A stretch of DNA of 64,000 bases from a virus (taxonomy: Duplodnaviria; Caudoviricetes). Each line of letters opens with the position of its first letter. Positions within the stretch are counted from its first letter, which is position 1. Positions 1 to 64,000 of this stretch are shown here, piece after piece. Where the stretch lies: positions 1 to 64,000 of the IMG/VR virus record IMGVR_UViG_3300035498_000404, one strand, 5' to 3'. Both the position numbers and the translations under genes were made by a program. Under the pieces are notes generated by a model. That model did no database searches. It was not told where the DNA came from and worked only from the letters and a program-made list of their open reading frames with translations.

Positions 1-2
1 TA

Positions 3-206
3 ATCAATAGGATATTGCGAGATGAAACAGATAAAGCTAAGATGGTGTATAGAACGTGGATGGAGTATAGTGGAGAGATTAGTATGAGGGAGTTGGGTAG
101 ACTGACTAACGTTAGTACATAGGGGGTAATAGGGATAGTGGATAGAATTAATAAAAAAATTGTGAAAGTGCTTGACAAGGGGGAGGATTTGTGGTAGAAT
201 CGTTAA
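3..206 (+). CDS. 3' end of a sigma-70 region 4-like HTH protein (probable phage sigma factor), partial, with TAG readthrough
   Basis: Frame 3 reads INRILRDETDKAKMVYRTWMEYSGEISMRELGRLTNVST*GVIGIVDRINKKIVKVLDKGEDLW*NR-TAA. TAG 120-122 falls at the S-x-Q-x-V position typical of region-4 HTHs. Confidence 0.6.
172..200 (+). promoter_or_regulatory. sigma70/sigmaA-like promoter
   Basis: TTGACA-17 nt-TAGAAT. Confidence 0.5.
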
Positions 207-285
207 TTATCGACAAATCAACACCAAAACCTTATTTAACAAAATTTCATTACATAATCAAAATATTAATAAAAAACAACAAAAA

Positions 286-309
286 AGGACTGGAAATTAA
301 TCCAGTCCT
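286..309. terminator. Hairpin terminator between convergent genes
   Basis: aggactgga-aattaa-tccagtcct preceded by an A run (U tract on the minus strand), just downstream of nrdG. Confidence 0.7.
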
Positions 310-339
310 CTATTATTTCAATTATTACGATAATTTAAC

Positions 340-831
340 TTAATCACAATATAGAGCCATATTTCCTGATTCTATACTCTTTTTAACATCAATTACATTT
401 TGATTGCTAGAACCTCTCCATGCAAGCGTTATATCTCTTTTTTCTTCAATATACACTCCATCAACAAGGACATCAATATAATCAATATTTTCTAAGTCTT
501 TTATCTCGTTCCAACTATAACCAGTCCAAAGCCATATATCCTTATTAGGATAAATAAACTTTATTCTTTTAGCTATATTTAGAACTTCTTCTCTATTTTT
601 AGGAAATAAAGGGTCGCCACCACTAAACGTCAGACCTCTAACATAATCTTTTGACAATTCATCAACAAGAATCTTGAAAGTATCTTCTGTAAATAATTTA
701 CCGCCATAACAATCCCATGAGTTTTCATTATGGCATCCTTTGCACATATGATTGCATCCTGCGCACCATAAGGCGGCCCTTATTCCAATGCCATTCGCAA
801 CTTCTGATTTTGTAATCGCCAAATAATTCAT
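340..831 (-). CDS. nrdG: Anaerobic ribonucleotide reductase activase (radical SAM)
   Basis: NGIGIR, CNHMCKGC (CxxxCxxC), GLTFSGGDP and WRGSSNQ motifs; adjacent to nrdD. Confidence 0.95.
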   Translation of the reverse strand: MNYLAITKSEVANGIGIRAALWCAGCNHMCKGCHNENSWDCYGGKLFTEDTFKILVDELSKDYVRGLTFSGGDPLFPKNREEVLNIAKRIKFIYPNKDIWLWTGYSWNEIKDLENIDYIDVLVDGVYIEEKRDITLAWRGSSNQNVIDVKKSIESGNMALYCD

Positions 832-3800
832 TTACGAATCCACCTCAATACCAGTATGTTTTACTCGCATTTCAACTTCCTGTTGCTTCCCTTTATTAAA
901 CGCAGTCTTATAATCATTGGTCAAGTAACCAGTTACTCTGCGTAATCTCCTAATATTACTACTTCCACACATTGGACAAGTATCATTAATTTCATCCGTA
1001 TATCCACAATCTAAACACGAATCATTTGGAACGTTAATTGCAAAATACGGAATATCTTTGTCCATTGCATAATTTACAATTTCCTCAATTGCATCTATAT
1101 TATTTTTTACAGAAGAATCAAGCTCTACGTAATTTATGTCTCCGGCTGAACTATACCCAGTTAATTGACTTTCAATATCAATTTTTTCAAATGGGGTCAT
1201 TTCATGCCACACAGGCACATGAATGGAATTAGTAAAGAAATCTTTATCAGAAACATTCTTAATAACTCCATATTTCGCCTTAAACTTGTTCATAGCAGTA
1301 TAACATAAGTTTTCTGCCAAAAATATTATTTGGACTATATTTTCATCATACTTCACGTATGAGGTCGCTCTTTCGCTTTCGCTACTCTACTTTTCCTTAT
1401 CGGATTTCGATAGTCTCTACACATTTATTATTATCTTGTTCCAAGTAAATTATTTATACAAAAAATAAGTTCCACTTTTAGTCCACTTAGGAATTACATT
1501 ATGATGACATTGTGTTAAAATAGTCTTCTGATTAATTCCGGTTTTTCTACTAGCTTCATAAGTATTCCAATATCGTCCAATTTCTTGATTTGTATTGAGG
1601 TCGTACTGAACAACAATAATTGGTTTTTGAGCAGTTTCATCATCCTGAAATCTAAAATAAAAAGGTTTTCTCACTGGCTTCTTATACTTAGCTTGTCGCA
1701 AAATAGTATTTAAGCCAACACCAGTCTTTAAACTTGCTTCACGACAGCTACCATAAGAACCAAGAAGCTCATTTGTATACGTATCAAACATATATACAGG
1801 ATGCGACTGAGAATCTTCATATCCTTTATTATTTATGAGAAGTCCATCGTCTACTGCCTTTTGTGTATTTTCACTAAAAGTAGTCCAATAAAGATTTTCA
1901 ACCCTATTGTCGTTCTTTATATTATTTTTATGTCCAACAATAGGTAAGTTATCTGGATTTTCAATAAATGTTTCTGCAATTATTATGTGCATTCTTCTTT
2001 TTTTTGTTCTATATATTTTATTCTTAGAATCCACAATATACTTAATTGCCCCATAAACATATCCATTATAATTATTCGTAGTAATACTACTCTTAAAATA
2101 TTTCCCATAATTTTTATGCTTATGTATTACTCCATCAAACCTATTTTTTACTGTTCTAGTTTCAATTCCATACAAATTGCCATCTCTATCAACCCAGTTA
2201 AGTGCCCCTTTTACCTGTCGAGCACCTTCTGGCAACTTATCTATAATTATACTCATATTTCCTCCATTCTAAGAGGAACAAGATAATAAATTTAGCACGG
2301 TATTCCAATCAGGTTCACCGTTTTAAGCGACTTTTTCATTATACATCACTGTATAAGCCCCCACAGATAATATATGTTATAACTCAGGGGTATAATAAAC
2401 ACCAAAATTTAGTTTATATCTATTTTTAAATTCATTGCATCTATCTTTAAACAACTGTTCAATCTCTTTTGCAAGAGCCATGCCCTCTTCGGTAGTCTGG
2501 TCTTTTCCAATAAGAATTTGTAAAGTTTCTGCGAGTCCTAATTGACCAATTGCAAGTGTGCCATGTTTCAAGGCTGAACGAATTCCCTCTTGTGGCACAT
2601 ATCCTTCCATCACACCATTTTCATACATAAATGTTGCAGATTTAGGACTTTGCTTCGCAATATACTCAAACCTCTCAATTAAGCTATCTTTTGCTTCACA
2701 AATCTTTAAATCAAGCAAATTCATAAACTCTGACACATAAGCCACTTGAGAATACATATGATGCCCAGCGTCAACTTTCTCTTTCGCTTCCATAGCAAGA
2801 GTTGGCATAATAATTGTTGTCGGAGCAATATTTCCTCGGCCATCTTTTAATTGACCAAAGCCATTAATGTCATATCCATTAGCAGTTCTACATCCCATAG
2901 TGCTAAAATATGTTTTAGGGTCATTTTTATCATATCCAGCATTTCCGCTCCAATCAACATTCGCATAATTAGGATAAAGACGCTTTGCGGTAGACTTTAA
3001 CGCTAATCTAAACAAATCATAATTAGGGTCGCCGGGCTTTCTATTTACACCCTTCATACACTGGAATATTGAGCAAGGGAATATGGAAGTTCTGTGCATT
3101 TTTCCAATTCCCTCAATTGATATATTTAGAATTTCTTCAATTACCATCCGTCCTTCAGGTTCAGTACAAGTACCGAAATTAATTGAAGTAAACGGCAACT
3201 GATTACCACTTCTTGATTGTAAAGTATTAAGATTATGGAACATACCCTCAACAGCCTGTCGAGTTTCCTTTTTCGTCATATCAAAAGCGTATTTATATAC
3301 ATTGCTCTTATATGAATTTTTATACCAGTCAGACTCGATAGACATTTCTTCTGGCTTACATGGGAACTGCTTATCATCCCAATTAGATTCTGCAATATAT
3401 TTTACACCATTTTTATAATGTTTATAAAAACTCTTTCGCACATAAGGCATCATTGTCCAGTCCAAATGCGTTGCAGAACAACCTCCAAATTGTTGGAGAC
3501 TTTGAAGCTGAAATATCACTGCAACAAGTTGAAAAGCTGTATTTACACTATTTGCAGGACGGACATCCGTTTGTCGAGTATTAAATCCATTCGCAAGGAG
3601 CTTATCAAATGGAATACTAAGACAATTATGTTGCCCAACGGCGTATCGGTCTAAATCATGTATATATACTTCATTATTTTCATGATTTTTACGTGTCTTT
3701 TCTGAAATACAATATTTCAAAGCAAAATGCTTCATAACTGCATTTGCAGCTTCACCAACACGCCCACCAAAACTTGCCTCGTCAACATTCGCATTTTGAT

Positions 3801-4131
3801 TTTGAACGTGCTCTCCATCAAGTTTTTCTTTAACAATGTCCATTAACTCTCTATATTCATCACGGCATAATCCATGAAGATACCGATAACATACATACTC
3901 ACGCGCAGCATCTTTTCTCTTAGAATTCATAAGAGAATTTTCAACCATATCGTGAATTTCTTCAACGTCCATTGTAACAATTTCTACATTAGAAATCTTA
4001 TTTGCAATTCTGAGAGCAAGGTCGTGGTCTACACCTTGTTCTGTTTCATTCATAGCGTTTTCAACTGCATTGACAATTTTTTGTTTTTCAAATGGAACTT
4101 TATTCCCATCTCTTTTTATTACATAATCCAA
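832..4131 (-). CDS. nrdD: Anaerobic (class III) ribonucleoside-triphosphate reductase, split by one group I intron; exons 4131-2386 and 1317-832, about 743 aa
   Basis: N-terminal ATP cone; splicing restores YYTP|AENLC; C-terminal CxxC/CxxC and the glycyl-radical motif RRVTGYL. Confidence 0.95.
1318..2385 (-). mobile_element. Group I intron in nrdD carrying an HNH homing endonuclease
   Basis: P1 CCCCU/GGGGG with U-G at the 5' splice site; P7 GACUA/UAGUC; terminal G; removal restores the frame. Confidence 0.9.
1450..2256 (-). CDS. Intron-encoded HNH homing endonuclease with C-terminal NUMOD1-like repeats
   Basis: HIIIAETFIENPDNLPIVGHKNNIKNDNRVENLYW (HNH); two Y-x-(S/N)-xx-EAS-x-KTG HTH repeats. 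Confidence 0.9.
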   Translation of the reverse strand: MSIIIDKLPEGARQVKGALNWVDRDGNLYGIETRTVKNRFDGVIHKHKNYGKYFKSSITTNNYNGYVYGAIKYIVDSKNKIYRTKKRRMHIIIAETFIENPDNLPIVGHKNNIKNDNRVENLYWTTFSENTQKAVDDGLLINNKGYEDSQSHPVYMFDTYTNELLGSYGSCREASLKTGVGLNTILRQAKYKKPVRKPFYFRFQDDETAQKPIIVVQYDLNTNQEIGRYWNTYEASRKTGINQKTILTQCHHNVIPKWTKSGTYFLYK

Positions 4132-4187
4132 TAATCATCAGCTCCTAACATATAATTCCTTCGATTCTAAATACTACTCACATATAT

Positions 4188-4216
4188 ATTATAGCAAAAA
4201 TTTCGGATTTTGTCAA
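4188..4216 (-). promoter_or_regulatory. sigmaA-type promoter for nrdDG
   Basis: TTGACA-17-TATAAT on the minus strand. Confidence 0.8.
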
Positions 4217-4331
4217 GTGATTTTAAAAAATATTTTTATATTTTTATTATTATTTTAGAAAATCATACAAAATCTATTAAAAATATTCTAAAATATAATA
4301 TTTTGTAGTAAAATTATTCTAAAAAGAACGA

Positions 4332-4559
4332 TTATCTGGTATGAATTACTGCGTCTATGGGAATCACCAAATCATCATCTTCGACTTCCACCATACAACC
4401 TCCCATTAAGTCCACAGCGTTCAGCTTGGTGAGCTTGGTCATATTCTCATTTTCTACTTTCATAAAGTAAATACTTAATCCCTTACACCTGAACACATCC
4501 CCACTTTTCAAATCCTTAAATCGAGAATACTTCTGATTAGTCATTTCAAATATTTTCAT
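4332..4559 (-). CDS. Hypothetical protein
   Basis: ORF with AGGAG RBS, in a tightly packed operon. Confidence 0.7.
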   Translation of the reverse strand: MKIFEMTNQKYSRFKDLKSGDVFRCKGLSIYFMKVENENMTKLTKLNAVDLMGGCMVEVEDDDLVIPIDAVIHTR

Positions 4560-4569
4560 ATTGTTCTCC

Positions 4570-5109
4570 TTATTCAGAAACAGAAGTTGTCAAATTTGCA
4601 ATTAAACTACCTAAGCCATGTGAATTTTCACTAAGAACAGCATGATAAATAGCATTATCATGTCTATCAAAATTATAACTTGCAGTCGCATTTGTACTAG
4701 GAGCAACAGGAACTTCCCATGTAACATTATCTCCTGCACTGAAACTAATAGTAGCAGAACCAGAATTTAACTCTCTGGAAAAAACTTCTCTGATATTATC
4801 GCCAAGACTACTTGACGTATCGCCCAAATCTCTGGAATAAAAATCTCTAATTGTATCACTTATTTCACGCGCATCATAAGTAATAGGAATAGCCCTAGTA
4901 TGAGAAGTAGTTGCACTCGACGTATATGTTGCCATTGGCCGACTTCTAGCAAACTCAGACGCATCAAGGAAATCCGCAAAACTCATTTCATCACAAATAT
5001 TATGTAGATTATAATATCTAACAGCTTCATTAGCATCATTAAAAAACCATCTCTTGGCAATCGCAGTATTTACACTCATTTCAATTTTCCTCTCCATCAA
5101 AAAGTACAT
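4570..5109 (-). CDS. Hypothetical protein (shares an N-terminal motif with 5157-5525)
   Basis: FNDANEAVRYYN...MSFADFLD versus FRNFEEAARFYN...MKFEDYLD; true start probably the ATG near 5079. Confidence 0.7.
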   Translation of the reverse strand: MYFLMERKIEMSVNTAIAKRWFFNDANEAVRYYNLHNICDEMSFADFLDASEFARSRPMATYTSSATTSHTRAIPITYDAREISDTIRDFYSRDLGDTSSSLGDNIREVFSRELNSGSATISFSAGDNVTWEVPVAPSTNATASYNFDRHDNAIYHAVLSENSHGLGSLIANLTTSVSE

Positions 5110-5156
5110 TAGTAATCAAATCGTATGTTAATATTTCAACATCATATTAAGTTCGT

Positions 5157-5525
5157 TCAATCCTCTGTTGTATCTCGTAAATAAACATTTAAAACATTTC
5201 CGTCCGTATCATAATCAATTCTACCGAGAACCCTATTCCCTACACCACCCGTAATATACTGAAAATTTTCTATTTGTTCCAATCTAATTGAATCAACATG
5301 ACTATCAGTATTTGTAGTAGTTGTAGTATTTGTGGTTGTACAATAATAGTCATTGTACTTTCCAGAGAAATCACAAATATCAAGGTAATCTTCAAATTTC
5401 ATACCGCATACTAATGAATGCGGATTATTCTTACTAGAATTATAGAATCTAGCAGCTTCTTCAAAATTTCTAAAACAAAATTTCTTATTTCTTATATCAG
5501 TTAAATCAGCCATTTTAACCTCCAA
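5157..5525 (-). CDS. Hypothetical protein
   Basis: ORF track, GGAGG RBS, motif shared with its neighbour. Confidence 0.7.
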   Translation of the reverse strand: MEVKMADLTDIRNKKFCFRNFEEAARFYNSSKNNPHSLVCGMKFEDYLDICDFSGKYNDYYCTTTNTTTTTNTDSHVDSIRLEQIENFQYITGGVGNRVLGRIDYDTDGNVLNVYLRDTTED

Positions 5526-5822
5526 TTACCTCTTAGGATTCCAAACTTCTTTATAAAAAATATCCCAACCAAAACTTTTCCCATGAGTAAGTTTCAAGAA
5601 AAGTTCAGTAGAAATACTTTCAATCGGCTTATCAAGTACCATAGAAACATAATTTACAAGGTCTTGATTCTTCATTAGAATGTCAACAGCAACTTTTTCA
5701 ACATATTCTAAAGCTTCATCATAAGTTCTAAAAAGAAGAACTGAATCAGACCGAATGCAAGGAACAGCACAATAACTTATATAATATAATCTTTCCATAA
5801 TTATCTCCTTATCAAATTTCAT
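5526..5822 (-). CDS. Hypothetical protein
   Basis: ORF packed between neighbours; AGGAG RBS before the ATG near 5798. Confidence 0.65.
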   Translation of the reverse strand: MKFDKEIIMERLYYISYCAVPCIRSDSVLLFRTYDEALEYVEKVAVDILMKNQDLVNYVSMVLDKPIESISTELFLKLTHGKSFGWDIFYKEVWNPKR

Positions 5823-7002
5823 TATTTAACCATTTAATTAACAGGGTTCTCATTCTTTTAGAAGGAATATATAAATTAATAGATTTGCCCTCTCTTAATT
5901 GAGTTCTAAAAAGAAATTGAATTAACTCAGAAAGAGCATATTTATCTTCATTTACTATTACATCATGAAAAGAAAAATAACTTTTTATAACAGGATTTAA
6001 ATATATATTGCAAAGGTAGGCAACAGATTCTTTCTCAATTAAGTCATTTGTCGCTCTTGCATTCACTGCTACAAACCCACGAGCATATCTGTTGCCTTTA
6101 ATCTTATTCTGATAATTTTTAAAAGTAGTCCACATATTCTTTTTGGAAGGAGTTTTGGAAATATTTGAGAAATAATTATAACAATTGTTTTTTAGGACTT
6201 TTAATTTAGTTTCTGCACCAGCATTCATATACCAAGTTTTACTTAAAGCTGTTGGAGCAATGCCAACTCTATTTAAACTATCAGAATCACAAATATTAAT
6301 TAAAGACTTACAAAAAGAATTATCATCTTGTTTATATCCTTCAACTAAATTATTATCTTCTATATGATAATAGTCATATTCAACATTATAATAATCATAG
6401 TAATATTTTTGAATTTGACAATCAAACATATAAGTCAAAATAAATATTTCTTTAAAAGCTTTAAAAATACTAACAGGAAATACCCACAAAATAATTCCTC
6501 GTCCATTTTGACTATATAAATATGCAGAATTTAATTCACAAGCTTTTTTATAAACAGAAAGTTTTCCATCATATTCTGGTACAGTCCAAATTAATTTATT
6601 ATCTTCTCCTAAAATAACATAATCTTTTAGAATAATATCTGAATCACTTTTTGTAATTTTCATTGGTTCAACTACATTAGACACTTCATCCATAATCAAT
6701 GTATAACCATATAATTTAGTTAAATCAATTATTTCTTCATTAAAAGACATAAACAAAGAATGAGTGGTCACAATATTTAATCCGTTTCTAAATAAAAATT
6801 TAATTCCAGTCATTTTAGTTCCATATACTTCTGGTTGTTTAAAATGTTTACTTGGACAAGAATCAATTATTCTTTGAACTTCTGTCAAATATGGAGTAAT
6901 ATACAAAAACTTATCTTCTTTTTTAGAATTATTTATATATTTAATCATACTCTCAGTCTTACCAGAACCACAAATTGAATCTAATACATGAACATTACTC
7001 AT
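5812..7002 (-). CDS. SF2 helicase-like / origin-binding P-loop protein
   Basis: Walker A DSICGSGKT, Walker B IMDEV, motif VI-like QFLFRTQLR. Confidence 0.75.
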   Translation of the reverse strand: MSNVHVLDSICGSGKTESMIKYINNSKKEDKFLYITPYLTEVQRIIDSCPSKHFKQPEVYGTKMTGIKFLFRNGLNIVTTHSLFMSFNEEIIDLTKLYGYTLIMDEVSNVVEPMKITKSDSDIILKDYVILGEDNKLIWTVPEYDGKLSVYKKACELNSAYLYSQNGRGIILWVFPVSIFKAFKEIFILTYMFDCQIQKYYYDYYNVEYDYYHIEDNNLVEGYKQDDNSFCKSLINICDSDSLNRVGIAPTALSKTWYMNAGAETKLKVLKNNCYNYFSNISKTPSKKNMWTTFKNYQNKIKGNRYARGFVAVNARATNDLIEKESVAYLCNIYLNPVIKSYFSFHDVIVNEDKYALSELIQFLFRTQLREGKSINLYIPSKRMRTLLIKWLNNEI

Positions 7003-7272
7003 ATAATACCTCTTGTAATATAATTATTTATATAAAATATACTTTTAGTATATAATATATTCTTGTTTTTATTTTTATATATTTATATATTTTTTTTTCT
7101 TTTCTCTTTTCTAAAGATTTTTTTCCTTGTTTTTCTTTTCAAGAGAGGGGGCTTCAAAACGGCCTAAATACAGGGTATTTTTTCGGAGTTTAGCAGGTCG
7201 AATCTGCTAAACAGGGTGGTGACAAGTGTTTTGGCTAGGTTTTATAGGCAAAGTGTGATTATCACCACTCTT

Positions 7273-7301
7273 ATTATATCATTTTTAGGCCGATTTGTCA
7301 A
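7273..7301 (-). promoter_or_regulatory. Leftward sigmaA-type promoter
   Basis: TTGACA-17-TATAAT on the minus strand. Confidence 0.75.
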
Positions 7302-7350
7302 GCACTTTTTGCTTTTAGAATAAAAAAAATAAAAAATTTTTAATTTTGAC

Positions 7351-7379
7351 TTGACAAAAATGAAAATTTGTGCTATAAT
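7351..7379 (+). promoter_or_regulatory. Rightward sigmaA-type promoter for the RNA polymerase operon
   Basis: TTGACA-17-TG-C-TATAAT (extended -10). Confidence 0.85.
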
Positions 7380-7444
7380 AATAGTGTAGAAACCATCTAC
7401 GAAATACTACTCACAAAATTCATGGTTGATTTGAGGTGATTGTA

Positions 7445-7714
7445 ATTAACGAAGAATTTGAAAAGGCTTGGTAGATGATATATTTAAAATATCCAGAACT
7501 CATTGGAAAACTTCAACTCATAAATAATATAGATGAAGTCAAAAATGATGATTCTATCTATATTATATATAAAAATTATAATTTGTCAAGCGAAATATAT
7601 GCAAATCTTTATGTATATATAGTAAATGAGCTTGAAGACCTAGATGTAATGTTAGATTTCATAACTAAAAATGACATTTTAGGAGGAAAAGAAGATTGTC
7701 AAAAAATAAAGTAA
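7445..7714 (+). CDS. Hypothetical protein (start ATT 7445 with TAG readthrough, or ATG 7475)
   Basis: GAGGTGA RBS lies before ATT 7445, which is in frame through TAG 7472 with the ORF-track ORF. Confidence 0.55.
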
Positions 7715-10700
7715 ATCTTTTTTACATACTAAAATTAAACACTTCAAAAATAATTGAAAGTGATTTGTCTGTTGAAACAGACTTTAAGACATCTAAGAAT
7801 TCAGGAGAAATTGTTGCTTTAGGAGATAATCAAATTCTAAAGTTCATAAGAAAGATTAAAGAAGTAGATTATAGTCCTGATATTATAAAAGATTTATATA
7901 CTAAAAGAAATGAACTTAAACGACAAGAAAAATGTGATACCCAAGAGATAATCAAAGTACAAAATCTTATTAATAAAACTTTATTTGTACCAGATTTACT
8001 TATTGTAAAAACTGATACTACTAAAAAAGATTATAAGTATATTTGTAAAAATGGTTTTTCTGTAAAAATTTCAATTGATGATGTTGTTTATGATATAAAA
8101 TATAAAAGACTTTGTGCTGGTGCTGGTCAACTTAGAAGAAATTCGGCATTTTTTGTGAACGAAGAATTATATGATAGACTTGAACAGATTATGATGTGTG
8201 GACTTACCAAGTCTAAAATTGGCAAAATTAATCTAGCAAAGTTTAGTGCTTATTTTTCTCTTTATGGGTCAGCCACTAACCAAGTGTCTACTCCAAATAT
8301 TTGTGTTGTAAAAGACTTTGAATATCCTCTAAAAGACCAGAAAGTTGACTGGGTATATACTAATGAGGATGGCGATATTGACATCGAAGAAAGAAACATT
8401 GATTTTAATATGAATGCTTTTGACGGCGCTGGCATGATTAGTCCTACTATGGCCGCTATATGGCAATCTGATTTAGGATTGGATTATCTTCCTTCGTCTT
8501 TTATTATTCGCGCCCCATTTATTAAAGGTCTTGTTTCTGTCTTTGATTTTCATAAATTTGCCAAAGAAGTTGCTCATAAAGATACTATTACAGATTTATA
8601 TGGAGAAGAATGGGAAATTGATAAAATTGATGTAATATTAACATCAAGTCAATTTAAAATGTACAAAAAATACGAAAGTTGGAATAAATACGTTTTTTAT
8701 TTTAGAAAATATGGGCATAGATTTGGAGTTGCCAGAGTTAATAAAAAAGAGAGCGACTTTGTTACACCATTAAATTATCAATATATTCAAAGTAATAATT
8801 TTACAGAAGAATCCATTAAACAGTTGGCGCAACCAACAGTTGAATGGATTGACAATGTTCTAAAATGTGACCCTTTATATGCTTCCTTACTTTTAGTAGG
8901 TTGTCATGAAGATAAAACCATTGAAGAAATAGAGAATAGCACAGAATCAGTTTTTGGCAAATGTTTGTTGTATAATTTGGATATTCTAAATGATGATTAC
9001 AATAGGAAAAAAGTTAGAGATATAGCACAAAAGAAAATTGACCAAGCTAAAATTGGCAAACTCTATGTTGAGGGGTCTTATGATTTTGTAATACCTGATT
9101 TATATGCAATGGCTGAACACGCATTTGGAATGGAAGTAAAGGGGCTTCTACCAGCCAAATGTATGTATTCCAGACGTTGGGTCGAAAAGGGCGCTACTAG
9201 GGTTTCTACTCAACGTAGTCCGCTTGTTGCTCCTGCTGAAAATCAAGTAATGAACATTTATTGTGATGATAAATGTAAAGAATGGTTTAAATATATTGTT
9301 TGGGGCAATATATATAGTATTTGGGATTTATCAATAATATCGCAATCAGACGCTAGAAATAGTTGGCGTCTCTAAATTGGGCAAAATCGGTGAAGCCTAA
9401 GTTATTAATAATATGGTAATACCGAGGTAATTTAATAGATTACGAATAGGCTATTAAATACCGTAACGCATAGGTGGTGAATAAATATAATCCACCCACG
9501 AGTGTCTGACAATTCTTTTTTAGAATTGAAAATATATGCTGGGCTTATAGGAAACTATAAGAATTTTGAGATAAAAAGCTCAAAAGACAACAAAAACTGG
9601 ACTTTGACGGTAAATTATATTGCCGTGATTAAACCTCTCTAACTGCGGGAAACTCTTTAGAGGTGAATATACCAAGGCATAATAGTAATATATATGTTGG
9701 CAAATCTAATTAATTTGGTATGGTAAAAAGTATTCACATTAGACAATCCGCAACCAAATATCCTTTTAGGATAGAGGCTCAACGACCATCCAGAAATGGA
9801 GTAGGATAAAAGTTTATCCGAAATGGGAGGCGCTATAAAGCGAAGATATGGTCTATTCTTATATGAGAATATAAGTTGTTTTTAAACAAACAGAGTCAGA
9901 TTAACGACCTGACTAACTATAAAGGATATAGTCCTAACTACTGATAATAAATATTTAATAGACGCTATTAATGAAACATTGCCAGTTATTACTTATGAAA
10001 AGACGAAAGTAAAAGAACAGCGGTTGAATTTTAATAGTTTTCCGACTTGGGATGTAAAAAGTTTTGATAGTCCAATTGGAGGAATTACTAATATAGCCAG
10101 TAATTTATATGCTATGTTGGCTAATTTTGAAGAAGGAACAAGAGAATATGAAGAAATCTCAAAAAGAATAAAAATTATGAGGCTGTTTCAAGGAAATTAA
10201 CATTGTAGTTTCGGTATATAGTAATATATATATAAATAAATTCGGTGAACTCAGAAATCTGAGGTGTGCAGATAAAACTGTGCTAACAGGGAAAATCTAA
10301 ACGGAAACCGCATGATAACCCTGTGCCAAATCAAAATAGTGATATTTTGAAAGGTGCAACGACTAAGACATACATTCTATTTTAGAATATGAAGTCTGTA
10401 CTATTACGGTGCAAATCCGTATAGGAAGTGCCGAACATCCTATTTATTAGGATGAAGATATAGTCTAATCCCTAATATAAATAAGTGGAAACACTGGGTA
10501 TAAATGGCAATAGATGATAAGTTGCCTTTAGCAGTAATGTTAAAGTAAAATTCGGTGAACCTACAAATGTAGGGTGTGCGTATATTACGTGCTAACAGAG
10601 AAAGTCTAAGTAGTTTTATATGATAACTCTGTGCCAAGCAAGAATAGTGATATTCTTGACGGTGAAACGAGCAGAACATACGTTCTTATCTTTTAGAATA

Positions 10701-11695
10701 AGAATATGAAGTTCGTATTCTTGATGTGAAATTCGTCAGGAAGAAGTGCCGAACTCCTAAATTATATTTTAGGATGAAGATGTGCTCTAGTCCCCTAGTA
10801 AATATCGGGAAACCGAGGGTATTAACGAGATAAAACTAAAGGGGTTACATATTCGCCCCCTCCTTCTCATTGGTCTAAGAAACAAAAATACATTCAAATT
10901 CCAGACGGAGCAACGCAGGAAGAAATAGATAGTATAACAGAACAAAACAAAGAGATTCAATTTCAAAATAATATATGTTGTAGTAAAAAGACTTATTTCT
11001 TTGGATATGTATATCCTCAGAAAATGAGAGAATATAAGCAACACAAGAAAGCATATAACAATATGTGTTATATAAAATTTGGAATGGGAATCAATGATTT
11101 AATTAGAATCGTCGATAAAAGTCCAGAGCAAAAAAAGTTATTAAAGGAATATTACCAGTATTCTCCTTTATTTAATTCTAAATGCTCTATGAATATTTTG
11201 GCAAAATATATTGAAGATTTTGATTTCAAATATAAATTTGCCAAGAACACACATTCATTTGACTATACTTGTCTAATGTCTTGTGACGAATCTGAAATTA
11301 ATAAAGTAACATTATCCGAAGTAAGAACCTTATTAAAAAGATATACTAAGTTAAGTAATGATATTACCGTAAACTTATCTTATTTAAGACGGTATCTCGA
11401 TGCCGATGAAGCAGAGGAAACTCGCGGATTTATGTTTGATGAACTGTATAATGACTTCTTTGTTGATGTTGTTAGAATCCTTGGTAATGAGCAGACAGCA
11501 GTAAATTATGTTGTTTATGCTTGTTATGGATTTAAAAATACTTATCAAAAGTCATTATTATGGTATTGTCTTGGAGATTATGTTGCAAAAAATGTAAAGA
11601 ATAATTCAAAACATAGATATAAAATAGTTCAAAATGACAATGGAAAGCCGTATTTTGGTAAAAATTATACACTTATTGATGAATATAAGGAGTAA
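7696..11695 (+). CDS. Single-subunit double-psi-barrel DNA-dependent RNA polymerase (SPbeta YonO-like), 5 exons: 7696-9354, 9600-9611, 9925-10197, 10507-10511, 10828-11695; about 938 aa
   Basis: AFDGAGMISP, IRAPFIKG and QRSPL motifs; splicing restores SDA|DFDG|DIVLTTDN (catalytic DxDGD) and QGN|AI|DKTKG; exon lengths sum to 2817 nt, in frame. Confidence 0.9.
9355..9599 (+). mobile_element. Group I intron RNAP-I1 (no ORF)
   Basis: P1 AGACGCU/GGCGUCU; P7 GCAUA/UAUGC; ends in G. Confidence 0.88.
9612..9924 (+). mobile_element. Group I intron RNAP-I2 (no ORF)
   Basis: P1 ACGGU/GCCGU; AACUGCGGGAA and AAUCCGCAAC core elements; P7 GACCAU/AUGGUC; ends in G. Confidence 0.88.
10198..10506 (+). mobile_element. 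Group I intron RNAP-I3 (no ORF)
   Basis: P1 GAAAU/GUUUC; P7 GACUA/UAGUC; ends in G. Confidence 0.85.
10512..10827 (+). mobile_element. Group I intron RNAP-I4 (no ORF), sequence relative of RNAP-I3
   Basis: P1 GGCAAU/GUUGCC; P7 GAGCA/UGCUC; shares AAATTCGGTGAAC, GTGCTAACAG and GGAAGTGCCGAAC-like blocks with I3. Confidence 0.85.
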
Positions 11696-11697
11696 AA

Positions 11698-12447
11698 ATG
11701 GTTTTTGAAGAGCGACCAGAGGTTGCTGAAAGACTTCTAAGAAAAGAAAGATTGACCGCTAAACGTGCTTTCTCCGAAGCGGCACAGATAATACGTTATC
11801 TTCGCTTCCTTAATTATAGCGAAGACCAGATTATGGATGTTGTTATCCCTCTTCTGGCCGAACTATATAAAGTGCCTAGTAGAGATGATATGGTTAAATG
11901 TTACAAGTCTTGCAGCAAAGTAGCAGATAGACTTATTCCTATTAGGACTGACCCTGTTAGGGTGTCTATTAGACAAATAGACGAGATTAGAAAGATAGGC
12001 AATCCAGATATAGAGAGATTTATATTTACGGCTTTATGTATATACAACTATTATAAGGTTGCCAAAACAGAGTATGTTGTGAAAGTTTCCGAAGCTCAAA
12101 AGGCTTCTGGAATCCGTGGCGGTAAGAAACTTGCTAATATGTCAGCATTATTTCCATATGTTGATATTAGAATTCTAAAGAATGAAGCATACGTGATGTT
12201 TAGTCCTGAATTTTTGGCAATGAATGAACCTGAGTATTTAGAAATAAATAATTGTGTTAATATTTCATATTATTACGAAGAATTTATTGGACGAGGTAAA
12301 TATATTCACTGCAAAAATTGCGGAGCTATTGAATTAAGAAACAGTAAGGCTAGAAAATTCTGTATGTTGTGTTCTGACCAAAATCACAAAAAGTGGCGTA
12401 GAAGAAGTAAAAACCCTGAAACTTTTATTGGAGAACGCTTGTGGTGA
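11698..12447 (+). CDS. Hypothetical protein with a C-terminal zinc ribbon (possible RNAP accessory factor)
   Basis: CKNC...CMLC; directly follows the RNAP gene. Confidence 0.75.
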   Translation: MVFEERPEVAERLLRKERLTAKRAFSEAAQIIRYLRFLNYSEDQIMDVVIPLLAELYKVPSRDDMVKCYKSCSKVADRLIPIRTDPVRVSIRQIDEIRKIGNPDIERFIFTALCIYNYYKVAKTEYVVKVSEAQKASGIRGGKKLANMSALFPYVDIRILKNEAYVMFSPEFLAMNEPEYLEINNCVNISYYYEEFIGRGKYIHCKNCGAIELRNSKARKFCMLCSDQNHKKWRRRSKNPETFIGERLW

Positions 12448-12580
12448 GGTTAATAAAATTGCATGAAACCCAGTAAATATGGTATTATTAACGATTATAC
12501 CGAAATTTTATTCAATGATAATATTCAAGCTATTTACTTGGTTTTATCAATAAAAGAATTAAAGGAGTAAATTAAATTAA

Positions 12581-12757
12581 ATGATTCAAATTAGTAGAGA
12601 AGATTTTGAAAAGTTACGTAAGGCCAAGCTCATTCGTAATGGGGTAAATAAGAATTACCACATTTTTAACAAGGATAAGCGTGGTAGTCGTAAGAAGTAT
12701 TATATTGTTGAGGAAAAGGCGATTCTTGACTTCCTCGGTCTAACCCCTGAATATTAA
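12581..12757 (+). CDS. Small basic hypothetical protein (58 aa)
   Basis: AAGGAG RBS; MIQISREDFEKLRK...RKKYYIVEE; below the ORF-track length cutoff. Confidence 0.65.
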   Translation: MIQISREDFEKLRKAKLIRNGVNKNYHIFNKDKRGSRKKYYIVEEKAILDFLGLTPEY

Positions 12758-12774
12758 TTGTTGGAGGTGGCCGA

Positions 12775-13356
12775 ATGGATAACGAATTTTATCCCAAGTA
12801 CCTTGACAGAGAAAGAATGTTATCTCAACTCGCATTTCAGAATCGTAAAGTTATGATTTACGATGAAGTTACTGATGATTCTATGTTTAGAGCGCAATTT
12901 GAATTAATGCGAATTCGCGAGAATGATATTAAACTTGGCACAAAGAAGCCAATTGAAATTTATATCAATTCTTATGGCGGTAGCGTGTATGATGGCTTGT
13001 CTCTAATTTCTCTTATCGAGAGCATGAAGGACGAGGGCTACGAGATTACTACTATTAATATGGGCTATGCTATTAGTATGGGCTTTATTATTTCTCTTGT
13101 GGGAACACATAGAAAGGCTTATAGATATGCTAATTATATGTTCCATGATATTAGTACGTATTCTCATGGCAAATTGGAAACCATCAAACAAGATGTTGTT
13201 CAAGCTGAAAATCTCAGAAACATGACTACTTCTATCATCTTAAAATACACTTCACTTACTGAAGATTATATCAATCATGTGTTTGAAACAAAGACCGATA
13301 AGTATTTTAATGCTGATGAAGCACTGGAACTGAATATTTGTGACGAGGTGATTTAA
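12775..13356 (+). CDS. clpP: ClpP-family protease
   Basis: YINSYGGSVYDG, AISMG (catalytic Ser), MFHD (His), DKYFNADEALE. Confidence 0.9.
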   Translation: MDNEFYPKYLDRERMLSQLAFQNRKVMIYDEVTDDSMFRAQFELMRIRENDIKLGTKKPIEIYINSYGGSVYDGLSLISLIESMKDEGYEITTINMGYAISMGFIISLVGTHRKAYRYANYMFHDISTYSHGKLETIKQDVVQAENLRNMTTSIILKYTSLTEDYINHVFETKTDKYFNADEALELNICDEVI

Positions 13357-13357
13357 C

Positions 13358-13681
13358 ATGGGTATTTCTAAGAAAGTTTCTACTATTTCTAATAAAAAGT
13401 GCGGTTGTAGTGCCGCTCCTGTTGCCGAATCTAAAAAGGAAACACTCAAAGTTGATATTGATATGGACGCGTTCCAAAAGGGCGTTTCCGAGGCTTCAAA
13501 TCTCGCTGGCAAGATTGCCGCTTTAATCTCTGTTGGTATCAGCGGAGAGATGGCTCTTTCTTACTTTGCCACTCTGGCAGAGAACGAGAGTGTGGCCGAG
13601 GCCAACGAAAAGGTTGCCAAGATTACAGCAGATGCTCAAATTGTCTGTTCCAAGATTGAGGCAGCACAGGAAGATTTTTAA
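13358..13681 (+). CDS. Hypothetical protein
   Basis: GAGGTG RBS; codon usage like the highly expressed genes. Confidence 0.75.
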   Translation: MGISKKVSTISNKKCGCSAAPVAESKKETLKVDIDMDAFQKGVSEASNLAGKIAALISVGISGEMALSYFATLAENESVAEANEKVAKITADAQIVCSKIEAAQEDF

Positions 13682-13709
13682 ATTTCTTCAAAAAAATTTT
13701 AAAAAGTGC

Positions 13710-13738
13710 TTGACAAATAGAAATGTTTGTGATATAAT
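13710..13738 (+). promoter_or_regulatory. sigmaA-type promoter for HU and the tRNA cluster
   Basis: TTGACA-17-TG-A-TATAAT. Confidence 0.85.
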
Positions 13739-13802
13739 ATAGACATAAGGAACGAAGAGTTCCTTAATGATGAATCAAATGAATTAAAGGAGAAATAATT
13801 AT

Positions 13803-14072
13803 ATGTCTAGTGTTGAATTTGCTAAGACCTTTGCCGCTAATGCGGACATTACTCAGAAGTTTGCGAAGGAGCTGCTTGCCACTCTGGAATCTACGATTAA
13901 GACCTCGCTGGAAAGTGGCACGAAGTTTACTGTCGCTGGTGTGACTTTCAATGTAAAGGACATTGAAGCTCGTACTGGTCGCAATCCTTCGACTGGTGAA
14001 TCTATTGAAATTCCCGCGCATAAGCGCGTTGTTGTTAAGGCTACTAAGAGCCTCAAGGATTCTGTGAACTAA
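13803..14072 (+). CDS. hup: HU-family histone-like DNA-binding protein
   Basis: ARTGRNPSTGESIEIPA...KSLKDSV signature. Confidence 0.95.
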   Translation: MSSVEFAKTFAANADITQKFAKELLATLESTIKTSLESGTKFTVAGVTFNVKDIEARTGRNPSTGESIEIPAHKRVVVKATKSLKDSVN

Positions 14073-14140
14073 CACTCCACCTTGTTAAATGGTTGTATAA
14101 CCTAAATATACCGTCTGGCAGAACGTATCTGCCTATATAA

Positions 14141-14218
14141 CGCGGATAAGTTGAGCAAGTTGCACACAATGGCCTCATAAGCCATGATTAGACGGAGCGT
14201 TACCGTAATCCGCACCCA
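14141..14218 (+). tRNA. tRNA-Met(CAU), initiator-like, atypical
   Basis: Anticodon arm ATGGC-CTCATAA-GCCAT; acceptor CGCGGAT/ATCCGCA with a C1:A72 mismatch; non-canonical T loop AGCGTTA. Confidence 0.65.
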
Positions 14219-14304
14219 ATACTGGTTATACTTTTATAATTTTAAAAGCCCTAGTTTCGTTCCAGTATAAATAAACGAAAAGGGGATGCGGCAGAACCGC
14301 ATAA

Positions 14305-14378
14305 TGAGGGTTATCATAAAAGTAGTGAGGCGGGCTTTGACCCCGTATAAATTGGGGCAGTACCAATACCCTCAACCA
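14305..14378 (+). tRNA. tRNA-Gln(UUG)
   Basis: Acceptor TGAGGGT/ACCCTCA plus ACCA; GCGGG-CTTTGAC-CCCGT; T loop GGCAGTA. Confidence 0.8.
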
Positions 14379-14404
14379 ATACCGCTTGAAAGAGCGGCAC
14401 ATAT

Positions 14405-14478
14405 AGAGAATATAGTGTAACAGTAACACGCGGACTTTGGGAGTCTGAGAAGCGGGGCAGCACCGATATTTTCTACCA
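14405..14478 (+). tRNA. tRNA-Pro(UGG)
   Basis: CGGAC-TTTGGGA-GTCTG anticodon arm; 3' ACCA; T loop GGCAGCA. Confidence 0.7.
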
Positions 14479-14552
14479 CATCATGCGAGATTTTGAGCGC
14501 TTCTCCAAAATCAACGCAGTAGTGCAATTTGTTATTTGTGTACTAGATGTTT

Positions 14553-14616
14553 TATAGACAGTTACAGCAAACTAATAAAAAATTGTTAATGGGAATACAA
14601 TCTAAAAACTGTCTAT
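14553..14616 (+). ncRNA. Putative small RNA, TAGAC..TACAGCAA..GTCTA motif copy 1
   Basis: Closing helix ATAGACAGTT/AACTGTCTAT followed by ACAGCAAA; motif repeated at 14778-14873. Confidence 0.45.
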
Positions 14617-14623
14617 TTTATAT

Positions 14624-14697
14624 GGTCGATTAGATTAGATGGATAAATCGTCGCCCTGTCACGGCGAAGACCACGAGTTCGATTCTCGTATTGACCG
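14624..14697 (+). tRNA. tRNA-Asp(GUC)
   Basis: TCGCC-CTGTCAC-GGCGA; GTTCGATT T loop; acceptor GGTCGAT/ATTGACC. Confidence 0.9.
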
Positions 14698-14777
14698 CTT
14701 TTATTTTGAGTCCCACAGCCGATGTTGGCGTTAGCGCGAACCGCAAGACGAGCTGTTTATAGTTGCCACAAACTTAT

Positions 14778-14873
14778 TAGACCCGTACAGCAAAATTATA
14801 AAACAAGATTATAATGATATTTATGGTACTGAGTAATTCTTTTAGAATAATTCACAAAAAAACATTGGGTCTA
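14778..14873 (+). ncRNA. Putative small RNA, TAGAC..TACAGCAA..GTCTA motif copy 2
   Basis: TAGACCC/GGGTCTA closing helix with compensatory changes relative to copy 1; same TACAGCAAA. Confidence 0.45.
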
Positions 14874-14881
14874 TTTTATAT

Positions 14882-14954
14882 GCTAGTATAGCTCAATTGG
14901 CAGAGCCACTAATTTGTAATTAGAAGGTTGTTGGTTCGATTCCGACTATTAGCT
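14882..14954 (+). tRNA. tRNA-Thr(UGU)
   Basis: GCTAGTA/TATTAGC; AGCTCAATTGGCAGAGC D arm; loop TTTGTAA; GGTTCGATTCC. Confidence 0.9.
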
Positions 14955-14964
14955 TTTTTTATAT

Positions 14965-15049
14965 GCGAGTGTGGTGGAATTGTCAGACACGCAGCGTTTA
15001 GGCCGCTGTTTCGTAAGAAGTGAGAGTTAGAGTCTCTCCATTCGCACCA
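14965..15049 (+). tRNA. tRNA-Leu(UAG)
   Basis: CAGCG-TTTAGGC-CGCTG; long variable arm; 3' ACCA. Confidence 0.85.
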
Positions 15050-15063
15050 AAGGAATTATATAT

Positions 15064-15151
15064 GGCAGTGTGGCAGAGTGAATTAATGCAGATGTCTTGA
15101 AAACATCCGAGTGTAACAGCTCCGAAGGTTTGAATCCTTCCACTGTCGCCA
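15064..15151 (+). tRNA. tRNA-Ser(UGA)
   Basis: GATGT-CTTGAAA-ACATC; long variable arm; 3' GCCA. Confidence 0.9.
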
Positions 15152-15230
15152 AATCCAGCATAAGCTGGTAATAAACTGTTCCAAAGATTAGACGGAACAT
15201 ATAATGATGACCAATAGGAGGGTCAAAATT

Positions 15231-15515
15231 ATGAAATATTACAGCGAAATTACAAACAAAGTTTATGACACGGAAGAGCTGCTGAATAAAGCAGAAGAGG
15301 CAGAAGCCGCCAAGAAAGAAGCGGAAATTGCAAAGCGAAATGAGCGCTCTCAGAATGCAAAGAAAGTTGAAGAGGCGCGAAAGAAAGCCACAGAAGCAAT
15401 CAATGCTTATGAAAAAGAATTGAAGGATTTCTGCGAGAAATATGGTTCGTATCATACTTCAATTGAAGCGCCAATGACAAATCTCTTTGATTTCTTGTTT
15501 GGCGAATACATCTAA
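15231..15515 (+). CDS. Hypothetical coiled-coil phage protein
   Basis: MKYYSEITNKVYDTEEL...FCEKYGSYH; GGAGG RBS. Confidence 0.75.
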   Translation: MKYYSEITNKVYDTEELLNKAEEAEAAKKEAEIAKRNERSQNAKKVEEARKKATEAINAYEKELKDFCEKYGSYHTSIEAPMTNLFDFLFGEYI

Positions 15516-15526
15516 TTTGAATTTAT

Positions 15527-15561
15527 CCCGCAGGATTAATACCCCTGCGGGTTTTATTTTT
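15527..15561 (+). terminator. Rho-independent terminator
   Basis: CCCGCAGG/CCTGCGGG followed by TTTTATTTTT. Confidence 0.8.
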
Positions 15562-15604
15562 AGGAGAAAAGGGCATCAATATACCAAGGCAAATGTGAGA
15601 GGGC

Positions 15605-16072
15605 GTGATTCTTATAGAAGCCACAGTGCTGGTTGCTATTATTACTGGTTCGTTTTCTCTCATTACTTTTCTCTTAACTAGATATTTCACTACTTAGGAC
15701 AAAAAGACTGAAAAAAGTGAAGAAAAGACAGAAAAGTACAATGAACTTCAGAGAAAAGAAGAAGAAATTACAAAAGAAGTTGATGGTCTAAAAGAAGTCG
15801 TTGATAAGGTTTTAACTTGTAACGAAGAACAGACACAAATTCTGAATGTTCTTTCTAATGCTATGAGAGATACGCTTCGTAACAGTATAATAGTAATGTA
15901 TAACAAATATTATTTAGAATACAAATATCTTCCATTACATGAGAGAGAAAATCTTTCTCATATGGCAACGGAGTATTTCGCTTTAAATGGGAATGGGGTT
16001 GTACCGCCACTCATTGAAAAGATGTACGGATTACCAACAGAGCCTCCTGACGAAGAGGATAAATCAAAATAA
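15605..16072 (+). CDS. Holin-like membrane protein (TAG readthrough at 15695)
   Basis: N-terminal hydrophobic helix VLVAIITGSFSLITFLL, then *DKK, a coiled coil, and a C-terminal LRNSI..Y..Y...LP..ERENL...YFALNGNG motif common in Firmicutes phage lysis-region proteins. Confidence 0.6.
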
Positions 16073-16099
16073 TATTTAATTGGAGTAAAAGGGGTTTAT

Positions 16100-17056
16100 A
16101 TGAGTAAGAAGTTCAATGATTTTTTAATGGAGATAGGTGGCAAAGTAATGTCCACCTCAATGACATGGGAAGAAGCCGCCAAAGAATTGAATGAATTAAC
16201 AGGAAATGATTATGGCGAAAGCACGTACAGAAAGAGATATAAGTATCTTTGCGAGGGTATAGATTATATAAATTCTAAAGAAGACGAATCTTATATTAGA
16301 ATTTTGTCTATTTCTGATTTGCATATTCCTTTCCAGAGAGATGCAGAAGTTTTTTCTGATTTTATAGGTAAAGTTGACATTCTGCAATTAAATGGTGATA
16401 TTGTGGATTGTCAGGCTTTATCAAAATTTCCAAAAGTTTTCAGAATGAGTCCGATTGAGGAAATTATCGAAGCTCGTAGATATTGTATAGGCTTAATTAG
16501 AATGATTAAACCTAAAAAGGTTGTCGTAAATGTTGGCAACCACGATATTCGGTTTCAAAATTATATTGCTAAGAATATAGATTCTGACTTATTAGAATTA
16601 ATGCCGAGAACGTCATTACAATTAATTTTTGTGGACGGGTTCAAACGGTATAATAAATTTACTGGTGAATCCACTTCTTTTAAACCAATTCGTGAAGTTG
16701 TTGATGCAGAGATTGAGTTTGTAGATGATTGGTATAGCCAGATTGGCAAGACCATATTCTGTCATCCGTTGAGTTTTTCGTCTGGTATGATGGCTACTGC
16801 TGAAAAAGCCAGACGTTATTTTAAAGATTCTGGATATGAGTTTGATACACTTGTAATGGCGCATACTCATAGAATTGGTTACTATTTTGTGGGAGACACA
16901 AGAATATATGAGCAGGGCGCTGCTTGTGATACTTCTAAGATGAATTATATTGATGGAAAATTAACAACTCCACAAAAAGAAGGATTTATATATTTGTGTC
17001 AAGATTCTGAGGGTAATCTAATTAAGAGTACCGTTCAGCAGATTGAATTGAATTAA
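16100..17056 (+). CDS. Metallophosphoesterase (calcineurin-like)
   Basis: SDLH, NGDIVD, GNHD and AHTH motifs. Confidence 0.9.
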   Translation: MSKKFNDFLMEIGGKVMSTSMTWEEAAKELNELTGNDYGESTYRKRYKYLCEGIDYINSKEDESYIRILSISDLHIPFQRDAEVFSDFIGKVDILQLNGDIVDCQALSKFPKVFRMSPIEEIIEARRYCIGLIRMIKPKKVVVNVGNHDIRFQNYIAKNIDSDLLELMPRTSLQLIFVDGFKRYNKFTGESTSFKPIREVVDAEIEFVDDWYSQIGKTIFCHPLSFSSGMMATAEKARRYFKDSGYEFDTLVMAHTHRIGYYFVGDTRIYEQGAACDTSKMNYIDGKLTTPQKEGFIYLCQDSEGNLIKSTVQQIELN

Positions 17057-17069
17057 AGGGGACGGTGTA

Positions 17070-18119
17070 ATGCCGAGAGGAAGAAGACCTTCTACTACTA
17101 CAACAAAGAAAGTAGCAGAAAAGGCCGGAGCACCGAAAGTTGTATGTTTATGGTGCGGCTGTGATAATCAGTCAAACTTTTATCAATGCAAAGACAGACA
17201 TCGTAGGTACTTTGGTAAAATTCCTTATTGTAAGGAATGTATATAGAAAATATATGATGAAAAACTGGCGAGGTATAATGGAAACATTAACCTCGCCCTT
17301 TATTATACTCTAAGAAAAATTGATGTTCCATATATTCATGTCGCATATCTTGGAGCGCTTGATAATGTTAGAAATGAGAACGCTAAAATCAGAGGCGAAG
17401 AGAATATTTTAAAAGCATATATGAAAAATATGTCTTTTGCCGAAAATAATGGCTGGGGTTTCTCATTTGATGAAAGCCAAGGCGAAAATGAAATTGAGGG
17501 TTTGGCTTCATATGACGACGTTATAAAAGTCAAGAGACGAATTAGTGGAGCAAACACTTCCAATAATCAGGATTATGATTTGATAGAATTAGATGCGCAA
17601 GACCTCGTTCAAAAATGGGGGCAGTTTGACGATGATGATTTAGCTTGGCTAGAATCTGAGTATATGGACTGGGAAGAGCAGCTAAATGGTATTAGCGATA
17701 AGAGCGTTGATATTATGATTCGTCAGGTGTGTTTGCAGTTAAATGAAATTCGCAAGGATAGACAAGAAGGAATTCCTGTTGAAAAGAAGATTGCCACATT
17801 ACAGCAACTTATGAAAACAAGCGGATTGACTGAATTGCAAACAATTGATGATAAACCTCAAAATATTGGAATGAATATCCGAGATATTGAATTTAGAAGA
17901 CCAATTAAACAGGTTGACCCGGAATTGGCAGACGTTGACAACGTGCATATGATTCTGGATGCCTTTATTGGTGGAACGTCAAGAGCTATTGGTAAAGAAA
18001 ATGAATTTACCGAGAGATTTGATGAAGAGTATGGTAAATATACCATTGATATTATAGATGAATTAAAAGGGAAAGTGGCAATTCAAGAGCCAGAAATAAC
18101 TGGTGATTCCGATGGATAA
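17070..18119 (+). CDS. Zinc-finger protein preceding the terminase (probable small terminase subunit); TAG at 17244
   Basis: ATG 17070 is in frame with ORF 17421; CLWC...CKECI*K; position directly upstream of TerL. Confidence 0.7.
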
Positions 18120-21100
18120 GAAAAGCCACAAAGTTTATATTAGAAGAAGAAAAAAAGTAAATATGTCAAAGACAAAGCGGTTTATGGACAACCTTGAAGC
18201 GTGGACAGCTTATTGGAGAAGCAATCCCCATAGATTTGCAACTGATTATTTAGGATTTAGACTGTATGATTTCCAGAAAGTCCTTTTATATCAAATGTTC
18301 GCACATCCTAGTTTTGTATACGTGGCCTCGCGGGGTCTCGCCAAATCAACGCTTGCCTTGATATTTGCTACTATATATTGTATTTTATATCCGGGAACTA
18401 CAATTGTTATTGTTGCTCCCACTAGAGGACAGTCAACTAGATTTGTTAAGAATATTCAAAATCTAGCTCGTGGCCGTCCTAATATAATGTCTGAAATTAA
18501 ATCAGTTAAAACTGGTTTAAATGAAAGTCGAATAGACTTCTGGAATGATTCGGCTATTGTAACGCTTCCGTACAGTGAAAATGCTCTCGGTGAATAACAG
18601 TATTTATTACTAAAACGCCGCTATCAATGGTAACATTGGTATGATAATTGCAGTAAAAAACTGGAAACCTGAAATGGTAATCAGAGGTGAAGATAATTCT
18701 AAGAATTATCAGCCGCAACGCATAGATGGTGAAAAGATATAATCCATCCAAGAGACTGCAACTGCCAAATATTTGGTAGAAAAGATATGCTGAACTAATG
18801 AGAAAAAAATCATTAGAATTATAGGATAAAAAGCCTATAAGATAACAAATTGGTTAGAGCCAATATTCTTATAGTTGACGAATTCGTTCGTACCGAAAAG
18901 GAAGTTATAAGCCGTGTATTCGTTCCTATGCTTTCTTCTCCTAGAAGCCCAGATTATACTGATTTAACTTCTAAAGAAAGAGAGGCATTACCAGAAGAAC
19001 CAAATAGACAATTATATTTGTCCTCTATTAGAGGCGCAGATGAATGGTCTTATGCCAAGTTCTTACAATATATAGACGAAATGACCAATGGCAATACAGA
19101 ATATACAACTGTTGCTTTACCTTATAATATAGGTGTAAAAAACAGATATATTTCTCGTGCTATTGTTCAACAGTCTTTTAAAGAAAATCAAGATTCTCTT
19201 GAAATGCTATACGCAGAATATACGTGTAGACCAGAGAGAGGTTTAAACAATTCTTTCTACCGTTATGCTGTATTGCAGGAACGGAGAGAAGAAGCTCGTG
19301 CTATGGTGGCTATGAGCGATTTTGAATATTTACAATACAAAGGCGATAAATCTAAGTTTCCATTTTACCAAGAAAAATTGCCGAATGAAATTAGAATTTT
19401 AGCAATGGACGTTGCCTTGGTAGAATCCGCAAAGAACGATTGTAATGTTAGTAATAACATACACAGTCCGCTGCATTTAGAAATTATGCAGTGTATTTCT
19501 CTGAACTGCTGGAAACCCCTTATAGCTTGTATGCTACAACATACGAATGAAAAATGTCGAAGTGTGAATGCTTAAAAAATTACAGGATTGGGAAATCAGC
19601 AACTAAGCCCCGAATAGGGGAAAGCTCAACGACCAATAGTTGAAATACTTATAGGGCAAGTGCCCGAAGTGGAGAACACCTAAGTGTAATTTGTTTTAAG
19701 GTAAATTATATATGGTGAATGATATGGTCTATGCTTATATGAAAATATAAGAAAAATTATTCATGATACAAATAAAAGATAAGGACACTGGAGTAGCTGC
19801 CTTTTTAATGCCCCTAACATTAAATTACTTATCTTTTATTTTTTTATATATATTACACCGTTAGGGAGGTGAGAATATATGATAGTTGGATTTAAAATGG
19901 AAATCCATCCAAATGGATTTCAACAAGAAATATTAAGAGAATATTGCAAAACATATCATAATATGTGGAATTTTTTAGTTGCAAAATATAAAGATAACTT
20001 ACCAGTTGTAAGCAAATATGGAATAAAAGATTTCGATACGAACGATTTAATAAATGAATTTGGGAGTGCTATACCAAAAAGAATCGTTTTGGGTGTTATA
20101 AAAGAATATTCCAGAGCAGTACAAATGGCATATAATAAAGTCGTAAACAGACCTAAGTTTCATAAATACAATCCGAATAAACAATCATTCTACATTGCCA
20201 GCATGACTTATTCTGTAACAAATGGCCGTGCTGTAATCCCATCTTTAGGAAGAGGACGGGAGAATATGTCGTACAGAATTCCATTAGACATAGAATATCT
20301 AAATAAATATAATATCAAAGAAATTATAGAGCCAAGATTTACTTTTTATAAAGGTAAATGGTATATTTCTGGCAGTTATAAAAAATAGGATGTTCAAAAA
20401 TCTAATAAAGAATTTATAGGGCTTGATTGGGGTATAAAAAATTTTATGACTAGTTCTAATGGCGACTTAATAAATTATCCAAATAATGTAACTAGAGAAT
20501 ATTACCGAATAAGAAAAATACAATCACTTCTGGATAAGAAAAAAAGAAAATCTAACAACTACAACAAATTATATAAAAAACTCTGTAACGCATATATAAG
20601 ATTAGAAAACTTAAAAAATGATTTTATAGAAAAAGAAACCACATCTCTATGTAAAAATAATAGCATTGGAGTTGAAGATTTGGAAAACTTAATGCAGTCC
20701 AACAAAATTATAAGAAGACAGAATTTTATATGTCCAAGAAAAAGATTTGTAGACGCATTAATGTGGAAATGTGAAAAATTTGGAAGTTATTTTGTTGTTG
20801 TTAATCCGGCTTATACCTCTCAAAAATGTTGTATATGTGGCAAAATACATAAATTAACATTAAGAGATAGAATAATGATTTGTGATTGTGGTAATATTAT
20901 TGACCGTGATATTAATGCCGCTATTAATATTAAAAATGACGCAATTGCGTCAGTGGGTATTTGTTGTACCTATTAAAAGTCCATAACATGGATAATTCTT
21001 TATATATTTAACGAATGTATAAAGTAATAAAACAGAATACGGCGTTTTGGGTTTTGCGTTTAATTCCTAATGGAAATAAGTATAAAAAGATATTTGCTTA

Positions 21101-22028
21101 TGCAGAGAGTATGAATGGTATTAATTCATTACTACAAACCCTGAGAGCAAAGCAATTGTTTTATGAATTTGACTGCGACTATTTTGTAATAGACGGTGGT
21201 GGCGTAGAAACTGCGCTCCTATTTGGTGACAAATAGGTGATAAATGGGTGTAAAAAACTGGAATTCTGAGAGGAAAATCAGAGCGGAAGTTTGTATTTAA
21301 AAGTATAAACACGCACAACGCATACGAATTGAACCTCGTGAAGAGAATATAATATTCGCAAGAGACACCCACTTCTTTTAGAATAAGAAGAAAAGATATG
21401 CTGAACTTACAGGAATACAACTGTAAGAATTGTGGGATAAAAAGCCCACAAGATAACAAAAGTTGTCGGGAGATTTAAAAAATCTCCCGATTTCTATTGA
21501 GGACAAGGAATTGTAGATATTAGCACTGTTGAGACAGAAGACCCAGTTCGTGGGGAAATTTATCCGGCGTGGACTGTTGCTAATTCTGATGACCTTAAAA
21601 ATATTCATAGAACAATTTCTGAAAATGCTGTACCAATTATGGTGTCTGTTAAAACGGGCATTGCAGATAAAAGTAGAATGCTAGTGCATTCTCGTGATGA
21701 AATGGCAACTAATAATATTTCTTTGCTTGTAGATATGCAAGATGGAATAGATTACTTAAATCAGAACTTTGACTTCTATAAAGTTTCTGATTAGGATTTA
21801 AGAAACAGAGTTTTAGCTCCTTATGCTCAAACTTCTGCTTTTATGAACGAAGCTATTAACTTGAAACAAGTTAGCGTTCAGGGTAGAATTAGTGCAGAAG
21901 AAAAATCAGGCAGACGTAAAGACCGCGTTATGAGCTTGGTTTATGCGCTAGATTATGCCAAATAGCTTGAAGATGGATTAAGTGTCCAGCAGAATAATAG
22001 CTGGGAAGATTATATATTTTTCTCATAA
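18112..22028 (+). CDS. terL: Terminase large subunit, 4 exons: 18112-18591, 18853-19440, 21036-21205, 21500-22028; TAG at 21792 and 21963; about 588 aa
   Basis: Walker A ASRGLAKS; splicing restores ALG|VRANILIVDE, MDVAL..SAKND|NTAF and IDGGGV|GQGIVD; C-terminal RKDRVMSL. Confidence 0.92.
18592..18852 (+). mobile_element. Group I intron TerL-I1 (no ORF)
   Basis: P1 CGGU/GCCG; P7 GCAUA/UAUGC; ends in G; same family as RNAP-I1 and TerL-I3. Confidence 0.88.
19441..21035 (+). mobile_element. Group I intron TerL-I2 carrying tnpB (IStron-like, no transposase)
   Basis: P1 GAU-UGU/ACA-GUC; AACUGCUGGAAAC and AAUCAGCAAC core; P7 GACCA/UGGUC; ORF lies downstream of P7'; ends AACAG. Confidence 0.88.
19879..20976 (+). 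CDS. tnpB: TnpB RNA-guided endonuclease (365 aa via TAG 20386-20388)
   Basis: Readthrough joins the two ORFs in frame and supplies RuvC-I IGLDWGIK; RuvC-II IGVEDL; zinc finger TSQKCCICG..CDCG; RuvC-III DRDINAAINI. Confidence 0.9.
21206..21499 (+). mobile_element. Group I intron TerL-I3 (no ORF)
   Basis: P1 GCGU/GCGC; P7 GCAUA/UAUGC; ends in G. Confidence 0.88.
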
Positions 22029-22037
22029 AGAAAGGCG

Positions 22038-23639
22038 GTGTATTTTTTGGAAGAGAAAGAACAATTAACAGAAGAACAGGTTAATCAGGTTTTAACCGCA
22101 TATAATTTCTTAGAATTTTCTAATTCATATAAAGAGAGTTATTATAATAATGGTCAATATTTCACTCCTGATATTATTAATCAGAGAATGAAAGATATAA
22201 ATATGAGTCCTGTTGAGGCAACTCTAAATGGGCTGCAAGAAGCATTAAAGAATCCTAAAGACAATGAAACGCTATTAAAAGAATACTCGATGTATGCTGA
22301 AAATAATAGTATGTATTATAAGCGTCTTATTAGGTATTTTTCTGATATGGCAGCTTTTCATATTTCATTTGACTGCATAAATATTCAAAAAGATTCTGAT
22401 TTTAATTCTAAGCAATATAAAGAAGATTTAAAAGTTCTTGATAACTTTATTAGTAGATTTAATTGTAAAGAAGAATTTCAGAAAGTTCTAAGACAAATGC
22501 TTAGACAGGGTGTCTTTTATGCTGTTCTAAGAAAAGATTCCGAAAAATATAGCCTACAAGAATTACCAGCGGACTTTTGTAAGATAACTGGTAGACATCC
22601 ATATGGATTATTATTTGATTTTAATATGGAATGGTTTACTGGTAATTATGGTGTTGATATAGATATGTACCCGAAAGTCTTTAAAAAGATGTATCGTGAC
22701 GTATTTAATGATAAAGGTTATGGATATGACCCTGCACAGAAAGTTTCTAAGAGGAGCAGTGTCTATACAGATTGGCGGCAATGTTCGCCTCTGGATGGAT
22801 TTTGGGCTTGGAAAATGTCGCCTGAAATTGCAACGATTACTCCATACTTTTCCCCACTATTTCCAAACATCTCTTATGCTCCTGTTATAAGAGGGCTTCA
22901 AAATGATAAATATTTTATTGAAGCTTCAAAGTTGCTTGTTGGTATTATTGGGTTTAATAAAGATACTAAGAGTGGGCAAGTCGCAAACCAAATGAATATC
23001 ACTCCTGACGCACTTGGAAAGTTCTTAGGTGTTGCCAGAAAAGGATTGAATAAACAAATTGGACTTGTTGCATTACCTATGGACAGTATTGAAACTGTGG
23101 ACTTTGATACTGATTCCGAGAATATAGAAATAGATTCTCTTAAAAATATTGCCTCTCAAAGCGTTTCCTCGTATGATGTTTTATACGGAAACCAAAAATT
23201 AAATTCGCATCAGTCGAAGTTAGCTTCGGCTGTTGATTCTAATATTGTGAATGCTATATATGAAGATTTCGCTAATTTTGTTACATATTATGTAAATCTT
23301 GAAACTAAAAAGTTCAAGTTTAAAATTAGATTCCATGATATAAATGTTCCAGATGACCAAGCAAGAGTGTCACAATTATTTAAGGATTACGCTCAAATTG
23401 GCGTTGTAGATGCACAGCTTGCCGCTCGTGCGTTAGATATGAACCCATTTGAACTTATGCGCCACATGGATATGACAAAGAGCATGGGCTTTGATAAGAA
23501 GCTTATTTCCCTTGTTAATCTTAATACGCAATCTTCTACTGGTGCTAGTGCTAATAAGCCGGGGAGACCTAGTAATCCTATGAGCGATAATGATAATACA
23601 AGCGCCTCTTGGGAACGTGGAAGCAATGACCTAAAATAA
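22038..23639 (+). CDS. Portal protein (probable)
   Basis: About 530 aa directly after TerL; QELPADFCKI motif; C-terminal GRP tail. Confidence 0.8.
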   Translation: MYFLEEKEQLTEEQVNQVLTAYNFLEFSNSYKESYYNNGQYFTPDIINQRMKDINMSPVEATLNGLQEALKNPKDNETLLKEYSMYAENNSMYYKRLIRYFSDMAAFHISFDCINIQKDSDFNSKQYKEDLKVLDNFISRFNCKEEFQKVLRQMLRQGVFYAVLRKDSEKYSLQELPADFCKITGRHPYGLLFDFNMEWFTGNYGVDIDMYPKVFKKMYRDVFNDKGYGYDPAQKVSKRSSVYTDWRQCSPLDGFWAWKMSPEIATITPYFSPLFPNISYAPVIRGLQNDKYFIEASKLLVGIIGFNKDTKSGQVANQMNITPDALGKFLGVARKGLNKQIGLVALPMDSIETVDFDTDSENIEIDSLKNIASQSVSSYDVLYGNQKLNSHQSKLASAVDSNIVNAIYEDFANFVTYYVNLETKKFKFKIRFHDINVPDDQARVSQLFKDYAQIGVVDAQLAARALDMNPFELMRHMDMTKSMGFDKKLISLVNLNTQSSTGASANKPGRPSNPMSDNDNTSASWERGSNDLK

Positions 23640-23646
23640 GAAAGAG

Positions 23647-23913
23647 GTGTTTACTGTGACTATTGATAGAGAGAAGATTAAGGAACTGAATGGTGTTTCT
23701 ATCACTACTCAGAATGCCGCTCTTGGAGATTTACTACTTTTTATTTTAGAATCTCTTGAGACTAATAAGACGGAGACTCCTGTCGCGTCTGAATGTGTTC
23801 AGGTGCAAATTCCTAGTGTTCCTAATACTAAGGCCACTACAATCAAGGAATTAGCCTCTGATTATAATAAGCTGCTGACCGCTTTACGTGAGGCCGGACT
23901 AATGGCAGAGTGA
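23647..23913 (+). CDS. Head fibre-like small protein
   Basis: C-terminal ATTIKELASDYNKLLTALREAGLM motif. Confidence 0.6.
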   Translation: MFTVTIDREKIKELNGVSITTQNAALGDLLLFILESLETNKTETPVASECVQVQIPSVPNTKATTIKELASDYNKLLTALREAGLMAE

Positions 23914-24131
23914 TAAGTATGCTTATTAGTAATATTAAACAATTTGAAAATGTGCCGCTATATAAATGTGACGATGAAGATATTTATATGTATCTTTTAA
24001 AAAATGGTTTTGAACCAGTTCTTGTTGAAGATAGTGAGCATTATTTTATAGAAAATGAATTACTTATTAGAATATTAAGTAATTATCCGAACGGAGGTGT
24101 TTTAGTTGGAACAAATGAAAATGTCTCTTAA
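23910..24131 (+). CDS. Hypothetical protein
   Basis: ORF overlapping both neighbours. Confidence 0.55.
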   Translation: MISMLISNIKQFENVPLYKCDDEDIYMYLLKNGFEPVLVEDSEHYFIENELLIRILSNYPNGGVLVGTNENVS

Positions 24132-25542
24132 TTTTGCTATTGATAAAATACAATTTGAAGATGATAAAACTGCTAGATTCTGTAAGGGAACTATTTATGC
24201 TTTTGCAGATGGACAAAATGCTCATACGCATCCAATAGACACCGAAGTTTTAATGAAATGCGCGAATACTGTATATGACATTCCTGTTGTATGCAAATAT
24301 AATCCATTTGTACGAGATTTTCTTTCGCACGAAGAGGATGAAACTCCGATTGGATTTATTAAAGAATCCTCTCCTACTTATAGTAACCCTATCGTGTTTG
24401 AAAAGAATCCAGATGGCAGAACTTTCCTTGTTATTAAGTGTCTTATTTGGAGACGCTATGCCAAAGATGAAATCAAGGCTTTAATGAATAGTAACGGAAA
24501 GAAGTCTGTCAGTGTGGAAATTACAATCACTGATGGTGAGGAAATTGACGGTAAGATTTTGGTAAAAGAATTTGTCCTAGAAGGTATTACTGTTTTAGGA
24601 GATTTTGTTAAACCAGCCGTTAAGGACGCGCATATTCAAGTTGAATTCGCAAAGGACAAGGAGGAATATTTAAATGCTGTTGATTTTGCGACTACTACTA
24701 ATTATTCTGAACTTGCTACTTGTGAAATAAATACTAAAAAAGAATGTGTAGGTGAGTGTAATATGGCAGAGACGCTAGATAATAGCTGTGTTGACTTTGC
24801 TAAAGAAAATCCAGCAAAGGCAGAAGAAACTGCTGAACAGGGTATGGCTTGTGAAGATGCTGCTGTAATTGAAGTTAATAATGCCGAGCAGGAAATGGCA
24901 GAAGATGATTCTGCTGAAAAGCCTGAACAGGATGAAGAAAAGCCGGAAGATAAGCCTAAAGAGGAAGAAAAGATGGCCGAAGAAGAAGCTCCTGTTGTTG
25001 AAGAAGCGCAAGAGAATATTGAATGCGCTGCCGAAAATGAAGCCGAGGTTGCTTGTGCTGATAATGATGTCGCTTGTGCCGACACCGACGTTGCGTGCGC
25101 AGAGGCAGAGAATGTAAACTGCGATTGTGGCAATAAGGAAGAAATGTCGATTAAGCAAGCTATGTCTGAAATCGCCACCATGAGTGACAGAATCGAAGAG
25201 CTTGAAGCTCAGAACAAGGTTTATATGTCACAGATTGAATCTATGAGCGATTACGAGGAACTAAAGGCTTTTAAATTTGCTACGGAAGAAAAGATTAAGA
25301 AAGACGCAGAAATGGCTAAGATGCAGTCTGTTATGTCTGAAATTGAAAGTCGTGGAATCGCTATGTCTGATTCTGAGAAGAAGGAACTAATGGACAAGTT
25401 CTCCGAATTTAATAGTGCAGAAACTTGGTCTAATTATGTCAAGGCTCAGATTTTTGATAAATATGAAACTTCTACTGGGTATACCAAGATTGGACTACCG
25501 TTTGCAGAACCCAAAACCAAGAGTATTTGGGACAATATTTAA
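24106..25542 (+). CDS. Prohead protease / scaffold protein (probable)
   Basis: N-terminal domain with SVSVEI and EGITVLG..VKPA; acidic linker and coiled-coil tail; lies between portal and capsid. Confidence 0.7.
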   Translation: MEQMKMSLNFAIDKIQFEDDKTARFCKGTIYAFADGQNAHTHPIDTEVLMKCANTVYDIPVVCKYNPFVRDFLSHEEDETPIGFIKESSPTYSNPIVFEKNPDGRTFLVIKCLIWRRYAKDEIKALMNSNGKKSVSVEITITDGEEIDGKILVKEFVLEGITVLGDFVKPAVKDAHIQVEFAKDKEEYLNAVDFATTTNYSELATCEINTKKECVGECNMAETLDNSCVDFAKENPAKAEETAEQGMACEDAAVIEVNNAEQEMAEDDSAEKPEQDEEKPEDKPKEEEKMAEEEAPVVEEAQENIECAAENEAEVACADNDVACADTDVACAEAENVNCDCGNKEEMSIKQAMSEIATMSDRIEELEAQNKVYMSQIESMSDYEELKAFKFATEEKIKKDAEMAKMQSVMSEIESRGIAMSDSEKKELMDKFSEFNSAETWSNYVKAQIFDKYETSTGYTKIGLPFAEPKTKSIWDNI

Positions 25543-25567
25543 ATTCTATTGAAAGGTGGATTAATTT

Positions 25568-26098
25568 ATGAACGTAATTATTAAGAGACAGGTCGCCGCG
25601 CACAATATTGACGCTTTTAACCGCGTTGCCGTTGCGGACGTTGACCTTGAAAATGGTTCTGTGTTTGAACTGAAGACTCGTTCTACTAATGATGGTGAGG
25701 ACGAAGTTTGGAATGCTACTGCTCCTGCTGACGCTACCGCTACTGGTGTGTGGATGGCCAAGAGTTCTGAAGTCACTCTGACGAAGATTGGCGAAGCTCC
25801 TTACGCTGTTGAGTTTAAGGGCATTGTCGAAGACCCTCGTATGTTCACTAACGTGGCTGGCTATGTGTTTGATGCTTTCAAGCCTGTTGCTGGCGACCTG
25901 ATTGAGACTACGCAGGGCGACGATACCAATACCATTCTGGCTTTGGATGCTGGCAAGTTTGCTCTGAAGGCTACTACCGACGCTCCTGCTGACGGTTTCT
26001 ATATGGAAAAGGTTGGCACTAGCATTCTGCACATTGGCTCTGCTGGCCTAGCGAAGACTCCTGTCAAGACCTTCATTTATGAAGTCAAGGCCAACTAA
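25568..26098 (+). CDS. Capsid decoration/cement protein (probable)
   Basis: DLENGSV motif; immediately upstream of the major capsid gene; strong codon bias. Confidence 0.65.
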   Translation: MNVIIKRQVAAHNIDAFNRVAVADVDLENGSVFELKTRSTNDGEDEVWNATAPADATATGVWMAKSSEVTLTKIGEAPYAVEFKGIVEDPRMFTNVAGYVFDAFKPVAGDLIETTQGDDTNTILALDAGKFALKATTDAPADGFYMEKVGTSILHIGSAGLAKTPVKTFIYEVKAN

Positions 26099-26123
26099 TT
26101 TAATTGGAAGGTGAATTAAGATT

Positions 26124-27218
26124 ATGAATACTGTTATGTGTTTTGCTGATAATAGAGACACTGTAGAGTTAGCTTTCCGCGACTATATGGCTCAGTACAT
26201 GAGCGAAGTCGGCAAGCGTGACGGCTACGTGTACGACAAGAGTGTTTCTTTTGCTGAAAAGGAACAGAAGGTCAACAAGCTAATGATGAACGAGATTTCT
26301 AAGCTGGCTGGTTTGAGCTTTGCTGCGACTTCCGTTTCTCCTGAAATGATGTCCTCTAACCCTATGCTACGTTGGGCTTCTTTCGCTGTTGTTAATTCCA
26401 TGATTGATATGATTGTTCCTGAAGTTCTGGATAAGTCTATCGGTCTGTATACCGAGCAGCGTTATGGCAATTACGGTGATGACTTTAGCTTTACCGTCGA
26501 GCCTAACGACCTGTTCTATGTGTCTAAGGCTGGCCGCGATATGCGTACCACCGAGTTCCAGAAGGCTTTCGTTGGCCAGACCACGATTGTTCCTGAAAAT
26601 CGTGCTATTACGGTTGCTGTGAACTTCTATAAGGTGCTGTGCGGCAAGGAATCCCTCGCCAAGTTCGTGATGAAGGCTATTCTGTCTCTGGAAGCTCAGA
26701 TTACCAAGGAAGTCTTTATTGCTTTCAATACTGCTATGGGCGAAATTCCTACTACTGCTGCGGACGATAATCTGCACATCACTGGCTGGGCGCAGGACTC
26801 TGCCGTTCGTCTGGCTCAGACTGTTTCTGCTTACAACAATGGTGCAGACCCCATTTTCCTCGGCACTAAGCTGGCGCTGAATAAGGCTCTGCCCGCCAAC
26901 TCTAACTATCGTTACGACATCCAGAGCGACTATGTGCGCGTTGGTTACATCCGTAACTTCATGGGTTATGACGCTATGGAGATGAAGCAGGTTGCTGATT
27001 GGAAGAATCCTCATAAGCTGATTCTGGACGATAAGCGTATCTACGTCATTTCGCCGTCTACTCAGAAGCCTGTCAAGCTGTGCTATGAGGGCGCTTCTCG
27101 TACCACGAACATGGACTTCGTGGAATCTGCCGACCTGACTAGTTCGACCACCATCCAGAAGTCTTATGGTATTGGTATTGCTACCAACGCTCTGGTTGGC
27201 GTTATTGACCTCGCGTAA
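26124..27218 (+). CDS. Major capsid protein (probable)
   Basis: 364 aa; strongest codon bias in the window; synteny; followed by a terminator. Confidence 0.8.
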   Translation: MNTVMCFADNRDTVELAFRDYMAQYMSEVGKRDGYVYDKSVSFAEKEQKVNKLMMNEISKLAGLSFAATSVSPEMMSSNPMLRWASFAVVNSMIDMIVPEVLDKSIGLYTEQRYGNYGDDFSFTVEPNDLFYVSKAGRDMRTTEFQKAFVGQTTIVPENRAITVAVNFYKVLCGKESLAKFVMKAILSLEAQITKEVFIAFNTAMGEIPTTAADDNLHITGWAQDSAVRLAQTVSAYNNGADPIFLGTKLALNKALPANSNYRYDIQSDYVRVGYIRNFMGYDAMEMKQVADWKNPHKLILDDKRIYVISPSTQKPVKLCYEGASRTTNMDFVESADLTSSTTIQKSYGIGIATNALVGVIDLA

Positions 27219-27249
27219 TTGATTCTTTTTAGAATTTGATATATAAATT

Positions 27250-27283
27250 TAGGGTATGGTATTTTTACCATACCCTATTATTT
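27250..27283 (+). terminator. Terminator after the capsid gene
   Basis: TAGGGTATGGTA/TACCATACCCTA followed by a T-rich tail. Confidence 0.75.
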
Positions 27284-27306
27284 ATTGGGAATAAAGGAGT
27301 AAAGCA

Positions 27307-27990
27307 ATGTCTACTACAAATGAACAAATTAATGAATTAAAAAAAGAAATATCTGAAATGCAAAAGTCGCAAGCCGAAATTAATAAGCAGCTATTAGAAG
27401 CGCTTGGTAATTTAAGCACTATAATGTCTATTACTGGTACTGCAAAAGAACCAGAACCCATTAAAGAAACTACTAACAATGTAAAGTTTAAGCAGAAGAG
27501 TTACGATAATACTTTGGAACAACCTAAGAGTGATGAACTAATTAGAATCGTTTCAATTTGTAAGGGAGAATTGAATCTGGTGGTTGACGGAAACCTCGCT
27601 ATTAGATTAGAGAAGTTTGGCGATATTAAGCCTGTTCTGTATTCTCAGCTTGTAACTATTGTAAACCAGAATCGTCATTTTGCTGAAGCTGGTTTATTCT
27701 ATATCTTAGATGATAGGGCTGTTTATTATTTAGGACTAAGCGAGTATTATAAGAAAATTATACCAATTGAGACCATTGAGGGTATTGGAAATTATTCTGA
27801 CGATGATATTAAGCAAATTGTATCTGTCATGAATGATTCTCAAAAGGAAGTTCTTTGTAAGGTGCTTGCTGATAAGATTTATGCAAACGAAAATATTGAC
27901 CGCAACAAGGTTGAACTTGTTAGTAAAGTATGCAATATAGATATACAAGGAAAAGTACGGGAAATGCAAGAAATGGCTGAAATAATGTAA
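27307..27990 (+). CDS. Hypothetical head-morphogenesis protein
   Basis: ORF with AAGGAG RBS; synteny. Confidence 0.7.
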   Translation: MSTTNEQINELKKEISEMQKSQAEINKQLLEALGNLSTIMSITGTAKEPEPIKETTNNVKFKQKSYDNTLEQPKSDELIRIVSICKGELNLVVDGNLAIRLEKFGDIKPVLYSQLVTIVNQNRHFAEAGLFYILDDRAVYYLGLSEYYKKIIPIETIEGIGNYSDDDIKQIVSVMNDSQKEVLCKVLADKIYANENIDRNKVELVSKVCNIDIQGKVREMQEMAEIM

Positions 27991-27998
27991 AATGAAAG

Positions 27999-28463
27999 GT
28001 GATATATGTGAATACAGATTTTGAAGAGGTATATCATCTGTTTCTAAGTTCTATACAGGATTATAATTTAAAAAGACTTTTTGATACCGAAATAGATATA
28101 GCCGAGGATATGCTTTACACTTTACTTATGAGAAGTATTCCCAAATTCTATAACTGTCAAAAAGATATTAAGAAACTTGATTATAACAACCATCAGTTCT
28201 TGTGCGAGTTAGACATTGAAGAAAAGAATATTTTGTCCGAATTAATGGTGTCTTCTTGGTTAGATTGGGTCGTTAATGATATTACTCAGATGAATATACA
28301 CTTAAATGATAATGATTTTAAACATTTTTCTGAGGAATCCAATTTAAAACAAAAATCAGAATACTCTGACCGTGTTCGTGAAAAAGTAAGTCAAGATATT
28401 GTTAATTACGGATTATATAAAACAGATTTTAGCAAATGGGCGGTAGGTGATTACGGTGTTTGA
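27999..28463 (+). CDS. Head-tail adaptor (probable)
   Basis: TDFEEVYHLFL...EKNILSELM..W...DFKHFS; synteny. Confidence 0.6.
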   Translation: MIYVNTDFEEVYHLFLSSIQDYNLKRLFDTEIDIAEDMLYTLLMRSIPKFYNCQKDIKKLDYNNHQFLCELDIEEKNILSELMVSSWLDWVVNDITQMNIHLNDNDFKHFSEESNLKQKSEYSDRVREKVSQDIVNYGLYKTDFSKWAVGDYGV

Positions 28464-28785
28464 AGAAAAAGTAAATACTTTGGATTATGATAGCATCCAA
28501 TATTACCTTGACCATTGTATTAATAGAATTTTTGCTATTTTGGGAATTTACGAAGATTGTAATAAAAGAGGGGACATGAAGGATTTCCATATCTATTTAA
28601 GTAGACTTGTAACAGAATTTTCTGGACTACAAGATTTATTTAAGTTGGATATTTTAATTTCACTAATTGGTATTCTCCAAGGTATGAATATCAATGAAGA
28701 TATTAAACATTCAGAGGTGAAATCGCTTGTATTCCACTGCATATCTCTGATAAAGAGAGGTGCAAAAGAAAATGGCGTATTATGA
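28447..28785 (+). CDS. Hypothetical virion protein
   Basis: NRIFAILGIYE...VKSLVFHCISLI. Confidence 0.65.
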   Translation: MITVFEEKVNTLDYDSIQYYLDHCINRIFAILGIYEDCNKRGDMKDFHIYLSRLVTEFSGLQDLFKLDILISLIGILQGMNINEDIKHSEVKSLVFHCISLIKRGAKENGVL

Positions 28786-30151
28786 TTCTTTTGTTAAGGT
28801 AAATAAGCCTGCAAGTGTTAAGTGGAAAGATGATTTTCAGGCTCTTGCTAATAAAGAGTTTGAAGATTCTCCTACTTATCAGACGGACATAGAAGAAGAA
28901 GTAGAATTCGGTACTTTAATATTTGAACCAATAGAAGCTAGACTTACCAGCTTAATTGACCCTCATAGTGGTCTAAGAATTGCTGGTGATTTTGCAAAAT
29001 TGATTTTTAAGGACGGAGATTATAAGCCTCCGCTTGGTACTAGATATAGATTTGATGATAATATATGGATAGTTTATTCCATAGCTAATCAAAGAGCAGT
29101 AACTTCTCATGTTTATATTAGAAGATGTAATAACACATTAAGTAGCCAAGATGAATATGGTAATATCCATAGAGAACCTTGTTATATAGATTACAATTTA
29201 AATGAAACTCAATTAAGTGAAAATGAATTACTGGACGTTCCTTCCGGACGTTTGAATGTTTATTGTCAACTTAATCAATGGACTAAAGATATAGATGTAG
29301 ACAATAGATATATATTTGGAGAAGACGTATATAGAGTTAGATATAGAAGCAAATACGATAGAAGAAACACATTTGACAATGATAGCTGTAAATTATTAAC
29401 ATTTTATGTAAATCAGGATAATAAAGCTACTGACGATAATTTTGAATTGCAAGTAGCTAATTTTAAAGATTATAAATACTCCATTGAATGTATTGATAGT
29501 GTTGATAATGTTGTTGGTACAACTATCCAGTTATATCCAACTGTACTAAAAGATGGAGAAGAAGTAACAGAAGAAGTCTTTTATCAAACTTCCAATAGTA
29601 ATATTGTTACTGTTAGTAAAACGGGTGAATGTACTTTTATTTCTGAGGGTGAAACGAGCATTACTATTCGTATGAAGAATTTTCCTGTATGCAAAAAAGT
29701 TATACAGATTGTAATTCCTCAAGAAGAAACTGGTGAAACTGAAGAAACAGAGATTACTGATACTACGAAGAAAGCAGCAAAGAAGAAGTCAACTACACAA
29801 GTTGTAACAAAGAATCCTGCTGTATATATTTATCCTAATGTTAATAAGATTAAGTTAAATAATTCTATTGAATACAAGATTATTGGGGATTATGATTTCA
29901 GCATCTCCGTTGAAACCACATTACCAAATAAATATTATAAATTTAATTATTTAGGAGATAACAGGTTTATTATTAAAAATATGAAACCGTCTAGCACTCC
30001 TATTTATGTCGTTTATTATTCAGGAAATGATAGACCAAGTATTATTGATAAATATATCAGTCATGAACTAGAGTTTACCGATAATTATTGCTCTGAGCAA
30101 GACGGAATAGTATTTGGCATATACAAGATTGAATTAGGAGGGATAGTATAA
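28772..30151 (+). CDS. Head closure protein with an Ig-like domain (probable)
   Basis: IRRCNNTL motif; TSNSNIVTVSKTG Ig-like segment; synteny. Confidence 0.6.
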   Translation: MAYYDSFVKVNKPASVKWKDDFQALANKEFEDSPTYQTDIEEEVEFGTLIFEPIEARLTSLIDPHSGLRIAGDFAKLIFKDGDYKPPLGTRYRFDDNIWIVYSIANQRAVTSHVYIRRCNNTLSSQDEYGNIHREPCYIDYNLNETQLSENELLDVPSGRLNVYCQLNQWTKDIDVDNRYIFGEDVYRVRYRSKYDRRNTFDNDSCKLLTFYVNQDNKATDDNFELQVANFKDYKYSIECIDSVDNVVGTTIQLYPTVLKDGEEVTEEVFYQTSNSNIVTVSKTGECTFISEGETSITIRMKNFPVCKKVIQIVIPQEETGETEETEITDTTKKAAKKKSTTQVVTKNPAVYIYPNVNKIKLNNSIEYKIIGDYDFSISVETTLPNKYYKFNYLGDNRFIIKNMKPSSTPIYVVYYSGNDRPSIIDKYISHELEFTDNYCSEQDGIVFGIYKIELGGIV

Positions 30152-30744
30152 TGGCTTATTACGAAGAATTATCTCCAATTTTAAACAGTATTATTGGAGA
30201 AAGATTTCTAAGAAATCAAGAGTTATGTAAACTATTATACTGTCATGCTCCAAATTGTGATTCTTAGAATTCTGAAAAATGTGAAGATTGTGAATTACTA
30301 AAAGACACAAGTAAATTATTTATGACATATATTTATCCAATGCCTAAAATGCCAGATACAAAAACCGACAAGGAATGCTATATTTGTGCATATTTTAATG
30401 GTGGCTATGAACCGGATAAAAATACTGGCGTGAGAAATGTCGTTCTTACAATAGACATTGTTTGTCATATAGATTTCTGGATGGTCGATGGTAATTATAG
30501 AGTGTATGAAATCATGCACCAAATAGATAAAATGTTGAATAATCAACTTACTGATTTGCCGATTTTAAACAAGCCTTATTTAAGAGGTTTTCAAGTTAGA
30601 ACATATGAACAGTATTTTTATGGTGTTCAAATGTTGTATAATTTACAAATTAATAGTAATATTGATTGTTCTCCAAATTCACTTAGCACAACGTTAAGGA
30701 AAGGCATGGTGTATGACCCTCAGTGGACAGATTGCAATTGCTGA
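30151..30744 (+). CDS. Tail completion/terminator-like protein (TAG at 30265)
   Basis: ATG 30151 with GGAGG RBS is in frame with ORF 30322; DIVCHIDFW...RVYEIMHQIDKML. Confidence 0.7.
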
Positions 30745-31565
30745 GAGGTTGTCCATTAGAGCTTTCCGAAGGAGTATGTGTAAAACATCCTACGTTGGAT
30801 GAAGTTATATCTTCGCCAAAATATTATGAATATTTGTCACTTATATTAACAACGTCTCTTGACGTTGCCGATGTATTATGGTTTGAGCATAATATATGGT
30901 ATGAGGATATAAAGAGTGAATGGAGCTTTTTTGTATAGAAATGTATTTCTGGAAATATTAGACATTCAATCATTATTGATAATGATGGCAAAAAAACTAT
31001 ACAAAAAGATTGTGTTTTCGTTAATTCTCAATTTAGAGATGCGTTGAATTTCTTTCTTGGTTTAGAATGTGAATATATAGTATTTGTTGTTGAAAGTTCT
31101 GGTACTCGTCAGGAAATATTCCAAACTGTAAAAACACAAGGAGAAAATTATATTCTTGATAAAGATACTTTTAGATTTACAGAGCATTATTACAATGAAT
31201 TAATACAATATTTAAGACAAGTTAATTGGTTTAAACCAGACTATGATTTTACTCATGGTGGTACTAAAAAAGCTAAGAAATATATTCTAAATGAAAGATA
31301 TAAGAAAAGAAAACACGTTGACGGAAGAAAAGATGATGAAGTTACTGTTGACTTATCAAGTATTGTTTCGTCATTAATAGCTCGTGGACAACCGTATAAG
31401 GATATTTTTGATTATCCGATATACGTTATTTATAATTTATATCATCGACTTTCTAAGGTTGACGAGTATAAAAACACAATGCAAGCGCTTTATAGTGGTT
31501 GTATTGATACGAAAAAGAATCCTATTAATTGGAATAAGATTAATTGGAGTTCTATAATAGAATAA
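30723..31565 (+). CDS. Hypothetical tail-region protein (TAG at 30936)
   Basis: ORFs 30723 and 31044 join in frame through TAG; VKHPTLDEV at the N terminus, KINW at the C terminus. Confidence 0.75.
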
Positions 31566-31584
31566 TGAAATGGAGTGAATTTTT

Positions 31585-32424
31585 ATGGCATTAGCTACGC
31601 CTAAGAAATTTGCGATGCAACAGGTGTTTGAGATTCTGCTTAGACGGCCTCTGGATAAGAGCATCTATGCTTATCTGACCGACTGCAAGACCACTTCGCT
31701 GGAAAACAGTGTTGAAATGGTTTACCCCACTGGTGGCCGTGGCAACGTGTATATCGGCACTGGCTTTGCGCACAGCCGTAGAGCTACTTTCACTGTGGAA
31801 GTCGCAACTTTTAATACCGAAGTTATGGCAATTCAGAACGGTACGGAAATTGTCACTGATTCTCATGAGATTACCAACTATGAGATGATTGAGGCCACTG
31901 GTACTGTTGAAAAGCCCGTGTTTAAGACCAGCAAGAAGGCTATTGGCACTACTTCGTCTGGCGAATCCAATGGCGACGAAATCAATTTCGTCTACATTCT
32001 GAACAACGACGGCACTTATGGTGAAACCTATACTCAGGTTAAGGACAATCCTACTGGCAATCAGTTCACCTACAATGCGGAAACTCAGACTCTTACGTTT
32101 GCGGAAGATTCTGGCCCGCTATATGAGGATAAGATTGCTTGCGCTTACACCTTTAAGACTGCTGACACTGCTCAGAAGATTACGCTGAGTGTTGGCGCTA
32201 CGCCTCCGACCGTGCTTGTTACCGCTTATGGTATTGCTCGTGACGTTTGCACTGGCGAACTGTTCCCCTGCGTGCTGGAAGGTCAGGCCGAAGTTGATGG
32301 CGACTGGAGCTTTGATTTGAGCGCTGACGGCGATACGGTTGTTCAGAACTTCTCTATGGAGTTCGTGAAGCCTTGTCTGACCGAGAAGCTGTACGATTTC
32401 GTGATTTATACGGACGAAGAGTAA
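31585..32424 (+). CDS. Major tail (tube) protein (probable)
   Basis: Strong codon bias; TGGRGN and FDLSADGD motifs; followed by a terminator. Confidence 0.75.
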   Translation: MALATPKKFAMQQVFEILLRRPLDKSIYAYLTDCKTTSLENSVEMVYPTGGRGNVYIGTGFAHSRRATFTVEVATFNTEVMAIQNGTEIVTDSHEITNYEMIEATGTVEKPVFKTSKKAIGTTSSGESNGDEINFVYILNNDGTYGETYTQVKDNPTGNQFTYNAETQTLTFAEDSGPLYEDKIACAYTFKTADTAQKITLSVGATPPTVLVTAYGIARDVCTGELFPCVLEGQAEVDGDWSFDLSADGDTVVQNFSMEFVKPCLTEKLYDFVIYTDEE

Positions 32425-32444
32425 TCTTTGTCTTTTTAGTATAA

Positions 32445-32480
32445 GCCGGGGCATTAGCCCCGGCAAATTTATTATTGATT
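32445..32480 (+). terminator. Terminator after the tail tube gene
   Basis: GCCGGGG/CCCCGGC hairpin. Confidence 0.65.
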
Positions 32481-32483
32481 ATT

Positions 32484-32792
32484 ATGCCTTATCTTAATAG
32501 AAAATGTAATTACTGCGGAAAGAAATATTATGTTTGTAGGTAGTGCGTTGGAGATAAGTCTTGGAAGAATATTTGTTGTTCAAGGGATTGTTTTAGAGCA
32601 TATTTGAAGCAATAGCATAGAGAAATCAAACCTACCGTTATTTCAGAAGGTTCGTGTAACATAGAAGCACTTCTGAAAGATGGAACTACTATATATATAA
32701 TTGGATATGACTTAGAATTAAAAAAATTCGACTGTTCTGATGGAATTACCAGAACAGATAAAGATTTTGATAATTTAGACTTTATTAAATAA
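32484..32792 (+). CDS. Small zinc-finger protein (2 TAGs)
   Basis: RKCNYCGKKYYVCR*C...WKNICCSRDCF; visible only with TAG readthrough. Confidence 0.7.
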
Positions 32793-33099
32793 AGTGTATT
32801 GTCAAAATGACTTTATTAAATTAAGTAAATTGGTCAAATCCAATTATATTTTTTAGTGTTTCGGAGTATAAAATTACTGTTTTATTCATAAATGTGTATT
32901 CTCTTTTTTACGAAAATTAACTTTAATAAATAGACATCTTAAATTGACATTTTTTGTCAATATAAGTTTATCTTAAATTTGTTTAAGATTTAACTAGGTA
33001 AAATATCTCAGATTCGTTCTGAGATTTTTATAGGTTGAGACGTTCAACTTATTTATATCCGTGTTTTACTGATTTAATTATTGAAAAGGTGTGTTTATT

Positions 33100-34110
33100 A
33101 TGGAAATGAATTATGCTTCTAAAGGCGTTGCGGGTGCTGGTTTGGGTTTGGGTATGTAACAATGCCCTTAAACACCTTTGCCGTTTGACAAACGGGGTTA
33201 TTATTTTTTTACACGAATGGAGAAAAAATAATAGCTAACGAGGAAGGGTTACATGAAAGTTGAACTTAATCTCGTGGGAAGTCTGTATTTTATACAGAAA
33301 CCTGTATCGACTAGCTTGGTTTACAAGCGTAGGGTGGATTTCGTCACTACTCGAAAAGGGTGTTGGCGACATTAAATATGTCGTTTAAGAAATAGTCAAT
33401 GCTGATAGAAATATCAGAACTACATGATTGCTGGCACAGCTTTAGGTGTCATCAACTCTGTTGGCGGTATGGGCGCACTAACTGGTGTATTTGGTGGAAA
33501 TAACCACGGAAATACGTCTGCTGGTACTATTGAGGGTGCAGAAGCTCTCGGTTTAATGGCTGGCATGGCTATGAATCATGGTTATGGCTATGGTTATCCT
33601 GCTTCTGCTGCTCCTGCCGTTATTAATGAAGACCACTATGTAAACCGCTATGAATTAGGCTGTCAGGAAAAGTTTGAAAACGAGCTGTGCCAGAAGAATC
33701 TGGAACTGGCTCAGAAGGACGCAGAACTTGCTCTGGCTGCTGCGAAAGAGAATACTCGCGGAGAAATGATTTCTCTGTATGAGCAGATTAAATCCGAAAT
33801 GAACACTCAGAATGCTGCGAATAATGCACAGTTTGCTGCTATCAATCAGCAGCTAGGTCAACAGGCTGTTCAGAATCAGGCGAACAAAGATAGCTTCCAG
33901 CTTCTTCAGGAGCGTATGGAAACTTGCACCTCTGAACTGCATGGTGCTCTTGAGCGCGAAGTACAAACTCGTAAGTGCAATGACAACCTCATTGTTACTT
34001 ATACGAATGCGACGTTCTATCCCAAGATGGTCGCTAATGTTACTACTGGCACTACCACTACGGCACAGGCTCTTTATAACCCGCTGCCCGCGTGCGACTG
34101 CAATTGCTAA
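33100..34110 (+). CDS. Gly-rich N-terminal, coiled-coil hypothetical protein; exons 33100-33153 and 33427-34110
   Basis: Splicing gives MEMNYASKGVAGAGLGLG|IAGTALG; ends YNPLPACDCNC. Confidence 0.8.
33154..33426 (+). mobile_element. Group I intron (no ORF)
   Basis: P1 GGGU/GCCC; P7 GACUA/UAGUC; ends in G; removal restores the frame. Confidence 0.82.
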
Positions 34111-34226
34111 TTAACTGGCGTTAATTTTTAAATAATGTGTACGGTGTGCGTATTTAGGTGTATCGCACTTGAATTGCTTTCCTTAATAGTGAGCCGTATT
34201 TATTATTTGAACAGGGGGAAATTGTA

Positions 34227-34571
34227 TTGGTTAGTATTGATTGTATTGGTAATGGTGTTGCTAAATTTGCAGACCGTGAAATTCTAAAGAATATTAATGG
34301 TTGGCAAAAAGTTGTTGTCGGTTCGGCAATCGCTCTTGCTATTAAGCGTGCTGGCAATATTGCTGCCTCATATAAAGACAACAAGGTTGTAAAGGCTCTT
34401 CAAATTATGGATGATGATTGTAACATTGATATTGACGTACTTAGAGATGTTGTTAAAGAAAATGTCCCTAATTCTGGATTTGTTGTTACAGTCCCGATTC
34501 TTGGAGAATTAAAATTTCATAAGAGTGATGTAGACAACCTGTACGAAGATATAACCTCGTTTGTCAAATAA
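34227..34571 (+). CDS. Hypothetical protein
   Basis: TTG start with GGGGG RBS; IDID..and IPxxGxxxF-type motifs. Confidence 0.7.
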   Translation: MVSIDCIGNGVAKFADREILKNINGWQKVVVGSAIALAIKRAGNIAASYKDNKVVKALQIMDDDCNIDIDVLRDVVKENVPNSGFVVTVPILGELKFHKSDVDNLYEDITSFVK

Positions 34572-34588
34572 ATAGTTAATGCGGAAGG

Positions 34589-34906
34589 TTGATTAACATG
34601 GTTGCAGATTCTTCTGAACTTGAACCAAAAGTGGTTCATCCTAAAGAAAAAGAAGCTACTTTAATGGATAAAGTATATGATAACTTTATCGACGAAGTTG
34701 GCGGTGTCACTGAATATTTAAATTTGGCAAAAGACTTTGATTATGATAATGACGATTATGTTTGTCAAGGACTTACATTAATTGCCAAAGACGAAGAATC
34801 TCATGCCAGATTCTTATATGACGTATTAAAACGTCGGCATTATGAAATTCCAGAAAAAGATATTGAAAAATATCATGAAATGGAGAGAATGTTTCACAAC
34901 TGGTGA
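34589..34906 (+). CDS. Ferritin-like helical protein (possible)
   Basis: DEVGGVTEY...IAKDEESHARF (ExxH metal-ligand pattern). Confidence 0.55.
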   Translation: MINMVADSSELEPKVVHPKEKEATLMDKVYDNFIDEVGGVTEYLNLAKDFDYDNDDYVCQGLTLIAKDEESHARFLYDVLKRRHYEIPEKDIEKYHEMERMFHNW

Positions 34907-35077
34907 GACACAAATTGGCTTCTTTGAAAAAGCTGACTATTTTTCTAAAAGAATAGATACTGTACTAAAATATTTTTCTTATGTTAGTAGAGTGTTTTAG
35001 TTTATAATAAAAATATAATGTTGTCCCAGTGATGAACTGGGACTTCTTTTTAAGTTTTAAAATTTAAGGAGAATTTA

Positions 35078-36616
35078 ATGATGACAAATTACAAGAAACT
35101 ATTTTCTTTAATCGCTTCTATTGTAATTGCCACCAATATTACTCTCGGCGCATTTGCGGCATCCGTTGTAGATATTAATACTGGCAATGAAGTAAAATTT
35201 GATACTGGAGAGCTACAAGAAGCTATTGATTATGCGCAGTCTCAAAGGATTGAAGATGGAGAAATTCACACAGTTACATTAACTACTGATGAAGTTTTAG
35301 ACGAGTCATTAAAAATTACTGATAGTGTTATTTTAGATTTAAATGACAATACATTAACTGTTGACGAAAATGTTAATGATAATGTTATTGATATAGAATT
35401 AGATAATGTTTCTGCGGTCATTATTGAAAATGGCACTATAAGTGGTGGAAATGACTATTATGGTGGAGGAATTCAAATTACCGATAATAATACCAGCGAA
35501 GACTTTACTGAAATTATTATTGATAATGTTACAATTACAAATAATTCTGCTGATTTTGGCGGAGGAATTTATGCTACTGGATTGTTAAATAATGGCAATG
35601 GAAATATTACTATTATTGACAGCGAAATCTCTGGCAATACTGCTATTGAAAATGGTGGCGGTATTAATATTATTGATTTTGAAAACGTAACAATAAAAGA
35701 TACAATTATTTCTGACAACACAGTTGAAGGATTTGGTGTTGGCGGTGGAATTTCTGTCGATGGAGTTTCCAATCTTGTTATTGAAGATTCTAAGATTAAT
35801 AATAACACTGTTGATGGTCAATTCGGATATGGTGGAGGAATTTATACTACTGACACTAATATCACAATTACTGGTAGTGAGATTTCTGAAAATGAAGCTT
35901 CATGGGGCGGTGGCATTTTGGGATTTGTAAGCAATATCACCTTAGATGATTCTGCTGCAATTTCTAATAATACTGCGACTAATTCTGGTGATGATATTTA
36001 TATTATTGCTAATGAATATTTTGAATCTACTATTACGTTAAATGTTCCTTCTGGAACTCTAAATTCTGACAATCAGAATATTGATGGTTGGTATGAAGAT
36101 GGCGTAGACGCTTATAACCCATTACGTTGGGGCGAGTATATTGAGGAACTAGACAGCAATTATTATTCCAAGGAAGAAAATACTGAATTAGTTCTCAATA
36201 ATGATTTAGCCTTAAAAGCTGCTCATGGAGAAATTATAGAAGAAATTGTTGACCCATCTGACGAAGACGATTCAGAACCAGAGTTGCCCAAAAAGGAAGA
36301 AAATTCTTTTGATAATGATGTAAACTATAAAGCTCCGGTCGCCACAATTGACGTTTCTTTTGATGTTGAAAAGCAGGATAAGGAAAACATAAAAGTAGTA
36401 GAAACACCAGAAGAACCAATTGAAGAAATTGTTGAAGTAATTGAAGACACTAACGAGATTGAAATTATCGAAGAAGAAGTTCCAAAAACCGAGTTACCTG
36501 TTGAAATTGACGGCAGTGTTCCTCGCACTGGCGACAACACATTTGTATGGGTTTGTCTAATTGTACTTTCCATCTCTGGTCTATTTTTGTTTAGAACTAA
36601 AAAGAACGAAGAATGA
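35078..36616 (+). CDS. Secreted beta-helix surface protein with a sortase-type anchor
   Basis: Signal peptide; repeated N-x-A-xx-GGGI (Pmp/pectin-lyase-like) repeats; acidic stalk; VPRTGD followed by a hydrophobic helix and RTKK. Confidence 0.85.
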   Translation: MMTNYKKLFSLIASIVIATNITLGAFAASVVDINTGNEVKFDTGELQEAIDYAQSQRIEDGEIHTVTLTTDEVLDESLKITDSVILDLNDNTLTVDENVNDNVIDIELDNVSAVIIENGTISGGNDYYGGGIQITDNNTSEDFTEIIIDNVTITNNSADFGGGIYATGLLNNGNGNITIIDSEISGNTAIENGGGINIIDFENVTIKDTIISDNTVEGFGVGGGISVDGVSNLVIEDSKINNNTVDGQFGYGGGIYTTDTNITITGSEISENEASWGGGILGFVSNITLDDSAAISNNTATNSGDDIYIIANEYFESTITLNVPSGTLNSDNQNIDGWYEDGVDAYNPLRWGEYIEELDSNYYSKEENTELVLNNDLALKAAHGEIIEEIVDPSDEDDSEPELPKKEENSFDNDVNYKAPVATIDVSFDVEKQDKENIKVVETPEEPIEEIVEVIEDTNEIEIIEEEVPKTELPVEIDGSVPRTGDNTFVWVCLIVLSISGLFLFRTKKNEE

Positions 36617-36704
36617 TAGAGTTGCCTACCATTTTATGGTAGGATTTTGTTATAAGCCCATAAGTATTTTGTATTTATGAGCTTATAATAGAAGGAGATA
36701 TTTT

Positions 36705-37211
36705 ATGAACGACGGAAAAAGATTTGAATAGAACTTTGCCAATTCTGTTCCAGAACATATATATTTTATGAGGATAAAAGATAGCGCAAATAATTTTGGC
36801 AAAACAAGTACTTCTAAATTTGCAACAGCCAATCCTTTTGATTGCTTTATATTTTACGAAGGGTATCTTATGCCATTAGAATTGAAGTCTACAAAAGGTA
36901 CAAGTTTCAGTATTCAATCTGAAAATCTTGAAAAAGGAAAGGATATAAAATATCACCAGATAGTTGAACTCGCAAAATCAAATCAATTTTAGAATGTTAT
37001 TTCTGGATTTGTTTTTGATTTTAGGATGTCTAACACATATTGGTTAAGCATTGATAATTTTTAGAAGTTTTTAAATAATACGACTAAAAAAAGTATTAAT
37101 GAAAATGATATTGTAAGATATGGCGGTATTTTAATAAATAAGAAAATAATGAGGGTAAATTATAAATATGATATACCTGAATTACTAAAAAGCATTTTAG
37201 AGGTGAATTAA
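36705..37211 (+). CDS. recU: RecU-like Holliday junction resolvase (3 TAGs)
   Basis: MNDGKRFE*NF...NPFDCF...LELKST...IKYHQI...KKSIN; needs readthrough at 36729, 36990 and 37062. Confidence 0.8.
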
Positions 37212-38240
37212 ATGGGTAGAGCAACTGTATATAATGATATATATTCAGAAGAAATATGGGAAAAAGTAAATATGGAAAACAAGGACTTACTAGATGACTT
37301 TGTTTCCTACAAAAGAAGTTCAGATAAGTCTCCGCAAACAATACATCAATACTATCAAATGATAAGATTGTTCTTTTGCTGGAATTATTCTAATAACAAT
37401 AACAAGTCTTTTATTTTTCTTAAAAAGCGTGACTTGGTAAGATTTTTTAGCCAAGCTGTTGAAGAATGGCAATGGAGTCCAAATAGAATCCATACAGTCA
37501 AATCTGCATTAAGTTCTTTAAGTAATTATATTGAAAATATCCTAGATGACGAATATCCTGATTTTAGAAATATTGTACAAAAAATTGAAGTTTCTGTAAA
37601 ACAGCCAGTTAGAGAAAAAACAGTTCTAACACAAGAACAAATTGATGAATGTCTAAAAACTCTTGTATTTAGAAAGAAGTATCAAACTGCTTGTTATTTA
37701 GCATTGGCGGTTGCTTCTGGCGCGAGAAAGTCTGAATTACTAAGATTTAAGGTAGATTATTTTAAAGACGAAAATATTAAGTTTGGATGTTTATATAAGA
37801 CACCAGAACAAATTAAGACAAAAGGTAGAAGTAGTAAGGGTAAAATGCTCTATAAGTATGTGTTTAAGAATGATTTTAAACCATATTTTGATTTGTGGAT
37901 GGAAGATAGAAAGAAAAAGGGCATTGAAAGTGAATGGCTCTTTGTTGTGAAAAATGGCAATGAGTACGTGCAAGCTAAAACCGGAAGTGCTGATAATTGG
38001 TGTAAAGAAATTAGTAATATTATTGGTGTTACCTTTTATAGTCACTCTGCACGACACGCTCTTTGTACTAAGTTAAGAGCGGCTAATTTACCAGACAAAA
38101 TTATACAGGAATTTTTTGGCTGGTCGAGTCTAGAGCTAATTAATATTTACGATGATTCTAGTAGAGATGCAGATTTCGGAAAATACTTTACAGAAGACGG
38201 TATTGCTGAGATTGAACAAACTACTGTAAATGATATATAA
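37212..38240 (+). CDS. Tyrosine recombinase
   Basis: SGARKSEL (Arg), HSARH, FFGW and IYDD (Tyr); SAM-like N-terminal domain. Confidence 0.9.
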   Translation: MGRATVYNDIYSEEIWEKVNMENKDLLDDFVSYKRSSDKSPQTIHQYYQMIRLFFCWNYSNNNNKSFIFLKKRDLVRFFSQAVEEWQWSPNRIHTVKSALSSLSNYIENILDDEYPDFRNIVQKIEVSVKQPVREKTVLTQEQIDECLKTLVFRKKYQTACYLALAVASGARKSELLRFKVDYFKDENIKFGCLYKTPEQIKTKGRSSKGKMLYKYVFKNDFKPYFDLWMEDRKKKGIESEWLFVVKNGNEYVQAKTGSADNWCKEISNIIGVTFYSHSARHALCTKLRAANLPDKIIQEFFGWSSLELINIYDDSSRDADFGKYFTEDGIAEIEQTTVNDI

Positions 38241-38263
38241 TTTGTGACAAAGGAGAGAAAATT

Positions 38264-38935
38264 ATGACATTTAATGATTTATATGATAAGTTAAACGCCT
38301 ATTCTTTAAAATTGATGTCAAAAGATGATTTTCATAAATTCTTAGAAGAAAATCTAACAATTAATACTTATATTCCTGTCATTCAGAAATATGCTTTAGT
38401 TGGTATTGTTGGGAAGATTTATAAAAATTCCGTTAAAGTTGAAGAAAACAGTGAGGATTTCTCTGCTGAATATATTTACATGAGATATGAAGTAATAAAG
38501 ATGTTCAATCTTTTATTCAAATATATTGATATGGTTGTTCCTGTCGAAAAGCAGACATTAAAGGATTATGACCTTGTTATGGAATCTGGTCTATATGACT
38601 TTATTGAATCAAGATGCCATAACGACTATCAATATCTCTCAAATATGTGCGACAAGATTTCTGGCGTAGATAATCTTCTTTTAGTACATGAATTTATTCA
38701 TGAAATTGGGGATAGATTTAGCGTTGAAAATATGAAAGAAATTCGTAAGGAACTTTCTAAGCTTGATATGCGTAAATTGAAATTACTAGAGAGCGTTGCG
38801 CAGTTTAACGACCCGATTACAGCAGAAGTTGCGAATGCTCTAAAAGAAAAGACGCATGAAGAAGTTTTTGAAGCACATAAAGAGGCGGCAGAAGAGAAGT
38901 CTGAGAATACTGAAACAAACACAGAAGAAAAGTAA
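38264..38935 (+). CDS. Hypothetical protein (possible tail assembly chaperone)
   Basis: ORF upstream of the tape measure gene; YIPVIQK and YDLVMESGL motifs. Confidence 0.65.
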   Translation: MTFNDLYDKLNAYSLKLMSKDDFHKFLEENLTINTYIPVIQKYALVGIVGKIYKNSVKVEENSEDFSAEYIYMRYEVIKMFNLLFKYIDMVVPVEKQTLKDYDLVMESGLYDFIESRCHNDYQYLSNMCDKISGVDNLLLVHEFIHEIGDRFSVENMKEIRKELSKLDMRKLKLLESVAQFNDPITAEVANALKEKTHEEVFEAHKEAAEEKSENTETNTEEK

Positions 38936-38945
38936 GTGATACCAA

Positions 38946-39545
38946 ATGGCTAAAAAGAGCAGCAAATTAAGCCGCAATTCATACCATACGTTGGGTAATA
39001 CCAATGCTTATAGAAAACTTACACAAAAGGTACAAGAAAAAGTTGATGAAGCGCAAAAAGAAATTGAAAATGCTCTAACTGATATTGGAGAGTAGACTGT
39101 AAAAAAGATAAAAGAATATGTTAAACTTTATTATTACAATGCTTATCCAGAGGGGGACAATTATAATCGACTTGAAGAAAAGGGTGGATTTTTGCATACA
39201 ATTTCTTACGAAGTAAATGTTTCTAATTTTTCAATTAAGATATATTGTGATTGGAGTTTACTAGCCGTTAGTGATAAACCAGACCCGAAGTTTCCTCACC
39301 ACTGGGAAAATGGTCAAGCATTTACTTATGGTTTATATGATTATATGATGTATGGTAGTTGGCCTTTTAGCCGTAGTAACCGAGTTATTCAAGCAGGATT
39401 TAGAGGCATTGACGAAGATATGACAAAAGAAATTAAAGATTTTCTTGACTGGTATGTTTCTGATTTGGTATCAGCACGATTAGAGAAACTAGGATTTAAT
39501 GTTAGTGGACTTAAACATGGTGCTTCTGTCTTGCGGTCTGATTAA
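38946..39545 (+). CDS. Hypothetical tail protein (TAG at 39093)
   Basis: ATG 38946 is in frame with ORF 39192 through one TAG. Confidence 0.7.
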
Positions 39546-39564
39546 TTTTAAGGAGGTGGGTTAA

Positions 39565-42500
39565 ATGGCTGAAAGTATAATATTTAATATAGGTATTGGT
39601 ATTGACGATACTGAAGTAAGACAGGATTTAACAGAAGTTACAAAACAAATACAAGAAGTTTTAAATACAGATTTAAAATTTAATATTAACGCGAATAATA
39701 TTGAGGAATTACAACAGCAAGTAGCTAATCTTGGCGGGCAATTAAATATAGTAAGAGACTCTGTAACTGGTCTTGCCACTGGATTTTCTGTAACGGCAAC
39801 CTCTATAACTGGGCAACTTGTAAATGTGGCTGGTAGTTTTTCAAATTTAAAAACTAGCGCTGATTCATATGTGGCATCTTTAAGTAGTATGCACGACCAA
39901 ATTTCAGGTCAAACAGGGGAACAAAAGGCAATAGCTCAAATTCAATAGGAGTATATTAGTTTATTACAAAAAGAAACTGACATTAAAGAAAAACTAGCTG
40001 TTGCAGTTCAAAATCAAGACACTCAACAAGTAAGTTCTTTGGCAAATCAGCTTGATAAAACTTAGACGTTAATGAACTATGATGCAGAACGACTACAACA
40101 AATACAGGGTATGTCAAATGCTGCAACTACTTTTAACGGTGTTTATGAGCAGATATTTGCAACCACATAGCAATTAGCTAACAGAAATAATGATGCAGAT
40201 GCGTTTTTAGGAACTGATGCTTCTCAAAGAATAATTGATGTTTCTACTAATCTTTCCCAGTTAGATAATACATTACAAGAATATTATTCTCTAAATCAAC
40301 AAGTTTAGAATACTGCTCCGGGAGAATATTGGGATTTATTAGACGCAAAATTAAAACAATTGCAACCAGAATATGATGCTGTTAAAACCAGTATGGAATC
40401 TTTGGGTGTTGTGTTTGCGAATGGTCAGGCTCAATATACTGGGACAGCAGAAGCAGTTCAACAATTAGTTGAAAGATATAATGAGTTAGAGCAACAACAA
40501 AAGGAAAACCAAGCTTAGAAAAATCAAGCTGCTACATATAAAGAAATTACAGATGCGGTTAAGGCTTATTATAAAGCGCTAACTGACGTTAAGAAATCTA
40601 ATAGCGTAGAAGGCTCTGAAACATACAAAGTATTACAGCAAAATTTAACCGCTGCTGCCAATGCTACTGTAACACTTAATGGGAAAACAACTCAATTACA
40701 AGATGTATTTTCTGCTCTTGGTATTACTATATCAAATTATGGTTCAAACTTTACTGCTGCATACAGTGGTAAAAGCCAAGAAATCCAAAAGATTGTTGAT
40801 TTAATTAATCAACAAAGTCAGGCTTACGCCAAGCTTAATGCTCAAAAAGCAGACCAAGCTTCTGATACTGCATTAATTGAAAGTGCCGTAGCGGCATATA
40901 AAAAGTATAGAGACCAATTAGATGTTGTTTATAAATTAAAGAAAAGTGGGAACACTGACTTTACAAGCAACCTAAAAGAAGAAGAAGAACTCTTAAAGCA
41001 GCTTAAAACTGCGTATGAACAAGAAGAACAAGCTCTTCTTAGTAACGGTCAAGAAGTACAGAAAAATACAACTTATAACCGTGATAAAAACCAAGTAACT
41101 AGAGACTCTATTCAGGCTCAAAAAGAGTTTGATTTAAGTTTAAATACAAATTCGCTACAAAATGCTATTGCCTAGACACTACAATACACTATTAGCTTGC
41201 AGGGCTTAAAGACTGCAATTAAAGAAGTTATAGATACAACTCTTGATTTGAACGAATCAATGACGCAAATTCAGCTTGTTACCCAACAAAATAATGATGA
41301 TGCTAAAGAATTAATTCAATCTTATTCAGAATTAGCTAAAAGTTTGGGTACTACAACTGCTGATATAGCTTCTGCAAGCGTTGAGTGGCTTTTTATTAGG
41401 TCACTATAAATCCATTTAACTGCGGGAAACCCCTTAGAGATTAACATACTAAAGGACGATAGAAATATACGTTCTGGCGAGAATAATTACCTCGGTATAG
41501 TAAAAACTGTTAATATTGGGCAATCCGCAACCAAGCCTCTAAAATAGAGGAAGGTTCATCGACTATCCCTTGGTTTCTAAAACGAAACAATAGGAGTACG
41601 GCCAATCGTTAAGGTGGGTGAAAATCCCTTAAATGGAAATGATGGATATTTTAAAGATATTTTAAAATTACTTGACAAAAAGTAATTTTTGTGATATAAT
41701 AGAATAAAGATATAGTCAATACTATGTAGAAATATATAGAAAATTCTGTTTACAGAATCTTTTGAAAAGTAACGATTTTCAGAAGTAATATAATAGACGG
41801 CAGGGCAACAGTATTGAGGAAACTAATGACTTAATTCAAGCGTCTGCAACGCTACAAGTCATTGGTAATATGGAAGCGTCGGATTCCGTAACAGCATTAA
41901 CAGCTTGATTTAGGCTGGGCATATAGTAATATATGCAATAATAAATTCTTTTAACTGCGGGAAACCTCTTAGAGATTAACATACTAAAATATAATAGGGA
42001 TATTATATTGGCGAGAATAATTACCTCGGTATAGTAAAAATTGTTAATATTGGACAATCCGCAACTAAGCACCAAGAACTGGTGAAAGCTCAACGACCAT
42101 CCCATAGGTTCTTTTCAGAACAACAGGAGTACGGCCAATCGTTAAGGTGGGTGAAAATCCCTTAAATGGAAATGGAGAATATCCTACTCTTAGGATAAAG
42201 ATATGGTCTTTTCTTATTAGAAATAATAAGGTGTTTATAAACACATATAAGATTAACGACCTTGTATAAAAATTAAAGGCTATCAACGGCTATGGATTAG
42301 AAGCTTCCGACGCAATGCAGATAGTAGACCAATTAACTACACTAGATTTGAAGTTTGCAGCTTCTTCCGGTGATATAGCGACAGCTCAACTATTAAGGGC
42401 TGGGTGTGCAGTAATGTACATAATAATAAATTCTTTTAACTGCGGGAACTTCCTTAGAGATTAACATACTAAAATATGATAGGAATATACATATTGGCGA

Positions 42501-45500
42501 GAATAATTACCTCGGTATAGTAAAAATTGTTAATATTGGACAATCCGCAACTAAGCACCAAGAACTGGTGAAAGCTCAACGACCATCCCATAGGTTCTTT
42601 TCAGAACAACAGGAGTACGGCCAATCGTTAAGGTGGGTGAAAATCCCTTAAATGGAAATGGAGAATATCCTAAAAATAATTATAAAAGACTTGACAAAAA
42701 GAAATAAATATGATATAATTACTGTTATAGGATAAAGATATGGTCTTTTCTTATTAGAAATAATAAGGTGTTTGTTTGTATTATGGAGATGAAAATGATT
42801 ATTTCAAAATTTGTAAATATAAGAATGGTTAGTCAAAATATTAAATATTATAGAGATTTGGGGTATGAATTTAATAACGGTGAAACAATTCCTATCAAAA
42901 TTGAAGATATTGGAAATGGAAATCGAGCATCCGTAAAGGTTAAATGTGACTATTGTGGGGATGAATATGAAGCACAATATGCAAATATTATGAATGGCAG
43001 AAAGATTTTAAACAAAGACGCTTGCAAGAAATGTGGGCATAAAAAGAGAGAAGAAATTTTGTTGCTTTTATACGGAGTAAAAAATCCTATGCAGTTGCAG
43101 GAAATAAAAAATAGGCAACAAGATTCATTGGAAGCTCATTACGGAGTGAGAGTTCCGGCAAAAAATAAAGATATTTCAAAAAAACAAGCAGAATCTTTTA
43201 AAAAATCTTATGGTATTGGTAGTGATGGATATGACGAGTATCAGACCAAACGAAGAAAAACCTGTATTGATAAATATAGCGTTGACAATGCCTCGAAATT
43301 AGAAGAATTTAAAGATAAAGCTGCGAAAACTTGTTTGGAAAAATATGGTGTAGAGCATCCATGTCAAAATCCAGACATTATGGAGAAATTTATAGAAACT
43401 TGCAATGAAAAATATGGTGTTGATTATTATTTGCTGACAAAGGATAAACAAATAAAAACCACAAAAACCTGTATGGATAAATATGGAGCAATAAATATTT
43501 CAAAAACTGATTATTGGAAAGAAAAGGTAAATAATTCAGTTATGGAAAGATATGGTACAAAATGGGTCGGAGAATCAAAAGAAATTCAAGATAAAATAAA
43601 GAAAACGAATATGGAAAGATATGGCGTTGAGTGCGTCTTTTCGTTGGAAGAAATTCGTTTAAAGTCAAGAAAAACTATGCTTGAAAAATATGGTTCAATA
43701 ATGCCCCAATGCGTTAGTTCTCAACAAAATTATATTCATAGTATATATGGTGGAGAATTAAATAAACAAATTGGAAAATATGTTGCTGACATTTTATTTA
43801 CAGATGAACGTATTGATTTTGAATATGACGGTGGAGGACACGATTTAAGTATTAGGCTTGGAGCTATATCTGAAAATAATTTTATAGACAAAGAAACAAT
43901 CAGGAATAATTATTTTATAAAAAATGGTTATAAAATTTTTAGAATTATTTCCAAAAAAGATAGATTACCAAACGATTCAATCCTTATCGAAATAAAAAAT
44001 AAAGCTTTTGAAGTTTTATTAAATACAGAAAATAATATTTATACTTATAATATAGATAATAACACAGAAGAATACAAACAAATCAATGTGGAATAACGAC
44101 CCACATTAAAAATTTATACTTTCTAAAGTTGCATCTGTGGCCTCACAATCCGGTGTTTCACTGGAAAAACTAGAATCAATTCTGGTTGTCACAGAAGACC
44201 AAACACAGCAATCGGCAGACACCATTAACAAAACAGTGGTGTATAAATCAATTCTAATATTTATGCGAAAATCCAGAGATGGACAACGCTTCGGAAGGTA
44301 AATTACCGCCGACAACGACTGAATGAATTGACCAAATTTATTTTGGATGCAACAGTCTGAACACATAATATAATCGAACAATGAAATATGTGAATAGGAG
44401 TCATTGGTAATCAGACCAATTAAAGAAGAACTTCTATCGCCTACTATAAAGTAGGTCACAAAAGTAACAGAATGTGGTAATGCTAAATGTTCTTGGCATG
44501 GCACATAGTAATATGTGCAATAATTAATCCCTTTAATTGCGGGAAACCCCTTAGAGATTAACATACTAAAATATAATAGGAATATTATATTGGCGAAAGT
44601 AACTATTTCGGTATAGTAAAAATTGTTAATATTGGGCAATCCGCAGCTAAGTGTTCAGAACGGACAAAAGTTCATCGACTATCCAATAGCTTTCAAATAA
44701 GCAACAGGAGTACGGCCAATTGTTTAGGTGAGTGAGAATCTCTTAAATGGAAATGGGGGACATCCTATTATTTAGGATGAAGATATAGTCAAAACTTGTT
44801 AGAAATAATAAGAACTTATATTAAAAATATAAATCATTGAAAGAATCTTATTTTTAATATAGGTTGCATAAAAATAACGAACTTATGTTAATTAATTGTG
44901 GAACAGTATTTTTGCCAGAATGTCGAAAATTGCTGCTGGTAAAGACCTTGAAGACACCGAGGTAACGCTAAATGATGTCGATAAGGTCTTAACCAAAATG
45001 AATATTAGTCTAAAGGATGAACAGGGTCAAATTCGTGACCTTGACGATGTTCTTGACGAAGTTGCAGGTCGTTGGGACACCTTTACGACAAATGAAAAGA
45101 ACCAAATTAGTACGGCTATCGCGGGCACACGACAAGCCAACTATTTTAAGGCCGCAATGGCCGACTGGGGAGAAGTTCTTGACGGTACGCAAATTGCATT
45201 AGACGCAAATGGTACGGCCACAGAGCGTATGGGTATTTATACCGAATCCCTAGGAGGTAAAATTAAGACCTTAAAGGCTACTTGGGAAGAATTTGTAGCC
45301 GATTTAAATTTGGACGATGTTATCTCTAATGTAATTAGTACAGCACAAAATCTATTAGAGATTTTTGATACTATAATAAATAAAAGCGGTGTTTTAAGTA
45401 CCGTAATTAAAGGAGTTCTTGTTGCACAAGGACTAAATATTTTATCTGGCGCTGTTGTAAAGGTTCTTGGTACACTAACTGGTAGTGGTGGATTATTAAG

Positions 45501-48500
45501 CGGCCTTATTAAACTTGCTCAGATAGCCCCTGAACTTTCTGAATTTGCAAGTTCTATAAATAGCGTCGCTGACGCACAAACTGCTTGGGCTTTAATTACT
45601 GGTGACGGTATTTTAAAAATAATCCCAAATATACTCACTCTACTTGGTGGTTCTGGTGGTCTTGTTGCTATTCTTGGAACTCTTGCTGGTACTATTGCGA
45701 TTGTGGTTGCGGCAGTTGCCGCATTTAAATATGCTTGGGAAAATTGGTTGCCTACGCAAGCAAATGCAAATCGGCAACTAGAAGAAGCACAAGAAGAATT
45801 AGAGAATACCTAGTCAGAACTTAATGATGTAATATCAAAATTAGAAGATGTTCAATCTCAAATTGATGATTTAAATAGTAAAGATACTTTATCTATTACA
45901 GATAAAGAGCAATTAGATATATTAAAGAAGCAAAGTGAAGAACTTGAAATACAAAAGTCTACACTTGAAGAAATGGAAAGAATCAAGCAGCAAGGCGTTC
46001 TTGATGCCAATATAAATAATCAAAATACCAAGAGTAATTTGTTTAGCTTTAACTTAGAAGATGGCCTAACAATAAATACTGCATATAACAAGAGCTTAGA
46101 AGAGCTTATATCTACATATAAGACATTGCAGATTGTTGTTGATAAAACTGGCGATTCACTTGGAACTTTTGAGATTTATGGTGATGAATTACAAGACAGA
46201 TACGATAAAGCTAATGCGACCATAAATCAATATCTCCAAATGGAGCAATCTGGTTTATTAACCACTAAGTATTATACTCAAGCCCAACTTGATTCTTACC
46301 AAGAAGCTTATGATAACGCTATTAATATTCGTAATTAGATTCTTGAAATTTTAAATCCTGAACAATTTAAGAAGCTTAAAATTGAAGAAGCTCTTGACAC
46401 AAGTGGTTTCAAGGGTATTGAAACAACAATTAACAACTTAAATATTAAGTTAAAAAATGGCGAAACAACATTTGAAGAATATTCCGAAGCTGTTCGTGCG
46501 GCATTAACAAAATTAGCACAAAACGACGATTTTAAGAATCTTCTTGGTGATATATTTACAGAAGATGAATTAAATGACACAGAAGCTCTCGTAGAAGAAC
46601 TTGTTGGGTATCTTGATGTACAAACTAATGCTATTGTTGATGATGTCACTGATGCCCAAAATGAAATTGTCGAATCTTTTGAGGGCTATGCCGACGGAAT
46701 TAAAGAAGTAGAATCTTCTTATGAAACACTAAAAGATGCAGTAGACAGTTATAATAGTAGTGGTACTATTACAGCTAAACAACTAGAAGAATTGTTGGCA
46801 CTTGACCAAGATTATTTAAATACTTTAAGTTATGAAAATGGTCAAATTAAGATAAATGGAGAAGCTATTAGTTCTTTAAAAGAAGAACAATTAGCTCTTT
46901 ATAAACAACAACTTCTTACCGCTGCTTCTGCTGAAATTTTGGCTCGTGCGCAAGAAGTAAACAATCAAATAGAAGAGGATTCTATTACTGATGCTTATGA
47001 GCTAAGAGAAGCCAATTTCCAATTAAAAAATGGGCATATTGAAGCCGCAACAGGTGCTTCTGTGCAAGCGGTTGCCGAAGCAGATTTACAGACGCAATTA
47101 ACTGGTGTTGCTGCTAGTGCTGGACTTACAACTGAGGCAATTCAAGACATTATAGATAAATATACTGCTCTATATGCTTTAGGAGAAAATGTATCTGGTT
47201 CTGGTTCTTCTTCTAGTAGTAGTTCAACTAACGCTGCTAAAACTGCTTATGAAAATGAAAAAGCCAGATATGAACTGCTTGAAAAAGAAGTAGAATTAGA
47301 GAAAGACAAATTAGAAGCCCAAAAAGATGGAGTGAAAGCAGAAGAAACTCTGCTTAAAAATAAAAAATCCGAATTAGAGCTTCAAAAACAAATCAAAGAA
47401 CAACAACTTGACACTATACAAGATTCCGAGGAAGATATTACTGATTTAATTGAGTATGTCGAAAAGATGCTTAAACAACAGTACGAAGACCTCAAAACGA
47501 ATCTTAAAAAGGTAAAAGAGTATGTTACTACTTGGCGTGACGCATTGTCTGATGCAAAAGATAGTTATGACGATATTACGGCTGCTATCGAGAAGCAAAT
47601 GAAAGCTCAAAAAGAGCAAAATGACAATGAAAAGGCTCTAAAAGAAAAAGCGGATGCTGTTTCTGACGTTCAGGAACAATTGGCTGCTATTCAGTATGAT
47701 ACTTCTTCTGATGCTGCTACTAAGCGCGTCGAGTTACTAAAAGAACTTAATGATGCACAAGAGGCACTGACAGAAGAAGCACAAGACCAAGCATATGATT
47801 CTGCTCTCGACCAATTAGACGCTGCTCAACAAAAAATTGATGATATTTTCGACTTTATTGACGAAGCGTTGGAAGACGCAGAAGATGCTATTGACGATTA
47901 CGTTGACTATATTTCTAATACTTTAGAATCTGAAGGCAATCTGTATAAAGAGGCGTTGGCAGAAGTTCAATCTGCAATTGACGGTAACAATGACGAATTA
48001 TTGCAAAAGCTTTATAAGTGGAACAGCGCGAAATGAATGCGCTGTATAAATCGGGTTATATGCTGGAACACCCTAAAGACTTTAATACTAAAAAGTAAAA
48101 ATTTAAAGTATGTTACAATGGGCAATCAGCAGGGAAGATAAGTTCACCCTCAACGACTATGGGAATATCCCACTAATATATAAGTAATTATATATTAGAA
48201 CCCCGATAAGGCATAAGCCGAATGATATAGTCTGAACTTCCATAGAAATATGGAGAATTGGGCAGAAATGACCCAATATTTTTGTGTTAGTATTTTAAAA
48301 ACAAAACCAATTTTATTTTTTAGTATGACACAAAAATTAACAAAATTGATATGGAGACAACATTGCTGAAACCATTACAAAAGCTTGGAATGATGCTCTT
48401 GACGCTGTTGAAAAATACAAAGATGCAACTGGTGAAACTAATCTGCAAAATATCCGTGAAGGATTACAAATGCAGGATACCACTCTTAGTGCAGAAATTG

Positions 48501-49624
48501 CAGCATTTGACACACAAATTGATGCCTTGCAAAATCAGATTGATGCAAAAGAAATAGAGATTGATGCTCTTGAAGTCTTAATTGATGAAAAAGAAGCAGA
48601 AATTGACCAGATTAAAATGGCTCTTTCTCAGCTTGAAATTAACTACGATGCACAAACTGTCGCAAGTAATAATGCTACAAAAGCTACATGGGACGAAGTA
48701 TATGCTCTTATTGGGCAAACTGCTGCTACTACTGATAATACTACTGCAACAGAAAATAATACCGACGCAACTAGCACCAATACAGATAAGACAGGCGACA
48801 ATACTACTGCTGTTGAAGATAATACAACTAAGGTTGAAAACGCAACAGACAAGGTAGAAGATTTGTCTTATAGCACGGATGTTGCTTCTGACAAAGTTGA
48901 CGCAGCAGCACAGTCTGCTGATGACGCTTCTGACGCACTGTCTGGTGCTGATAGCCTAGCCGACGCAGCTTCTACGACCAAGGACGCAATTAGCGACCTA
49001 GGAGAAGCCTCTGTTGTTGCGGCAGATAAACTTGCTGGTGGAGATGGAACTGGTAGTTCTAGCGATTCTAGCGGCACTACAACGAGTTCTGAAACCAGTG
49101 GAATTTTAGACCTTATTAGTTCTGGAGTTTCTTACTTTACTGGTGGAACAGATGCCGGAACTGTTATTGGTAATCTACTAGCGAGATATATTCCAAAACT
49201 GGTTAATACTGGTGTAAAGTACGCAATTAAGAAAGTATCTTCTAACCATGATGGTACAAATTGCGTTGAAAAGAGTGATTCTCCGCTTGATGACTTGTTA
49301 GGACTTGGCTCTGACGAAACTGCTCGTGTGCTAAAAGTTGGAGAAACTGTTGTTCCTAACTACGCAAGTGATGTTAAGATTCAGCAAACCGATGAACCGT
49401 TTACCACTTCTATTGATTCTCCGAATGCTTCTAATGTTTCTACTAATAATGGTGGAGACTTCAATCTTGACATGGGAGATTTAGATATTTCTGGAATTGA
49501 TAGTGACGAGTTAATGAGCCAGTTAAAGAGCTTAAAGAAAGACTTCGCTGATGAGGTTTATTCTACTATTAATAAGCATATTAAAATTGGTGGATATAGA
49601 AACGTAAAGAATAGTTACATTTAA
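39565..49624 (+). CDS. Tape measure protein, 7 exons: 39565-41390, 41797-41905, 42279-42386, 44119-44225, 44475-44484, 44899-48029, 48349-49624; at least 8 TAGs; about 2188 aa
   Basis: Splicing gives a continuous TMP core VEWL|RQGNSIEE...ALTA|AINGY...DIATA|LSKVAS...ADTI|GNA|WNSIFARM and WNSA|YGDNI; exons total 6567 nt, in frame. Confidence 0.88.
41391..41796 (+). mobile_element. Group I intron TMP-I1
   Basis: P1 GUGGCU/GGUCAC; P7 GACUAU/AUAGUC; ends in G; internal sigmaA promoter at 41672-41700. Confidence 0.88.
41906..42278 (+). mobile_element. Group I intron TMP-I2
   Basis: P1 CAGCU/GGCUG; P7 GACCAU/AUGGUC; ends in G; core nearly identical to TMP-I3. Confidence 0.88.
42691..42719 (+). promoter_or_regulatory. 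Intron-internal sigmaA promoter driving the endonuclease ORF
   Basis: Perfect TTGACA-17-TATAAT in the P8 loop, about 60 nt upstream of the ORF. Confidence 0.8.
42768..44096 (+). CDS. Intron-encoded homing endonuclease with a Vsr-like (EDxHD-type) C-terminal domain and tandem (E/D)KYGV repeats
   Basis: CDYC/CKKC zinc finger; about 9 TxxEKYGV-type repeats; VADILF...IDFEYDGGGHD...GYKIFRI; start may be ATG 42783. Confidence 0.8.
   Translation: MFVCIMEMKMIISKFVNIRMVSQNIKYYRDLGYEFNNGETIPIKIEDIGNGNRASVKVKCDYCGDEYEAQYANIMNGRKILNKDACKKCGHKKREEILLLLYGVKNPMQLQEIKNRQQDSLEAHYGVRVPAKNKDISKKQAESFKKSYGIGSDGYDEYQTKRRKTCIDKYSVDNASKLEEFKDKAAKTCLEKYGVEHPCQNPDIMEKFIETCNEKYGVDYYLLTKDKQIKTTKTCMDKYGAINISKTDYWKEKVNNSVMERYGTKWVGESKEIQDKIKKTNMERYGVECVFSLEEIRLKSRKTMLEKYGSIMPQCVSSQQNYIHSIYGGELNKQIGKYVADILFTDERIDFEYDGGGHDLSIRLGAISENNFIDKETIRNNYFIKNGYKIFRIISKKDRLPNDSILIEIKNKAFEVLLNTENNIYTYNIDNNTEEYKQINVE
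44226..44474 (+). mobile_element. Group I intron TMP-I4 (compact, different family)
   Basis: P1 CACCAU/GUGGUG; P7 GACUG/CAGUC; ends in G. Confidence 0.82.
44485..44898 (+). mobile_element. Group I intron TMP-I5
   Basis: P1 AUGCU/GGCAU; P7 GACUAU/AUAGUC; ends in G; homologous to I1-I3. Confidence 0.88.
48030..48348 (+). mobile_element. Group I intron TMP-I6
   Basis: P1 ACAGCGC/GCGCUGU (C-G at the splice site); UGCUGGAAC and AAUCAGCAG core; P7 GACUAU/AUAGUC; ends in G. Confidence 0.8.
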
Positions 49625-49635
49625 TTAGGACACTA

Positions 49636-49668
49636 GCCCGCTTTGAAAGATAAGCGGGCTTTTATTTT
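49636..49668 (+). terminator. Terminator after the tape measure gene
   Basis: AGCCCGCTT/AAGCGGGCT followed by TTTTATTTT. Confidence 0.8.
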
Positions 49669-49678
49669 ATAAAGGTGG

Positions 49679-50593
49679 TTGGAGAGTATGCCTGTAATGG
49701 GGTGTCCATTTATTTTTAATGAAATACCTTCCGAGGCATATAACGCCTCTTTAGTATTTTTGGAAGAACAATATACGAAACGTCCTTCTGGTGGACAAAA
49801 ACAATTTACTACGGATAATGTCAGAGGAAATTCAAGAGCAATTCTATTAGATGTTTCTCAAACAGAACCTTTGAGTTTCGGAATTGAAATTGTGTTTGAT
49901 GACCCAGTAGATATTCAAACTTTAACACAAGTTAAAAATTGGTTATGTTCTCCTTTAAAATATTGTAAACTTAGAATTTGTGCAGAGGGTTTTGAAAATT
50001 ATTATTATAATTGTTATATAAACCTAGATAATGATTTAATTTATAATGGTGGCTATCGTGGAGTTACTGGTACAGTAACTTGTGATGCACCTTGGGCTTG
50101 GGAAAACGAACAAACTATTGATTTAGAAATTGGGACATCGACTGTCCCTGCTGAAAATAGATTTTTAAATTACTCTCAGGACGCAAATCCGATGAAACCG
50201 ATTATTTCATTCACTGTGACAGAATCAAATTCAGATTCATTTTTGGCGATTGAAGATGTATTTGAAGATTCTAATGGGAATATTATATACGACAAGACTA
50301 CAATATTTGTTTCTTCTAATGCAAAAACATATAAGCAAAAGAATGGAGAAATTGTAGAATATAGTATAACAAATAATTGTTACAATCTTGTAAGTGGTGA
50401 ACAAATAACATTTAATAACCAAACGGCGTTACTGACTTCTTCTGTGAATCAACTTTTTAGAATTAATAATTTTAATAAAGTTTTTCTTAGAATCCCACAA
50501 GGAGTAAACAAACTTTATGTGTCTGGATTAAATATATCTAATTTAAAAATGACTTATACTAATGCTAAGAGATTAGGTGGTGGTTGGTATTAA
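49679..50593 (+). CDS. Distal tail protein (Dit-like)
   Basis: Follows TMP; VKNWL, TCDAPWAW and FLRIPQGVNKL motifs. Confidence 0.8.
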   Translation: MESMPVMGCPFIFNEIPSEAYNASLVFLEEQYTKRPSGGQKQFTTDNVRGNSRAILLDVSQTEPLSFGIEIVFDDPVDIQTLTQVKNWLCSPLKYCKLRICAEGFENYYYNCYINLDNDLIYNGGYRGVTGTVTCDAPWAWENEQTIDLEIGTSTVPAENRFLNYSQDANPMKPIISFTVTESNSDSFLAIEDVFEDSNGNIIYDKTTIFVSSNAKTYKQKNGEIVEYSITNNCYNLVSGEQITFNNQTALLTSSVNQLFRINNFNKVFLRIPQGVNKLYVSGLNISNLKMTYTNAKRLGGGWY

Positions 50594-53500
50594 ACAGAAC
50601 TTTGATTTCAATGGTTTATATGAAAATCCTTTATTGGAGCTTTGCAATCCAGATAAGAGACAAATTGGTATCTTAGCTAATGTGAAAAACTTAAAATTAA
50701 GTTTAAGATATAATAATATATCCGAAATGTCGTTTACTATTTATGCTAAAATAAACGATGTAGATTATCCGTATTATGATTTAGTAAGAAAGATGCGACT
50801 AATTCATGTTGAAAATATGGGATATTTTGTTATTTCAGAAATAAATGAACATTTTGAATATGACGTCCCTTATAAGGAAGTTTCTTGTTATTCGGCAGAA
50901 TACTTGTTAAATTATAAACCGATAAATATTTGTACTACAACACTAACATCTAGTTCTAACGCTGTATATAATAAAAGTTTTAAATTCTATGATAAAACCT
51001 ATCCTGATGATACATTAATGTATCAATTGTTTAATGGATTTTTTGATTGGAAATTTGACGCAACAGATTTGGATGAAGACTTAATGGGGCAATACCGTTC
51101 TTTTAGTGATACTGGTGATGGCCTATATGGATTTTTACAAAATTATGTTGCTTCCGCATATGAATGTGTATTTATTTATGATATTGAAACATTTACTGTA
51201 AAAGCATATAAAACTTCTGAAATTGTGAATTAGACAGATATTCTTTTTACTTTTGATAATTTAATTAAAAGTGTTGACATGAAAGAATTGTCTGATGATA
51301 TTTGTACAGTATTATCTGTTTCTGGTTCTGACCAATTGCCATTGTCTTTGATTAATCCTACTGGAACAAGTAATATTTACAATTTTAATTATTACTTACA
51401 AGACAAATACGATTCTTGGATTGGTAAAGATGTATATGCGATAGATGATAAAGGCAATACAAGACTTGATTCTAATGGAAATAAGATACTTTTAAAAGAT
51501 TATGTATGTGATTGGCAGGAAAAAATAAAGACATTAATTTACAGCTCTAATGAAGAAGGCTCTTATGCGCAATTACTTTCGGACAGAGCATATTTTAATT
51601 CTCAATATAACTTATTGTATGCAAAGTATGTTGAAGCTACTACAATTTCTAATTATCTAACAGAAGCAATTTCAACATTTAAAGAAGAAGAAAAAACTGC
51701 TAAAAAAACTGGATGGGGTATGCTTCTTTTAGGTGTTGCTTTAATTGCTGGTGCTGTTGGAATTTTTGTTGCAACTGGTGGTAGTGGCGCTGAGGCTTCT
51801 GCTGCAATGGTTGAAAAAGGTACAGAAGTTTTGATTAGCTGGGGAGCTGCCGAAGGAACTGCTGCTACAATTGCATCATATATTCCTCTTGCCATAAGTA
51901 CAACTGTTAACGGACTTACTACTTCTGGTTTTATTAGTATAGGAAGCGCGCTTACTACTTATTTTCCGCAAGTACAATCTATTAAGATTACTAAAGATGA
52001 ATGCCAAACTCTTCTTAATATAGCAAATGATAACGCTGCATTATTGTTTGGTAATGACAATAATGGATATGTTAAAAATCTTGATTCTACGACCGCCGCA
52101 AATGCTGTTGGCGGTTTATCAACTATCTCTATTGTAAATGAAAACAGTTTATATATTTGCGGAGATTCTTCTGGCATAGTGAACCTATCCCAAAGAAAAC
52201 CAGATTTAAATTCTGAAACAAGTATCGCAAAATATTATTCCATGAGCGTACTAGCTCAAAAAATAGCTCAGATAGACGCAAAAATTGAGGAATATGTTAC
52301 AACTTATGGTTACAATTATTATTTTTCTGAATCTGAAAGAAGAATTCTTGAACCATTTTTAATTCAAAGCGAATATACGGACGAGGCATTTACTGCTACG
52401 AGTGATGTTACAATTGATGATGATACTGATTTAACTCAATACATTACAACAACTCAAGGAGTAATGACTATCCAAGAATTTTTGTATAGAGAACAAGGAT
52501 ATTATTTTGATTTTTATACTGAATCAAGTACATCAACTTGGAATGCTAATCCTGTTAAATTTATTCAAGAGAATTTTAGAAATTCTGTTGGAGCAGATAG
52601 TAATAGTGAAGGAACTTATATTTTAACTTATAATGGTAAAAGTTGGGATATGACTGGTTCTTTGAAAAGTTCTGGTATGAAAATTGGTAATTCAGTTGGT
52701 ATACTAGATAATTCTTCTGCCGCCAATTATAGTTTTGTTTCTGGCGATTATATTGCTATAAGACTATATAATCCAGATATAGAGATGGTTAATACGACTA
52801 CTATCGCAATGCAGCTTGCACAACAAGCATATAGCGTTATAGATACGGTTAGTCAGCCAGCATTTTCTTTTAGTATGAATACATCTAATTTTGTATTTCA
52901 AAAAGAATTTACTCCTTGGCTAGACCAAATTGGATTTGGTAGTAAAAAAGCCAGAAATGAATATCTTGGTTTTGGTACTGTTGTTAATGTCGAATTGGAA
53001 AACGGAGAAGTATTACAACCCTTCTTACAGGAAATTGATATTGATTACGAAGATTCGACTTCTATTGAAATGACATTTGGTAATAAATTTAATTTAGGCA
53101 CTTCCGAATGGACACTTGGAGATTTGATAAGTGAAAATACTTCTACTATAAACAGAGTAACTCGTGCGCTTATTGGCACTTCTTCTTCTGGAATGTCAAC
53201 TTCTGTTTCTTCTATTTCAAGCGATACAACAAGTACGCTTCAAGCATTAAATGGTGCTACCACACAAATTGTTGCCACACAAGCCGAAATTAATTCGCAG
53301 ATTGAAAATAATGCGGAAACATTCGCTAAAGGTATGGCAAATGGTATGGCATTGTATAGCACAACAAAAGAAGAAGGAACATATTTTCATGATAATGAGA
53401 ATCTTGAAGATAGTAACACCGTATATTTATTTAATGATTTCGGACTTTCTTTTACAAAAAATTATAATCATGGAAATACAGAATGGGACACTGGCATTTC

Positions 53501-54113
53501 GGCAGACGGAAGTATGATATTACATTCTCTTACTGTAAATCAGATTACTGCCGACCAAATAAGTGCTGGGGCTATTGAAGCTGATAAAATAGCAGCCAAT
53601 GCAATTACTGCCGGAAAAATTTCTACAAATGCTATATATGCGGACAATCTGAGAAAAGATGCAGTGTTTAAATTATATTGGTCTAATTCCAGTGTACGTG
53701 ATTGGAGCACAACTAAAATAACAAATTCAGGTATAGACCTCAATAATTTTGATGGGTGCATTGTATTTTGTTCAGATTATTACGATGGAAAATATATCGG
53801 TTCTAGTTCTGCAATTGGAGTTAAAGACAAAACAACTGCTGCATTCGGAAAAGATTCAAATGGGTGGTATGGTGGTGGCACTATTACACAAAGAGGATTC
53901 ACAATGCGTTCTGATGGAATTTATATGGATAATGGATATTATTTTTCTCATTATGTTCATACTGTTCATTCTTTGAATTGGCACGTAACACAGGCGTTTG
54001 GTATATTTGATGTAATAGGTGATATATTAGACACCGCTGCGCATCCTACATGGCAGAAGTCATCTACTGCTTGTGTTCCACAAGCAGTTTACGTATTTAG
54101 GATGGGGGTTTAA
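50577..54113 (+). CDS. Large tail/baseplate hub protein (Tal-like), about 1178 aa via TAG 51231
   Basis: ORFs 50577 and 51279 join in frame; INPTGTSNIYNFNYY; ITADQISAGAIEADKI repeats. Confidence 0.8.
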
Positions 54114-54116
54114 TAG

Positions 54117-54290
54117 ATGTCTGATTTTAAAAATTGGATAAAATTAGGTGAAAATGACAGAGTGTGTAGTATTTTAACTACATATAAAGATATGACGAAT
54201 TCTGGTTTTATTCAAGTAGAAGACTATCCAGAAGGAAATTATTATTATTATTTATATAAAAATGGAACGTATATATATAGTCCTAAATAA
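54117..54290 (+). CDS. Small hypothetical tail protein (57 aa)
   Basis: GGGGG RBS; YLYKNGTYIYSP C terminus. Confidence 0.6.
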   Translation: MSDFKNWIKLGENDRVCSILTTYKDMTNSGFIQVEDYPEGNYYYYLYKNGTYIYSPK

Positions 54291-54316
54291 TTTTTAAGAT
54301 TGGAGTGTGCTTAATA

Positions 54317-56101
54317 ATGAATTTAGATAGTGTTCCAATTAAATATGTGTTAGATTCAAATAACACACTTCATTAGATTGATTACGAAACATTAGCAAAT
54401 TTACCTAATGGGTTAAAAAATCCATATGAATTAATAATTTTTGGTACTTCTTATGATGGTTCTAAAGAAATATCAATTGAAAAACAAATTGCTTCTAATG
54501 ACTTAGTGGGATTTGTAAAGCCAGTGAATGTTTCTTCTGAAATGACAACTCCCGTTGGCATAAATGAACAAGGAAGGCTATTTACGACAAGTCAAAAAGT
54601 TGATTCATTTTTGTCTAAAGATAGCACAAACTCGGTTTAGAATTCTGTGATTACTTAGAATATTTTTAAACTAGAAGATGAATTAGATAATAAAATAAGT
54701 GAAGAGAGCTTTAATAAAGTTGTTTCTGAAACGAACAACAAAATATAGAATTTACAAAATGATTATTTAAATAAGATTAGTTCCGTATCTTAGAATTTAG
54801 AAAATTATAAATCAGAGACAAATGAAACAATTGATTTAATACAATAGGATTCCAAAACAAAACCAATATCATTAGTTTTTGAAGATTATAATTCATTGTC
54901 TAATTGGTTGTCTATTCAGGACAATTTGTCGAAAATTGAATCTGGCGCTACTTTTTATTTGATACAGGGGGATACAGATTACTTTTGGGACGGAAATACA
55001 ATAAGAACCATTAAAGGCTCTGGCAATAGTAATTCAAATGGTTTATAGGACTATTTATCTCAAGTTAATCCAACAGGAATTGGTAGTTTTCAAATGAACT
55101 CTTCTGGCGCTATTGGAAAATATTCTGTTTCTCTTGGATATAATTCGGTAGCTTCTGGAACTTGTTCAACTGCAATCGGTTTAGGAGTAATATCTTCTTA
55201 GAATAACCAATTTGTATGTGGAAAGTATAATATTGAAGATACTGATAACAAATATTTATTTATAGTTGGTAATGGAGCTTCTGATAATAATAAGAGCAAT
55301 GCCTTTTCTGTTACTTCTGATGGAAATATAAGTTCGTACTAGGATGTTATAGCATTTTATTCTGATAAATATTATGCGAATGATACATATTGTAATTTTA
55401 CATATAATATTTCTTCATTTAATGGAACGTTAAATATGTCGTGGGATGGATTTGCTCTTGCGGTTTCCGGTGTTTCTGGTGATTATAAATTTGAATATAC
55501 TGGTGAGCATTGGTATTGTTCTTAGGTTGACTTATCATATATTGCAGATGAAACAACACAAGAAATAGGATGGTTTCCAATAAGTATAATTGGCATTTCT
55601 TTTGTTGATGAAAATGAAGAAGAGATAAACGAAGATACCATATCTTTTTCAAAAGGAGACTATATATTTGTTCATTTTCTTGCTCTCGAAGCTATAAGCT
55701 TGCGAGAATTGTATAATTATACTCATTTTGGATTAAGTTCTTCTACTGAAAATATTACAAAACTAGAAGAAAATGTCTCTACTTTACAAGAAAATTCAGA
55801 AAAATATATTTCAGAAATATCTTAGGCTATAAACGATTCTGAAAAAATTAAATATAGTATTAAAAATATAAATGATATAGAATTATCAAATATCACATTA
55901 AATTCTGTTACCAGTGAAAAAGCTGGTCTAATGTCCTCTACTGATAAAAACAATTTAGAACAATTAATAAAAGATATTGAATCCATAAAAAAAGAAATTG
56001 AATCAATCAAAGAAAGATTAGATAAGCTTGAAAATCCAGATTCAGATAAAGATACTGATTCCGGTGAAGAATCTACTGATAAATCAAATACTAATAAATA
56101 A
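54317..56101 (+). CDS. Tail fibre/adhesin-like protein, 594 aa with 11 in-frame TAGs (absent from the ORF track)
   Basis: No TAA or TGA in frame for 1.78 kb; YadA-head-like SVSLGYNSVASG..STAIG, GKYN..LFIVGNG..SNAF and AGLMSSTDK motifs. Confidence 0.82.
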
Positions 56102-56121
56102 ATAACAAAGGGGCGTTCAAT

Positions 56122-56496
56122 ATGAATGAGAATTTAGATTCTATTATAGAAAAATTAAGCAATCAAATTGAAGAAATTAAAATAGATTTTCAAAATAAAA
56201 TTGAAGACATATATGATGCTTTAAATATAGTAGAAGAAGATTTAGAAAAAAGACCAGCTACATTTGTATTTGAAAATTATAAAGCTATGTGCGAATGGTT
56301 TTCTATTGAAGAAAATGTAAGAAGTCTTGATATTGGCGCTACCGTATATTTGATTCATGGACATACAAATTACTTTTGGGACGGAGAGATTTTAAAGAGT
56401 ATTAAAGACCCTGATTCATACCCATATTATCCTCCGAATTATGTATATAAAACAAAATATGATATTGAAACCATTGAAAATACTGATGAAAATTGA
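56122..56496 (+). CDS. Hypothetical tail-associated protein
   Basis: VFENY..W..GAT.YLI.G.T.YFWDG domain also present inside 54317-56101. Confidence 0.75.
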   Translation: MNENLDSIIEKLSNQIEEIKIDFQNKIEDIYDALNIVEEDLEKRPATFVFENYKAMCEWFSIEENVRSLDIGATVYLIHGHTNYFWDGEILKSIKDPDSYPYYPPNYVYKTKYDIETIENTDEN

Positions 56497-56511
56497 TTGT
56501 GGTGATTTTTA

Positions 56512-56898
56512 TTGCAGAAAGAAGCAACTTTAATTGCCGCACAACAAATCCCTAAAATGCACATTATATAGGGTGATAGCCTTATGTTTGCTATACAATT
56601 CATTGATGCAAACTAGACTATAATAATTCCCAGTGCGTCAGATGAAGTTCAATGGTTTTTATATCCATTTAGAGTTGATTCTGACCCAATATTAATGTAT
56701 TCTAATAAGAATAATTCTGGATATAAAAACAATATATTTGTTGCTGATAATGGAGTAATATATATTAGTATAGATTCTGAAGATACAAAGCTATTAGATT
56801 CAGAAAAGTATATTCAAATCCCAGTTTTGAAATATAATAAAACTACATATACAAAAGCATATGGCGAAATAAATGTTATAAAAGGAGTTGGTAATTAA
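56512..56898 (+). CDS. BppU-like baseplate protein (2 TAGs), paralog of 58320-58667
   Basis: QIPKMHII*GDSL versus QIPDIEFISGDTI; both end in Q.PVL.Y...AYG.INV. Confidence 0.7.
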
Positions 56899-57416
56899 TG
56901 ATTAATAAAGACTTTGCGAATACAATAAATTATATCATATTTGGTTAGCAATCAGCCAGCTCTATTTATAACTATTATTATATTGGAATATGTTCTGAAA
57001 AAATAGAAAATGGAATTATTAATTCTGAAATATTTCCACAAGACGGGAAAAGAATAAGAATACCAAATAGTGCGGATTATTTTCATGTTGAATATGATAA
57101 TTCTTTAGGATGTAGCGTCGTAAAAAATGTTAATGCTATTACTTTTAATTTGAATAAATCTACTGATACCAAAATAAACTCAATATTTGTTGCAACTTCA
57201 CAAGACACCAAAGATGCTATTTTGTGGAAAAATCTATCACAAACTAAAACTGTATCAAGTGGAAATAAATTTGTTATATTAGCAAATGCACTTGAATTTA
57301 TTTTAGGAGGCCAAGCTTCTTCTGGCACTTCTGGTGGAGAATTAATTGTTGATGATAATGGATATTTAAGAAGCAGTTCATTTTCGGTAACAGACAGTGG
57401 AGAACTTGTATTGTGA
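56898..57416 (+). CDS. Hypothetical tail protein (1 TAG), paralog of 57665-58099
   Basis: ATG 56898 is in frame with ORF 57150; MI...A...N...FG...YY(I/L)G pattern shared. Confidence 0.7.
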
Positions 57417-57426
57417 CGGTGTAAAT

Positions 57427-57630
57427 ATGGATAGCAATACAAATGAATATATTATTGGATTACCAGATATTAACATTTCAAATTCAATTATTGGATATAC
57501 TAATAAGAATTATAATATGACTCCGTATAGAATTTTTATACCAGAACTTAATAGACGTGCAACAGGTGCGGCTGATTTAAATTATTATTTTGATTTTCAG
57601 ATAATTGAATCTTTATTATAGGAGAAATAA
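57427..57630 (+). CDS. Hypothetical protein
   Basis: Short ORF; TAG 57619 is followed by TAA 57628. Confidence 0.45.
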
Positions 57631-57664
57631 CGCAATAATCATTGTATGAAAGGGCGTGATGTGA

Positions 57665-58099
57665 ATGATTAGTTCTTCTCTTGCTAAACAAGTAAATCAA
57701 TTGTTATTTGGTGGTAACTCACTAAGCGTTCCGGGGTATTGGTATCTTGGTCTAAGCACCTTTGAAATAGACTCTGACGGAAGAGTAATAGAACCAGACC
57801 ATGTTTCTACTGGTTATTCGCGTGTAAGAATTGCAAATACTACTGATAATTTTGAAACAGGTGTTTATTCTAATCCGACTACGAATAAGATTGTTTATTC
57901 TTAGAATAAAAATAAAATAGCGATTTCCAGTATTACAAAAGGTAGTGCGGTTACAGTTAAAGCTGTATTTATATGTTCTACTCAAACTGGGACTAATGCA
58001 GACTTTTGGATTAATTTAACAAATCCTGTTACAATTCAAGTTGGTAGTACAATGTATATAAATGCTGGCTCATTAAGATTTACTTTAGGTTCTTTGTAA
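57665..58099 (+). CDS. Hypothetical tail protein (TAG 57902)
   Basis: WYLGLST...GYSRVRI..., continues past TAG to AGSLRFTL. Confidence 0.72.
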
Positions 58100-58111
58100 T
58101 GAGGTGGATAT

Positions 58112-58306
58112 ATGAGAGATTTTGAATATACACCTAAATTTACAGAGACTAATATAGGAATTCTCGGTAGAGTTTATCGTGACGGATATTTGTATTAGAA
58201 TACAAAAGATGAACCATTTACAATAAATATCTCTACTTTATATTTAAATTCTTATGTAACTGGCGAACTTGGTATTTGTTTTGGTATGGAAGTTAGTTTT
58301 TCATAA
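58112..58306 (+). CDS. Hypothetical protein (1 TAG)
   Basis: GAGGTG RBS; fills the gap between neighbours exactly. Confidence 0.55.
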
Positions 58307-58319
58307 GGAGGTGTAATTT

Positions 58320-58667
58320 ATGGGCAACTTCGTTTCAAAATATGTTACGCAGATTCCAGATATTGAATTCATCTCTGGTGATACAATTACCATACCGTTT
58401 AAGTTCACAGATGCTAATGGTACTGTGATTCAAAGTTATACACTTGTATGGAAATTATGTCCATATAATGATACAAAAAATACGGTAATAACAAAAACAT
58501 TAACTGTTACAGGTGGTTCTGCTAATGTTGTTTTATCTTCTGAAGATACTAAAAAATTAAAAGGAAAATATGTGCAGCAGCCTGTATTAAGATATACAAG
58601 TGGTGGGACTACGACAGACTATATTCGTGCTTACGGATATATTAATGTTATTGATAGTATAAATTAA
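58320..58667 (+). CDS. BppU-like baseplate protein
   Basis: GDTITIPF..., LSSEDTKKLKGKY motifs. Confidence 0.7.
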   Translation: MGNFVSKYVTQIPDIEFISGDTITIPFKFTDANGTVIQSYTLVWKLCPYNDTKNTVITKTLTVTGGSANVVLSSEDTKKLKGKYVQQPVLRYTSGGTTTDYIRAYGYINVIDSIN

Positions 58668-58702
58668 TTTGAAAATTATTGAGACCCAAAGGTGGGATTT
58701 TT

Positions 58703-58897
58703 ATGTTTAATAATGACGAATATTCTGACATATTAAAAATTATTGAAATGCTAAACAATAATACTAATGAACAATTAGATAATAAGATTAGTAAATTTGA
58801 TTTTGAGTACGCTGTTTCTATTTTAGAATTAAATAATTTAAAGCTAGAAAAGAGAATAAAAGCACTAGAATCATTGTTAGACGTAAAAAGTAAATAA
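58703..58897 (+). CDS. Hypothetical coiled-coil protein
   Basis: Short ORF ending LEKRIKALE. Confidence 0.55.
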   Translation: MFNNDEYSDILKIIEMLNNNTNEQLDNKISKFDFEYAVSILELNNLKLEKRIKALESLLDVKSK

Positions 58898-59347
58898 TTT
58901 AAGAAAGATAAAAACTAAGATAGATTGAAAATAATTTAAATAGTTAAACAATTAATAAATCTATTTTGGCAAAAGCATTCTATTTTTATATAAAAACAAT
59001 TGCGCTCTTATTTTTAGAATTACTAAATAATAAGAGATAATGGACTCTATGAAAGCGAAACCCTATGCCCCAGCAAAAATATCAACAGCGAACCTATACC
59101 ACTAAATTAGCGACATATCCCAAGTTTTAAATGGGTATTGTTTTGTCTAGGTATAACAGCTATTATTTTAAATTTTGATACAATGGAGAGCAAATATCCT
59201 TTCAAATAAACCATATGCCAAAAATTAAGTTAATAACCGAATATTAATTTACTAACAAAACAAATTATAAAGGAATAAGATTTTATGAATACAATTAACC
59301 TATTTAAAATGATTAAAGATATAAATAATTTAGTGGGAGGTTGCTAA

Positions 59348-60523
59348 ATGAAAACTACCAATCCAATGAATTATAATAATATCGGATTAGGATGGAATAA
59401 TGGTGGGGGGGGGGGTAAAACCCTTTCGGATTGTTCCGTTGGCAGCACAGTTAAGTTAAAAATAAATGGCGTTAATACAGCATTTATTGTCATTCAACAA
59501 GGAAATCCAGATTCGGATGTATACGATGATACTTGTAATGGAACTTGGCTTTTAATGAATAACTGCATGGAAATTCGTGCTCTTGCTTCTGATGGGGAAG
59601 ATACTGGATATTATCCTAGTGAAATTGATACCTATTTGAAAGAATATTATAAAAAATATTTCCCTTCTGATATTCAAAATTTCATATTGCCAGCTAGAGT
59701 TCCTTATACCACATACCAAGATGATAAAACTTCTGTTGTTTCTAAATCGGCAATGTCTTCCGATTATTATACTGGTTTATTTTTACTTAGCGGAGAAGAA
59801 GTTGGGTTTGAGTCTACTGACGATGATTATACTGCCGAAGGAGAACAACTTCCAGACGAAGGTAGTTGTCTAAGATATTTCGCAAGTGGCAATAGAAGTA
59901 ATCGTAAGGCAACTTATGGCGGAGAAAATACATAGTGGTGGCTTCGTTCCAAGACTGTATCTAAAACATATCTTTTTATTGATGCTGATGGACTAAGAAA
60001 TGACGAATACTCCGAAAAAGAAAAAGGTATCAGGCCAGCGATTATTTTAAATTCGGCATTAAATGTTGATAGTAATGGAAATATAAAAGTACCAGATATT
60101 AAAGAGTGGCAAAAAAATATTTTGTTGTCTGCGCATCCAATTGGAAGTTATTATTGGAGTAATAACAGTACAAATCCTATGACTCTTTTTGGTGGAATAT
60201 GGGAACAAATAATTGACAAATTTGTTTATGCGGCGGGGAATAAAGCTGTTGGTGAAACAGGCGGCGAAGAGGAACACACACTTACTGTGAGCGAGATGCC
60301 GAGTCATTATCATAGTAGGGTTTACAATACGAATGGAACTCAATATATACTTACTGGAAATAGTACCGGTAGTGCAAGTAATGGAGCGATGGTGAAAAAT
60401 AACACCGATAATACTTCCTCTTCATATAGAGGATATGTACAGACCAATAGTTCTGGCGGCAGCCAGCCCCATAATAATATGCCTCCATATATTGTTGCTT
60501 ACTGTTGGTGTAGAGTTGCTTAA
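59348..60523 (+). CDS. DUF6273-like domain fused to a tail-collar/baseplate domain (TAG 59933)
   Basis: LFLLSGEEVG...T*WWLRS...GIRPAII, then HPIGSYY...GGEEEHTLTVSEMPSH...GGSQPHNNMPPY, all in one frame. Confidence 0.8.
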
Positions 60524-60647
60524 AAGACTTTATAATGTGAATTTTTAAAGACAGATAGATAATAAATATTGAAAAATAAATAGGGATAAACATCCCTTAT
60601 TAAATATAATTTTTATAAAATAAACTATAAAGGGGTGTTTTAAAAAA

Positions 60648-62858
60648 TTGGCTGGAAAATATATCTTTGAAATTCAAGAAAGAACAATTGTTCCTGCTAT
60701 AACAGATTAGGTTGCTGTTTATGACGATAACCTATCTCGTTATATTACATTTAAAATACCAGAAGTTATAGACGGAATTGATATAATTGATAAATTAATT
60801 ATCATCCGTTATGTTAATGCTCTCGGTCAATTTGGTCAATTCTATTCGCAAGGTAGAGAGACTATTACTGAGGACGATGAAACATACGTATTATTCGATT
60901 GGGTTATTGAATCAAAAGTTACTGCCGCAAGTGGTTATGTAACATATGACGTATCTGTTTATGATTCTAACTTTGATGGAATTAATACGGCAAGTGATAT
61001 GTATATCTTGCATACACTTCCGACAAACTTAAAAGTTGAAAAAGGACTTCTGGAAGTTAGTCTTGAAGATGAAGACTACAATATGCTTTCTGAGCTTATT
61101 GACCAATTTAATGAGATAATTACACAACATTATCTTGAAGTCAAAAAATCAGAAGAAAACTCTAAGGCTTCCGAAGAGGCCGCTGCTTTAAGTGAATCTA
61201 ATGCAAAAGCAAGTGAAAATGCTGCTGCTGAAAGCGAATCTAATGCGGCGAGTAGCGAGAGTGCTGCCTCAAAGAGTGCAACTGATTCTGCCAATAGTGC
61301 AACAGCAAGTGCTAATAGCGCTACTGATTCTAAGAATAGTGCTAGTGCTGCCTTGAGTAGTCAAAATGCAGCTAAGACCTCTGAAACAAACGCAAAGAAT
61401 AGCGAAACTAATGCTAAAACTTCGGAAACCAATTCAAAGACTTCTGAAACAAACGCAAAAAACTCAGAAACTAACGCTAAGTCTAGTGAAACTAAGGCGG
61501 CAACTTCTGAAAGTAATGCGAAAACTTCTGAAAGTAATGCGAAAACTTCTGAAAGTAATGCGAAAACTTCTGAAAGTAATGCTGCCGATTCCGCAAGTAA
61601 TGCTGCTGATTCTGCAAGCGCTGCTGCTACAAGCGCAGGGAACGCAAAGACCTCTGAAACTAATGCTAAAAATTCAGAAACAAACGCCAAGACCAGTGAA
61701 ACAAATGCAGGAAGTAGCGCTTCCGCTGCTTCTACAAGTGCAGGAAATGCTTCTAGTAGTGCCAATGCGGCTTCTAAGAGTGCTTCCGCTGCTTCTACTA
61801 GCGAATCTAATGCGTCAACTTATGCTTCTAACGCTTCTACTTCCGCATCAAATGCTTCGACGTTTGCAAATACTGCTTCGGCAAAGGCTACCGATGCCTC
61901 CAATTCTGCTTCTGCTGCCTCTACAAGTGCTGGCGAAGCAGCTTCTAGTGCGTCCGCTGCAAAAACCAGCGAAGATAATGCCAAAACAAGCGAAGATAAT
62001 GCAAAGAAGTCAGAAGAAAATGCAGCTACATCAGAATCAAATGCTTCTGATAGTGAAACCAATGCCGCGACAAGTGCTACAACTGCGTCGAATAAAGCAA
62101 GTGACGCTGCTGCTTCTGCAACTAATGCTAAAAATTCTGAAACCAATGCTGCCACAAGTAAGAATGACGCGGCAACATATGCGTCAAATGCTTCTACAAG
62201 CGCAAGTGAAGCACAACAAAGTAATACAAACGCAGAAACAAGTGCAAATAGAGCTGCCGATAAAGCAAGTGAAGCCGCCAATAGTGCAACTGCTGCCGCA
62301 AAATCTGCTGCTGATGCTTTAGAATACTTGAATCAAGTTAAAACTGTGAGTAGCGGAGCGCAAGGTTATTATGAAACACCGGAAAAACTAAAAGAAAGCG
62401 TTCCAGATGGCACTACTGGCTATTGGGCTATTGTAGGCTCTACCGATACAATTTGGGTTTGGGACGATGAAACCTCCGACTGGAAAGATAGTCATGATAT
62501 GACTAAATTTACAGAATATTATACTATCACTCAAATTGACAGTAAATTAAAACAGGTACAGACAGATATTGATACAGCTAAGACAGAAACAAAATCGGTT
62601 TCTTATACAATTACTGTTCCTGCTAGTGGATGGACTGGAAGCTCCGCCCCGTATAGCAACACAGTCATTGTTGATGGTATTACCGCCGACACAGTTCTAA
62701 GTGATATTAGTCTTGCAAGTTCTAGTATCGGCGTGGCCTCTGCTGAAGCTGCCGCTCAAACTTGGTCGTATCTTGATACAAGTGCCGGAAGGGTCACTTT
62801 TTATAGTAGCACTATCCCCACTGCTGACTTTACAATAGTAGCAAGGGAGGTTAAGTAA
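60648..62858 (+). CDS. Tail fibre protein with Ala/Ser-rich (lambda Stf-like) repeats (1 TAG)
   Basis: TTG 60648 is in frame with ORF 60999; BppU-like N terminus; (A/S)KTSETNA heptads; TVPASGWTGSSAPY C-terminal domain. Confidence 0.85.
61378..61581 (+). repeat. 21-bp tandem coding repeats in the tail fibre gene
   Basis: aacttctgaaagtaatgcgaa three times near 61502-61580, plus degenerate copies. Confidence 0.8.
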
Positions 62859-62860
62859 TA

Positions 62861-63547
62861 ATGCACGTCACTAATATATATTTAAATAAATACAGAGCCA
62901 TTGTAGAAAATAGTTCAAGAAGTTTAGACCTTGGCACTAACGATAGTAAGGGTAATGAAAAATTAAATATAATTCGCGGAGATGGCTGGGAAGACTTAAC
63001 AATAAAAATTACCTTTTGGCCTTCTCGTGTTGAAATGTATGTTCCAGATGATGGATTAGTAGATGTTCCACCAGAAGCTACTAATTTTGAATGTCCTCCA
63101 TTTAGAGGTAAGGTTATTTTTAATGGAGTGTCAAATGGTCGTGTTATAAATACGACCGATTTGACCTATTCTGTTTCCCCTCATGTTCCCTCAAGGGGAG
63201 TAGATACTAGCTATCGTACTCCAAGTGTATGGGAACAGTGGGTTGATGACGCAAAATCTACAGTTGAATCTGCTGAATCTGCTGTGGAAGATGTTAATAA
63301 TTCTATCGAAAATGTCAACATTTCAATTAAGGAAGTTGACAGACTAAAAGAGGAATACGAAGAATTAATAGCTAACACGCCTATTAATCCAGACTGGACA
63401 CTAGACCACACAAAATTAACGCATCGTGATGCTGAAAACCAACATCCGATTAGTGCCATTGAAGGTCTTGAAAAGCAATTGGACACTTATGTTACTTCAA
63501 GTAACACAATGTCTAATAGCGATATTGATAATCTTTTAGGATGGTGA
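62861..63547 (+). CDS. Tail fibre-associated protein
   Basis: DHTKLTHRDAENQHPISAIEGL motif; MSNSDIDNL C terminus. Confidence 0.7.
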   Translation: MHVTNIYLNKYRAIVENSSRSLDLGTNDSKGNEKLNIIRGDGWEDLTIKITFWPSRVEMYVPDDGLVDVPPEATNFECPPFRGKVIFNGVSNGRVINTTDLTYSVSPHVPSRGVDTSYRTPSVWEQWVDDAKSTVESAESAVEDVNNSIENVNISIKEVDRLKEEYEELIANTPINPDWTLDHTKLTHRDAENQHPISAIEGLEKQLDTYVTSSNTMSNSDIDNLLGW

Positions 63548-63551
63548 TTAA

Positions 63552-63935
63552 ATGGCCGATAAATATGTTGATAAAGCTGGTCTTACTTATTTTTGGGGTA
63601 AAATAAAGACTTTACTTGCGGCAAAGGCAGATACTTCTTCTTTAAAAACAGTTGCAACAAGTGGTAGTTATAATGATTTAACAAATCGTCCAACTATTCC
63701 GTCTGTTGACGCTTCTTTAAGTAGTTCTAGCACTAATGCCATCCAAAATAAAGCAGTTTATTCTGCATTATCTGGTAAACTTAGTACATCTGGTACTGCT
63801 GCAAGCGCAAGTAAGCTTGTTAATTCTATTACAATAAATGGCACTGCTTTCGATGGAAGCCAAGCTATTTCAATAACAACTGAAAACACTGTTTACAGTG
63901 CAATTTCAAACGATACGATTGATGGATGTTTTTAA
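63552..63935 (+). CDS. Head/tail fibre-like small protein
   Basis: YVDKAGLTYFW, VATSGSYNDLTNRP, VDASLSSSSTNAIQNK and INGTAFDGS motifs. Confidence 0.75.
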   Translation: MADKYVDKAGLTYFWGKIKTLLAAKADTSSLKTVATSGSYNDLTNRPTIPSVDASLSSSSTNAIQNKAVYSALSGKLSTSGTAASASKLVNSITINGTAFDGSQAISITTENTVYSAISNDTIDGCF

Positions 63936-63954
63936 AATTTAAAAGGGTGATTAT

Positions 63955-64000
63955 ATGTCAAAATTTGTTGACCAAGAGGGTTTGCTTTACTTTTGGACAA
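63955..64000 (+). CDS. Start of a paralog of 63552-63935 (truncated by the window)
   Basis: MSKFVDQEGLLYFWT. Confidence 0.6.
   Translation, partial: MSKFVDQEGLLYFWT

Follow-up and report, generated by a model that had tools for sequence, protein, structure and literature searches.

Very short exons between group I introns have been described in phages, bacteria and organelles. In orf142 of phage Twort, a gene with three group I introns, a 23-nt exon lies between two similar IA2 introns (Landthaler and Shub, 1999, as cited in PMC10136302), and in the 23S rRNA of Coxiella burnetii two group I introns surround a 34-nt exon (Hicks et al., 2011, as cited in PMC10136302). In the mitochondrial cox1 gene of placozoans, two group IB introns enclose an exon of 1 nt (PMC5436844), and fungal mitochondrial genes have small exons as well (PMC12308204). 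The text on a recent phiNIT1 experiment mentions a 'small exon' that separates two phage group I introns and came to light through cDNA reads only. Phage RNA polymerase genes are also intron targets: an intron in an RNA polymerase gene of PhiPA3 carries an HNH endonuclease that attacks the PhiKZ gene (PMC11620839), a case pointing to a possible benefit of introns in the competition between co-infecting phages. A further type of phage polymerase is YonO of SPbeta, a single-chain DNA-dependent RNA polymerase that transcribes late genes (PMC5467207).

Here, we analyzed a 64,000-nt window (positions 1 to 64,000 of the IMG/VR record IMGVR_UViG_3300035498_000404) of a ~103 kb phage from animal gut samples, the genome of which is 97% complete and carries a single copy of the polymerase gene. 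This gene, coding for a YonO-like RNA polymerase, spans positions 7696-11695 on the plus strand and comprises five exons and four group I introns. E1 (7696-9354) begins with a TTG start codon, has an AGGAGG motif 9 nt upstream and ends with the codons S-D-A. It is followed by intron I1 (9355-9599) and by the 12-nt exon E2 (9600-9611), which lies in frame and encodes D-F-D-G, and with it the first and second catalytic Asp of the three in the DFDGD motif. Beyond intron I2 (9612-9924), the 273-nt exon E3 (9925-10197) opens with the third catalytic Asp codon at 9925 and closes with Q-G-N. Intron I3 (10198-10506) is separated from intron I4 (10512-10827) by the 5-nt exon E4 (10507-10511), which holds an Ala codon plus two bases, the first and second of an invariant Ile codon. 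The last base of the Ile codon is provided by E5 (10828-11695), which continues with D-K-T-K-G and includes the stop codon. Joined to base 10828, E4 thus reads Ala-Ile and leads into the 10826-11695 open reading frame in the correct phase; E4 thereby sits in a second motif, Q..IDK.KG, that is invariant in the family. The spliced E1-E5 sequence forms a 938-aa open frame homologous to YonO. PHROG 35857 is colinear with E3 and E5, and the gap between them fits E4. None of I1-I4 contains an open reading frame of useful length, and hence none encodes a homing endonuclease. The coordinates and letters given in the initial annotation are all present in the sequence, and its reading of four group I introns, a 12-nt exon for the D-F-D-G part of the Mg-binding motif and another exon of only 5 nt is borne out.

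Several comparisons bear on the identity of the encoded protein. The spliced product matched SPbeta YonO across the spliced junction (blastp, E 3e-41; ~30% identity), with the E2 residues aligning to the DNDGD of YonO at 535-539, and E1 matched both SPBc2 yonO (tblastn, E 9e-29) and the Pfam RdRP family PF05183 (E 4.9e-11). A PDB sequence search with E1 gave no match, and Pfam returned no RdRP match at E 0.1 for the full-length, uninterrupted homologue L008, though E1 of the window does match. The AlphaFold model of L008 had a pLDDT of 93.3, and in Foldseek it retrieved RDR2 (1.8e-18), QDE-1 (about 1e-13) and, among phage two-barrel RNAPs, phi14:2 gp66 (5e-5). Two-barrel polymerases share as invariants the three Asp of DxDGD, an R..P motif, and an Asp and Lys of the other barrel (PMC2919709). 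In 81 family representatives, residues D557, D559, D561, R510, P512, D246, K280 and K324 (L008 numbering) are invariant, as are I653, D654 and K657 of the Q..IDK.KG motif; all eight two-barrel residues are present in the spliced window product. As in SPbeta, an HU-like gene follows that of the polymerase. In line with the YonO-like label it had been given, which the blastp match and the fold matches to RDR2 and QDE-1 uphold, the gene product is predicted to be a YonO-type single-subunit two-barrel RNA polymerase.

The introns were compared with the Rfam covariance model for group I introns (RF00028), for which the family threshold is 50 bits. I3 (68.4 bits) and I2 (58.5 bits) scored above the threshold, I1 reached 44.7 bits (E 1e-9), below it, and I4 gave a partial match only (20.8 bits), the model failing in its 3' half; I4 also deviates from the conserved J8/7-P7 letters. 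We place I4 in the group I family on the basis of its 70% identity to I3, a shared consensus structure and a compensated P7 helix, which is 100% paired and maintained by two compensatory pairs. Across an alignment of five members of the I3/I4 family, compensatory changes affect 33 of the 61 pairs, and P1 varies with the exon context. All four introns are preceded by a U that pairs with a G of the internal guide and end with a G, with P1 energies between -2.9 and -10.3 kcal/mol. The I1 guide (9365-9371) forms 7 bp with 9348-9354 (-10.3 kcal/mol), and its 4-bp P10 joins 9361-9364 to the first bases of E2. I2 has its P1 guide at 9622-9626 and an 8-bp P10 between 9614-9621 and the start of E3, while I3 combines a P1 guide at 10208-10212 with a P10 (10202-10206) that pairs all five bases of E4. 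The guide of I4 (10521-10526) pairs with E4 and the base before it, the last G of I3 (together 10506-10511), confirming that this P1 borrows the terminal G of the upstream intron, as had been proposed; pairing energies revealed no convincing P10 for I4. Paralogues exist for I1 (80% identity; G000, 75044-75261, minus strand) and for I2 (in a gene at 41-45 kb), and the 3' part of I4 (~43 nt) is 95-98% identical to introns of Twort-like Staphylococcus phages. By sequence comparison, the four introns are assigned to at least three families. We also considered whether I4 is a recent duplicate of I3 and rejected this, given that the two are only 70% identical and that the 3' end of I4 is nearer to introns of other relatives.

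RNA data bear directly on the upstream micro-exon. A metatranscriptome contig joins position 9354 to E2 and E2 to 9925, passing through all 12 letters of E2 with no mismatch over 151 nt; its depth is low (2.2), and as RNA-library contigs may include DNA, an intronless strain identical over these 151 nt would mimic the joint. A contig from an RNA library joins 9924 to 9612 and corresponds to a full-length, 313-nt circle of I2. Together, the E2-containing joint and a circle of exactly I2 led us to reject the reading of I1, E2 and I2 as a single intron or a twintron. A second RNA-library contig joins 10827 to 10516, representing an I4 circle that runs from the last G to intron position 5 and lacks the first 4 nt. 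I3 was represented in RNA contigs by internal pieces only, and no contig of the four RNA runs covered the E3-E4-E5 junction, a result that is neither for nor against its splicing. We infer that I3 splices in vivo and that E3, E4 and E5 are correctly joined.

Intron-less relatives show the uninterrupted form of the gene. In all six of them, exactly 12 and 5+1 bases occupy the places of E2 and E4; they read SDADFDGDI and QGNAIDKTKG, the E2 place being DFDG or DNDG. The initial annotation had named intron-less homologues reading otherwise than DADFDGD and NAIDK as grounds for refutation, and both motifs were found as predicted. A sister strain (L003/L013, 99% identical) has I1-E2-I2 and I3 and lacks I4, and in the L003 DNA E4 and E5 are contiguous, forming the predicted E4-E5 junction. 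I3 of L003 carries a GIY-YIG endonuclease gene, inserted at the place of 10300-10312. In another relative, L011, an endonuclease-bearing intron occupies the I4 site and I3 is absent. The I1-E2-I2 arrangement was found in three assemblies. Exact 26-nt pattern scans of viral and metagenome contigs, leaving out the window's own record, returned no second DNA copy of the I3-E4-I4 junction, and this arrangement rests on one assembly.

Across the wider family, both motifs are recurrently interrupted. Relatives, among them the Bacillus phage Goe14, have endonuclease-bearing introns at no fewer than 8 distinct sites within the two invariant motifs, including DSD/, DFD/GD, AT/A and ID/ (slash, insertion site). 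Introns at the same or adjacent sites contain GIY-YIG or HNH/NUMOD genes in L003, L011, L012, L001, L009, Goe14, L024 and L026; the single intron in yonO of Goe14 lies 4 nt downstream of the I4 site. Rfam gave no match for the endonuclease-bearing introns of L001, L011, L012 and L022, which were recognised via their similarity to ORF-less members. The distant relative L009 has two tandem introns flanking a 7-nt exon. A scan for further tandems with a spaced pattern of conserved 3' and 5' blocks found no match, the pattern being ill-suited because the upstream 3' end diverges in each of the two tandems known. Gene calls are cut at the two motifs in 28 of the 150 family representatives (19 and 9), such that these calls are truncated there. 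This agrees with the expectation of the initial annotation that standard annotation would miss the micro-exons. Because alleles and relatives carry endonuclease genes at the same or adjacent sites, the introns of the window are best read as endonuclease-less derivatives of mobile introns. They presumably arrived through endonuclease-mediated homing and lost their endonuclease genes later.

Taken together, we consider it very probable that the two invariant motifs have been invaded repeatedly by mobile group I introns and that the micro-exons are by-products of the resulting crowding. Four ORF-less, self-splicing introns would have colonised the polymerase gene at its two most conserved protein motifs, the Mg-binding DFDGD and Q..IDK.KG. 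Each intron should recognise its own 5' exon via a short guide helix, P1, and removal of all four should rebuild the 938-aa frame. With no more than 12 and 5 bases from one insertion site to the next, two micro-exons would be left, making E2 and E4 by-products at homing hot spots rather than devices in their own right.

A different role for the crowded introns would be to enforce a splicing order or exon skipping, thereby timing or tuning the polymerase and late transcription. Loss of E2 by skipping would leave the polymerase full-length but without two catalytic Asp residues, and skipping of E4 would cause a frameshift. Consistent with such regulation, E4 cannot serve P10 of I3 and P1 of I4 simultaneously, these pairings being mutually exclusive. 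P1 of I4 amounts to -8.0 kcal/mol with I3 unspliced and to -4.3 kcal/mol after I3 splicing; because it outweighs P10 of I3 (-3.0 kcal/mol), I4 probably keeps hold of the last G of I3 until after its own excision. The I4 guide is also able to pair with the end of E3 (-3.6 kcal/mol), and in Twort, Coxiella and phage SIOphi, short exons flanked by group I introns are known to be skipped (PMC10136302, PMC11878797). YonO does transcribe late genes in SPbeta, but this role is known for the SPbeta protein only (PMC5467207). In a more specific form of the idea, I3-E4-I4 would be a coupled unit, since two ribozymes could not use an exon of 5 nt simultaneously: I4 would capture E4 and the last G of I3 and splice first, with I3 finishing afterwards. 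Were this the case, folding kinetics would set how much polymerase mRNA is correctly spliced and how much is skipped (and hence frameshifted or Asp-less), the phage could delay or limit its own polymerase, and the locus would represent a natural instance of obligatorily ordered, cooperative group I splicing controlling a viral transcription programme. We regard a regulatory role as unlikely, and the coupled unit as similarly doubtful. Close relatives lack all four introns, I4 is present or absent within one species, and no splicing order should be obligatory because I3 occurs without I4 in the sister strain and an I4-site intron occurs without I3 in L011. The initial annotation took ordered splicing to be implied; the energies do favour I4 first, yet each intron also occurs alone. 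Its suggestion that splicing gates late transcription likewise found nothing in its favour, as the intron-less relatives and the presence/absence polymorphism point to selfish elements more than to a conserved regulator. Moreover, no skipped exon joint was seen in the RNA contigs, though their depth is very low.

Two further explanations concern the integrity of the locus itself. The gene might be a pseudogene in the making, in which some introns, such as I3 or an I4 with altered core, no longer splice. The departure of I4 from the conserved J8/7-P7 letters, its failure in the 3' half of the Rfam model, the lack of a clear P10 and the loss of endonuclease genes from the introns would all fit decay. 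We nevertheless consider this very improbable, because the intact exons form one reading frame that retains every family-invariant residue, P7 of I4 has been preserved by compensatory changes, an RNA circle has its end precisely at the terminal G of I4, an RNA contig shows E1, E2 and E3 spliced together, and the 97% complete genome has just this one gene copy. That the I3-E4-I4 tandem is instead a chimera, joined by the assembler from an I3-carrying strain and a strain with an intron at the I4 site, would account for its occurrence in one assembly only and for the sister strain having I3 alone, and I3 and I4 do share repeats of about 70% identity. However, the only sequence common to both alleles at the join would be the 5-nt exon, too short for an assembler to bridge, and the I4 guide includes the last G of I3 in its pairing with E4, as expected of a real neighbour. 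Given also the like tandem with a 7-nt exon in the distant L009 and the recurrence of I1-E2-I2 in three assemblies, an artefact is hardly credible.

Crowding of mobile introns, our preferred explanation, has consequences beyond this phage. The two most invariant motifs of a polymerase family appear to be intron hot spots, at which about one fifth of gene calls are cut, so that many 'truncated' YonO-like proteins in metagenomic catalogues should be intact genes. The polymorphism within one species, with I4 present or absent and an endonuclease gene in I3 present or absent, would offer a snapshot of the cycle of intron gain and decay. In addition, I3-E4-I4 provides a natural test bed in which two ribozymes share a five-base substrate, through P10 of the upstream and P1 of the downstream intron.

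Compared to the described systems, the polymerase itself is closest to SPbeta YonO, a homologous protein with the same Asp motif and an HU-like gene next to its own; identity is ~30%, and SPbeta yonO is intron-less. As in PhiPA3, the RNA polymerase gene of a phage is here a target of mobile group I introns, although the PhiPA3 polymerase is multisubunit and its gene has a single, endonuclease-carrying intron instead of four endonuclease-free ones. The architecture resembles that of Twort orf142, another phage gene in which several group I introns self-splice and two related ones enclose a very short exon. Here, however, the exons measure 12 and 5 nt rather than 23, the 5-nt exon is shorter than its P1 helix, which consequently extends into the upstream intron, and the host is an RNA polymerase gene, whereas the Twort gene is a structural one for which exon skipping is known. 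Coxiella shares the tandem group I introns with a short exon in a bacterial setting, but in rRNA rather than a coding gene, with a 34-nt exon and introns of different subgroups. In phiNIT1, the genes and the phage group differ from ours, and the text mentioning the small exon does not give its size. The placozoan cox1 gene is alike in that a second group I intron sits beside a first one within the codon of a conserved residue, and in that annotation missed the exon; RNA reads have proved the 1-nt exon. Unlike ours, the genome is organellar, and it offers no evidence that the introns vary within a species or that alleles with an endonuclease gene occupy these sites. The initial annotation called such micro-exons exceptional in prokaryotic systems, which holds in degree only: the shortest cited are 23 nt in phage Twort and 34 nt in Coxiella (PMC10136302), and organellar exons can be as short as 1 nt (PMC5436844). 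We found no citation of a bacterial or phage exon as short as those of 12, 7 and 5 nt described here. Known from organelles, micro-exons flanked by group I introns here reach a new extreme for phages, the self-splicing introns of which can be packed as tightly as organellar ones.

The YonO-like polymerase frame opens on the + strand at a TTG codon (7696; AGGAGG 9 bases upstream), stays open to 9354, and reopens at 9925-10197 and 10828-11695. Between these three long exons (E1, E3 and E5) lie four introns without ORFs (I1, 9355-9599, 245 nt; I2, 9612-9924, 313 nt; I3, 10198-10506, 309 nt; I4, 10512-10827, 316 nt) and two micro-exons on the same strand, E2 of 12 nt (9600-9611) between I1 and I2, and E4 of 5 nt (10507-10511) between I3 and I4. 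Joining the five exons by script yielded 938 codons with one stop only, at the end, and no in-frame TAG in the spliced frame (window 7696-11695). An IMG/VR scan returned eleven related loci, in six of which (L004-L008 and L010; 67-78% protein identity) the gene is uninterrupted. In each of the six, exactly 12 nt lie between the counterparts of the E1 end and the E3 start, and exactly 6 nt between the E3 end and the Asp codon of E5. The initial annotation had anticipated DADFDGD and NAIDK in intron-less homologues, and these loci indeed read SDADFDGDI (DNDGD in L008) and QGNAIDKTKG. Two contigs of a sister strain from other samples, L003 and L013 (99% identity to the window), share the I1-E2-I2 arrangement, harbor within I3 (region 3199-4399 of L003) a 289-codon GIY-YIG endonuclease gene inserted at window 10300-10312, and lack I4, with E4 directly abutting E5 in the DNA. 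For the E4-E5 junction, they represent a naturally occurring 'spliced' allele. Because both differ from the window in both respects, the endonuclease gene and the whole of I4 are polymorphic within one phage species. The more distant L011 (~55% identity) carries an endonuclease-bearing intron exactly at the I4 site, with its I3 site unoccupied. In its alignment, PHROG 35857 is colinear with E3 and E5 and leaves a suitably sized gap between them, and the blastp alignment of SPbeta YonO passes unbroken over the E1-E2-E3 joint. Within L004 (5925-8378), otherwise intron-less, the longest ATG-started ORF has 817 codons vs ~940 elsewhere, which may reflect a non-ATG start or an interrupted 5' part.

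E1 matches Pfam RdRP and SPBc2 yonO (tblastn E 9e-29), and the spliced product matches YonO with E 3e-41, bearing out the proposed YonO-like identity. Querying 1.8 billion representatives with L008 retrieved 1489 relatives, and 81 full-length ones share only 19 invariant columns, among them (L008 numbering) Asp 557, 559 and 561, the R..P motif, the Asp and Lys of the other barrel, and I653, D654 and K657. As the invariant Asp residues include E2 positions, E2 encodes two of the three catalytic Asp, in agreement with its suggested role in the Mg-binding motif, while E4 comprises the codon preceding I653 and two-thirds of the I653 codon. An AlphaFold model of L008 (pLDDT 93.3, pTM 0.90), for which plant RDR2, QDE-1 and phage two-barrel polymerases were the top hits in a fold search, places I653-D654 at the close of a 23-residue helix (633-655). 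The region 3' of the gene (window 11689-14072) contains a 252-aa ORF, a ClpP-like ORF (12751-13356) and an HU-like ORF (13788-14072), followed by five tRNA genes (14406-15148); an HU-like gene likewise lies 3' of yonO in SPbeta (yonN) and of the polymerase gene of Enterocloster phage PMBT24.

Against Rfam RF00028 (threshold 50 bits), I3 (68.4 bits) and I2 (58.5 bits) scored above the threshold and I1 (44.7 bits, E 1e-9) below it, whereas I4 was matched in part only (20.8 bits) but is 70% identical to I3. Five ORF-less introns of the I3/I4 family were aligned; among the 61 pairs in their consensus fold, 33 show compensatory changes, and the guide helix P1 covaries with each intron's own 5' exon. 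The core helix P7, pseudoknotted and hence beyond what RNAalifold can draw, is paired in all five members; owing to two compensatory pairs, I4 retains it despite failing the Rfam model. The claim of four group I introns thus holds, for I4 through its identity to I3 and its compensated P7. Each of the four has a U preceding it that pairs with a guide G, and ends in G. The guide helices lie at 9365-9371 (I1; 7 bp, -10.3 kcal/mol), 9622-9626 (I2), 10208-10212 (I3) and 10521-10526 (I4). P10, the helix with the next exon, spans 4 bp for I1, 8 bp for I2 and 5 bp for I3; no P10 of note was found for I4. The 3'-terminal 43 nt of I4 (P9 region, window 10786-10828) are 95-98% identical to unannotated stretches of the Twort-like Staphylococcus phages LC648442.1 and LC576631.1, a similarity suggesting one intron family that moves among distant Firmicute phages.

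At the RNA level, contigs from four animal-gut metatranscriptomes were mapped on window 7600-11800. One 151-nt contig (depth 2.2, zero mismatches) comprises 9237-9354, the twelve letters of E2 and 21 nt from 9925, and reads as the spliced E1-E2-E3 junction; RNA libraries can include DNA, and that of some intron-less strain could mimic this contig. Circular introns leave less room for such a source, as tandem duplications are their only DNA-based alternative. An RNA contig from another study joins 9924 to 9612, a full-length circle of exactly I2 that fixes both intron ends, and a further one (depth 9.3) joins 10827 to 10516, the last G of I4 having attacked behind a U, the fourth base of that intron. 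Such circularisation is classical for group I introns. I3 appears in the four metatranscriptomes as internal pieces only. Of the two junctions singled out for checking, E1-E2-E3 was therefore recovered, whereas no contig covers E3-E4-E5.

How could a 5-nt exon be spliced? E2 has the length to serve both neighbours at once, with bases 1-4 available for P10 of I1 and bases 8-12 for P1 of I2. In E4, all five bases are claimed by both P10 of I3 and P1 of I4, and the latter does borrow the last G of I3, as had been proposed. Nearest-neighbour energies for P1 of I4 are -8.0 kcal/mol with I3 in place and -4.3 after its removal, compared to -3.0 for P10 of I3. Because these values favour P1 of I4, I4 is expected to capture E4 and to be excised before I3, which would then face an ordinary 3' exon. 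The postulated ordered splicing is not supported as an obligatory order: the energies would favour I4 first, but neither intron needs the other, since I3 stands alone in L003 and the I4-site intron in L011. The I4 guide can also pair with the E3 end (-3.6 kcal/mol), the exon-skipping route reported for engineered tandem introns (PMC10136302). Loss of E4 would cause a frameshift, and loss of E2 an in-frame deletion of two catalytic Asp; the contigs of the four metatranscriptomes, at very low depth, showed neither skipped product.

Across the family, sequence comparison marks DxDGD and the second (IDK) motif as intron hot spots, with at least eight distinct insertion sites. In or at DxDGD, I1 precedes the codon for the first Asp, the L024 intron follows that Asp, introns of L001 and L009 follow the second Asp, and I2 follows the Gly; around the second motif, one L009 intron sits two bases inside the preceding codon, I3 precedes the Ala codon, I4 and introns of L011 and L009 fall within the Ile codon, and those of Goe14 and L026 come after the Asp codon. 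Most of these introns contain GIY-YIG or HNH/NUMOD genes. Among the best 150 of the 1489 relatives, 28 (within P0005-P0148) are gene calls ending at either motif, 19 at 555-577 and 9 at 654-671; two of three such contigs checked have an endonuclease-type ORF and the remaining gene downstream. Intron-split genes probably account for many of the catalogued 'short' YonO-like proteins. In the established view, homing endonucleases aim at the most conserved DNA in essential genes, and the hot-spot pattern fits such targeting. Micro-exons would then be the remnant where two insertion sites adjoin. Simple homing does not account for the entry of a second intron only 5 bp away. The distant relative L009 (9066-9628; ~55-60% identity) has its own tandem of two same-family introns from E3 to E5, around a 7-nt exon (9339-9345), and hence micro-exons arose at least twice; its upstream intron is offset by 2 nt from the I3 site, has none of the usual P9 hairpins and ends 7 nt past P7. 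For the SPbeta-like Bacillus phage vB_BsuS-Goe14 (OL580764.1; 3961-5266 of our locus L022), the annotation splits yonO into yonO_2 and yonO_1, separated by a 'hypothetical protein', and marks no intron. This ORF is a GIY-YIG/NUMOD3 endonuclease inside an I3/I4-family intron, whose insertion point, 4 nt past the I4 site, follows the Asp codon of T-I-D.

Group I introns of several families are unusually abundant in this phage genome. Window 41361-44812 holds four further Rfam group I introns, all in one gene, three being 75-77% identical to I2. There, a 10-nt stretch with a final U (44475-44484) lies just ahead of an intron, and the guide of that intron pairs with the last 5 bases of the stretch, as would fit a 10-nt exon. 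Paralogues of I1 occur at 75044-75261 (- strand of the phage genome, G000; 80% identity) and at window 18713-18849 (71%) and 21376-21461 (78%).

We found no report in the literature of introns in yonO-type genes. Phage multi-intron genes with short exons are already known as a kind: as cited in PMC10136302, Twort orf142 combines several group I introns with a 23-nt exon and exon skipping, and Coxiella 23S rRNA has a 34-nt exon, compared to 12 and 5 nt here, while a 'small exon' of phiNIT1, of unstated size, was lately detected by cDNA (PMC11878797). In mitochondria, exons between group I introns can be as short as one base (PMC5436844). New in the present case are exon sizes extreme for a phage, a P1 extending into the neighbouring intron, a micro-exon inside the catalytic motif of a polymerase, family-wide intron hot spots, and a polymorphic population displaying the steps.

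What the first reader, a model, noticed from the sequence alone, without database searches (positions are those of the whole stretch)
15605..62858. Genome-wide TAG reassignment, most likely to glutamine (code 15)
Seen: about 40 in-frame TAGs in about 20 genes join ORF fragments in frame and restore motifs: TnpB RuvC-I, RecU GKRFE*NF, T*WWLRS, the terL C terminus, 8 in TMP and 11 in a 594-aa gene missing from the ORF track. Every credible gene I checked ends in TAA or TGA. Internal evidence for Gln: VDSFLSKDSTNSV*NSVI (TAG 54638) aligns with VDASLSSSSTNAIQNKAV in gene 63552, and the TAG at 120 sits at the S-x-Q site of an HTH. Known: TAG-to-Gln recoding occurs in gut phages (Lak, some crAss-like and Firmicutes phages), often biased to late genes.
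Basis: partly seen in the sequence, partly recalled or inferred. Interest (0 to 1): 0.85.

Follow-up and report, generated by a model that had tools for sequence, protein, structure and literature searches.

The report
Phage late genes read TAG as glutamine
A 103-kb gut phage writes its head, tail and packaging genes with the stop codon TAG used as a glutamine codon; this dialect is already known in gut phages, but this near-complete genome carries no recognisable means of reading TAG.

Summary
The window is the first 64 kb of a 102,894-bp phage record related to Enterocloster phage PMBT24. Forty in-frame TAGs lie in about 19 genes of the + strand structural block (15.6-62.9 kb). They are flanked by homology on both sides and recur in four independent assemblies of near-identical strains. 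Sequence downstream of the first TAG is under strong purifying selection (pN/pS 0.08), so these are neither stops nor errors.

Glutamine is well supported. Q is the best fit at TAG columns against every comparator. Between 97-99%-identical strains, 11 of 13 TAG differences are swaps with CAA or CAG.

"Genome-wide" is only partly right. TAG is a sense codon only in the structural block. The early blocks and the lysis cassette have none, and at most one credible gene may stop at TAG.

TAG is followed by a purine more often than CAA/CAG is, which fits suppression in competition with RF1.

This is a new member of a known kind (code-15 phages; Borges 2021, Babkin 2023). The scan has noted TAG-recoded elements without a reader on other DNA before.

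The parts
15605..16072 (+). ORF of 155 aa with in-frame TAG at 15695
   Evidence: homology on both sides of the TAG. The column is K in the relatives.
17070..18119 (+). Conserved 349-aa gene upstream of terL, TAG at 17244
   Evidence: the column is Q in G001, G002, L007 and L008. It is N, K, R, K, K in G004, G005, G003, MT835481 and PMBT24.
19879..20976 (+). TnpB (OrfB_IS605 plus Cas12f1-like TNB domain), TAG at 20386 just upstream of RuvC-I
   Evidence: Under code 11 the second fragment would start after the GLDWG aspartate.
21579..22028 (+). C-terminal exon of terL, TAGs at 21792 and 21963. Codon 21762 is CAG here and TAG in strains L004, L005 and L009.
   Evidence: match to PMBT24 TerL residues 482-626.
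30151..30744 (+). Structural-module gene of 197 aa, TAG at 30265
30723..31565 (+). Structural-module gene of 280 aa, TAG at 30936
   Evidence: the column is Q in all nine comparators that align.
32475..32792 (+). ORF of 105 aa, TAGs at 32541 and 32613. Codon 32613 is CAG in strain G006.
36705..37211 (+). RecU-like resolvase, TAGs at 36729, 36990 and 37062
   Evidence: the RecU match at residues 19-153 spans two of the TAGs..
38946..39545 (+). ORF of 199 aa, TAG at 39093
39565..41409 (+). Tape-measure gene, first exon, TAGs at 39946, 40063, 40168, 40306, 40516 and 41173
   Evidence: TAG and CAA are swapped in both directions against strain G006.
44896..48036 (+). Tape-measure gene, last exon (PhageMin_Tail), TAGs at 45811 and 46336
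50577..54113 (+). Tail or baseplate protein (YOMG_N domain), TAG at 51231 joins ORFs 50577-51233 and 51279-54113. The codon is CAA in G006.
54305..56101 (+). Fibre-like protein of 598 aa (YadA-head repeat) with 11 TAGs: 54374, 54638, 54656, 54746, 54791, 54845, 55046, 55199, 55340, 55523, 55823
   Evidence: The G006 version of this gene has 7 TAGs of its own.
56512..56898 (+). ORF of 128 aa, TAGs at 56569 and 56614
   Evidence: the column at 56569 is Q in all four comparators.
56898..57416 (+). Gp80-like fibre protein, TAG at 56946 (CAG in G006)
57665..58099 (+). Gp80-like fibre protein, TAG at 57902 inside the Pfam match
   Evidence: Gp80 match at residues 2-140; the TAG is residue 80.
58112..58306 (+). 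ORF of 64 aa, TAG at 58196, conserved in G006
59348..60523 (+). DUF6273 plus Gp10_C baseplate protein, TAG at 59933 inside DUF6273
   Evidence: DUF6273 match at residues 64-235; the TAG is residue 196.
60648..62858 (+). Tail-fibre protein of 736 aa, TAG at 60708
14142..15151 (+). tRNA cluster: Met(CAU), Gln(UUG) and Pro(UGG) with unusual T-loops, then Asp, Thr, Leu(UAG) and Ser(UGA). None has a CUA anticodon.

Best explanation
The window belongs to a roughly 103-kb tailed phage of the human or animal gut, related to Enterocloster phage PMBT24. It uses TAG as a glutamine codon (genetic code 15) in its packaging, head and tail gene block at 15.6-62.9 kb. About 7% of glutamine codons in that block are TAG.

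The early and replication genes and the lysis cassette avoid TAG almost completely, both as sense codon and as stop. They can therefore be read under either code. The structural proteins can be made in full only once UAG is decoded in the infected cell.

Shown here: the TAGs are real, are translated, and are exchanged with CAA and CAG as if synonymous. Inferred: decoding is by a suppressor-type Gln-tRNA competing with host RF1. It may be a host or helper tRNA, or a near-cognate Gln-tRNA acting after RF1 is weakened.
For: 1. The TAGs are real.
- 40 in-frame TAGs, all but two (55823, 58196) inside alignments to relatives that have sense codons there.
- The same TAGs occur in four other assemblies.

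2. The TAGs are translated.
- Downstream of the first TAG, strains differ by 179 synonymous against 53 non-synonymous changes, pN/pS 0.08, in 14 genes.
- Frames stay open for 195-959 codons after a TAG, against a median of 10 or fewer after TAA or TGA.
- Pfam domains span TAGs: RecU, Gp80, DUF6273.

3. Coding density.
- It rises by 8.4 points with TAG as sense. Non-recoded relatives G003, G005, MT835481 and PMBT24 gain 1.2 points or less.

4. The residue is glutamine.
- I built empirical substitution profiles from the same alignments. Q is the best fit at TAG columns against G001, G004 and MT835481 separately. In the pooled data the log-likelihood gap to the next residue, E, is 22.
- The reciprocal test, on the relatives' own 104 TAGs, gives Q in all 1000 bootstraps.
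- Window against strain G006: TAG<->CAA 6 times, TAG<->CAG 4 times, other codons twice. One more CAG<->TAG occurs at 21762 in L004, L005 and L009.

5. The recoding is confined to one block.
- 40 TAGs in 14,284 codons of the structural block, and none with flanking homology in 14,439 codons of the other blocks.
- The endolysins and holin at 68774-70688 have no TAG.

6. Context.
- A purine follows the TAG in 33 of 40 cases here, and in 17/18, 38/46 and 35/42 cases in G001, G002 and G004. After CAA or CAG the figure is 65-68%.

7. Literature.
- Code-15 phages with a late-gene bias are described, and only about 40% of them have a detectable suppressor tRNA (bioRxiv 10.1101/2021.08.26.457843).
- A phage group that includes PMBT24 has TAG-recoded members without a CTA tRNA (PMC10607447).
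Against: No reader of UAG was found.
- There is no CUA tRNA by ARAGORN (standard, intron, permissive and mitochondrial modes), by Rfam at gathering and at E-value thresholds, or by my own cloverleaf scan.
- There is no RF-1 domain and no class Ic synthetase in a record that CheckV rates 97% complete.

Q occupies only 23% of TAG columns in G001, against about 40% at true Q columns. The TAGs therefore sit at poorly conserved sites, and E, K, N and S are common there.

There is no peptide evidence. The host is unknown.
Confidence: 0.88

Rival explanations
1. UAG is still mainly a stop. The structural genes are made by leaky, context-dependent readthrough using ordinary near-cognate Gln-tRNA (host CUG, or the phage's own UUG), perhaps after the phage weakens RF1. 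No dedicated suppressor tRNA is involved.
For: No CUA tRNA, release factor or synthetase is present. The phage and its recoded relatives all carry tRNA-Gln(UUG), and the four non-recoded relatives examined carry none. A purine is favoured after TAG. From my own knowledge, Gln is among the main residues inserted at UAG when RF1 is missing in E. coli.
Against: One gene has 11 TAGs and the tape measure has 8, so decoding at each codon must be efficient. At 50% per codon, 11 TAGs would give 0.05% full-length product. There is no strong shared downstream motif beyond the purine at +4. The link with tRNA-Gln is confounded by phylogeny and by the large tRNA sets of G001 and G002.
Confidence: 0.12
2. 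TAG encodes another residue, such as Glu, Lys, Asn or pyrrolysine, rather than Gln.
For: E, K, N and S are frequent at TAG columns. E wins 3-23% of bootstraps against single comparators.
Against: Q is best against every comparator and in both directions. Eleven of 13 TAG differences between strains are with CAA or CAG, six of them two-base changes, although Gln codons make up about 3.7% of the block.
Confidence: 0.04
3. The TAGs are true stops in a decaying genome, or they are assembly errors.
For: Under code 11 the genes are fragmented.
Against: pN/pS downstream of the first TAG is 0.08. The TAGs are identical in four other assemblies. In the TAG-as-sense ORF list the block's conserved genes are each a single open frame, or one frame per exon where terL and the tape measure are split by introns, so no in-frame TAA or TGA breaks them although TAA is the commonest stop. 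Essential genes (terL, tape measure) carry different TAG positions in different strains.
Confidence: 0.01

Closest known systems
Code-15 (TAG to Gln) gut phages: crAss-like, Lak, Garnet, Amethyst and others (Borges et al., bioRxiv 10.1101/2021.08.26.457843; metaproteomic validation in PMC9523058)
   Same: In-frame TAG in structural genes. Early genes are compatible with the standard code. Glutamine is the inferred residue. Many members lack a detectable suppressor tRNA.
   Different: The lysis cassette here has no TAG, whereas that work stresses recoded lysis genes. No suppressor tRNA, RF2 or aaRS is present in a near-complete genome. This phage belongs to none of the lineages named there, as far as I could test.
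phAss-1 / 'Phassvirus' group of gut phages, which includes Enterocloster phage PMBT24 as a distant member (Babkin et al. 2023, PMC10607447)
   Same: Firmicutes-type siphophages of 90-147 kb and 29-44% G+C. Some members have TAG recoded in virion genes. Two recoded members (ctxMM9, ctUes22) have no tRNA-Sup-CTA. PMBT24 is also the cultured relative of this window (portal 31% identical).
   Different: phAss-1 itself has three CTA suppressor tRNAs and 36 tRNAs. I could not compare the window directly with the BK-numbered genomes, which are not in the searchable collections.
Enterocloster phage PMBT24 (OQ326496; PMC11035940)
   Same: Collinear genome plan: YonO-like RNA polymerase, terL, portal, capsid, tail, tape measure, baseplate, lysin, and a minus-strand replication block.
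   Different: PMBT24 uses the standard code. It has no in-frame TAG in the aligned genes, and TAG is the stop of 18 of 90 long ORFs. ARAGORN found no tRNA genes in it.

Membership tests
Genetic code 15 (TAG to Gln) recoded phage | In-frame TAGs inside conserved genes, spanned by homology | tested here: met
   40 TAGs, all but two (55823, 58196) inside alignments to relatives. Pfam domains span TAGs.
Genetic code 15 (TAG to Gln) recoded phage | Coding density and gene length rise with TAG as sense, more than in standard-code relatives | tested here: met
   Density goes from 0.760 to 0.844. Controls change by -0.002 to +0.012. My own greedy ORF tiling was used, not Prodigal.
Genetic code 15 (TAG to Gln) recoded phage | TAG columns correspond to glutamine | tested here: met
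   Likelihood tests in both directions. TAG<->CAA or CAG accounts for 11 of 13 strain differences.
Genetic code 15 (TAG to Gln) recoded phage | Regions downstream of TAG are translated (under purifying selection) | tested here: met
   pN/pS 0.08.
Genetic code 15 (TAG to Gln) recoded phage | Phage-encoded suppressor tRNA(CUA). Frequent but not universal: about 40% of such phages. | tested here: not met
   None found by ARAGORN, Rfam or a custom scan.
Genetic code 15 (TAG to Gln) recoded phage | Phage-encoded RF2 or aminoacyl-tRNA synthetase. Occasional, not defining. | tested here: not met
   No match to PF00472 or PF00749.
Genetic code 15 (TAG to Gln) recoded phage | Recoding biased to late (structural and lysis) genes | tested here: inconclusive
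   The structural block is recoded and the early blocks are not. The endolysins and holin are free of TAG.
Genetic code 15 (TAG to Gln) recoded phage | Peptides with Gln at TAG positions | not testable with these tools
   No proteomic data are available.

The most novel reading that the evidence does not exclude
This phage subclade (G000, G001, G002, G004, G006) reads UAG efficiently as glutamine without any dedicated CUA suppressor tRNA. One possibility is that it disables or outcompetes host RF1 and lets Gln-tRNA read UAG, perhaps its own tRNA-Gln(UUG) with an unusual T-loop. Another is that it depends on a reader supplied by the host or by a co-infecting phage. Either would be a route to a code change not yet shown for phages.
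Probability: 0.25. Interest if true: 0.7.

Novelty: new member of a known kind. Interest (0 to 1): 0.38.

Why it matters
Annotating this genome under code 11 breaks about 19 structural genes, so the record and its relatives need table 15 for the late block.

The case is also a clean example for the open question of how the many TAG-recoded phages without a detectable suppressor tRNA read UAG. The genome is near-complete, has a cultured standard-code relative (PMBT24 on Enterocloster bolteae), and has non-recoded sister lineages that bracket the origin of the recoding.

Swaps of TAG with CAA and CAG between strains give sequence-only evidence for the residue. This method can be reused elsewhere.

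Tried and rejected
- A tRNA-like gene at genome 90494-90606 (-), outside the window, scores 50 bits on the Rfam tRNA model. About 50 nt replace the 11 central model positions of its anticodon arm (the inner stem pairs and the loop). I tested it as a hidden or 'two-headed' suppressor. CUA cannot be placed at positions 34-36 after U33. A Ro60-like DUF2828 protein lies 3 kb away. A non-decoding, Y-RNA-like tRNA mimic is therefore more likely.
- At a lowered ARAGORN threshold with introns allowed, one 'tRNA-Pyl(cta)' with a 449-nt intron appears at 65188-65726. With 68 calls at that threshold, one CUA call is expected by chance. It overlaps ORFs, and Rfam finds no intron there. I rejected it.
- PDB sequence search with TnpB: the alignment starts after the TAG. 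RecU-like protein: no PDB hit.
- TnpB homologues in bacterial MAGs: the TAG column falls in a variable linker (D, N, I, G, P, T) and is uninformative.
- A search for prophage relatives of the portal in 185,579 species genomes found none, so no host could be named.
- One metatranscriptomic run held 15% of the sampled words. A 423-nt contig covers TAG 57902 unchanged. The library may contain DNA and the cover is tiny, so this is not evidence for expression or against RNA editing.
- The minus-strand ORFs with TAGs (31591-32466, 10769-11044, 28548-28742, 41556-41849 and others) are antisense or intron shadows. I left them out.
- The first tally has a one-codon offset for minus-strand genes. I used only the + strand rows.
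Full report
**What the window is**

The window is bases 1-64,000 of a single 102,894-bp virus record. CheckV rates the record 97% complete. A 126-bp inverted repeat lies at its ends, and two related IMG/VR records are classed as having inverted terminal repeats.

The portal gene (22038-23639, phrog_2739) finds these relatives:
- 50% identity: an unannotated human faecal phage scaffold, MT835481.
- 31% identity: the cultured Enterocloster bolteae phages PMBT24 and CB457P1 to CB473P3.
- 58-72% identity: IMG/VR contigs of 93-150 kb.
- 100% identity (about 98.6% at the DNA level): three short contigs from other samples.

PMBT24 is collinear with this genome and is annotated under the standard code.

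**Check of the observation**

I listed ORFs with TAG as sense and kept the TAGs that lie on the gene strand. This gives 40 in-frame TAGs in 18-19 genes between 15,605 and 62,858.

All but two of them (55823 and 58196) lie inside tblastn alignments to relatives that have sense codons at that column. After a TAG the gene frame stays open for 195-959 further codons. The median after TAA is 10 codons and after TGA 6.5.

Pfam domains run across TAGs in the RecU-like protein, a Gp80-like fibre protein and DUF6273. In TnpB the TAG at 20386 lies about 12 residues before the RuvC-I motif GLDWG. Code 11 would leave that motif untranslated.

ORF density (ORFs of 100 aa or more, greedy tiling) rises from 0.760 to 0.844 with TAG as sense:

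| Group | Genomes | Gain with TAG as sense |
|---|---|---|
| This genome | G000 | 8.4 points |
| Not recoded | G003, G005, MT835481, PMBT24 | 1.2 points or less |
| Recoded relatives | G001, G002, G004, G006 | 5 to 19 points |

**The TAGs are neither errors nor decay**

The same TAGs stand in L004, L005 and L009 (three samples, 98.6% identical) and in the 72-kb contig G006 (97% identical).

I counted single-base codon differences between strains downstream of the first TAG of each gene. Against G006 there are 179 synonymous and 53 non-synonymous changes, giving pN/pS 0.08 in 14 genes. Against the other three assemblies the ratio is 0.02. These stretches are therefore translated.

**Which amino acid**

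I built empirical substitution profiles from the same alignments and asked which residue best explains what relatives carry at the window's TAG columns.
- Q is best against G001, G004 and MT835481 taken separately.
- In the pooled data the log-likelihood gap to E, the next residue, is 22, and Q wins 865 of 1000 bootstraps.
- The reciprocal test uses the 104 in-frame TAGs of G001, G002 and G004 and the window's residues at those columns. It gives Q in all 1000 bootstraps.

The strongest evidence comes from near-identical strains. In + strand genes, window against G006, the TAG-bearing columns divide as follows:

| Pattern | Count |
|---|---|
| TAG in both | 19 |
| TAG <-> CAA | 6 |
| TAG <-> CAG | 4 |
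| TAG <-> GAG | 1 |
| TAG <-> AAT | 1 |

L004, L005 and L009 add one more CAG<->TAG at 21762. Gln codons make up about 3.7% of the block, so 11 of 13 is far beyond chance. Six of the swaps need two base changes, as expected for drift among three synonymous codons.

A caveat: Q fills only 23% of TAG columns in G001, against about 40% at true Q columns. The TAGs therefore sit at weakly conserved sites.

**Extent of the recoding**

| Region | Codons | In-frame TAGs with flanking homology |
|---|---|---|
| Block 15.6-62.9 kb (+) | 14,284 | 40 |
| Blocks 1-7.1 kb (-), 62.9-70.7 kb (+), 70.7-102.9 kb (-) | 14,439 | 0 |

The 62.9-70.7 kb block holds a tail protein, a reverse transcriptase, two endolysins and a holin. 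The lysis cassette is therefore not recoded.

TAG is almost unused as a stop. Only 89234-89839 (-) is a credible gene whose first stop is TAG, with TGA 7 codons later. In PMBT24, 18 of 90 long ORFs end in TAG.

So 'genome-wide' overstates the case. The early genes are neutral with respect to the code, and the structural block needs UAG decoding.

Among the relatives, G001, G002, G004 and G006 carry in-frame TAGs of their own. G003, G005, MT835481 and PMBT24 carry none. The recoding therefore arose within this lineage.

**How TAG is read**

ARAGORN finds six tRNAs in the genome, and none has a CUA anticodon. Permissive modes add Met(CAU), Gln(UUG) and Pro(UGG) at 14142-14478. These have unusual T-loops and encoded CCA ends.

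Rfam at both thresholds adds no amber suppressor. My own scan for a cloverleaf around a U-CUA-R loop finds nothing credible. There is no RF-1 domain and no GlnRS-type synthetase. The recoded relatives, which carry up to 27 tRNAs, also lack a CUA tRNA.

A tRNA-like gene at genome 90494-90606 (-) has about 50 nt in place of the centre of its anticodon arm. CUA cannot be placed as its anticodon. A Ro60-like DUF2828 protein lies nearby.

The base after an in-frame TAG is a purine more often than after CAA or CAG:

| Genome | Purine after in-frame TAG |
|---|---|
| Window (G000) | 33 of 40 |
| G001 | 17 of 18 |
| G002 | 38 of 46 |
| G004 | 35 of 42 |
| After CAA or CAG, all four | 65-68% |

From my own knowledge of classical work on amber suppression, a 3' purine favours suppression over termination. 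This fits decoding in competition with RF1.

**Comparison with what is known**

TAG-to-Gln recoding with a late-gene bias is established for gut phages. Only about 40% of such genomes show a suppressor tRNA (bioRxiv 10.1101/2021.08.26.457843). Peptide evidence exists for crAss-like phages (PMC9523058).

Babkin et al. (PMC10607447) describe a monophyletic group of 90-147 kb gut phages that includes PMBT24. Several members are TAG-recoded, and two of them have no CTA tRNA.

The window is therefore a new member of a known kind. Its particular points are:
- a near-complete genome with no recognisable reader of TAG;
- a lysis cassette free of TAG;
- turnover of TAG with CAA and CAG at strain level.

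The scan has also noted TAG-recoded elements without a reader on other DNA.

**Other causes of gene fragmentation in the region**

- Rfam finds group I introns in the YonO-like RNA polymerase gene and four in the tape-measure gene.
- terL is split by a 261-nt insertion (18593-18852) that is absent from 98.6%-identical strains, and by the stretch that carries TnpB.

Noticed in passing
window 9319-9561, 9602-9875, 10224-10487: Group I introns by Rfam (44.7 bits, below threshold; 58.5; 68.4 bits) inside the YonO-like single-subunit RNA polymerase gene (PF05183 match in 7696-9375).
   Followed up: partly
window 41361-41739, 41897-42230, 42354-42767, 44485-44812: Four related group I introns (80-95% identical to one another) split the tape-measure gene. 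The third is followed by a DUF7487 / zinc-finger ORF at 42768-44096, probably a homing endonuclease.
   Followed up: partly
window 18593-18852 and 21208-21499: A 261-nt and a 292-nt stretch are present here and absent from 98.6%-identical strains L004, L005 and L009. Two of those strains (L005, L009) carry a 260-nt insertion at 18338/18343 instead. These are mobile insertions in and next to terL. terL is read as 18103-18592 / 18853-19575 / about 21579-22028, with TnpB in the second gap.
   Followed up: partly
genome 66664-66790, 66930-67056, 67173-68273 (L050 2664-4273): A diversity-generating retroelement. There is a 127-bp repeat pair in which 21 of 25 mismatches fall on adenines of the downstream copy. 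The variable copy forms the C-terminus of a tail protein (65669-66802), and a reverse transcriptase gene follows.
   Followed up: partly
genome 90494-90606 (-) (L051 6494-6606) and 93481-94938 (-): A tRNA-like RNA with intact acceptor, D and T arms and CCA, but about 50 nt in place of the centre of the anticodon arm. It lies 3 kb from a DUF2828 (Ro60-like) protein gene. It may be a Y-RNA-like tRNA mimic.
   Followed up: partly
window 14142-14216, 14305-14378, 14405-14478: Three tRNAs, Met(CAU), Gln(UUG) and Pro(UGG), with non-consensus T-loops (GGGGCAGYACC type) and encoded CCA ends. Standard ARAGORN misses them, and two of them fall below the Rfam threshold.
   Followed up: partly
window 75-200 and genome 102769-102894: A 126-bp inverted repeat at the two ends of the record (97.6% identical). 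Relatives G001 and G003 are classed as having inverted terminal repeats.
   Followed up: no
window 37212-38240: A tyrosine-recombinase (integrase-like, phrog_1) gene without TAG lies in the middle of the structural block, next to the TAG-bearing RecU-like gene.
   Followed up: no
genome 90314-90400 (-) and 90672-90886: tRNA-Arg(UCU) is 87 nt long with a long variable arm. The stretch that holds tRNA-Ser(GCU) is absent from strain G006.
   Followed up: no
L061 and L062 (Gastranaerophilales MAG contigs): The closest bacterial-MAG TnpB homologues carry 3 and 1 in-frame stops inside the match. These contigs may themselves be recoded phage DNA.
   Followed up: no

Follow-up and report, generated by a model that had tools for sequence, protein, structure and literature searches.

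Group A IStrons, described from C. difficile (CdISt1/CdiIStrons; PMC4227781, PMC10690162), combine a 5' ribozyme, an IS200/IS605-type tnpB and a structured right end in one element whose termini are also its splice sites. They insert after a pentanucleotide (TTGAT, ATTAT or TTTAT), finish in TCAG, usually lack TnpA and have intron-less siblings in the same genomes. None of the eight IStrons of C. difficile 630 has a full TnpA (PMC10690162), and IStrons with ORF B only were already listed in 2014 (PMC4227781). The experimentally studied CboIStron (PMC10690162, PMC13521648) is IS607-type (group B), with a serine-recombinase TnpA, a TnpB of another subfamily, a TGGG TAM with G at the splice site and a ...CGG end; its omega-RNA overlaps the 3' splice site, its intron fold and guide-RNA fold are mutually exclusive, and its TAM coincides with the 5' splice-site pairing. 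Phage-carried IStrons are represented by CbISt3 and CbISt4 of Clostridium botulinum phages c-st and D-1873 (PMC4227781), which are IS607-type, retain ORF A or a remnant of it, and reside in toxin-converting prophage-plasmids. ISDra2, which has its own TnpA and no intron, encodes a TnpB (8BF8/8EXA; PMC10055086) that takes its guide from the right-end flank, recognises a TTGAT TAM 5' of the left end and reinstalls the element after loss. Intron homing was proposed for TnpA-less IStrons in a 2026 review (PMC13565253). IStrons and a retention or homing role for TnpB are established (PMC4227781, PMC10690162, PMC10055086, PMC13565253), and there are published accounts of IStrons that lack TnpA, of IStrons in phages and of homing driven by TnpB. 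Phage homing introns (T4 td with I-TevI; SPbeta-group) are group I introns in a conserved motif of an essential gene, with a nuclease ORF in a peripheral loop, and are expected to spread by cleavage of empty alleles during co-infection.

We analysed a window of 64,000 nucleotides (positions 1 to 64,000 of IMG/VR virus record IMGVR_UViG_3300035498_000404) from an uncultured, TAG-recoded SPbeta-like phage, in which an insertion of 1595 nt at 19441-21035 interrupts terL. This insertion is a predicted self-splicing intron carrying the gene of an RNA-guided nuclease. From its sequence and relatives we consider it likely to be a transposase-less IS200/IS605-type (group A-like) IStron inserted after GAT in terL, which would persist through the splicing and TnpB-dependent retention or homing proposed below. 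On this reading it joins the known IStrons as a member that resides in a phage, and does not represent a new kind of homing system.

With the group A IStrons the element shares the arrangement of ribozyme, tnpB and structured right end, the use of its ends as splice sites, insertion after a pentanucleotide ending in GAT, a CAG end, the missing TnpA and intron-less siblings in the same genomes. However, unlike those elements it is phage-borne and lies in the essential terL gene, its flank is ACGAT (NNGAT in the family, with one TTGAT) so that only GAT is common to both, and its terminus is ACAG, with CAG but not the preceding T in common. In addition, its tnpB has a TAG sense codon and there are no tnpA remnants, with a gap of only 113 nt between ribozyme and tnpB. 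The missing Y1 TnpA does not disqualify it from group A, because described members often lack TnpA (PMC10690162, PMC4227781). The original prediction took a transposase to be the normal case for IStrons, a view overtaken by the C. difficile 630 count and by the ORF-B-only elements listed in 2014. As in CboIStron, the omega-RNA is predicted to overlap the 3' splice site, the predicted intron and guide-RNA folds are mutually exclusive, and the predicted TAM falls within the 5' splice-site pairing, but the TnpB found here scored only 64 bits against the IS607_TnpB model compared with 107 bits against IS200_TnpB. Like CbISt3 and CbISt4 it is carried by a phage, although by a TAG-recoded SPbeta-like one. 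The RuvC D/E/D residues and zinc finger align with those of ISDra2 TnpB, although identity is distant (phmmer E 1e-18, C-terminal half), and by prediction the guide source, the TTGAT-like TAM and reinstallation after loss would be the same. In contrast to phage homing introns, the nuclease is an RNA-guided TnpB and not a protein-only endonuclease, and the unit is not bound to one site. The features of the locus are as follows.

18850-19440, + strand: upstream terL exon (exon 2), ending AAG AAC GAT (K-N-D); matches PHROG 15503 / terminase and adjoins exon 3 in intron-less homologues
19438-19440, + strand: GAT at the end of the 5' exon, the predicted TAM (GAT precedes the element at seven distinct family sites; P1 pairing in the fold)
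19438-19468, + strand: P1 helix, GAUUGU (19438-19443) with ACAGUC (19463-19468) around a small hairpin (19445-19460), from the minimum-free-energy fold
19441-21035, + strand: complete IStron of 1595 nt, delimited by empty-site homologues and made up of the ribozyme, tnpB and the structured right end
19451-19751, + strand: group I ribozyme core with the P9 hairpin at its end (RF00028 match; fold z-score -4.0)
19755-19765, + strand: 5' strand of a long-range helix that closes the ORF-bearing loop by pairing with 20987-20997 (compensatory changes, 11 copies)
19879-20976, + strand: tnpB, 365 codons, with TAG at codon 170 (20386-20388) read as sense, probably Gln (profile matches, catalytic residues)
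20919-21035, + strand: right end and predicted omega-RNA scaffold, with hairpins at 20919-20949, 20952-20974, 20979-20993 and 20995-21028 (RNAalifold)
20987-20997, + strand: 3' strand of the long-range helix, overlapping scaffold hairpin 3
21036-21051, + strand: predicted guide/target AATACGGCGTTTTGGG, 16 nt at the start of the 3' exon, derived from the IS200/IS605 omega-RNA architecture (PMC10055086, PMC10690162)
21036-21207, + strand: downstream terL exon (N-T-A-F-W...; exon 3 of the homologue mapping, 21036-21233), contiguous with exon 2 in homologues

The borders of the insertion were set using intron-less homologues. In MT835481.1, exon 2 corresponds to 21786-22379 and exon 3 to 22380-22553, and because the two exons map to adjacent bases in intron-less records the insertion spans exactly 19441-21035. 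Both exons are also contiguous in SPbeta-like Bacillus phages and in 38 IMG/VR TerL relatives. The site lies after GAT, between D and N of the conserved terL motif K-N-D-N-T-A, with U as the last base of the 5' exon and G as the last base of the intron, and excision in silico restored the terL reading frame. By homology, the remaining gaps in terL are members of a small intron family; an Rfam search of these other gaps gave no match.

Using a 500-nt stretch as query, Rfam Intron_gpI (RF00028; gathering score 50) matched 19451-19751 with 52.8 bits (E 1e-12). Whole-window and 8-kb Rfam searches had missed this core because of speed filters, and their result that no group I core is present was rejected. 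Similarity to other phage introns was confined to short parts of the core. The P1 arrangement recurs in seven relatives, where AGUC is invariant and the enclosed hairpin covaries; the internal guide AGUC pairs with the exon GAU, and a U.G pair is formed at the splice site.

The tnpB product matched Pfam OrfB_IS605 (PF01385) and Cas12f1-like_TNB (PF07282), PHROG 506 and NCBIfam guided_TnpB (167 bits; cut-off 100). In an alignment with ISDra2 TnpB (8BF8), D183, E266, D344 and the CxxC...CxC finger fall on its catalytic residues, and both the triad and the finger cysteines (C317, C320, C335 and C337) are invariant in 12 relatives. The in-frame TAG does not disable the gene, since TAG is a sense codon in this phage: a RecU-like resolvase containing three TAGs aligns with its PHROG over the full length, and reading through TAG likewise makes the tail genes and the C-terminus of terL continuous. 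In other phages, relatives of this TnpB contain between one and six in-frame TAGs, some of which stand opposite Gln in paralogues, and all of them stop at TAA. With the tnpB TAG also fixed across four assemblies, we rejected the possibility that it marks a pseudogene. No CUA suppressor tRNA was found by ARAGORN in the whole genome, and no convincing sigma-70 promoter was found upstream of this tnpB copy, while the copies in relatives do have a TTGAC..TATAAT pair. The last base of the tnpB stop codon is 20976, which leaves 59 nt to the 3' splice site. Neither Pfam Y1_Tnp (PF01797) nor Resolvase had a match in the genome (102.9 kb; 97% complete).

The last 130 nt of the element form four covarying hairpins, as expected for an omega-RNA scaffold and right end, and the TAATAAAACAG tail finishes in the 3' splice-site G. 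Across 13 copies (RNAalifold and pair counts) 93% of cells were paired compared with 77% after shuffling, 18 pairs showed compensatory changes, and none of 500 shuffles was as good. The pairing of 19755-19765 with 20987-20997 is kept in 11 relatives with differing sequences, and the mean energy of this long-range duplex was -12.5 kcal/mol compared with -5.2 +/- 2.4 for shuffled 5' strands. Because its 3' strand overlaps scaffold hairpin 3, the intron helix and this hairpin are mutually exclusive. The helix brackets the ORF and is predicted to bring the 3' splice site to the core and to compete with the guide-RNA hairpin, as in published IStrons. The group I core, the TnpB with its RuvC triad and zinc finger, the integrity of that protein despite its TAG, the lack of TnpA or a serine recombinase, the complementary pair around the ORF and the 59-nt spacing had all been part of the original prediction, and each was borne out by these analyses.

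We compared the element with its family in other phages. Relatives with 45-68% TnpB identity sit at unrelated sites in other SPbeta-like phages, and the family inhabits such phages of gut and animal metagenomes. GAT ends the 5' flank at all seven distinct sites with a placeable left end, with ACGAT, ATGAT, AGGAT, TTGAT, TAGAT and GAGAT as variants (NNGAT for the family). Right ends could be placed for 14 copies, of which 12 finish in ACAG, one in ACTG and one, belonging to an intron-less copy, in CACAT, so that 13 keep the general pattern ..A(A/C)A(C)AG, if the ACTG end is counted in; beyond the right ends, sequences are unrelated among copies. Removal of the element restored the host ORF at five further family sites. 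Ribozyme, tnpB and right end travel together, as one IS-like unit, into unrelated genes, and one 119.6-kb phage contig has two copies that are 99.2% identical. Within the reach of such comparison, the family supports the predicted TAM (...GAT) and guide (the start of exon 3) proposed originally, and the 16-nt predicted guide/target is unique in the genome.

In the mechanism that we propose, the terL pre-mRNA would either splice, restoring terL, or be bound by TnpB and processed to an omega-RNA whose guide would be the ~16 nt with which exon 3 begins. Loaded with this omega-RNA, TnpB would then cut terL alleles in which GAT is followed directly by AATACGGCG, that is, empty sites in co-infecting sister phages or genome copies that have lost the element, and recombinational repair from an occupied copy would reinstall it, resulting in retention or homing. 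The occupied allele would escape cutting, since CAG and not GAT precedes its target. To reach new GAT sites, the element would depend on a Y1 TnpA acting in trans and provided by the host or some other element.

It is also possible, though we regard it as doubtful, that transposase-less IStrons form a phage-adapted lineage in which TnpB and omega-RNA are the sole engine of mobility, with RNA-guided homing between co-infecting phages, with TnpB synthesis that would be gated by TAG to late infection, and with new GAT sites colonised without TnpA. Such colonisation may proceed, for example, through reverse splicing or through repair at a target with a partial match. The two 99.2%-identical copies (L078 and L079) in one 119.6-kb phage contig fit this idea.

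An unlikely alternative is that the element is a passive passenger, inserted once by a TnpA acting in trans and persisting only because splicing spares the phage any harm and the element is seldom lost precisely, with TnpB of no use to the phage. Consistent with this, the lineage occupied at the terL site is narrow (four contigs, ~98% identical), and neither a suppressor tRNA nor a promoter was found, as described above. Furthermore, no empty allele with the exact target was found in the searched collections, where relatives carry 3-6 mismatches to the 16-nt target, and so no natural homing substrate was seen; an exact-DNA-pattern search for empty and occupied alleles returned only three known viral contigs, with none among metagenome contigs. 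The missing suppressor tRNA, promoter and exact empty allele also weigh against the reading that we favour, as do the ACGAT flank and the ACAG end. The condition of tnpB argues against a passenger. Between this element and copy L013, from one of the near-identical contigs with the same insertion, 10 of 1595 positions differ, and the tnpB changes comprise eight synonymous and two non-synonymous ones, a pattern which indicates that purifying selection acts on the gene. The catalytic residues are invariant across relatives of 53-68% identity, the right-end RNA structure covaries, and a TAG sense codon was acquired or kept in tnpB without decay. In the same comparison there were no differences over the 438 positions of 19441-19878, and no changes in the 497 positions of ribozyme and right-end tail, compared with 22 of 588 in exon 2. 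Divergence at four-fold sites (3/97 versus 25/326, p = 0.16) does not firmly indicate a more recent origin of the element than of the flanking sequence, as a homing signature would, and this too weighs against our reading.

The original prediction had been that a free TnpB gene entered the homing-endonuclease slot of a group I intron already resident in the terminase gene, and that this intron now homes, guided by RNA, only at this terL site. In agreement with it, a conserved helix downstream of P9 closes the loop that contains TnpB, there is no transposase, and the insertion interrupts a conserved motif of the catalytic domain, the usual location of homing introns. However, this explanation is largely refuted by the distribution of the element, and we consider it very improbable. 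The same ribozyme-tnpB-right end unit occurs at six or more other unrelated GAT sites, and in more distant TerL relatives (<=79% amino acid identity) the terL site was empty in 38 of 38. As relatives sit at unrelated GAT sites and the terL site is empty in these 38, the element is neither a captured nuclease nor a fixed-site homing element. A search of the relatives for the same terL intron with and without TnpB, as originally suggested, found no ORF-less intron at this site, and the same insertion was present only in three near-identical contigs. Capture of a TnpB cassette by one of the phage's own introns was likewise rejected, the similarity of the IStron ribozyme to the other resident introns being limited to short core blocks. 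Close homologues with IS ends and TnpA at unrelated sites had been named as evidence against fixed-site homing; homologues with the same IS ends were indeed found at unrelated sites, but these are without TnpA.

Least probable of all is co-option of the element for regulation. In its favour, TnpB and the omega-RNA fold repress splicing in published IStrons (PMC10690162), the long-range helix and scaffold hairpin 3 are mutually exclusive here, and because of its TAG codon TnpB would be made only once TAG can be decoded. Against it, the RuvC triad and zinc finger are intact and invariant, which RNA binding alone would not call for, and the same element occurs in unrelated genes of other phages.

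The transposase-less IStron in terL is a clean natural test case, being compact, with exact ends in an essential phage gene, a predicted TAM and 16-nt guide, a covariation-backed helix that sets the intron fold in competition with the guide-RNA fold, and a nuclease gene adapted to a recoded genetic code. Its family supplies many natural TAM/guide pairs to compare, and shows that phage introns routinely carry RNA-guided nucleases.

The window covers the initial 64 kb of an IMG/VR virus record that is 102,894 bp long (completeness rating 97%), and in it terL is split into pieces, with the exons flanking the element lying at 18850-19440 and 21036-21233. These two exons match abutting bases (21786-22379 and 22380-22553) of the intron-less phage record MT835481.1 and are also contiguous in SPbeta-like Bacillus phages. 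Likewise, when the four terL pieces were compared by tblastn with 41 IMG/VR TerL relatives, the two exons were contiguous in 38/38 relatives at ≤79% identity, and the same 1595-nt insertion was found only in three near-identical contigs, L013-L015. Exon contiguity in the intron-less homologues thus places the insertion at exactly 19441-21035, where it interrupts the conserved K-N-D|N-T-A motif of TerL, with U as the last base of the 5' exon and G as the last base of the insertion. Its parts are as follows.

19451-19751: group I ribozyme, Rfam match
19879-20976: tnpB ORF, with matches to OrfB_IS605, Cas12f1-like_TNB, PHROG 506 and NCBIfam guided_TnpB
20919-20949, 20952-20974, 20979-20993 and 20995-21028: four right-end hairpins

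The Rfam group I model matched the ribozyme in a 500-nt search (52.8 bits, E 1e-12; gathering score 50), with no match to this region in whole-window or 8-kb searches. When 19429-19770 is folded (z = -4.0), ACAGUC at 19463-19468 pairs with exon GAU and intron UGU; P1 then has a U.G pair at the splice site and encloses a small hairpin. Only short core blocks are common to this ribozyme and the window's other introns. The phage is unusually intron-rich, and six further group I introns reach the Rfam gathering score in the window, in the RNA polymerase and tape-measure regions (9602-10487 and 41361-44812). There are also small terL introns of 253-292 nt (window 18593-18852 and 21208-21499; L013:2999-3251, inserted at the point equivalent to window 18344|18345), and the set present in this phage is not the same as in the ~98%-identical contigs L013-L015. 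They share homology with one another, with window 9376-9595 and with genome positions 75026-75203 (minus strand); Rfam gave zero matches to them, even with the E threshold relaxed to 1. The final 45 nt ahead of the insertion site unique to L013 hold a cluster of seven substitutions, resembling a co-conversion tract.

In TnpB, D183, E266, D344 and the zinc finger line up with their catalytic counterparts in ISDra2 TnpB, and 12 relatives at 53-68% identity all retain the triad and the four cysteines of the finger. The gene has a single in-frame TAG at codon 170, which is fixed in four assemblies and falls at a variable position (E, P, S, I, N or D among relatives). Elsewhere in the phage a RecU-like gene containing three TAGs aligns to its PHROG over the full length, and reading across TAG likewise joins up the tape measure, the tail genes and the C-terminal exon of terL. 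Judged from these alignments, TAG is a sense codon in this phage. In other recoded phages, tnpB relatives contain between one and six in-frame TAGs, some of which align with Gln in paralogues, and the terminator is TAA in every case. Taken together, this indicates that tnpB is intact when read with the phage's own code. ARAGORN found 6 tRNAs in the 102.9-kb genome, none with a CUA anticodon. TAG also serves as a sense codon in many plus-strand genes (e.g. window 36705-37208, 54305-56098 and 39565-41406), to a maximum of 11 within one 598-codon frame.

The original prediction put TnpB in the homing-endonuclease slot of a terminase intron, but the ribozyme, tnpB and ends instead recur together at unrelated GAT sites. 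TnpB relatives at 45-68% identity were all metagenome proteins, and those on long contigs sit among SPbeta-type genes (YonG, YonJ, YonD, YomU, YomV, YomW and others). Upstream of tnpB, seven carry this ribozyme, in which AGUCCGC is invariant. GAT directly precedes the left end at seven distinct sites (ACGAT in the window, and ATGAT, AGGAT, TTGAT, TAGAT and GAGAT), and 13 of 14 right ends terminate ..A(A/C)A(C)AG (one is ACTG), with one intron-less copy ending ...CACAT. Sequences outside the ends are unrelated among copies, removal of the element regains an ORF at five further sites, and two 99.2%-identical copies occupy two sites on one 119.6-kb contig. Since the same ribozyme, tnpB and ends occur at unrelated sites, the unit is, by its sequence, an IS200/IS605-type IStron and not a nuclease gene taken up by a terminase intron. 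Its NNGAT ... ACAG flanks are similar, although not identical, to the TTGAT/ATTAT/TTTAT ... TCAG of group A IStrons (PMC4227781). Some copies have tnpB and the right end without a ribozyme, and the same mixture has been reported in C. difficile 630 (PMC10690162). Three TnpB copies of the family (L055, L059 and L061), one with and two without a ribozyme and with 1-4 in-frame TAG codons, were seen on an 81-kb TAG-recoded phage contig, IMGVR_UViG_3300031867_000033. In two diverged phages a gene is split right at its beginning by an IStron lying immediately 3' of ATGAT (L062:2030-3656 and L076:2023-3654), leaving the start codon on the 5' exon and the remaining ORF on the 3' exon.

The four hairpins come from aligning 13 copies over their final 210 nt, with 93% of cells paired compared with 77% in shuffled alignments and 35-50% with partners slid. 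Compensatory changes occurred at 18 pairs, 0/500 shuffles were as good, and the right end is a predicted guide-RNA scaffold. A complementary pair bracketing the ORF, noted in the original prediction, was borne out, with 19755-19765 pairing with 20987-20997 and the helix kept in 11 copies despite differing sequences (-12.5 vs -5.2 ± 2.4 kcal/mol shuffled). Because the 3' strand of this helix forms half of hairpin 3, the intron fold and guide-RNA fold are mutually exclusive, a conflict previously described in IStrons (PMC10690162).

Pfam Y1_Tnp and Resolvase had zero matches in the phage genome and in four related contigs. A free-standing Y1 TnpA is present on one related contig (G006:C3:64095-64463, L083), and could mobilise the family in trans. 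This 108-kb phage-like contig, from an 'Eubacteriales' MAG, has four TnpB homologues beside the TnpA, one of them 57% identical to that of the window. Compared with L013, there were zero differences in the ribozyme region (438 nt) and right-end tail (59 nt), 10 in tnpB (8 synonymous) and 22 in 588 nt of exon 2; four-fold sites in the element and flanks gave no firm sign of a younger element (p = 0.16).

Alongside the observed anatomy, intact genes, conservation and distribution, IS200/IS605 and IStron biology (PMC10055086, PMC10690162, PMC13565253) suggests a mechanism. Omega-RNA would be produced from unspliced terL RNA with the start of exon 3 as guide, TnpB would cleave empty alleles (GAT plus exon 3 start), and recombination with an occupied copy would re-install the element, with new sites requiring TnpA in trans. 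Viral and metagenome contigs yielded no empty allele bearing the exact target; relatives mismatch at 3-6 of 16 target positions. TnpA-less, ORF-B-only and phage IStrons and the homing idea have already been published (PMC4227781, PMC10690162, PMC13565253); modestly new are the relaxed NNGAT flank and a nuclease gene that uses the recoded genetic code of the phage.

Follow-up and report, generated by a model that had tools for sequence, protein, structure and literature searches.

An IStron in the terminase gene

The DNA analyzed here (the window) comprises the first 64 kb of a phage record of 102,894 bp, which has a GC content of 34% and is estimated to be 97% complete. On the plus strand of the window, the terminase gene terL is divided into four exons. 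Exon 1 is located at positions 18103 to 18592, exon 2 at 18853 to 19440, exon 3 at 21036 to 21205, and exon 4, which contains two in-frame TAG codons (21792 to 21794 and 21963 to 21965), at 21500 to 22028. Exon 1 was recognized by tblastn with the uninterrupted TerL proteins of loci L017 and L022 and by matches to phrog_15503 and terminase phrogs. Exons 2 and 4 were placed by mapping uninterrupted TerL, and the junction of exon 3 with exon 4 was set by alleles L002 to L004, which lack 294 nt. The uninterrupted 602-aa TerL of L017 maps colinearly to window positions 18121 to 18591, 18856 to 19440, 21036 to 21203, and 21501 to 22025. The two short intervening sequences of terL gave no Rfam match.

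Intervening sequence 2 (positions 19441 to 21035, plus strand; 1,595 nt) consists of a group I ribozyme, a tnpB gene, and a structured 3' end, and it carries no tnpA. It is delimited by the TerL colinearity, with residues 369 and 370 of L017 TerL corresponding to window positions 19440 and 21036, respectively. Removal of the element restores the terL ORF precisely. In 38 related phages, terL is contiguous at the insertion site, which lies inside the conserved NDNTA motif. U is the last nucleotide of the 5' exon, and G is the last nucleotide of the element. The catalytic core of the group I intron was identified at positions 19451 to 19751 of the plus strand (RF00028, model positions 1 to 253; 52.8 bits against a gathering threshold of 50; E value, 1.2e-12); this match came from a search of 501 nt and was missed by scans of the whole window and of 4 kb.

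The last 200 nt of the element (positions 20836 to 21035, plus strand), which overlap the end of tnpB, are highly structured (minimum free energy of -46.3 kcal/mol; z = -3.7 relative to shuffled sequences) and are a candidate for the omega-RNA scaffold and right end. In another phage, a different gene (locus L055) contains a homologous element with 74% nucleotide identity; this copy encodes a TnpB (P0002) that is 68% identical to the one described here. The nucleotide homology with L055 ends exactly at the equivalent of position 21035. As read from the two sequences, two hairpins in the 3' end keep their pairing through double changes relative to L055. The 3' 200 nt may act as the omega-RNA, or guide, region. 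At the left boundary, ACGAT (positions 19436 to 19440, plus strand) is a candidate target-adjacent motif (TAM) that also supplies the putative 5' splice-site U; the L055 copy likewise follows a ..GAT sequence. By analogy with the biology of IS605 elements and IStrons (PMC10690162), the first nucleotides of terL exon 3 (positions 21036 to 21055, plus strand) would be the match of the TnpB guide in an intron-less allele.

In the search for TnpA, no further plus-strand ORF of at least 60 aa was found within positions 19441 to 21035. "ORF B only" IStrons have been described (PMC4227781), so the absence of TnpA is compatible with membership in this group of elements. Group A IStrons insert after TTGAT, ATTAT, or TTTAT and end in TCAG, and IStrons are present in Clostridium botulinum phages (PMC4227781). 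With the group A (CdISt1-like, IS605 family) and "ORF B only" IStrons, the element shares a 5' group I ribozyme followed by tnpB. It further resembles group A in its insertion after ..GAT, its 3' end of ..CAG, the precise restoration of the host ORF on removal, Firmicutes-type hosts, and occurrence in phages. It differs from group A in lacking TnpA, in having ACGAT...ACAG rather than TTGAT...TCAG, and in residing in the terminase gene of a TAG-recoded phage with a tnpB that needs amber decoding. On this organization, the element is an IStron without TnpA, and its splicing is predicted.

The tnpB gene and its in-frame TAG

The tnpB ORF (positions 19879 to 20976, plus strand; 365 codons) is preceded by the Shine-Dalgarno sequence GGGAGGTG. 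With translation table 11, the ORF (19879 to 20388) ends at a TAG after 169 aa. If TAG is taken as a sense codon, the frame continues to a TAA at positions 20974 to 20976 and contains one TAG in all, codon 170 (positions 20386 to 20388, plus strand), in the peptide ..SYKK*DVQKSNKEFIGLDWG.. (TAG170 in the following).

The translated product matched PF07282 (Cas12f1-like_TNB; 68.9 bits against a cut-off of 26.3), PF01385 (OrfB_IS605; 53 bits against a cut-off of 30.5), and phrog_506 (E value, 2.6e-64), the last of these over residues 1 to 359 and thus across the TAG. Both the RuvC D-E-D triad and a CxxC..CxC zinc finger are present: in an alignment of 26 family members, residues D183, E266, and D344 and cysteines C317, C320, C335, and C337 fall in invariant columns, and all of them are kept in the window TnpB. 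The best match among solved structures was ISDra2 TnpB (8bf8/8exa/8h1j; E value, 1.3e-18), which can be aligned over the RuvC and zinc-finger region (residues 175 to 364 of the window TnpB), whereas the N-terminal half has no significant similarity to it. ISDra2 is a standard-code bacterial insertion sequence with TnpA, unlike the element described here. The window TnpB is accordingly predicted, from its conserved residues and domain matches, to be an RNA-guided nuclease of the TnpB family.

The initial annotation of this DNA had placed the TAG just before the RuvC-I motif and noted that the standard-code product would have no nuclease domain, which we confirmed. The RuvC-I aspartate (D183) lies 13 codons downstream of the TAG, so that the 169-aa product lacks all three RuvC residues as well as the zinc finger. 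The next in-frame ATG, a possible internal restart, opens an ORF (20446 to 20976) whose start is past D183. The prediction that the gene would be disabled in a standard-code genome also holds, since a standard-code host would yield just the 169-aa fragment.

The alignment proposed for codon 170 gave the variable linker position that had been expected. Among 120 homologs, the residues in this column were P (41), E (20), S (19), D (18), N (7), K (3), and Q (3). Glu occupies this position in the three nearest relatives, with GAA as its codon in the closest of them.

TAG recoding of the genome

Reading TAG as sense raised the coding fraction of the genome from 0.831 (code 11) to 0.907 in a greedy count; reading TGA as sense gave no rise in the greedy coding fraction. 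In all, 77 in-frame TAGs were counted. Their density was determined by gene block over ORFs of at least 100 aa. The plus-strand morphogenesis block (15.6 to 70.7 kb) contains 40 TAGs in 14,841 codons (2.70 per 1,000), distributed over 18 of 47 genes, and the minus-strand replication (early) block contains 4 in 9,252 codons (0.43 per 1,000). TAG makes up 7% of the Gln-type codons in the late genes, which corresponds to mild recoding. With TAG as sense, coding density and gene length are thus recovered, and no other stops accompany the in-frame TAGs; this is the pattern by which TAG-recoded phages are recognized. The record represents a TAG-recoded phage of roughly 103 kb with a probable Gram-positive host.

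Translation of TAG as Gln (code 15) has been confirmed by proteomics in crAss-like phages (PMC9523058), and enrichment of recoding in late genes is an established pattern in recoded gut phages (bioRxiv 10.1101/2021.08.26.457843; PMC9523058). The phage described here resembles the code 15 crAss-like and other gut phages in that its TAGs are mainly in structural or late genes, with early genes nearly TAG-free. The tnpB gene conforms to the same pattern: its 1 TAG in 365 codons (2.7 per 1,000) equals the late-gene mean.

TAG170 is conserved and the downstream half is under selection

TAG170 was found in all five full-length haplotypes and in one partial copy recovered from other samples. The TAG-bearing copies are L002, L003, and L004 (IMG/VR), L148, L149, and L150 (JGI), and L151 (Logan). 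The same TAG is thus present in assemblies from at least 7 samples, although the haplotypes come largely from one JGI sample series (3300035515-22) and are not fully independent. No second stop or frameshift was found in any of the fetched copies of this lineage.

Among the five full-length haplotypes, the sites that vary downstream of the TAG comprise eight synonymous third-position changes, scattered between codons 229 and 347, and two conservative replacements (V/I and R/K); upstream of the TAG, there are four synonymous and four replacement sites. The dN/dS ratio is ~0.06 downstream of the TAG and ~0.12 over the whole of tnpB. The downstream excess of synonymous changes was significant both under a neutral model that uses all sites (P = 5e-5) and under a transitions-only model (P = 3e-3). 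This excess is a signature of selection at the protein level, and the nuclease half is therefore translated and selected.

These observations bear on two alternatives in which the TAG is not decoded. In the first, tnpB would be a simple pseudogene, and its TAG would have arisen recently by nonsense mutation as the gene decayed, or else would be an assembly error. The break that table 11 introduces before the nuclease domain, and the lack of TnpA in the element, speak for this reading. The recurrence of the TAG in independent assemblies, the lack of further lesions, and the dN/dS values all speak against it, as does the restriction of TAG-only stops to homologs from TAG-recoded contigs (among the viral contigs fetched, where partial matches could hide stops). 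The initial annotation had named homologs from code-11 genomes with the same stop, and other marks of decay, as signs of a pseudogene; both were looked for, and neither was found. The pseudogene reading was dropped on the conservation of the TAG and the dN/dS ratio, and its probability is practically negligible.

In the second, TAG170 would be a true stop, the 169-aa fragment would be the only product, and the downstream sequence would be conserved as RNA, that is, as intron or omega-RNA structure. The strongly structured 3' end does overlap the end of the ORF, and no suppressor tRNA was found (see below). RNA-level conservation, however, fits poorly with variable sites that are synonymous and in the third position in 8 of 10 cases, with 195 codons that are still open at 28% GC, and with catalytic and zinc-binding residues that are all intact; moreover, some 40 other in-frame TAGs in late genes demand read-through in any case. 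We consider a true stop very improbable. Judged from the conservation of the codon and the pattern of substitutions, TAG170 is a sense codon rather than a lesion or an assembly error. The proposal that tnpB has itself taken up the recoded TAG of its phage is thus sustained by a TAG that is fixed in all copies, by selection downstream of it, and by the absence of other stops.

In a collection of 15 billion proteins, this tnpB is present solely as fragments of 169 aa (four variants, on 13 contigs in total) and 176 aa (two variants). The best full-length relative among 5.8 billion proteins searched is 68% identical, with none above this value, and in GenBank phage records only homologs of less than 30% identity were found.

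TnpBs with in-frame TAGs in other recoded phages

Among 80 TnpB loci of viral contigs, in-frame stops consisting only of TAG were found in the lineage described here and in three other loci, L063 (four TAGs), L064 (one), and L065 (six). The contigs of these three loci increase in coding density from values of 0.51-0.66 to values of 0.83-0.85 when TAG is read as sense. The matched stretches from contigs that show no such jump contained no in-frame stops, although some of these matches are partial and could hide stops. In the tnpB genes of L063, L064, and L065, TAG accounts for 36%, 12%, and 50% of the Gln-type codons, and in their flanking genes for 20%, 45%, and 41%, respectively; the shares in tnpB are thus comparable to those in the flanking genes. 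A TnpB homolog in a TGA-recoded contig (L068) is frameshifted and was set aside as evidence.

Of the 11 TAG codons in the three loci, 6 align with columns in which Gln is more frequent than any other residue; the background frequency of Gln is 3.1%. One of these columns, Q15, has Gln in all 118 of 118 homologs. The TAGs are also unevenly placed. In the four recoded-phage TnpBs, 9 of 10 independent TAG positions are upstream of the RuvC-I aspartate, compared with 57% expected from the placement of Gln (P = 0.03). This weak excess, from a small sample and in an N-terminal half that is more variable, hints at something beyond drift.

Decoding of TAG

No tRNA with a CUA anticodon was detected in the 97%-complete genome by ARAGORN (in normal, with-introns, and relaxed modes), by the Rfam tRNA model, or by a pattern scan for stem-loops with a NUCUARN loop; a search with PF00472 likewise gave no release factor gene. 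In this respect, as in its mild recoding, the phage differs from the code 15 gut phages (PMC9523058; Borges et al., bioRxiv 10.1101/2021.08.26.457843). A 113-nt tRNA-like gene (genome positions 90494 to 90606, minus strand) was considered as a suppressor and rejected: it has an insertion of roughly 39 nt in the anticodon arm, and a CUA anticodon could not be derived from it.

The residues found opposite five TAGs (in terL exon 4 and three neighboring genes, compared across 38 related loci) were mostly E, L, and K, with Q in a minority. For a 598-aa gene that carries 11 TAGs, there were just two homologs, both distant. By analogy with code 15 phages and from the TnpBs of the other recoded phages, TAG is probably read as Gln in this phage.

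Drift or a selected gate

The initial annotation had suggested that active nuclease would be made only once amber decoding is established and that the TAG could thereby time cutting to late infection. In its more general form, TAG170 would be a selected gate or attenuator that keeps TnpB absent or scarce until amber codons are decoded efficiently, and so either times cutting late or limits the repression of terL splicing, while confining the element to recoded phages. Several observations favor such a role. According to PMC10690162, TnpB together with omega RNA strongly represses IStron splicing, and a low dosage of TnpB could thus favor the essential host gene. The same logic has been put forward by Borges et al. 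for a recoded intron endonuclease (bioRxiv 10.1101/2021.08.26.457843). The TAG is fixed in all copies, and most TAGs in the four TnpBs of recoded phages precede the RuvC-I aspartate (P of about 0.03).

The timing claim, however, was not supported as stated. The two TAGs in exon 4 make terL at least as dependent on amber decoding as tnpB, and they leave no separation in time between TnpB and its host gene. The TAG density of tnpB is that of the late-gene background. Upstream of the start codon, as far as the left boundary of the element, a search for a promoter of tnpB itself gave only weak matches (9 of 12 positions), and neither the suppressor tRNA nor the release factor that could define a timing switch was detected. 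In addition, the phage's own genome contains no intron-less terL target, so early cutting would not damage the phage itself. The positional bias is marginal and may simply reflect the more variable N-terminal half, and a single codon offers no statistical power. A gate of this kind therefore seems unlikely to us. We likewise give only minor weight to the idea that TAG170 is a selected code lock, by which TnpB would be held to the level allowed by amber suppression, splicing of the terminase mRNA would be spared, and the IStron lineage would be confined to TAG-decoding phages.

A contrast with two other endonucleases of the window had also been drawn. These are putative homing endonucleases, one at positions 1453 to 2256 of the minus strand (HNH_3/NUMOD1, phrog_59) and one at positions 42768 to 44093 of the plus strand (DUF7487, phrog_12131). 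Both indeed contain no internal TAG, but the contrast with tnpB is one of 1 versus 0 events and is not significant: at the late-gene rate, a stretch of 365 codons would carry one or more TAGs with a probability of 0.63, and the endonuclease of 442 codons would be free of them with a probability of 0.30. Similarly, the view that TnpB is a resident of the phage is favored only in that TAG170 is fixed in every sampled copy and that the TnpB family recurs in TAG-recoded phages at phage-like TAG densities. The IStron is more AT-rich (29% GC; 28% downstream of the TAG) than the terL exons (36%), so that these data put no figure on a long-term stay.

Proposed origin of the TAG and role of the element

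In the reading that we prefer, TAG170 is translated, most likely as Gln, within an intact and selected tnpB of a TnpA-less IStron in the late gene terL, and it was fixed by drift. We assign this reading a probability of about 0.8. Drift under a permissive code, rather than a selected gate, is the simplest account of the codon. The IStron would be cotranscribed with terL in the late module, where amber codons are translated. At the variable linker position, probably a Glu codon (GAG or GAA) would have mutated to TAG, and the change would have been tolerated there and then become fixed, in a manner comparable to the ~40 other TAGs in neighboring late genes.

The further steps are modeled on IS605 and IStron biology (PMC10690162). 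The ribozyme would splice the IStron out of the message to give functional TerL, and TnpB would be made from the precursor or from the excised intron by means of its own strong Shine-Dalgarno sequence. TnpB would then bind the 3' RNA of the element, with the guide reading into exon 3. The TnpB-RNA complex could cut the intron-less terL of co-infecting relatives beside the ..GAT sequence, leading to homing of the element by recombination. By this analogy, we infer an RNA-guided homing role against intron-less terL alleles. Whether drift or a gate fixed the TAG, production of the full-length nuclease depends on the decoding of TAG, and the gene is in that sense code-locked.

Relation to known systems and significance

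The closest counterpart is the recoded group I intron endonuclease that Borges et al. described in TGA-recoded Agate phages, for which delayed production was proposed (bioRxiv 10.1101/2021.08.26.457843). Both cases involve a selfish, intron-borne nuclease with the reassigned stop codon of its phage in frame. The Agate case, however, concerns a protein-only homing endonuclease of an early gene, in which TGA specifies Trp and recoding is statistically preferential across a clade. In the present case, the nuclease belongs to the RNA-guided TnpB family and is carried by an IStron; the reassigned codon is TAG, the late gene around the element is itself recoded, and a single codon occurs at background density. 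No paper that joins TnpB or IStrons with stop-codon recoding or suppressor tRNAs was found in our literature search. One paper on crAss phages mentions TnpB genes and does not discuss their codons. Recoded intron endonucleases and the biology of IStrons and TnpB were already known; what is new is an RNA-guided nuclease gene that carries the alternative code of its phage.

These results indicate that a TnpB/IStron lineage can persist under selection inside an alternative genetic code. Surveys and mining efforts that apply the standard code will split or drop such TnpB and IStron nucleases, as illustrated by the 169-aa and 176-aa fragments under which databases hold this one. The code lock of such nucleases is a natural one, and a standard-code cell would need an amber suppressor for them to be active. 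Given the reported repression of IStron splicing by TnpB (PMC10690162), the element also offers a simple natural setting in which to ask whether the efficiency of suppression tunes a selfish nuclease against an essential host gene. Were the code lock true, it could be a general strategy, provided that TnpBs of recoded phages prefer TAGs in their N-terminal halves. As things stand, the codon reflects the expected behavior of a late-expressed gene in a recoded phage, and the main value of the finding lies in annotation and mining and in the example that it provides of a natural code-locked nuclease.

Detection of the group I ribozyme and intervening sequences in terL

For the group I ribozyme of the IStron (window positions 19451 to 19751), a score above the Rfam gathering threshold was obtained only in a search restricted to ~500 nt. 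Owing to the speed filters, it was missed both by the gathering scan of the whole window and by an E-value scan of 4 kb, and further introns of the same genome may be lost to the same Rfam filters. The terL gene also contains two short intervening sequences, one of about 260 nt (18593 to 18852) and one of 294 nt (21206 to 21499), neither of which matched the Rfam group I model, small-window searches included. Comparison with the alleles of three other contigs of the same lineage (L002 to L004; 98% to 99% identical) showed that both short sequences are precisely missing there and that terL of these contigs carries an additional insertion of ~259 nt at window positions 18338 to 18343 (L002, 1467 to 1725). 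The absence of the two sequences and the presence of another insertion indicate that intron presence varies among near-identical phages.

Related IStrons and TnpB homologs

Another member of this IStron family, with 74% nucleotide identity and a TnpB that is 68% identical at the amino acid level and has no TAG, was identified in a phage of 115 to 125 kb that is represented on at least 24 contigs. There the IStron resides in a gene other than terL, and close by the phage encodes a GIY-YIG protein, a DUF7487 endonuclease, and another TnpB (L055, 5550 to 7156 and 12222 to 13098). In the heavily recoded contig L064, the TAG-bearing TnpB gene is preceded, at a distance of 3 kb, by a second ORF of 365 codons with three in-frame TAGs (6083 to 7180), which may be another TnpB copy. 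Contig L068, which looks TGA recoded (coding density rising from 0.70 to 0.83), encodes a TnpB homolog of 52% identity (10001 to 11096) whose reading frame shifts at about residue 125 and contains a single in-frame stop; these lesions could reflect either a copy in decay or a sequencing error.

Recoded genes and the tRNA cluster

A 598-amino-acid YadA-head-repeat protein encoded with 11 in-frame TAGs (window positions 54305 to 56101) had just two homologs, both distant, among 5.8 billion proteins searched. No tRNA with a CUA anticodon was found in the phage genome, although an amber decoder is needed. The tRNA cluster includes a tRNA-like gene of 113 nt (genome positions 90494 to 90606, minus strand; L013, 6494 to 6606) with good acceptor, D, and T arms and an insertion of ~39 nt in the anticodon arm; its anticodon could not be assigned. 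A tRNA with anticodon UCU (Arg; 90317 to 90400, minus strand; L013, 6317 to 6400) has a variable arm of 14 nt, a class II shape that is normally that of Leu, Ser, and Tyr tRNAs.

The IStron insertion site in related phages

In most of the intron-less terL genes of related phages (L017 to L054), the Asp codon at the IStron insertion site is GAC and not GAT. GAC removes the U required at the group I 5' splice site, as well as the ..GAT motif, and may thereby make these alleles resistant to the IStron.

Follow-up and report, generated by a model that had tools for sequence, protein, structure and literature searches.

A seven-exon tape measure gene with six predicted group I introns in a TAG-recoded phage

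Published precedents exist for group I introns in genes for the phage tail tape measure protein (TMP), for related introns occupying more than one site of a single gene, for short exons flanked by introns and for exon skipping. The TMP genes of Bacillus cereus-group prophages contain three group I insertion sites, with introns termed TMP-IVS1, IVS2 and IVS3a/b (Tourasse & Kolsto 2008, PMC2504315), and the TMP of Vibrio phage ICP1 is spliced, TMP being described there as a gene that is often interrupted (PMC10448857). In the Zeta group of crAss-like phages, in which stop codons are recoded, the capsid gene lies in five fragments and a genome can hold up to 14 introns (PMC7886860); Jug phages average 18.5 introns per genome (PMC12880540). 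As described in PMC10136302, two similar introns in orf142 of Staphylococcus phage Twort skip a 23-nt exon (Landthaler & Shub 1999), and the Coxiella burnetii 23S rRNA gene contains two group I introns of different subgroups that flank a 34-nt exon. One of the Coxiella 23S introns is described as lacking the canonical terminal G in the title of Raghavan et al. 2007 (listed in PMC11270868).

The locus considered here belongs to an uncultured phage with a record of 102.9 kb (IMG/VR record IMGVR_UViG_3300035498_000404), the first 64,000 nt of which constitute the window that was analysed. Positions 39565-49624 are very probably one TAG-recoded TMP gene with six group I ribozymes, seven exons and a 2188-aa product. 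The observation of a six-intron TMP gene, made in a first-pass annotation, is confirmed: its seven exons (1826/109/108/107/10/3131/1276 nt) were reproduced exactly, with every coordinate supported (Table 1). The joined exons span 6567 nt and contain 2188 codons followed by a single stop, in agreement with the protein length that had been claimed. By the rule of thumb of roughly 1.5 angstrom per residue, 2188 residues would correspond to a tail of about 330 nm. The introns fall after nucleotides 1826, 1935, 2043, 2150, 2160 and 5291 of the coding sequence. The annotated cluster of about 335 nt proved to be five introns within 334 nt of coding sequence, and the near-108-nt spacing of the first four introns held up as intervals of 109, 108 and 107 nt. 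Internal peptide repeats in the exons, tested as a cause of this spacing, were not significant. The annotated group I assignment of all six introns is likewise supported, by Rfam matches for five and by family covariation for intron 4. In the proposed mechanism, this siphovirus-type phage would transcribe a TMP precursor of ~10 kb, from which six independent ribozymes would excise themselves, joining the exons into the message for the full-length protein; splicing would presumably be both autocatalytic and efficient.

Table 1. Coordinates of the interrupted TMP gene and associated features, as positions in the window.
Feature	Position	Strand	Length (nt)	Description
TMP exon 1	39565..41390	+	1826	six in-frame TAG; open with TAG=Q
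Intron 1	41391..41796	+	406	P1 GUGGCU/GGUCAC; U at -1; terminal G
TMP exon 2	41797..41905	+	109	tblastn to P0002 residues 504-539, 69% identity
Intron 2	41906..42278	+	373	P1 CAGCU/GGCUG; terminal G; without endonuclease gene
TMP exon 3	42279..42386	+	108	in phase; 78% identical to P0002 residues 540-575
Intron 3	42387..44118	+	1732	core 42387-42767; P1 CAGCU/GGCUG; endonuclease ORF; 22-nt tail ending in A
Intron 3 homing endonuclease gene	42768..44096	+		442 codons from GTG; first ATG 42783; no TAG
TMP exon 4	44119..44225	+	107	LSKVASVAS... aligns with LSRVASSAS... of P0001-4
Intron 4	44226..44474	+	249	compact; P1 ACACCAU/GUGGUGU; U at -1; terminal G
TMP exon 5 (micro-exon)	44475..44484	+	10	TGGTAATGCT
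Intron 5	44485..44898	+	414	paralogue of introns 1-3; terminal G
TMP exon 6	44899..48029	+	3131	two TAG; aligns with P0002 residues 615-1699
Vacant seventh-intron site	44969..44970	+		ACGCT/AAATG; 71 nt into exon 6
Intron 6	48030..48348	+	319	P1 ACAGCGC/GCGCUGU; C at -1; terminal G
TMP exon 7	48349..49624	+	1276	including stop; aligns with P0002 residues 1684-2083

A PF10145/PHROG domain, great length and a position upstream of Dit and Tal characterise a phage tail tape measure protein, and this gene is identified as one; genes for Dit (49679-50590) and a minor tail protein (50562-54110) adjoin it. PF10145 is carried by the full-length homologues and is matched piecewise by single exons, each piece below threshold, as in exon 3 (model positions 65-99) and exon 6 (positions 150-201), the latter also matching six PHROG tape-measure families. 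The TMP frame holds eight in-frame TAG codons, which would be read as glutamine. Translation table 11 leaves the TMP frames broken and table 4 (TGA=W) leaves them closed, whereas reading TAG as Gln opens them. Furthermore, seven TAG sites differ between the window and its close relative L001, and five of these are TAG-CAA swaps. The 102.9-kb record yielded no tRNA with a CUA anticodon; a tRNA-like match at 14406-14474 was rejected as a CUA suppressor, its anticodon loop being UGG in our reading of the fold.

The exon boundaries can be traced in both near and distant relatives. L001, which is ~95% identical to the window, is without introns 1 and 2, its coding sequence being continuous precisely at the two predicted sites: at the 3ʹ end of exon 1, GAGTGGCT, it runs straight into exon 2, which is contiguous with exon 3 as predicted. 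Exon 1 aligns with residues 1-503 of the uninterrupted TMP homologues P0001-4, and the spliced protein, in one uninterrupted frame, is gapless against these intron-less TMPs over all six junctions and against L003 over the first five. The earliest possible start of exon 4 is limited by an in-frame TAA at 44107-09. Alternative bounds for exon 6 (44905/48035) were rejected, as they lose a conserved Trp-Asn and put a TGA codon where exons 6 and 7 meet. A pattern scan of IMG/VR for alleles without intron 4 or 5 gave no match, and a metagenome scan for them gave only 40%-identical relatives. The junctions of introns 4, 5 and 6 rest on distant homologues (~39-50% identical) together with RNA pairing, because no close relative lacks these introns. 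Between them, homologue collinearity and intron-less alleles establish all six predicted boundaries.

Comparison with L001 also bears on whether the gene has been correctly assembled and is maintained. Introns 2 and 3 share 94% identity over ~320 nt of core, and repeats of this kind can mislead short-read assemblers, so similar intron copies might have been collapsed or duplicated. Such an artefact is extremely unlikely: the unique flanks of each copy fit the homologue alignment, the exon sequence bounding introns 1 and 2 is collinear with L001, and L001, an independent assembly, matches the window at every base of introns 3-6 and of the micro-exon, as does L002 from within intron 4 onward. 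When spliced, the TMP frame of L001 has 2185 codons and a single stop. For the window compared with L001, dN/dS is 0.21 for exon 1, 0.16 for exons 2-5, 0.11 for exon 6 and 0.05 (0.047) for exon 7, ratios that demonstrate purifying selection on all exon blocks and thereby lend indirect support to the predicted GTP-dependent self-splicing.

Each of the six introns belongs to group I by fold or by family membership. Against the Rfam group I model RF00028, with a gathering score of 50 bits, introns 1, 2, 3 and 5 score 70 (41361-41739), 62 (41897-42230), 58.7 (42354-42767) and 69.4 bits (44485-44812), respectively, and intron 6, at 49.4 bits in a scan of 411 nt (E 1e-11), stays just below that score; all five align to the full model, positions 1-253. 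Introns 1, 2, 3 and 5 are also related to one another. Intron 1 is 79-83% identical to introns 2, 3 and 5, intron 5 is 80-83% identical to introns 1-3, and introns 2 and 3 align through their 3ʹ tails as well as their cores. These four are very probably copies of one intron that spread within the TMP gene to sites ending in GCU, the guide sequence of each copy fitting its own 5ʹ exon; the copying may have proceeded by reverse splicing or relaxed homing. A scan for further copies of the intron 2/3 lineage gave only an unrelated phage.

Among these copies, only intron 3 has kept a homing endonuclease gene. Its product matches Pfam DUF7487 (3e-43) and PHROG 12131, annotated 'homing endonuclease' (3e-50), while a treble-clef zinc finger and DUF559 are matched weakly, below threshold. 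In L001, the endonuclease ORF of intron 3 has been deleted with both ORF ends left in place. Additionally, the site of intron 5 holds a different intron in relative L044, and a seventh site, vacant in the window, is occupied by homologous introns in L001 (L001:10072-10359) and L003 (L003:9674-9999), whose guides match their own exons. These seventh-site introns fail Rfam, and several other IMG/VR TMPs are interrupted at or near the same residue. Presence and absence at exact sites, together with the family matches of the putative intron-encoded endonuclease, mark these as mobile (homing) introns.

Introns 4 and 6 represent lineages unrelated to introns 1, 2, 3 and 5. Intron 4 gives no Rfam match even at E<=10. 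Its minimum free energy fold nevertheless contains P1, P3, P4, P5, P6, P8 and P9, with P7 in the centroid structure (z = -3.5), and it belongs to a 48-locus IMG/VR family of phage introns. In the family alignment (A1), the 31 pairs of the core from P3 to P8 are 98.9% paired, and 23 of them are compensatory; none of 500 shuffles was as good, and slid partners were at most 46.5% paired. The core, which reads AACGACUGAAUGA...AUGCAACAGUC, is shown by this covariation to be that of a group I intron, with P3-P4-P5-P6, P7 pseudoknotted with P3, P8, and R- and S-type elements. All 18 relatives scanned also fall below the RF00028 threshold, from which it follows that RF00028 does not cover this class. 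At least 13 of the 48 loci with an intron-4-type core lie inside TMP genes. Where Rfam does match, its P1 assignments and 3ʹ ends were rejected as wrong for these introns: the P1 that it assigns to introns 1 and 3 lands on a repeated exon motif, and the model stops 48-94 nt short of the true 3ʹ splice sites, or ~1.35 kb short in the endonuclease-bearing intron 3.

The micro-exon between introns 4 and 5 completes an Ile codon and encodes Gly-Asn-Ala. It is preceded by G 44474 and is identical in L001. With it, the conserved TMP motif reads TIGNAWNS, gapless against TIGRAWNS in P0001-4 and IVGTSFKT in L003, and the predicted junction-spanning peptide is ...SADTIGNAWNSIFAR. The micro-exon would serve as the 3ʹ exon of intron 4, and its last five bases would form P1 of intron 5, so that introns 4 and 5 could splice in either order. 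A 7-nt version (terminal G 44477) was rejected because the conserved Gly is lost. There might instead be no micro-exon at all, with 44226-44898 (or 44227-44898) removed as one composite intron and the protein lacking Gly-Asn-Ala: exons 4 and 6 are in the same frame, U 44226 and G 44898 are possible ends, and Rfam detects only one ribozyme in this interval. This is highly improbable, as it would cost the most conserved TMP motif three residues, and P0001-4, L003 and other homologues show no gap in that motif. Moreover, intron 4 folds completely from P1 to P9 by itself and has a terminal G, and the GGCAU guide of intron 5 pairs, as in its paralogues, with the AUGCU whose last base is 44484. A minus-strand ORF here (44106-44639, 177 aa), which overlaps exon 4 and introns 4 and 5, has no family match and was rejected as spurious.

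All six introns have a P1 helix with the splice site at the top. The usual U.G wobble at the 5ʹ splice site is present in introns 1-5, with intron 6 having C-G instead (C 48029). The last nucleotide is G, the rule for the second step of splicing, in all but intron 3, which ends in A (44118). The 3ʹ end of intron 3, ...TTTATA/CTTTCT, is the same in L001. Every alternative 3ʹ site of intron 3 that follows a G (44128, 44131, 44137 and 44139) was rejected, since each would disrupt the reading frame or remove the conserved LSKVASV. Intron 3 would ligate the exons after A, and intron 6 would cleave after C. The terminal base of the Coxiella intron, too, is reportedly A.

The sequence of intron 6 is unrelated to that of the other five introns; its core is identical in L001 and L002, with single-base indels in the 3ʹ tail. 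Intron 6 could be given canonical ends by placing U 48034 at -1 and taking G 48356 as the last base, a choice that keeps the frame (...NSAKYNIAETI) and obeys both the U and the G rule. It is nonetheless very unlikely. These ends remove the Tyr-Gly-Asp encoded right after G 48348 and leave the Tyr-Trp spacing two residues short compared with P0001-4, P0007, P0008 and P0018, and it is this spacing, conserved in distant homologues, that fixes the junction. Furthermore, no downstream guide is complementary to GAAAU, whereas the tabulated P1 is a perfect 7-bp helix.

Another explanation for the unusual ends is that the gene is decaying, such that intron 3, intron 6 or both no longer splice and the phage is defective or makes no single downstream protein. 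Both introns do break the most conserved splice-site rules, and a metagenome-derived record does not imply a viable phage. We give this very little credence, however, since the exons past introns 3 and 6 are under strong purifying selection (dN/dS 0.05-0.16 between phages ~5% apart) and, in the window and L001 alike, the spliced exons still form a single unbroken frame. To judge from its title, the report of Raghavan et al. 2007 (cited in PMC11270868) also provides a bacterial intron that self-splices without the canonical terminal G.

Exon 3 may be skipped. A mechanism is conceivable in that introns 2 and 3, at 94% identity, use one and the same guide sequence and target hexamer, a situation like that of the two similar introns of Twort orf142 that skip a 23-nt exon; the predicted isoform would be 36 residues short in the most conserved TMP domain. 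The full combination of the intron 3 terminal A and the intron 6 C-G as working exceptions, the shortest shared exon (10 nt) and possible exon 3 skipping is a tentative proposal, to which we assign slightly less than an even chance. If it is true, introns 3 and 6 are natural group I ribozymes that act against the two most conserved splice-site rules in an essential gene, and the micro-exon is the shortest known exon common to two group I ribozymes, pairing in P10 with the first and in P1 with the second. Together with the A that ends intron 3 and the C at -1 of intron 6, the 10-nt exon offers compact substrates for studying splice-site choice by neighbouring ribozymes. The window and its 95% relative also form a natural series of vacant and occupied sites, endonuclease-bearing and -deleted copies, and four paralogues with retargeted guides, which documents the multiplication of one intron inside one gene. 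In practical terms, the combined effect of introns and TAG recoding makes standard gene callers split this TMP gene into some ten ORFs without meaning, and similar breakage probably affects many uncultured phages.

Among the closest described systems is that of the B. cereus-group prophages (PMC2504315). As here, the host gene is TMP, several sites in one TMP gene are used, related introns (80% identical there) occupy different sites with P1 and guide adapted to each, different introns occur at the same site, and deletion of an endonuclease gene leaves ORF remnants. Those prophages have three sites, one or two of them occupied in the named examples, compared with six and the relatives' seventh here; the paper mentions neither a micro-exon nor stop-codon recoding, both features of this phage. 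Twort orf142, as described in PMC10136302 and PMC3073962, resembles this gene in being a phage gene with more than one group I intron, near-identical neighbours among them and a very short exon common to two ribozymes. Twort orf142 has three introns and a 23-nt exon between similar introns, whereas here there are six and the 10-nt exon lies between unrelated lineages, the near-identical introns 2 and 3 flanking a 108-nt exon instead. Splicing was shown experimentally in Twort and is predicted from sequence here. The Coxiella introns, as the cited sources describe them, likewise include a short exon between different subgroups and one intron without a terminal G, as intron 3 appears to be; that exon has 34 nt and lies in a bacterial rRNA gene rather than in a phage protein gene. 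Intron-dense gut phages and ICP1 are further examples of uncultured or gut phages whose essential late genes contain numerous group I introns, and crAss-like phages combine introns with recoding (TAG/TGA there; PMC7886860). The present phage, a ~103-kb tailed virus, is of another lineage than the crAss-like phages, Jug and ICP1, and has more introns in one gene than their described examples. Given such published TMP introns and intron-dense gut phages, the first-pass annotation overstated the rarity of a six-intron load in a structural gene. This TMP gene is extreme, yet it can be recognised as an instance of a known accumulation of selfish RNA elements that escapes gene finders, and it leaves current understanding of mobile group I introns unchanged.

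In the standard bacterial code, ORF calling yields only scattered short ORFs across 39565-49624. When TAG is read as sense, long frames open at 39565-41409 and 44896-48036, and 48470-49624 is open already; reading TGA as tryptophan leaves the frames of this region closed and was rejected. The exon 6 protein, which matches tape-measure PHROGs, retrieves four uninterrupted homologous tape measure proteins (TMPs; P0001-P0004, 1884-2090 aa, 46-49% identity over the best local match) that contain the Pfam TMP family PF10145, and the downstream neighbours of the gene are Dit and then a minor tail protein. With TAG read as Gln, tblastn of P0001-P0004 against the window returned collinear pieces with zero query residues missing, and exact boundaries were set from these pieces together with the required U before each intron and G at the intron end (Table). 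The joined exons read as a single frame of 2188 codons, eight of them TAG, with one stop, which is terminal. In a global alignment of the spliced protein with P0001-P0004, the comparison with intron-less TMPs that the first-pass annotation had proposed, there are no gaps at any of the six junctions. The same spacing is found over junctions 1-5 in a more distant homologue, L003, and over junction 6 in three others (P0007, P0008 and P0018). The seven exon lengths of the first-pass annotation are identical to those derived independently here from homologue tblastn and splice-site rules, and its gene model is right in every coordinate.

Table. Coordinates of homologue matches, TMP exons and group I intron matches
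Feature	Position (nt)	Score	Basis or remark
Homologue residues up to 503	end at 41391		tblastn
Homologue residues 504-539	41798-41905		tblastn
Homologue residues 540-575	42279-42386		tblastn
Homologue residues 576-613	44119-44232		tblastn
Homologue residues 615 onward	start 44899		tblastn
Homologue residues 1684 onward	start 48344		tblastn
TMP exon 1	39565-41390		tblastn + splice-site rules
TMP exon 2	41797-41905		tblastn + splice-site rules
TMP exon 3	42279-42386		tblastn + splice-site rules
TMP exon 4	44119-44225		tblastn + splice-site rules
TMP exon 5	44475-44484		tblastn + splice-site rules
TMP exon 6	44899-48029		tblastn + splice-site rules
TMP exon 7	48349-49624		tblastn + splice-site rules
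Group I match	41361-41739	above threshold	Rfam, full-length
Group I match	41897-42230	above threshold	Rfam, full-length
Group I match	42354-42767	above threshold	Rfam, full-length
Group I match	44485-44812	above threshold	Rfam, full-length
Group I match	47990-48255	49.4 bits	focused Rfam scan
Group I match	9319-9561	44.7 bits	clustered between ORFs 7696-9375 and 11024-11695
Group I match	9602-9875	58.5 bits	same cluster
Group I match	10224-10487	68.4 bits	same cluster
Group I match	19451-19751	52.8 bits	
Group I match	33189-33418	31.6 bits	

Natural alleles of this gene occur in L001 (IMGVR_UViG_3300035521_000126), a relative with ~95% identity to the window over 32807-51716. In L001, exons 1, 2 and 3 adjoin one another with nothing inserted at either predicted junction, and the sole difference there is synonymous, in the Leu codon that intron 1 splits; this marks introns 1 and 2 as precise insertions. 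Intron 3 is present with its 1.26-kb endonuclease gene deleted and both ORF ends remaining, and intron 4, the 10-nt exon 5, intron 5 and intron 6 are nearly base-identical. Another locus, L044, carries a different, endonuclease-bearing intron exactly at the intron 5 site. Additionally, L001 has a 288-nt intron after window position 44969 (L001:10072-10359), which scores 17.6 bits against RF00028, the Rfam group I intron model. A homologue of this extra intron lies at the same codon in L003 (L003:9674-9999) and L005, whose TMPs are only ~40% identical and otherwise uninterrupted across the intron cluster, and its guide changes along with the local exon (CGCU/GGCG in L001 versus GUCCCU/GGGGAC in L003). 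Applying the same splicing rules to the L001 TMP gene gives a clean 2185-codon frame, and dN/dS between the two phages is low (0.21 in exon 1, 0.16 in exons 2-5, 0.11 in exon 6 and 0.05 in exon 7); this indicates that each of the two phages translates its exons as a single frame.

The window and L001 differ at seven TAG sites, five of them by an exchange of TAG and CAA, and four TAG codons are common to both. These swaps provide direct comparative support for TAG being read as Gln. ARAGORN, run on the whole record, found no tRNA with a CUA anticodon. A weak Rfam tRNA match at 14406-14474 (31.6 bits), which ARAGORN did not report, was rejected as a TAG suppressor, its fold suggesting that the anticodon loop reads UGG and that the T arm is odd. 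A 342-aa ORF without TAG codons (37212-38240) matches tyrosine integrase families (PHROG 1, 6e-30) and lies just before the tail genes, which is an unusual location.

Between the end of exon 4 (...GACACCAU) and the start of exon 6 (UGGAAC), the homologues read Ile-Gly-Arg-Ala-Trp-Asn. The decamer that forms exon 5, TGGTAATGCT, supplies the third position of the Ile codon and then Gly-Asn-Ala, giving the motif TIGNAWNS and a length equal to that of every homologue. It is preceded by a G (44474), and its final five bases (AUGCU) are complementary to the intron 5 guide GGCAU, whose position relative to P2 matches that of the guides of the paralogous introns 2 and 3. Two alternatives were rejected: with a 7-nt exon 5 the conserved Gly is lost, and one composite intron in place of introns 4 and 5 costs three conserved residues.

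Two splice-site bases are non-canonical. In both phages intron 3 ends in ...AAAAAUUUAUA before CUUUCU, where the aligned base of intron 2 is the expected G. Ending intron 3 at the nearest upstream G was rejected because an in-frame TAA follows, as were the G-preceded downstream 3ʹ sites, all of which break the frame or remove the conserved LSKVASV. The 5ʹ cut of intron 6 follows C 48029 and lies at the top of a 7-bp P1 that is perfectly paired; the sole fully canonical alternative conflicts with the conserved spacing of the homologues and was likewise rejected. Since the downstream exons are under purifying selection, introns 3 and 6 must, on this comparative evidence, both splice. A self-splicing bacterial intron without the canonical terminal G has already been published, according to a title cited in PMC11270868. 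The 10-nt exon and the two non-canonical bases are worth experiment. The intron 6 core and adjoining exon bases are 100% identical among the window, L001 and L002, while exons elsewhere differ by ~5%; within 48030-48348, differences and single-base indels relative to L001 and L002 are confined to the 3ʹ tail. This identity points to either strong constraint or a recent transfer accompanied by co-conversion. Directly after the TMP stop, 49625-49667 holds a GC-rich hairpin (AGCCCGCUU...AAGCGGGCU) and then a U run, which looks like a terminator from which a weak Trp-leader match arose.

Intron 4 has no Rfam match. A fold of 44215-44490 (z = -3.5) gives a P1 of ACACCAU/GUGGUGU with U.G at the splice site and a P3 (UCAAUUC/GAAUUGA) that encloses P4, P5 and P6, followed by P8 and P9 hairpins; P7 (GACUG/CAGUC) is a pseudoknot alternative, and the P7-J7/3-P3ʹ-P8-J8/7-P7ʹ segment fits classical R and S elements. 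A search pattern derived from this segment found 48 loci in IMG/VR. The class core, AACGACUR-AAU-P3ʹ-P8-AUGYRAYAGUCUGA, is shared by these loci (L006-L053) and by the extra introns of L001 and L003. Parts left free by the pattern covary fully across the 48 loci: P8 is always a perfect hairpin of variable sequence, the R/Y choice in P7 is complementary in all cases, and a heptamer upstream, with UAAU after it, complements P3ʹ in every locus. In a 23-sequence alignment including intron 4, 98.9% of cells are paired, and both sides have changed in 23 of the 31 pairs; shuffles never did as well, and slid partners paired at most 46.5%. None of the 18 family members scanned reached the RF00028 threshold of 50 bits. 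Because of its fold, the family covariation and the Rfam failure of its relatives, intron 4 is assigned, on sequence evidence, to a real phage group I class undetected by Rfam. The class is widespread in phages. TMP genes account for at least 13 of the 48 loci, with most breaks at or near window residues 744/745 and others at 796/797, ~643 and 720/721.

Introns 1, 2, 3 and 5 share 79-94% pairwise identity; introns 4 and 6 are related neither to this group nor to one another. The paralogue guides fit their own exon ends (GUGGCU/GGUCAC, CAGCU/GGCUG in introns 2 and 3, and AUGCU/GGCAU), and introns 2 and 3 have the identical target ACAGCU. Because the target sites are dissimilar outside those six bases, P1-constrained spread, whether by reverse splicing or by selection after ectopic insertion, would fit better than recognition of a long site by the endonuclease. 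Moreover, the tail of intron 2 aligns with that of intron 3 around the former endonuclease stop codon, so that intron 2 was apparently copied from an intron 3 that had lost its endonuclease gene. The genome is intron-rich overall, as is evident from the further group I matches outside the TMP gene; the whole record is 102,894 bp, the window being its first 64 kb, and at least 11 candidate introns are present when the TMP six are included.

The intron pile-up described in the first-pass annotation is correct, but its rarity was overstated, as each element has a published precedent. Three sites in the TMP genes of Bacillus cereus-group prophages host group I introns, among which paralogues have been retargeted and endonuclease deletions have left remnants (PMC2504315), and the TMP gene is frequently interrupted, with a spliced TMP in ICP1 (PMC10448857). 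PMC10136302 and PMC3073962 describe Twort orf142, which has three introns and a 23-nt exon and shows exon skipping, and two introns separated by a 34-nt exon in Coxiella. Gut phages can be both intron-dense and recoded (PMC7886860, PMC12880540). Against these systems, the density of introns here is very high.
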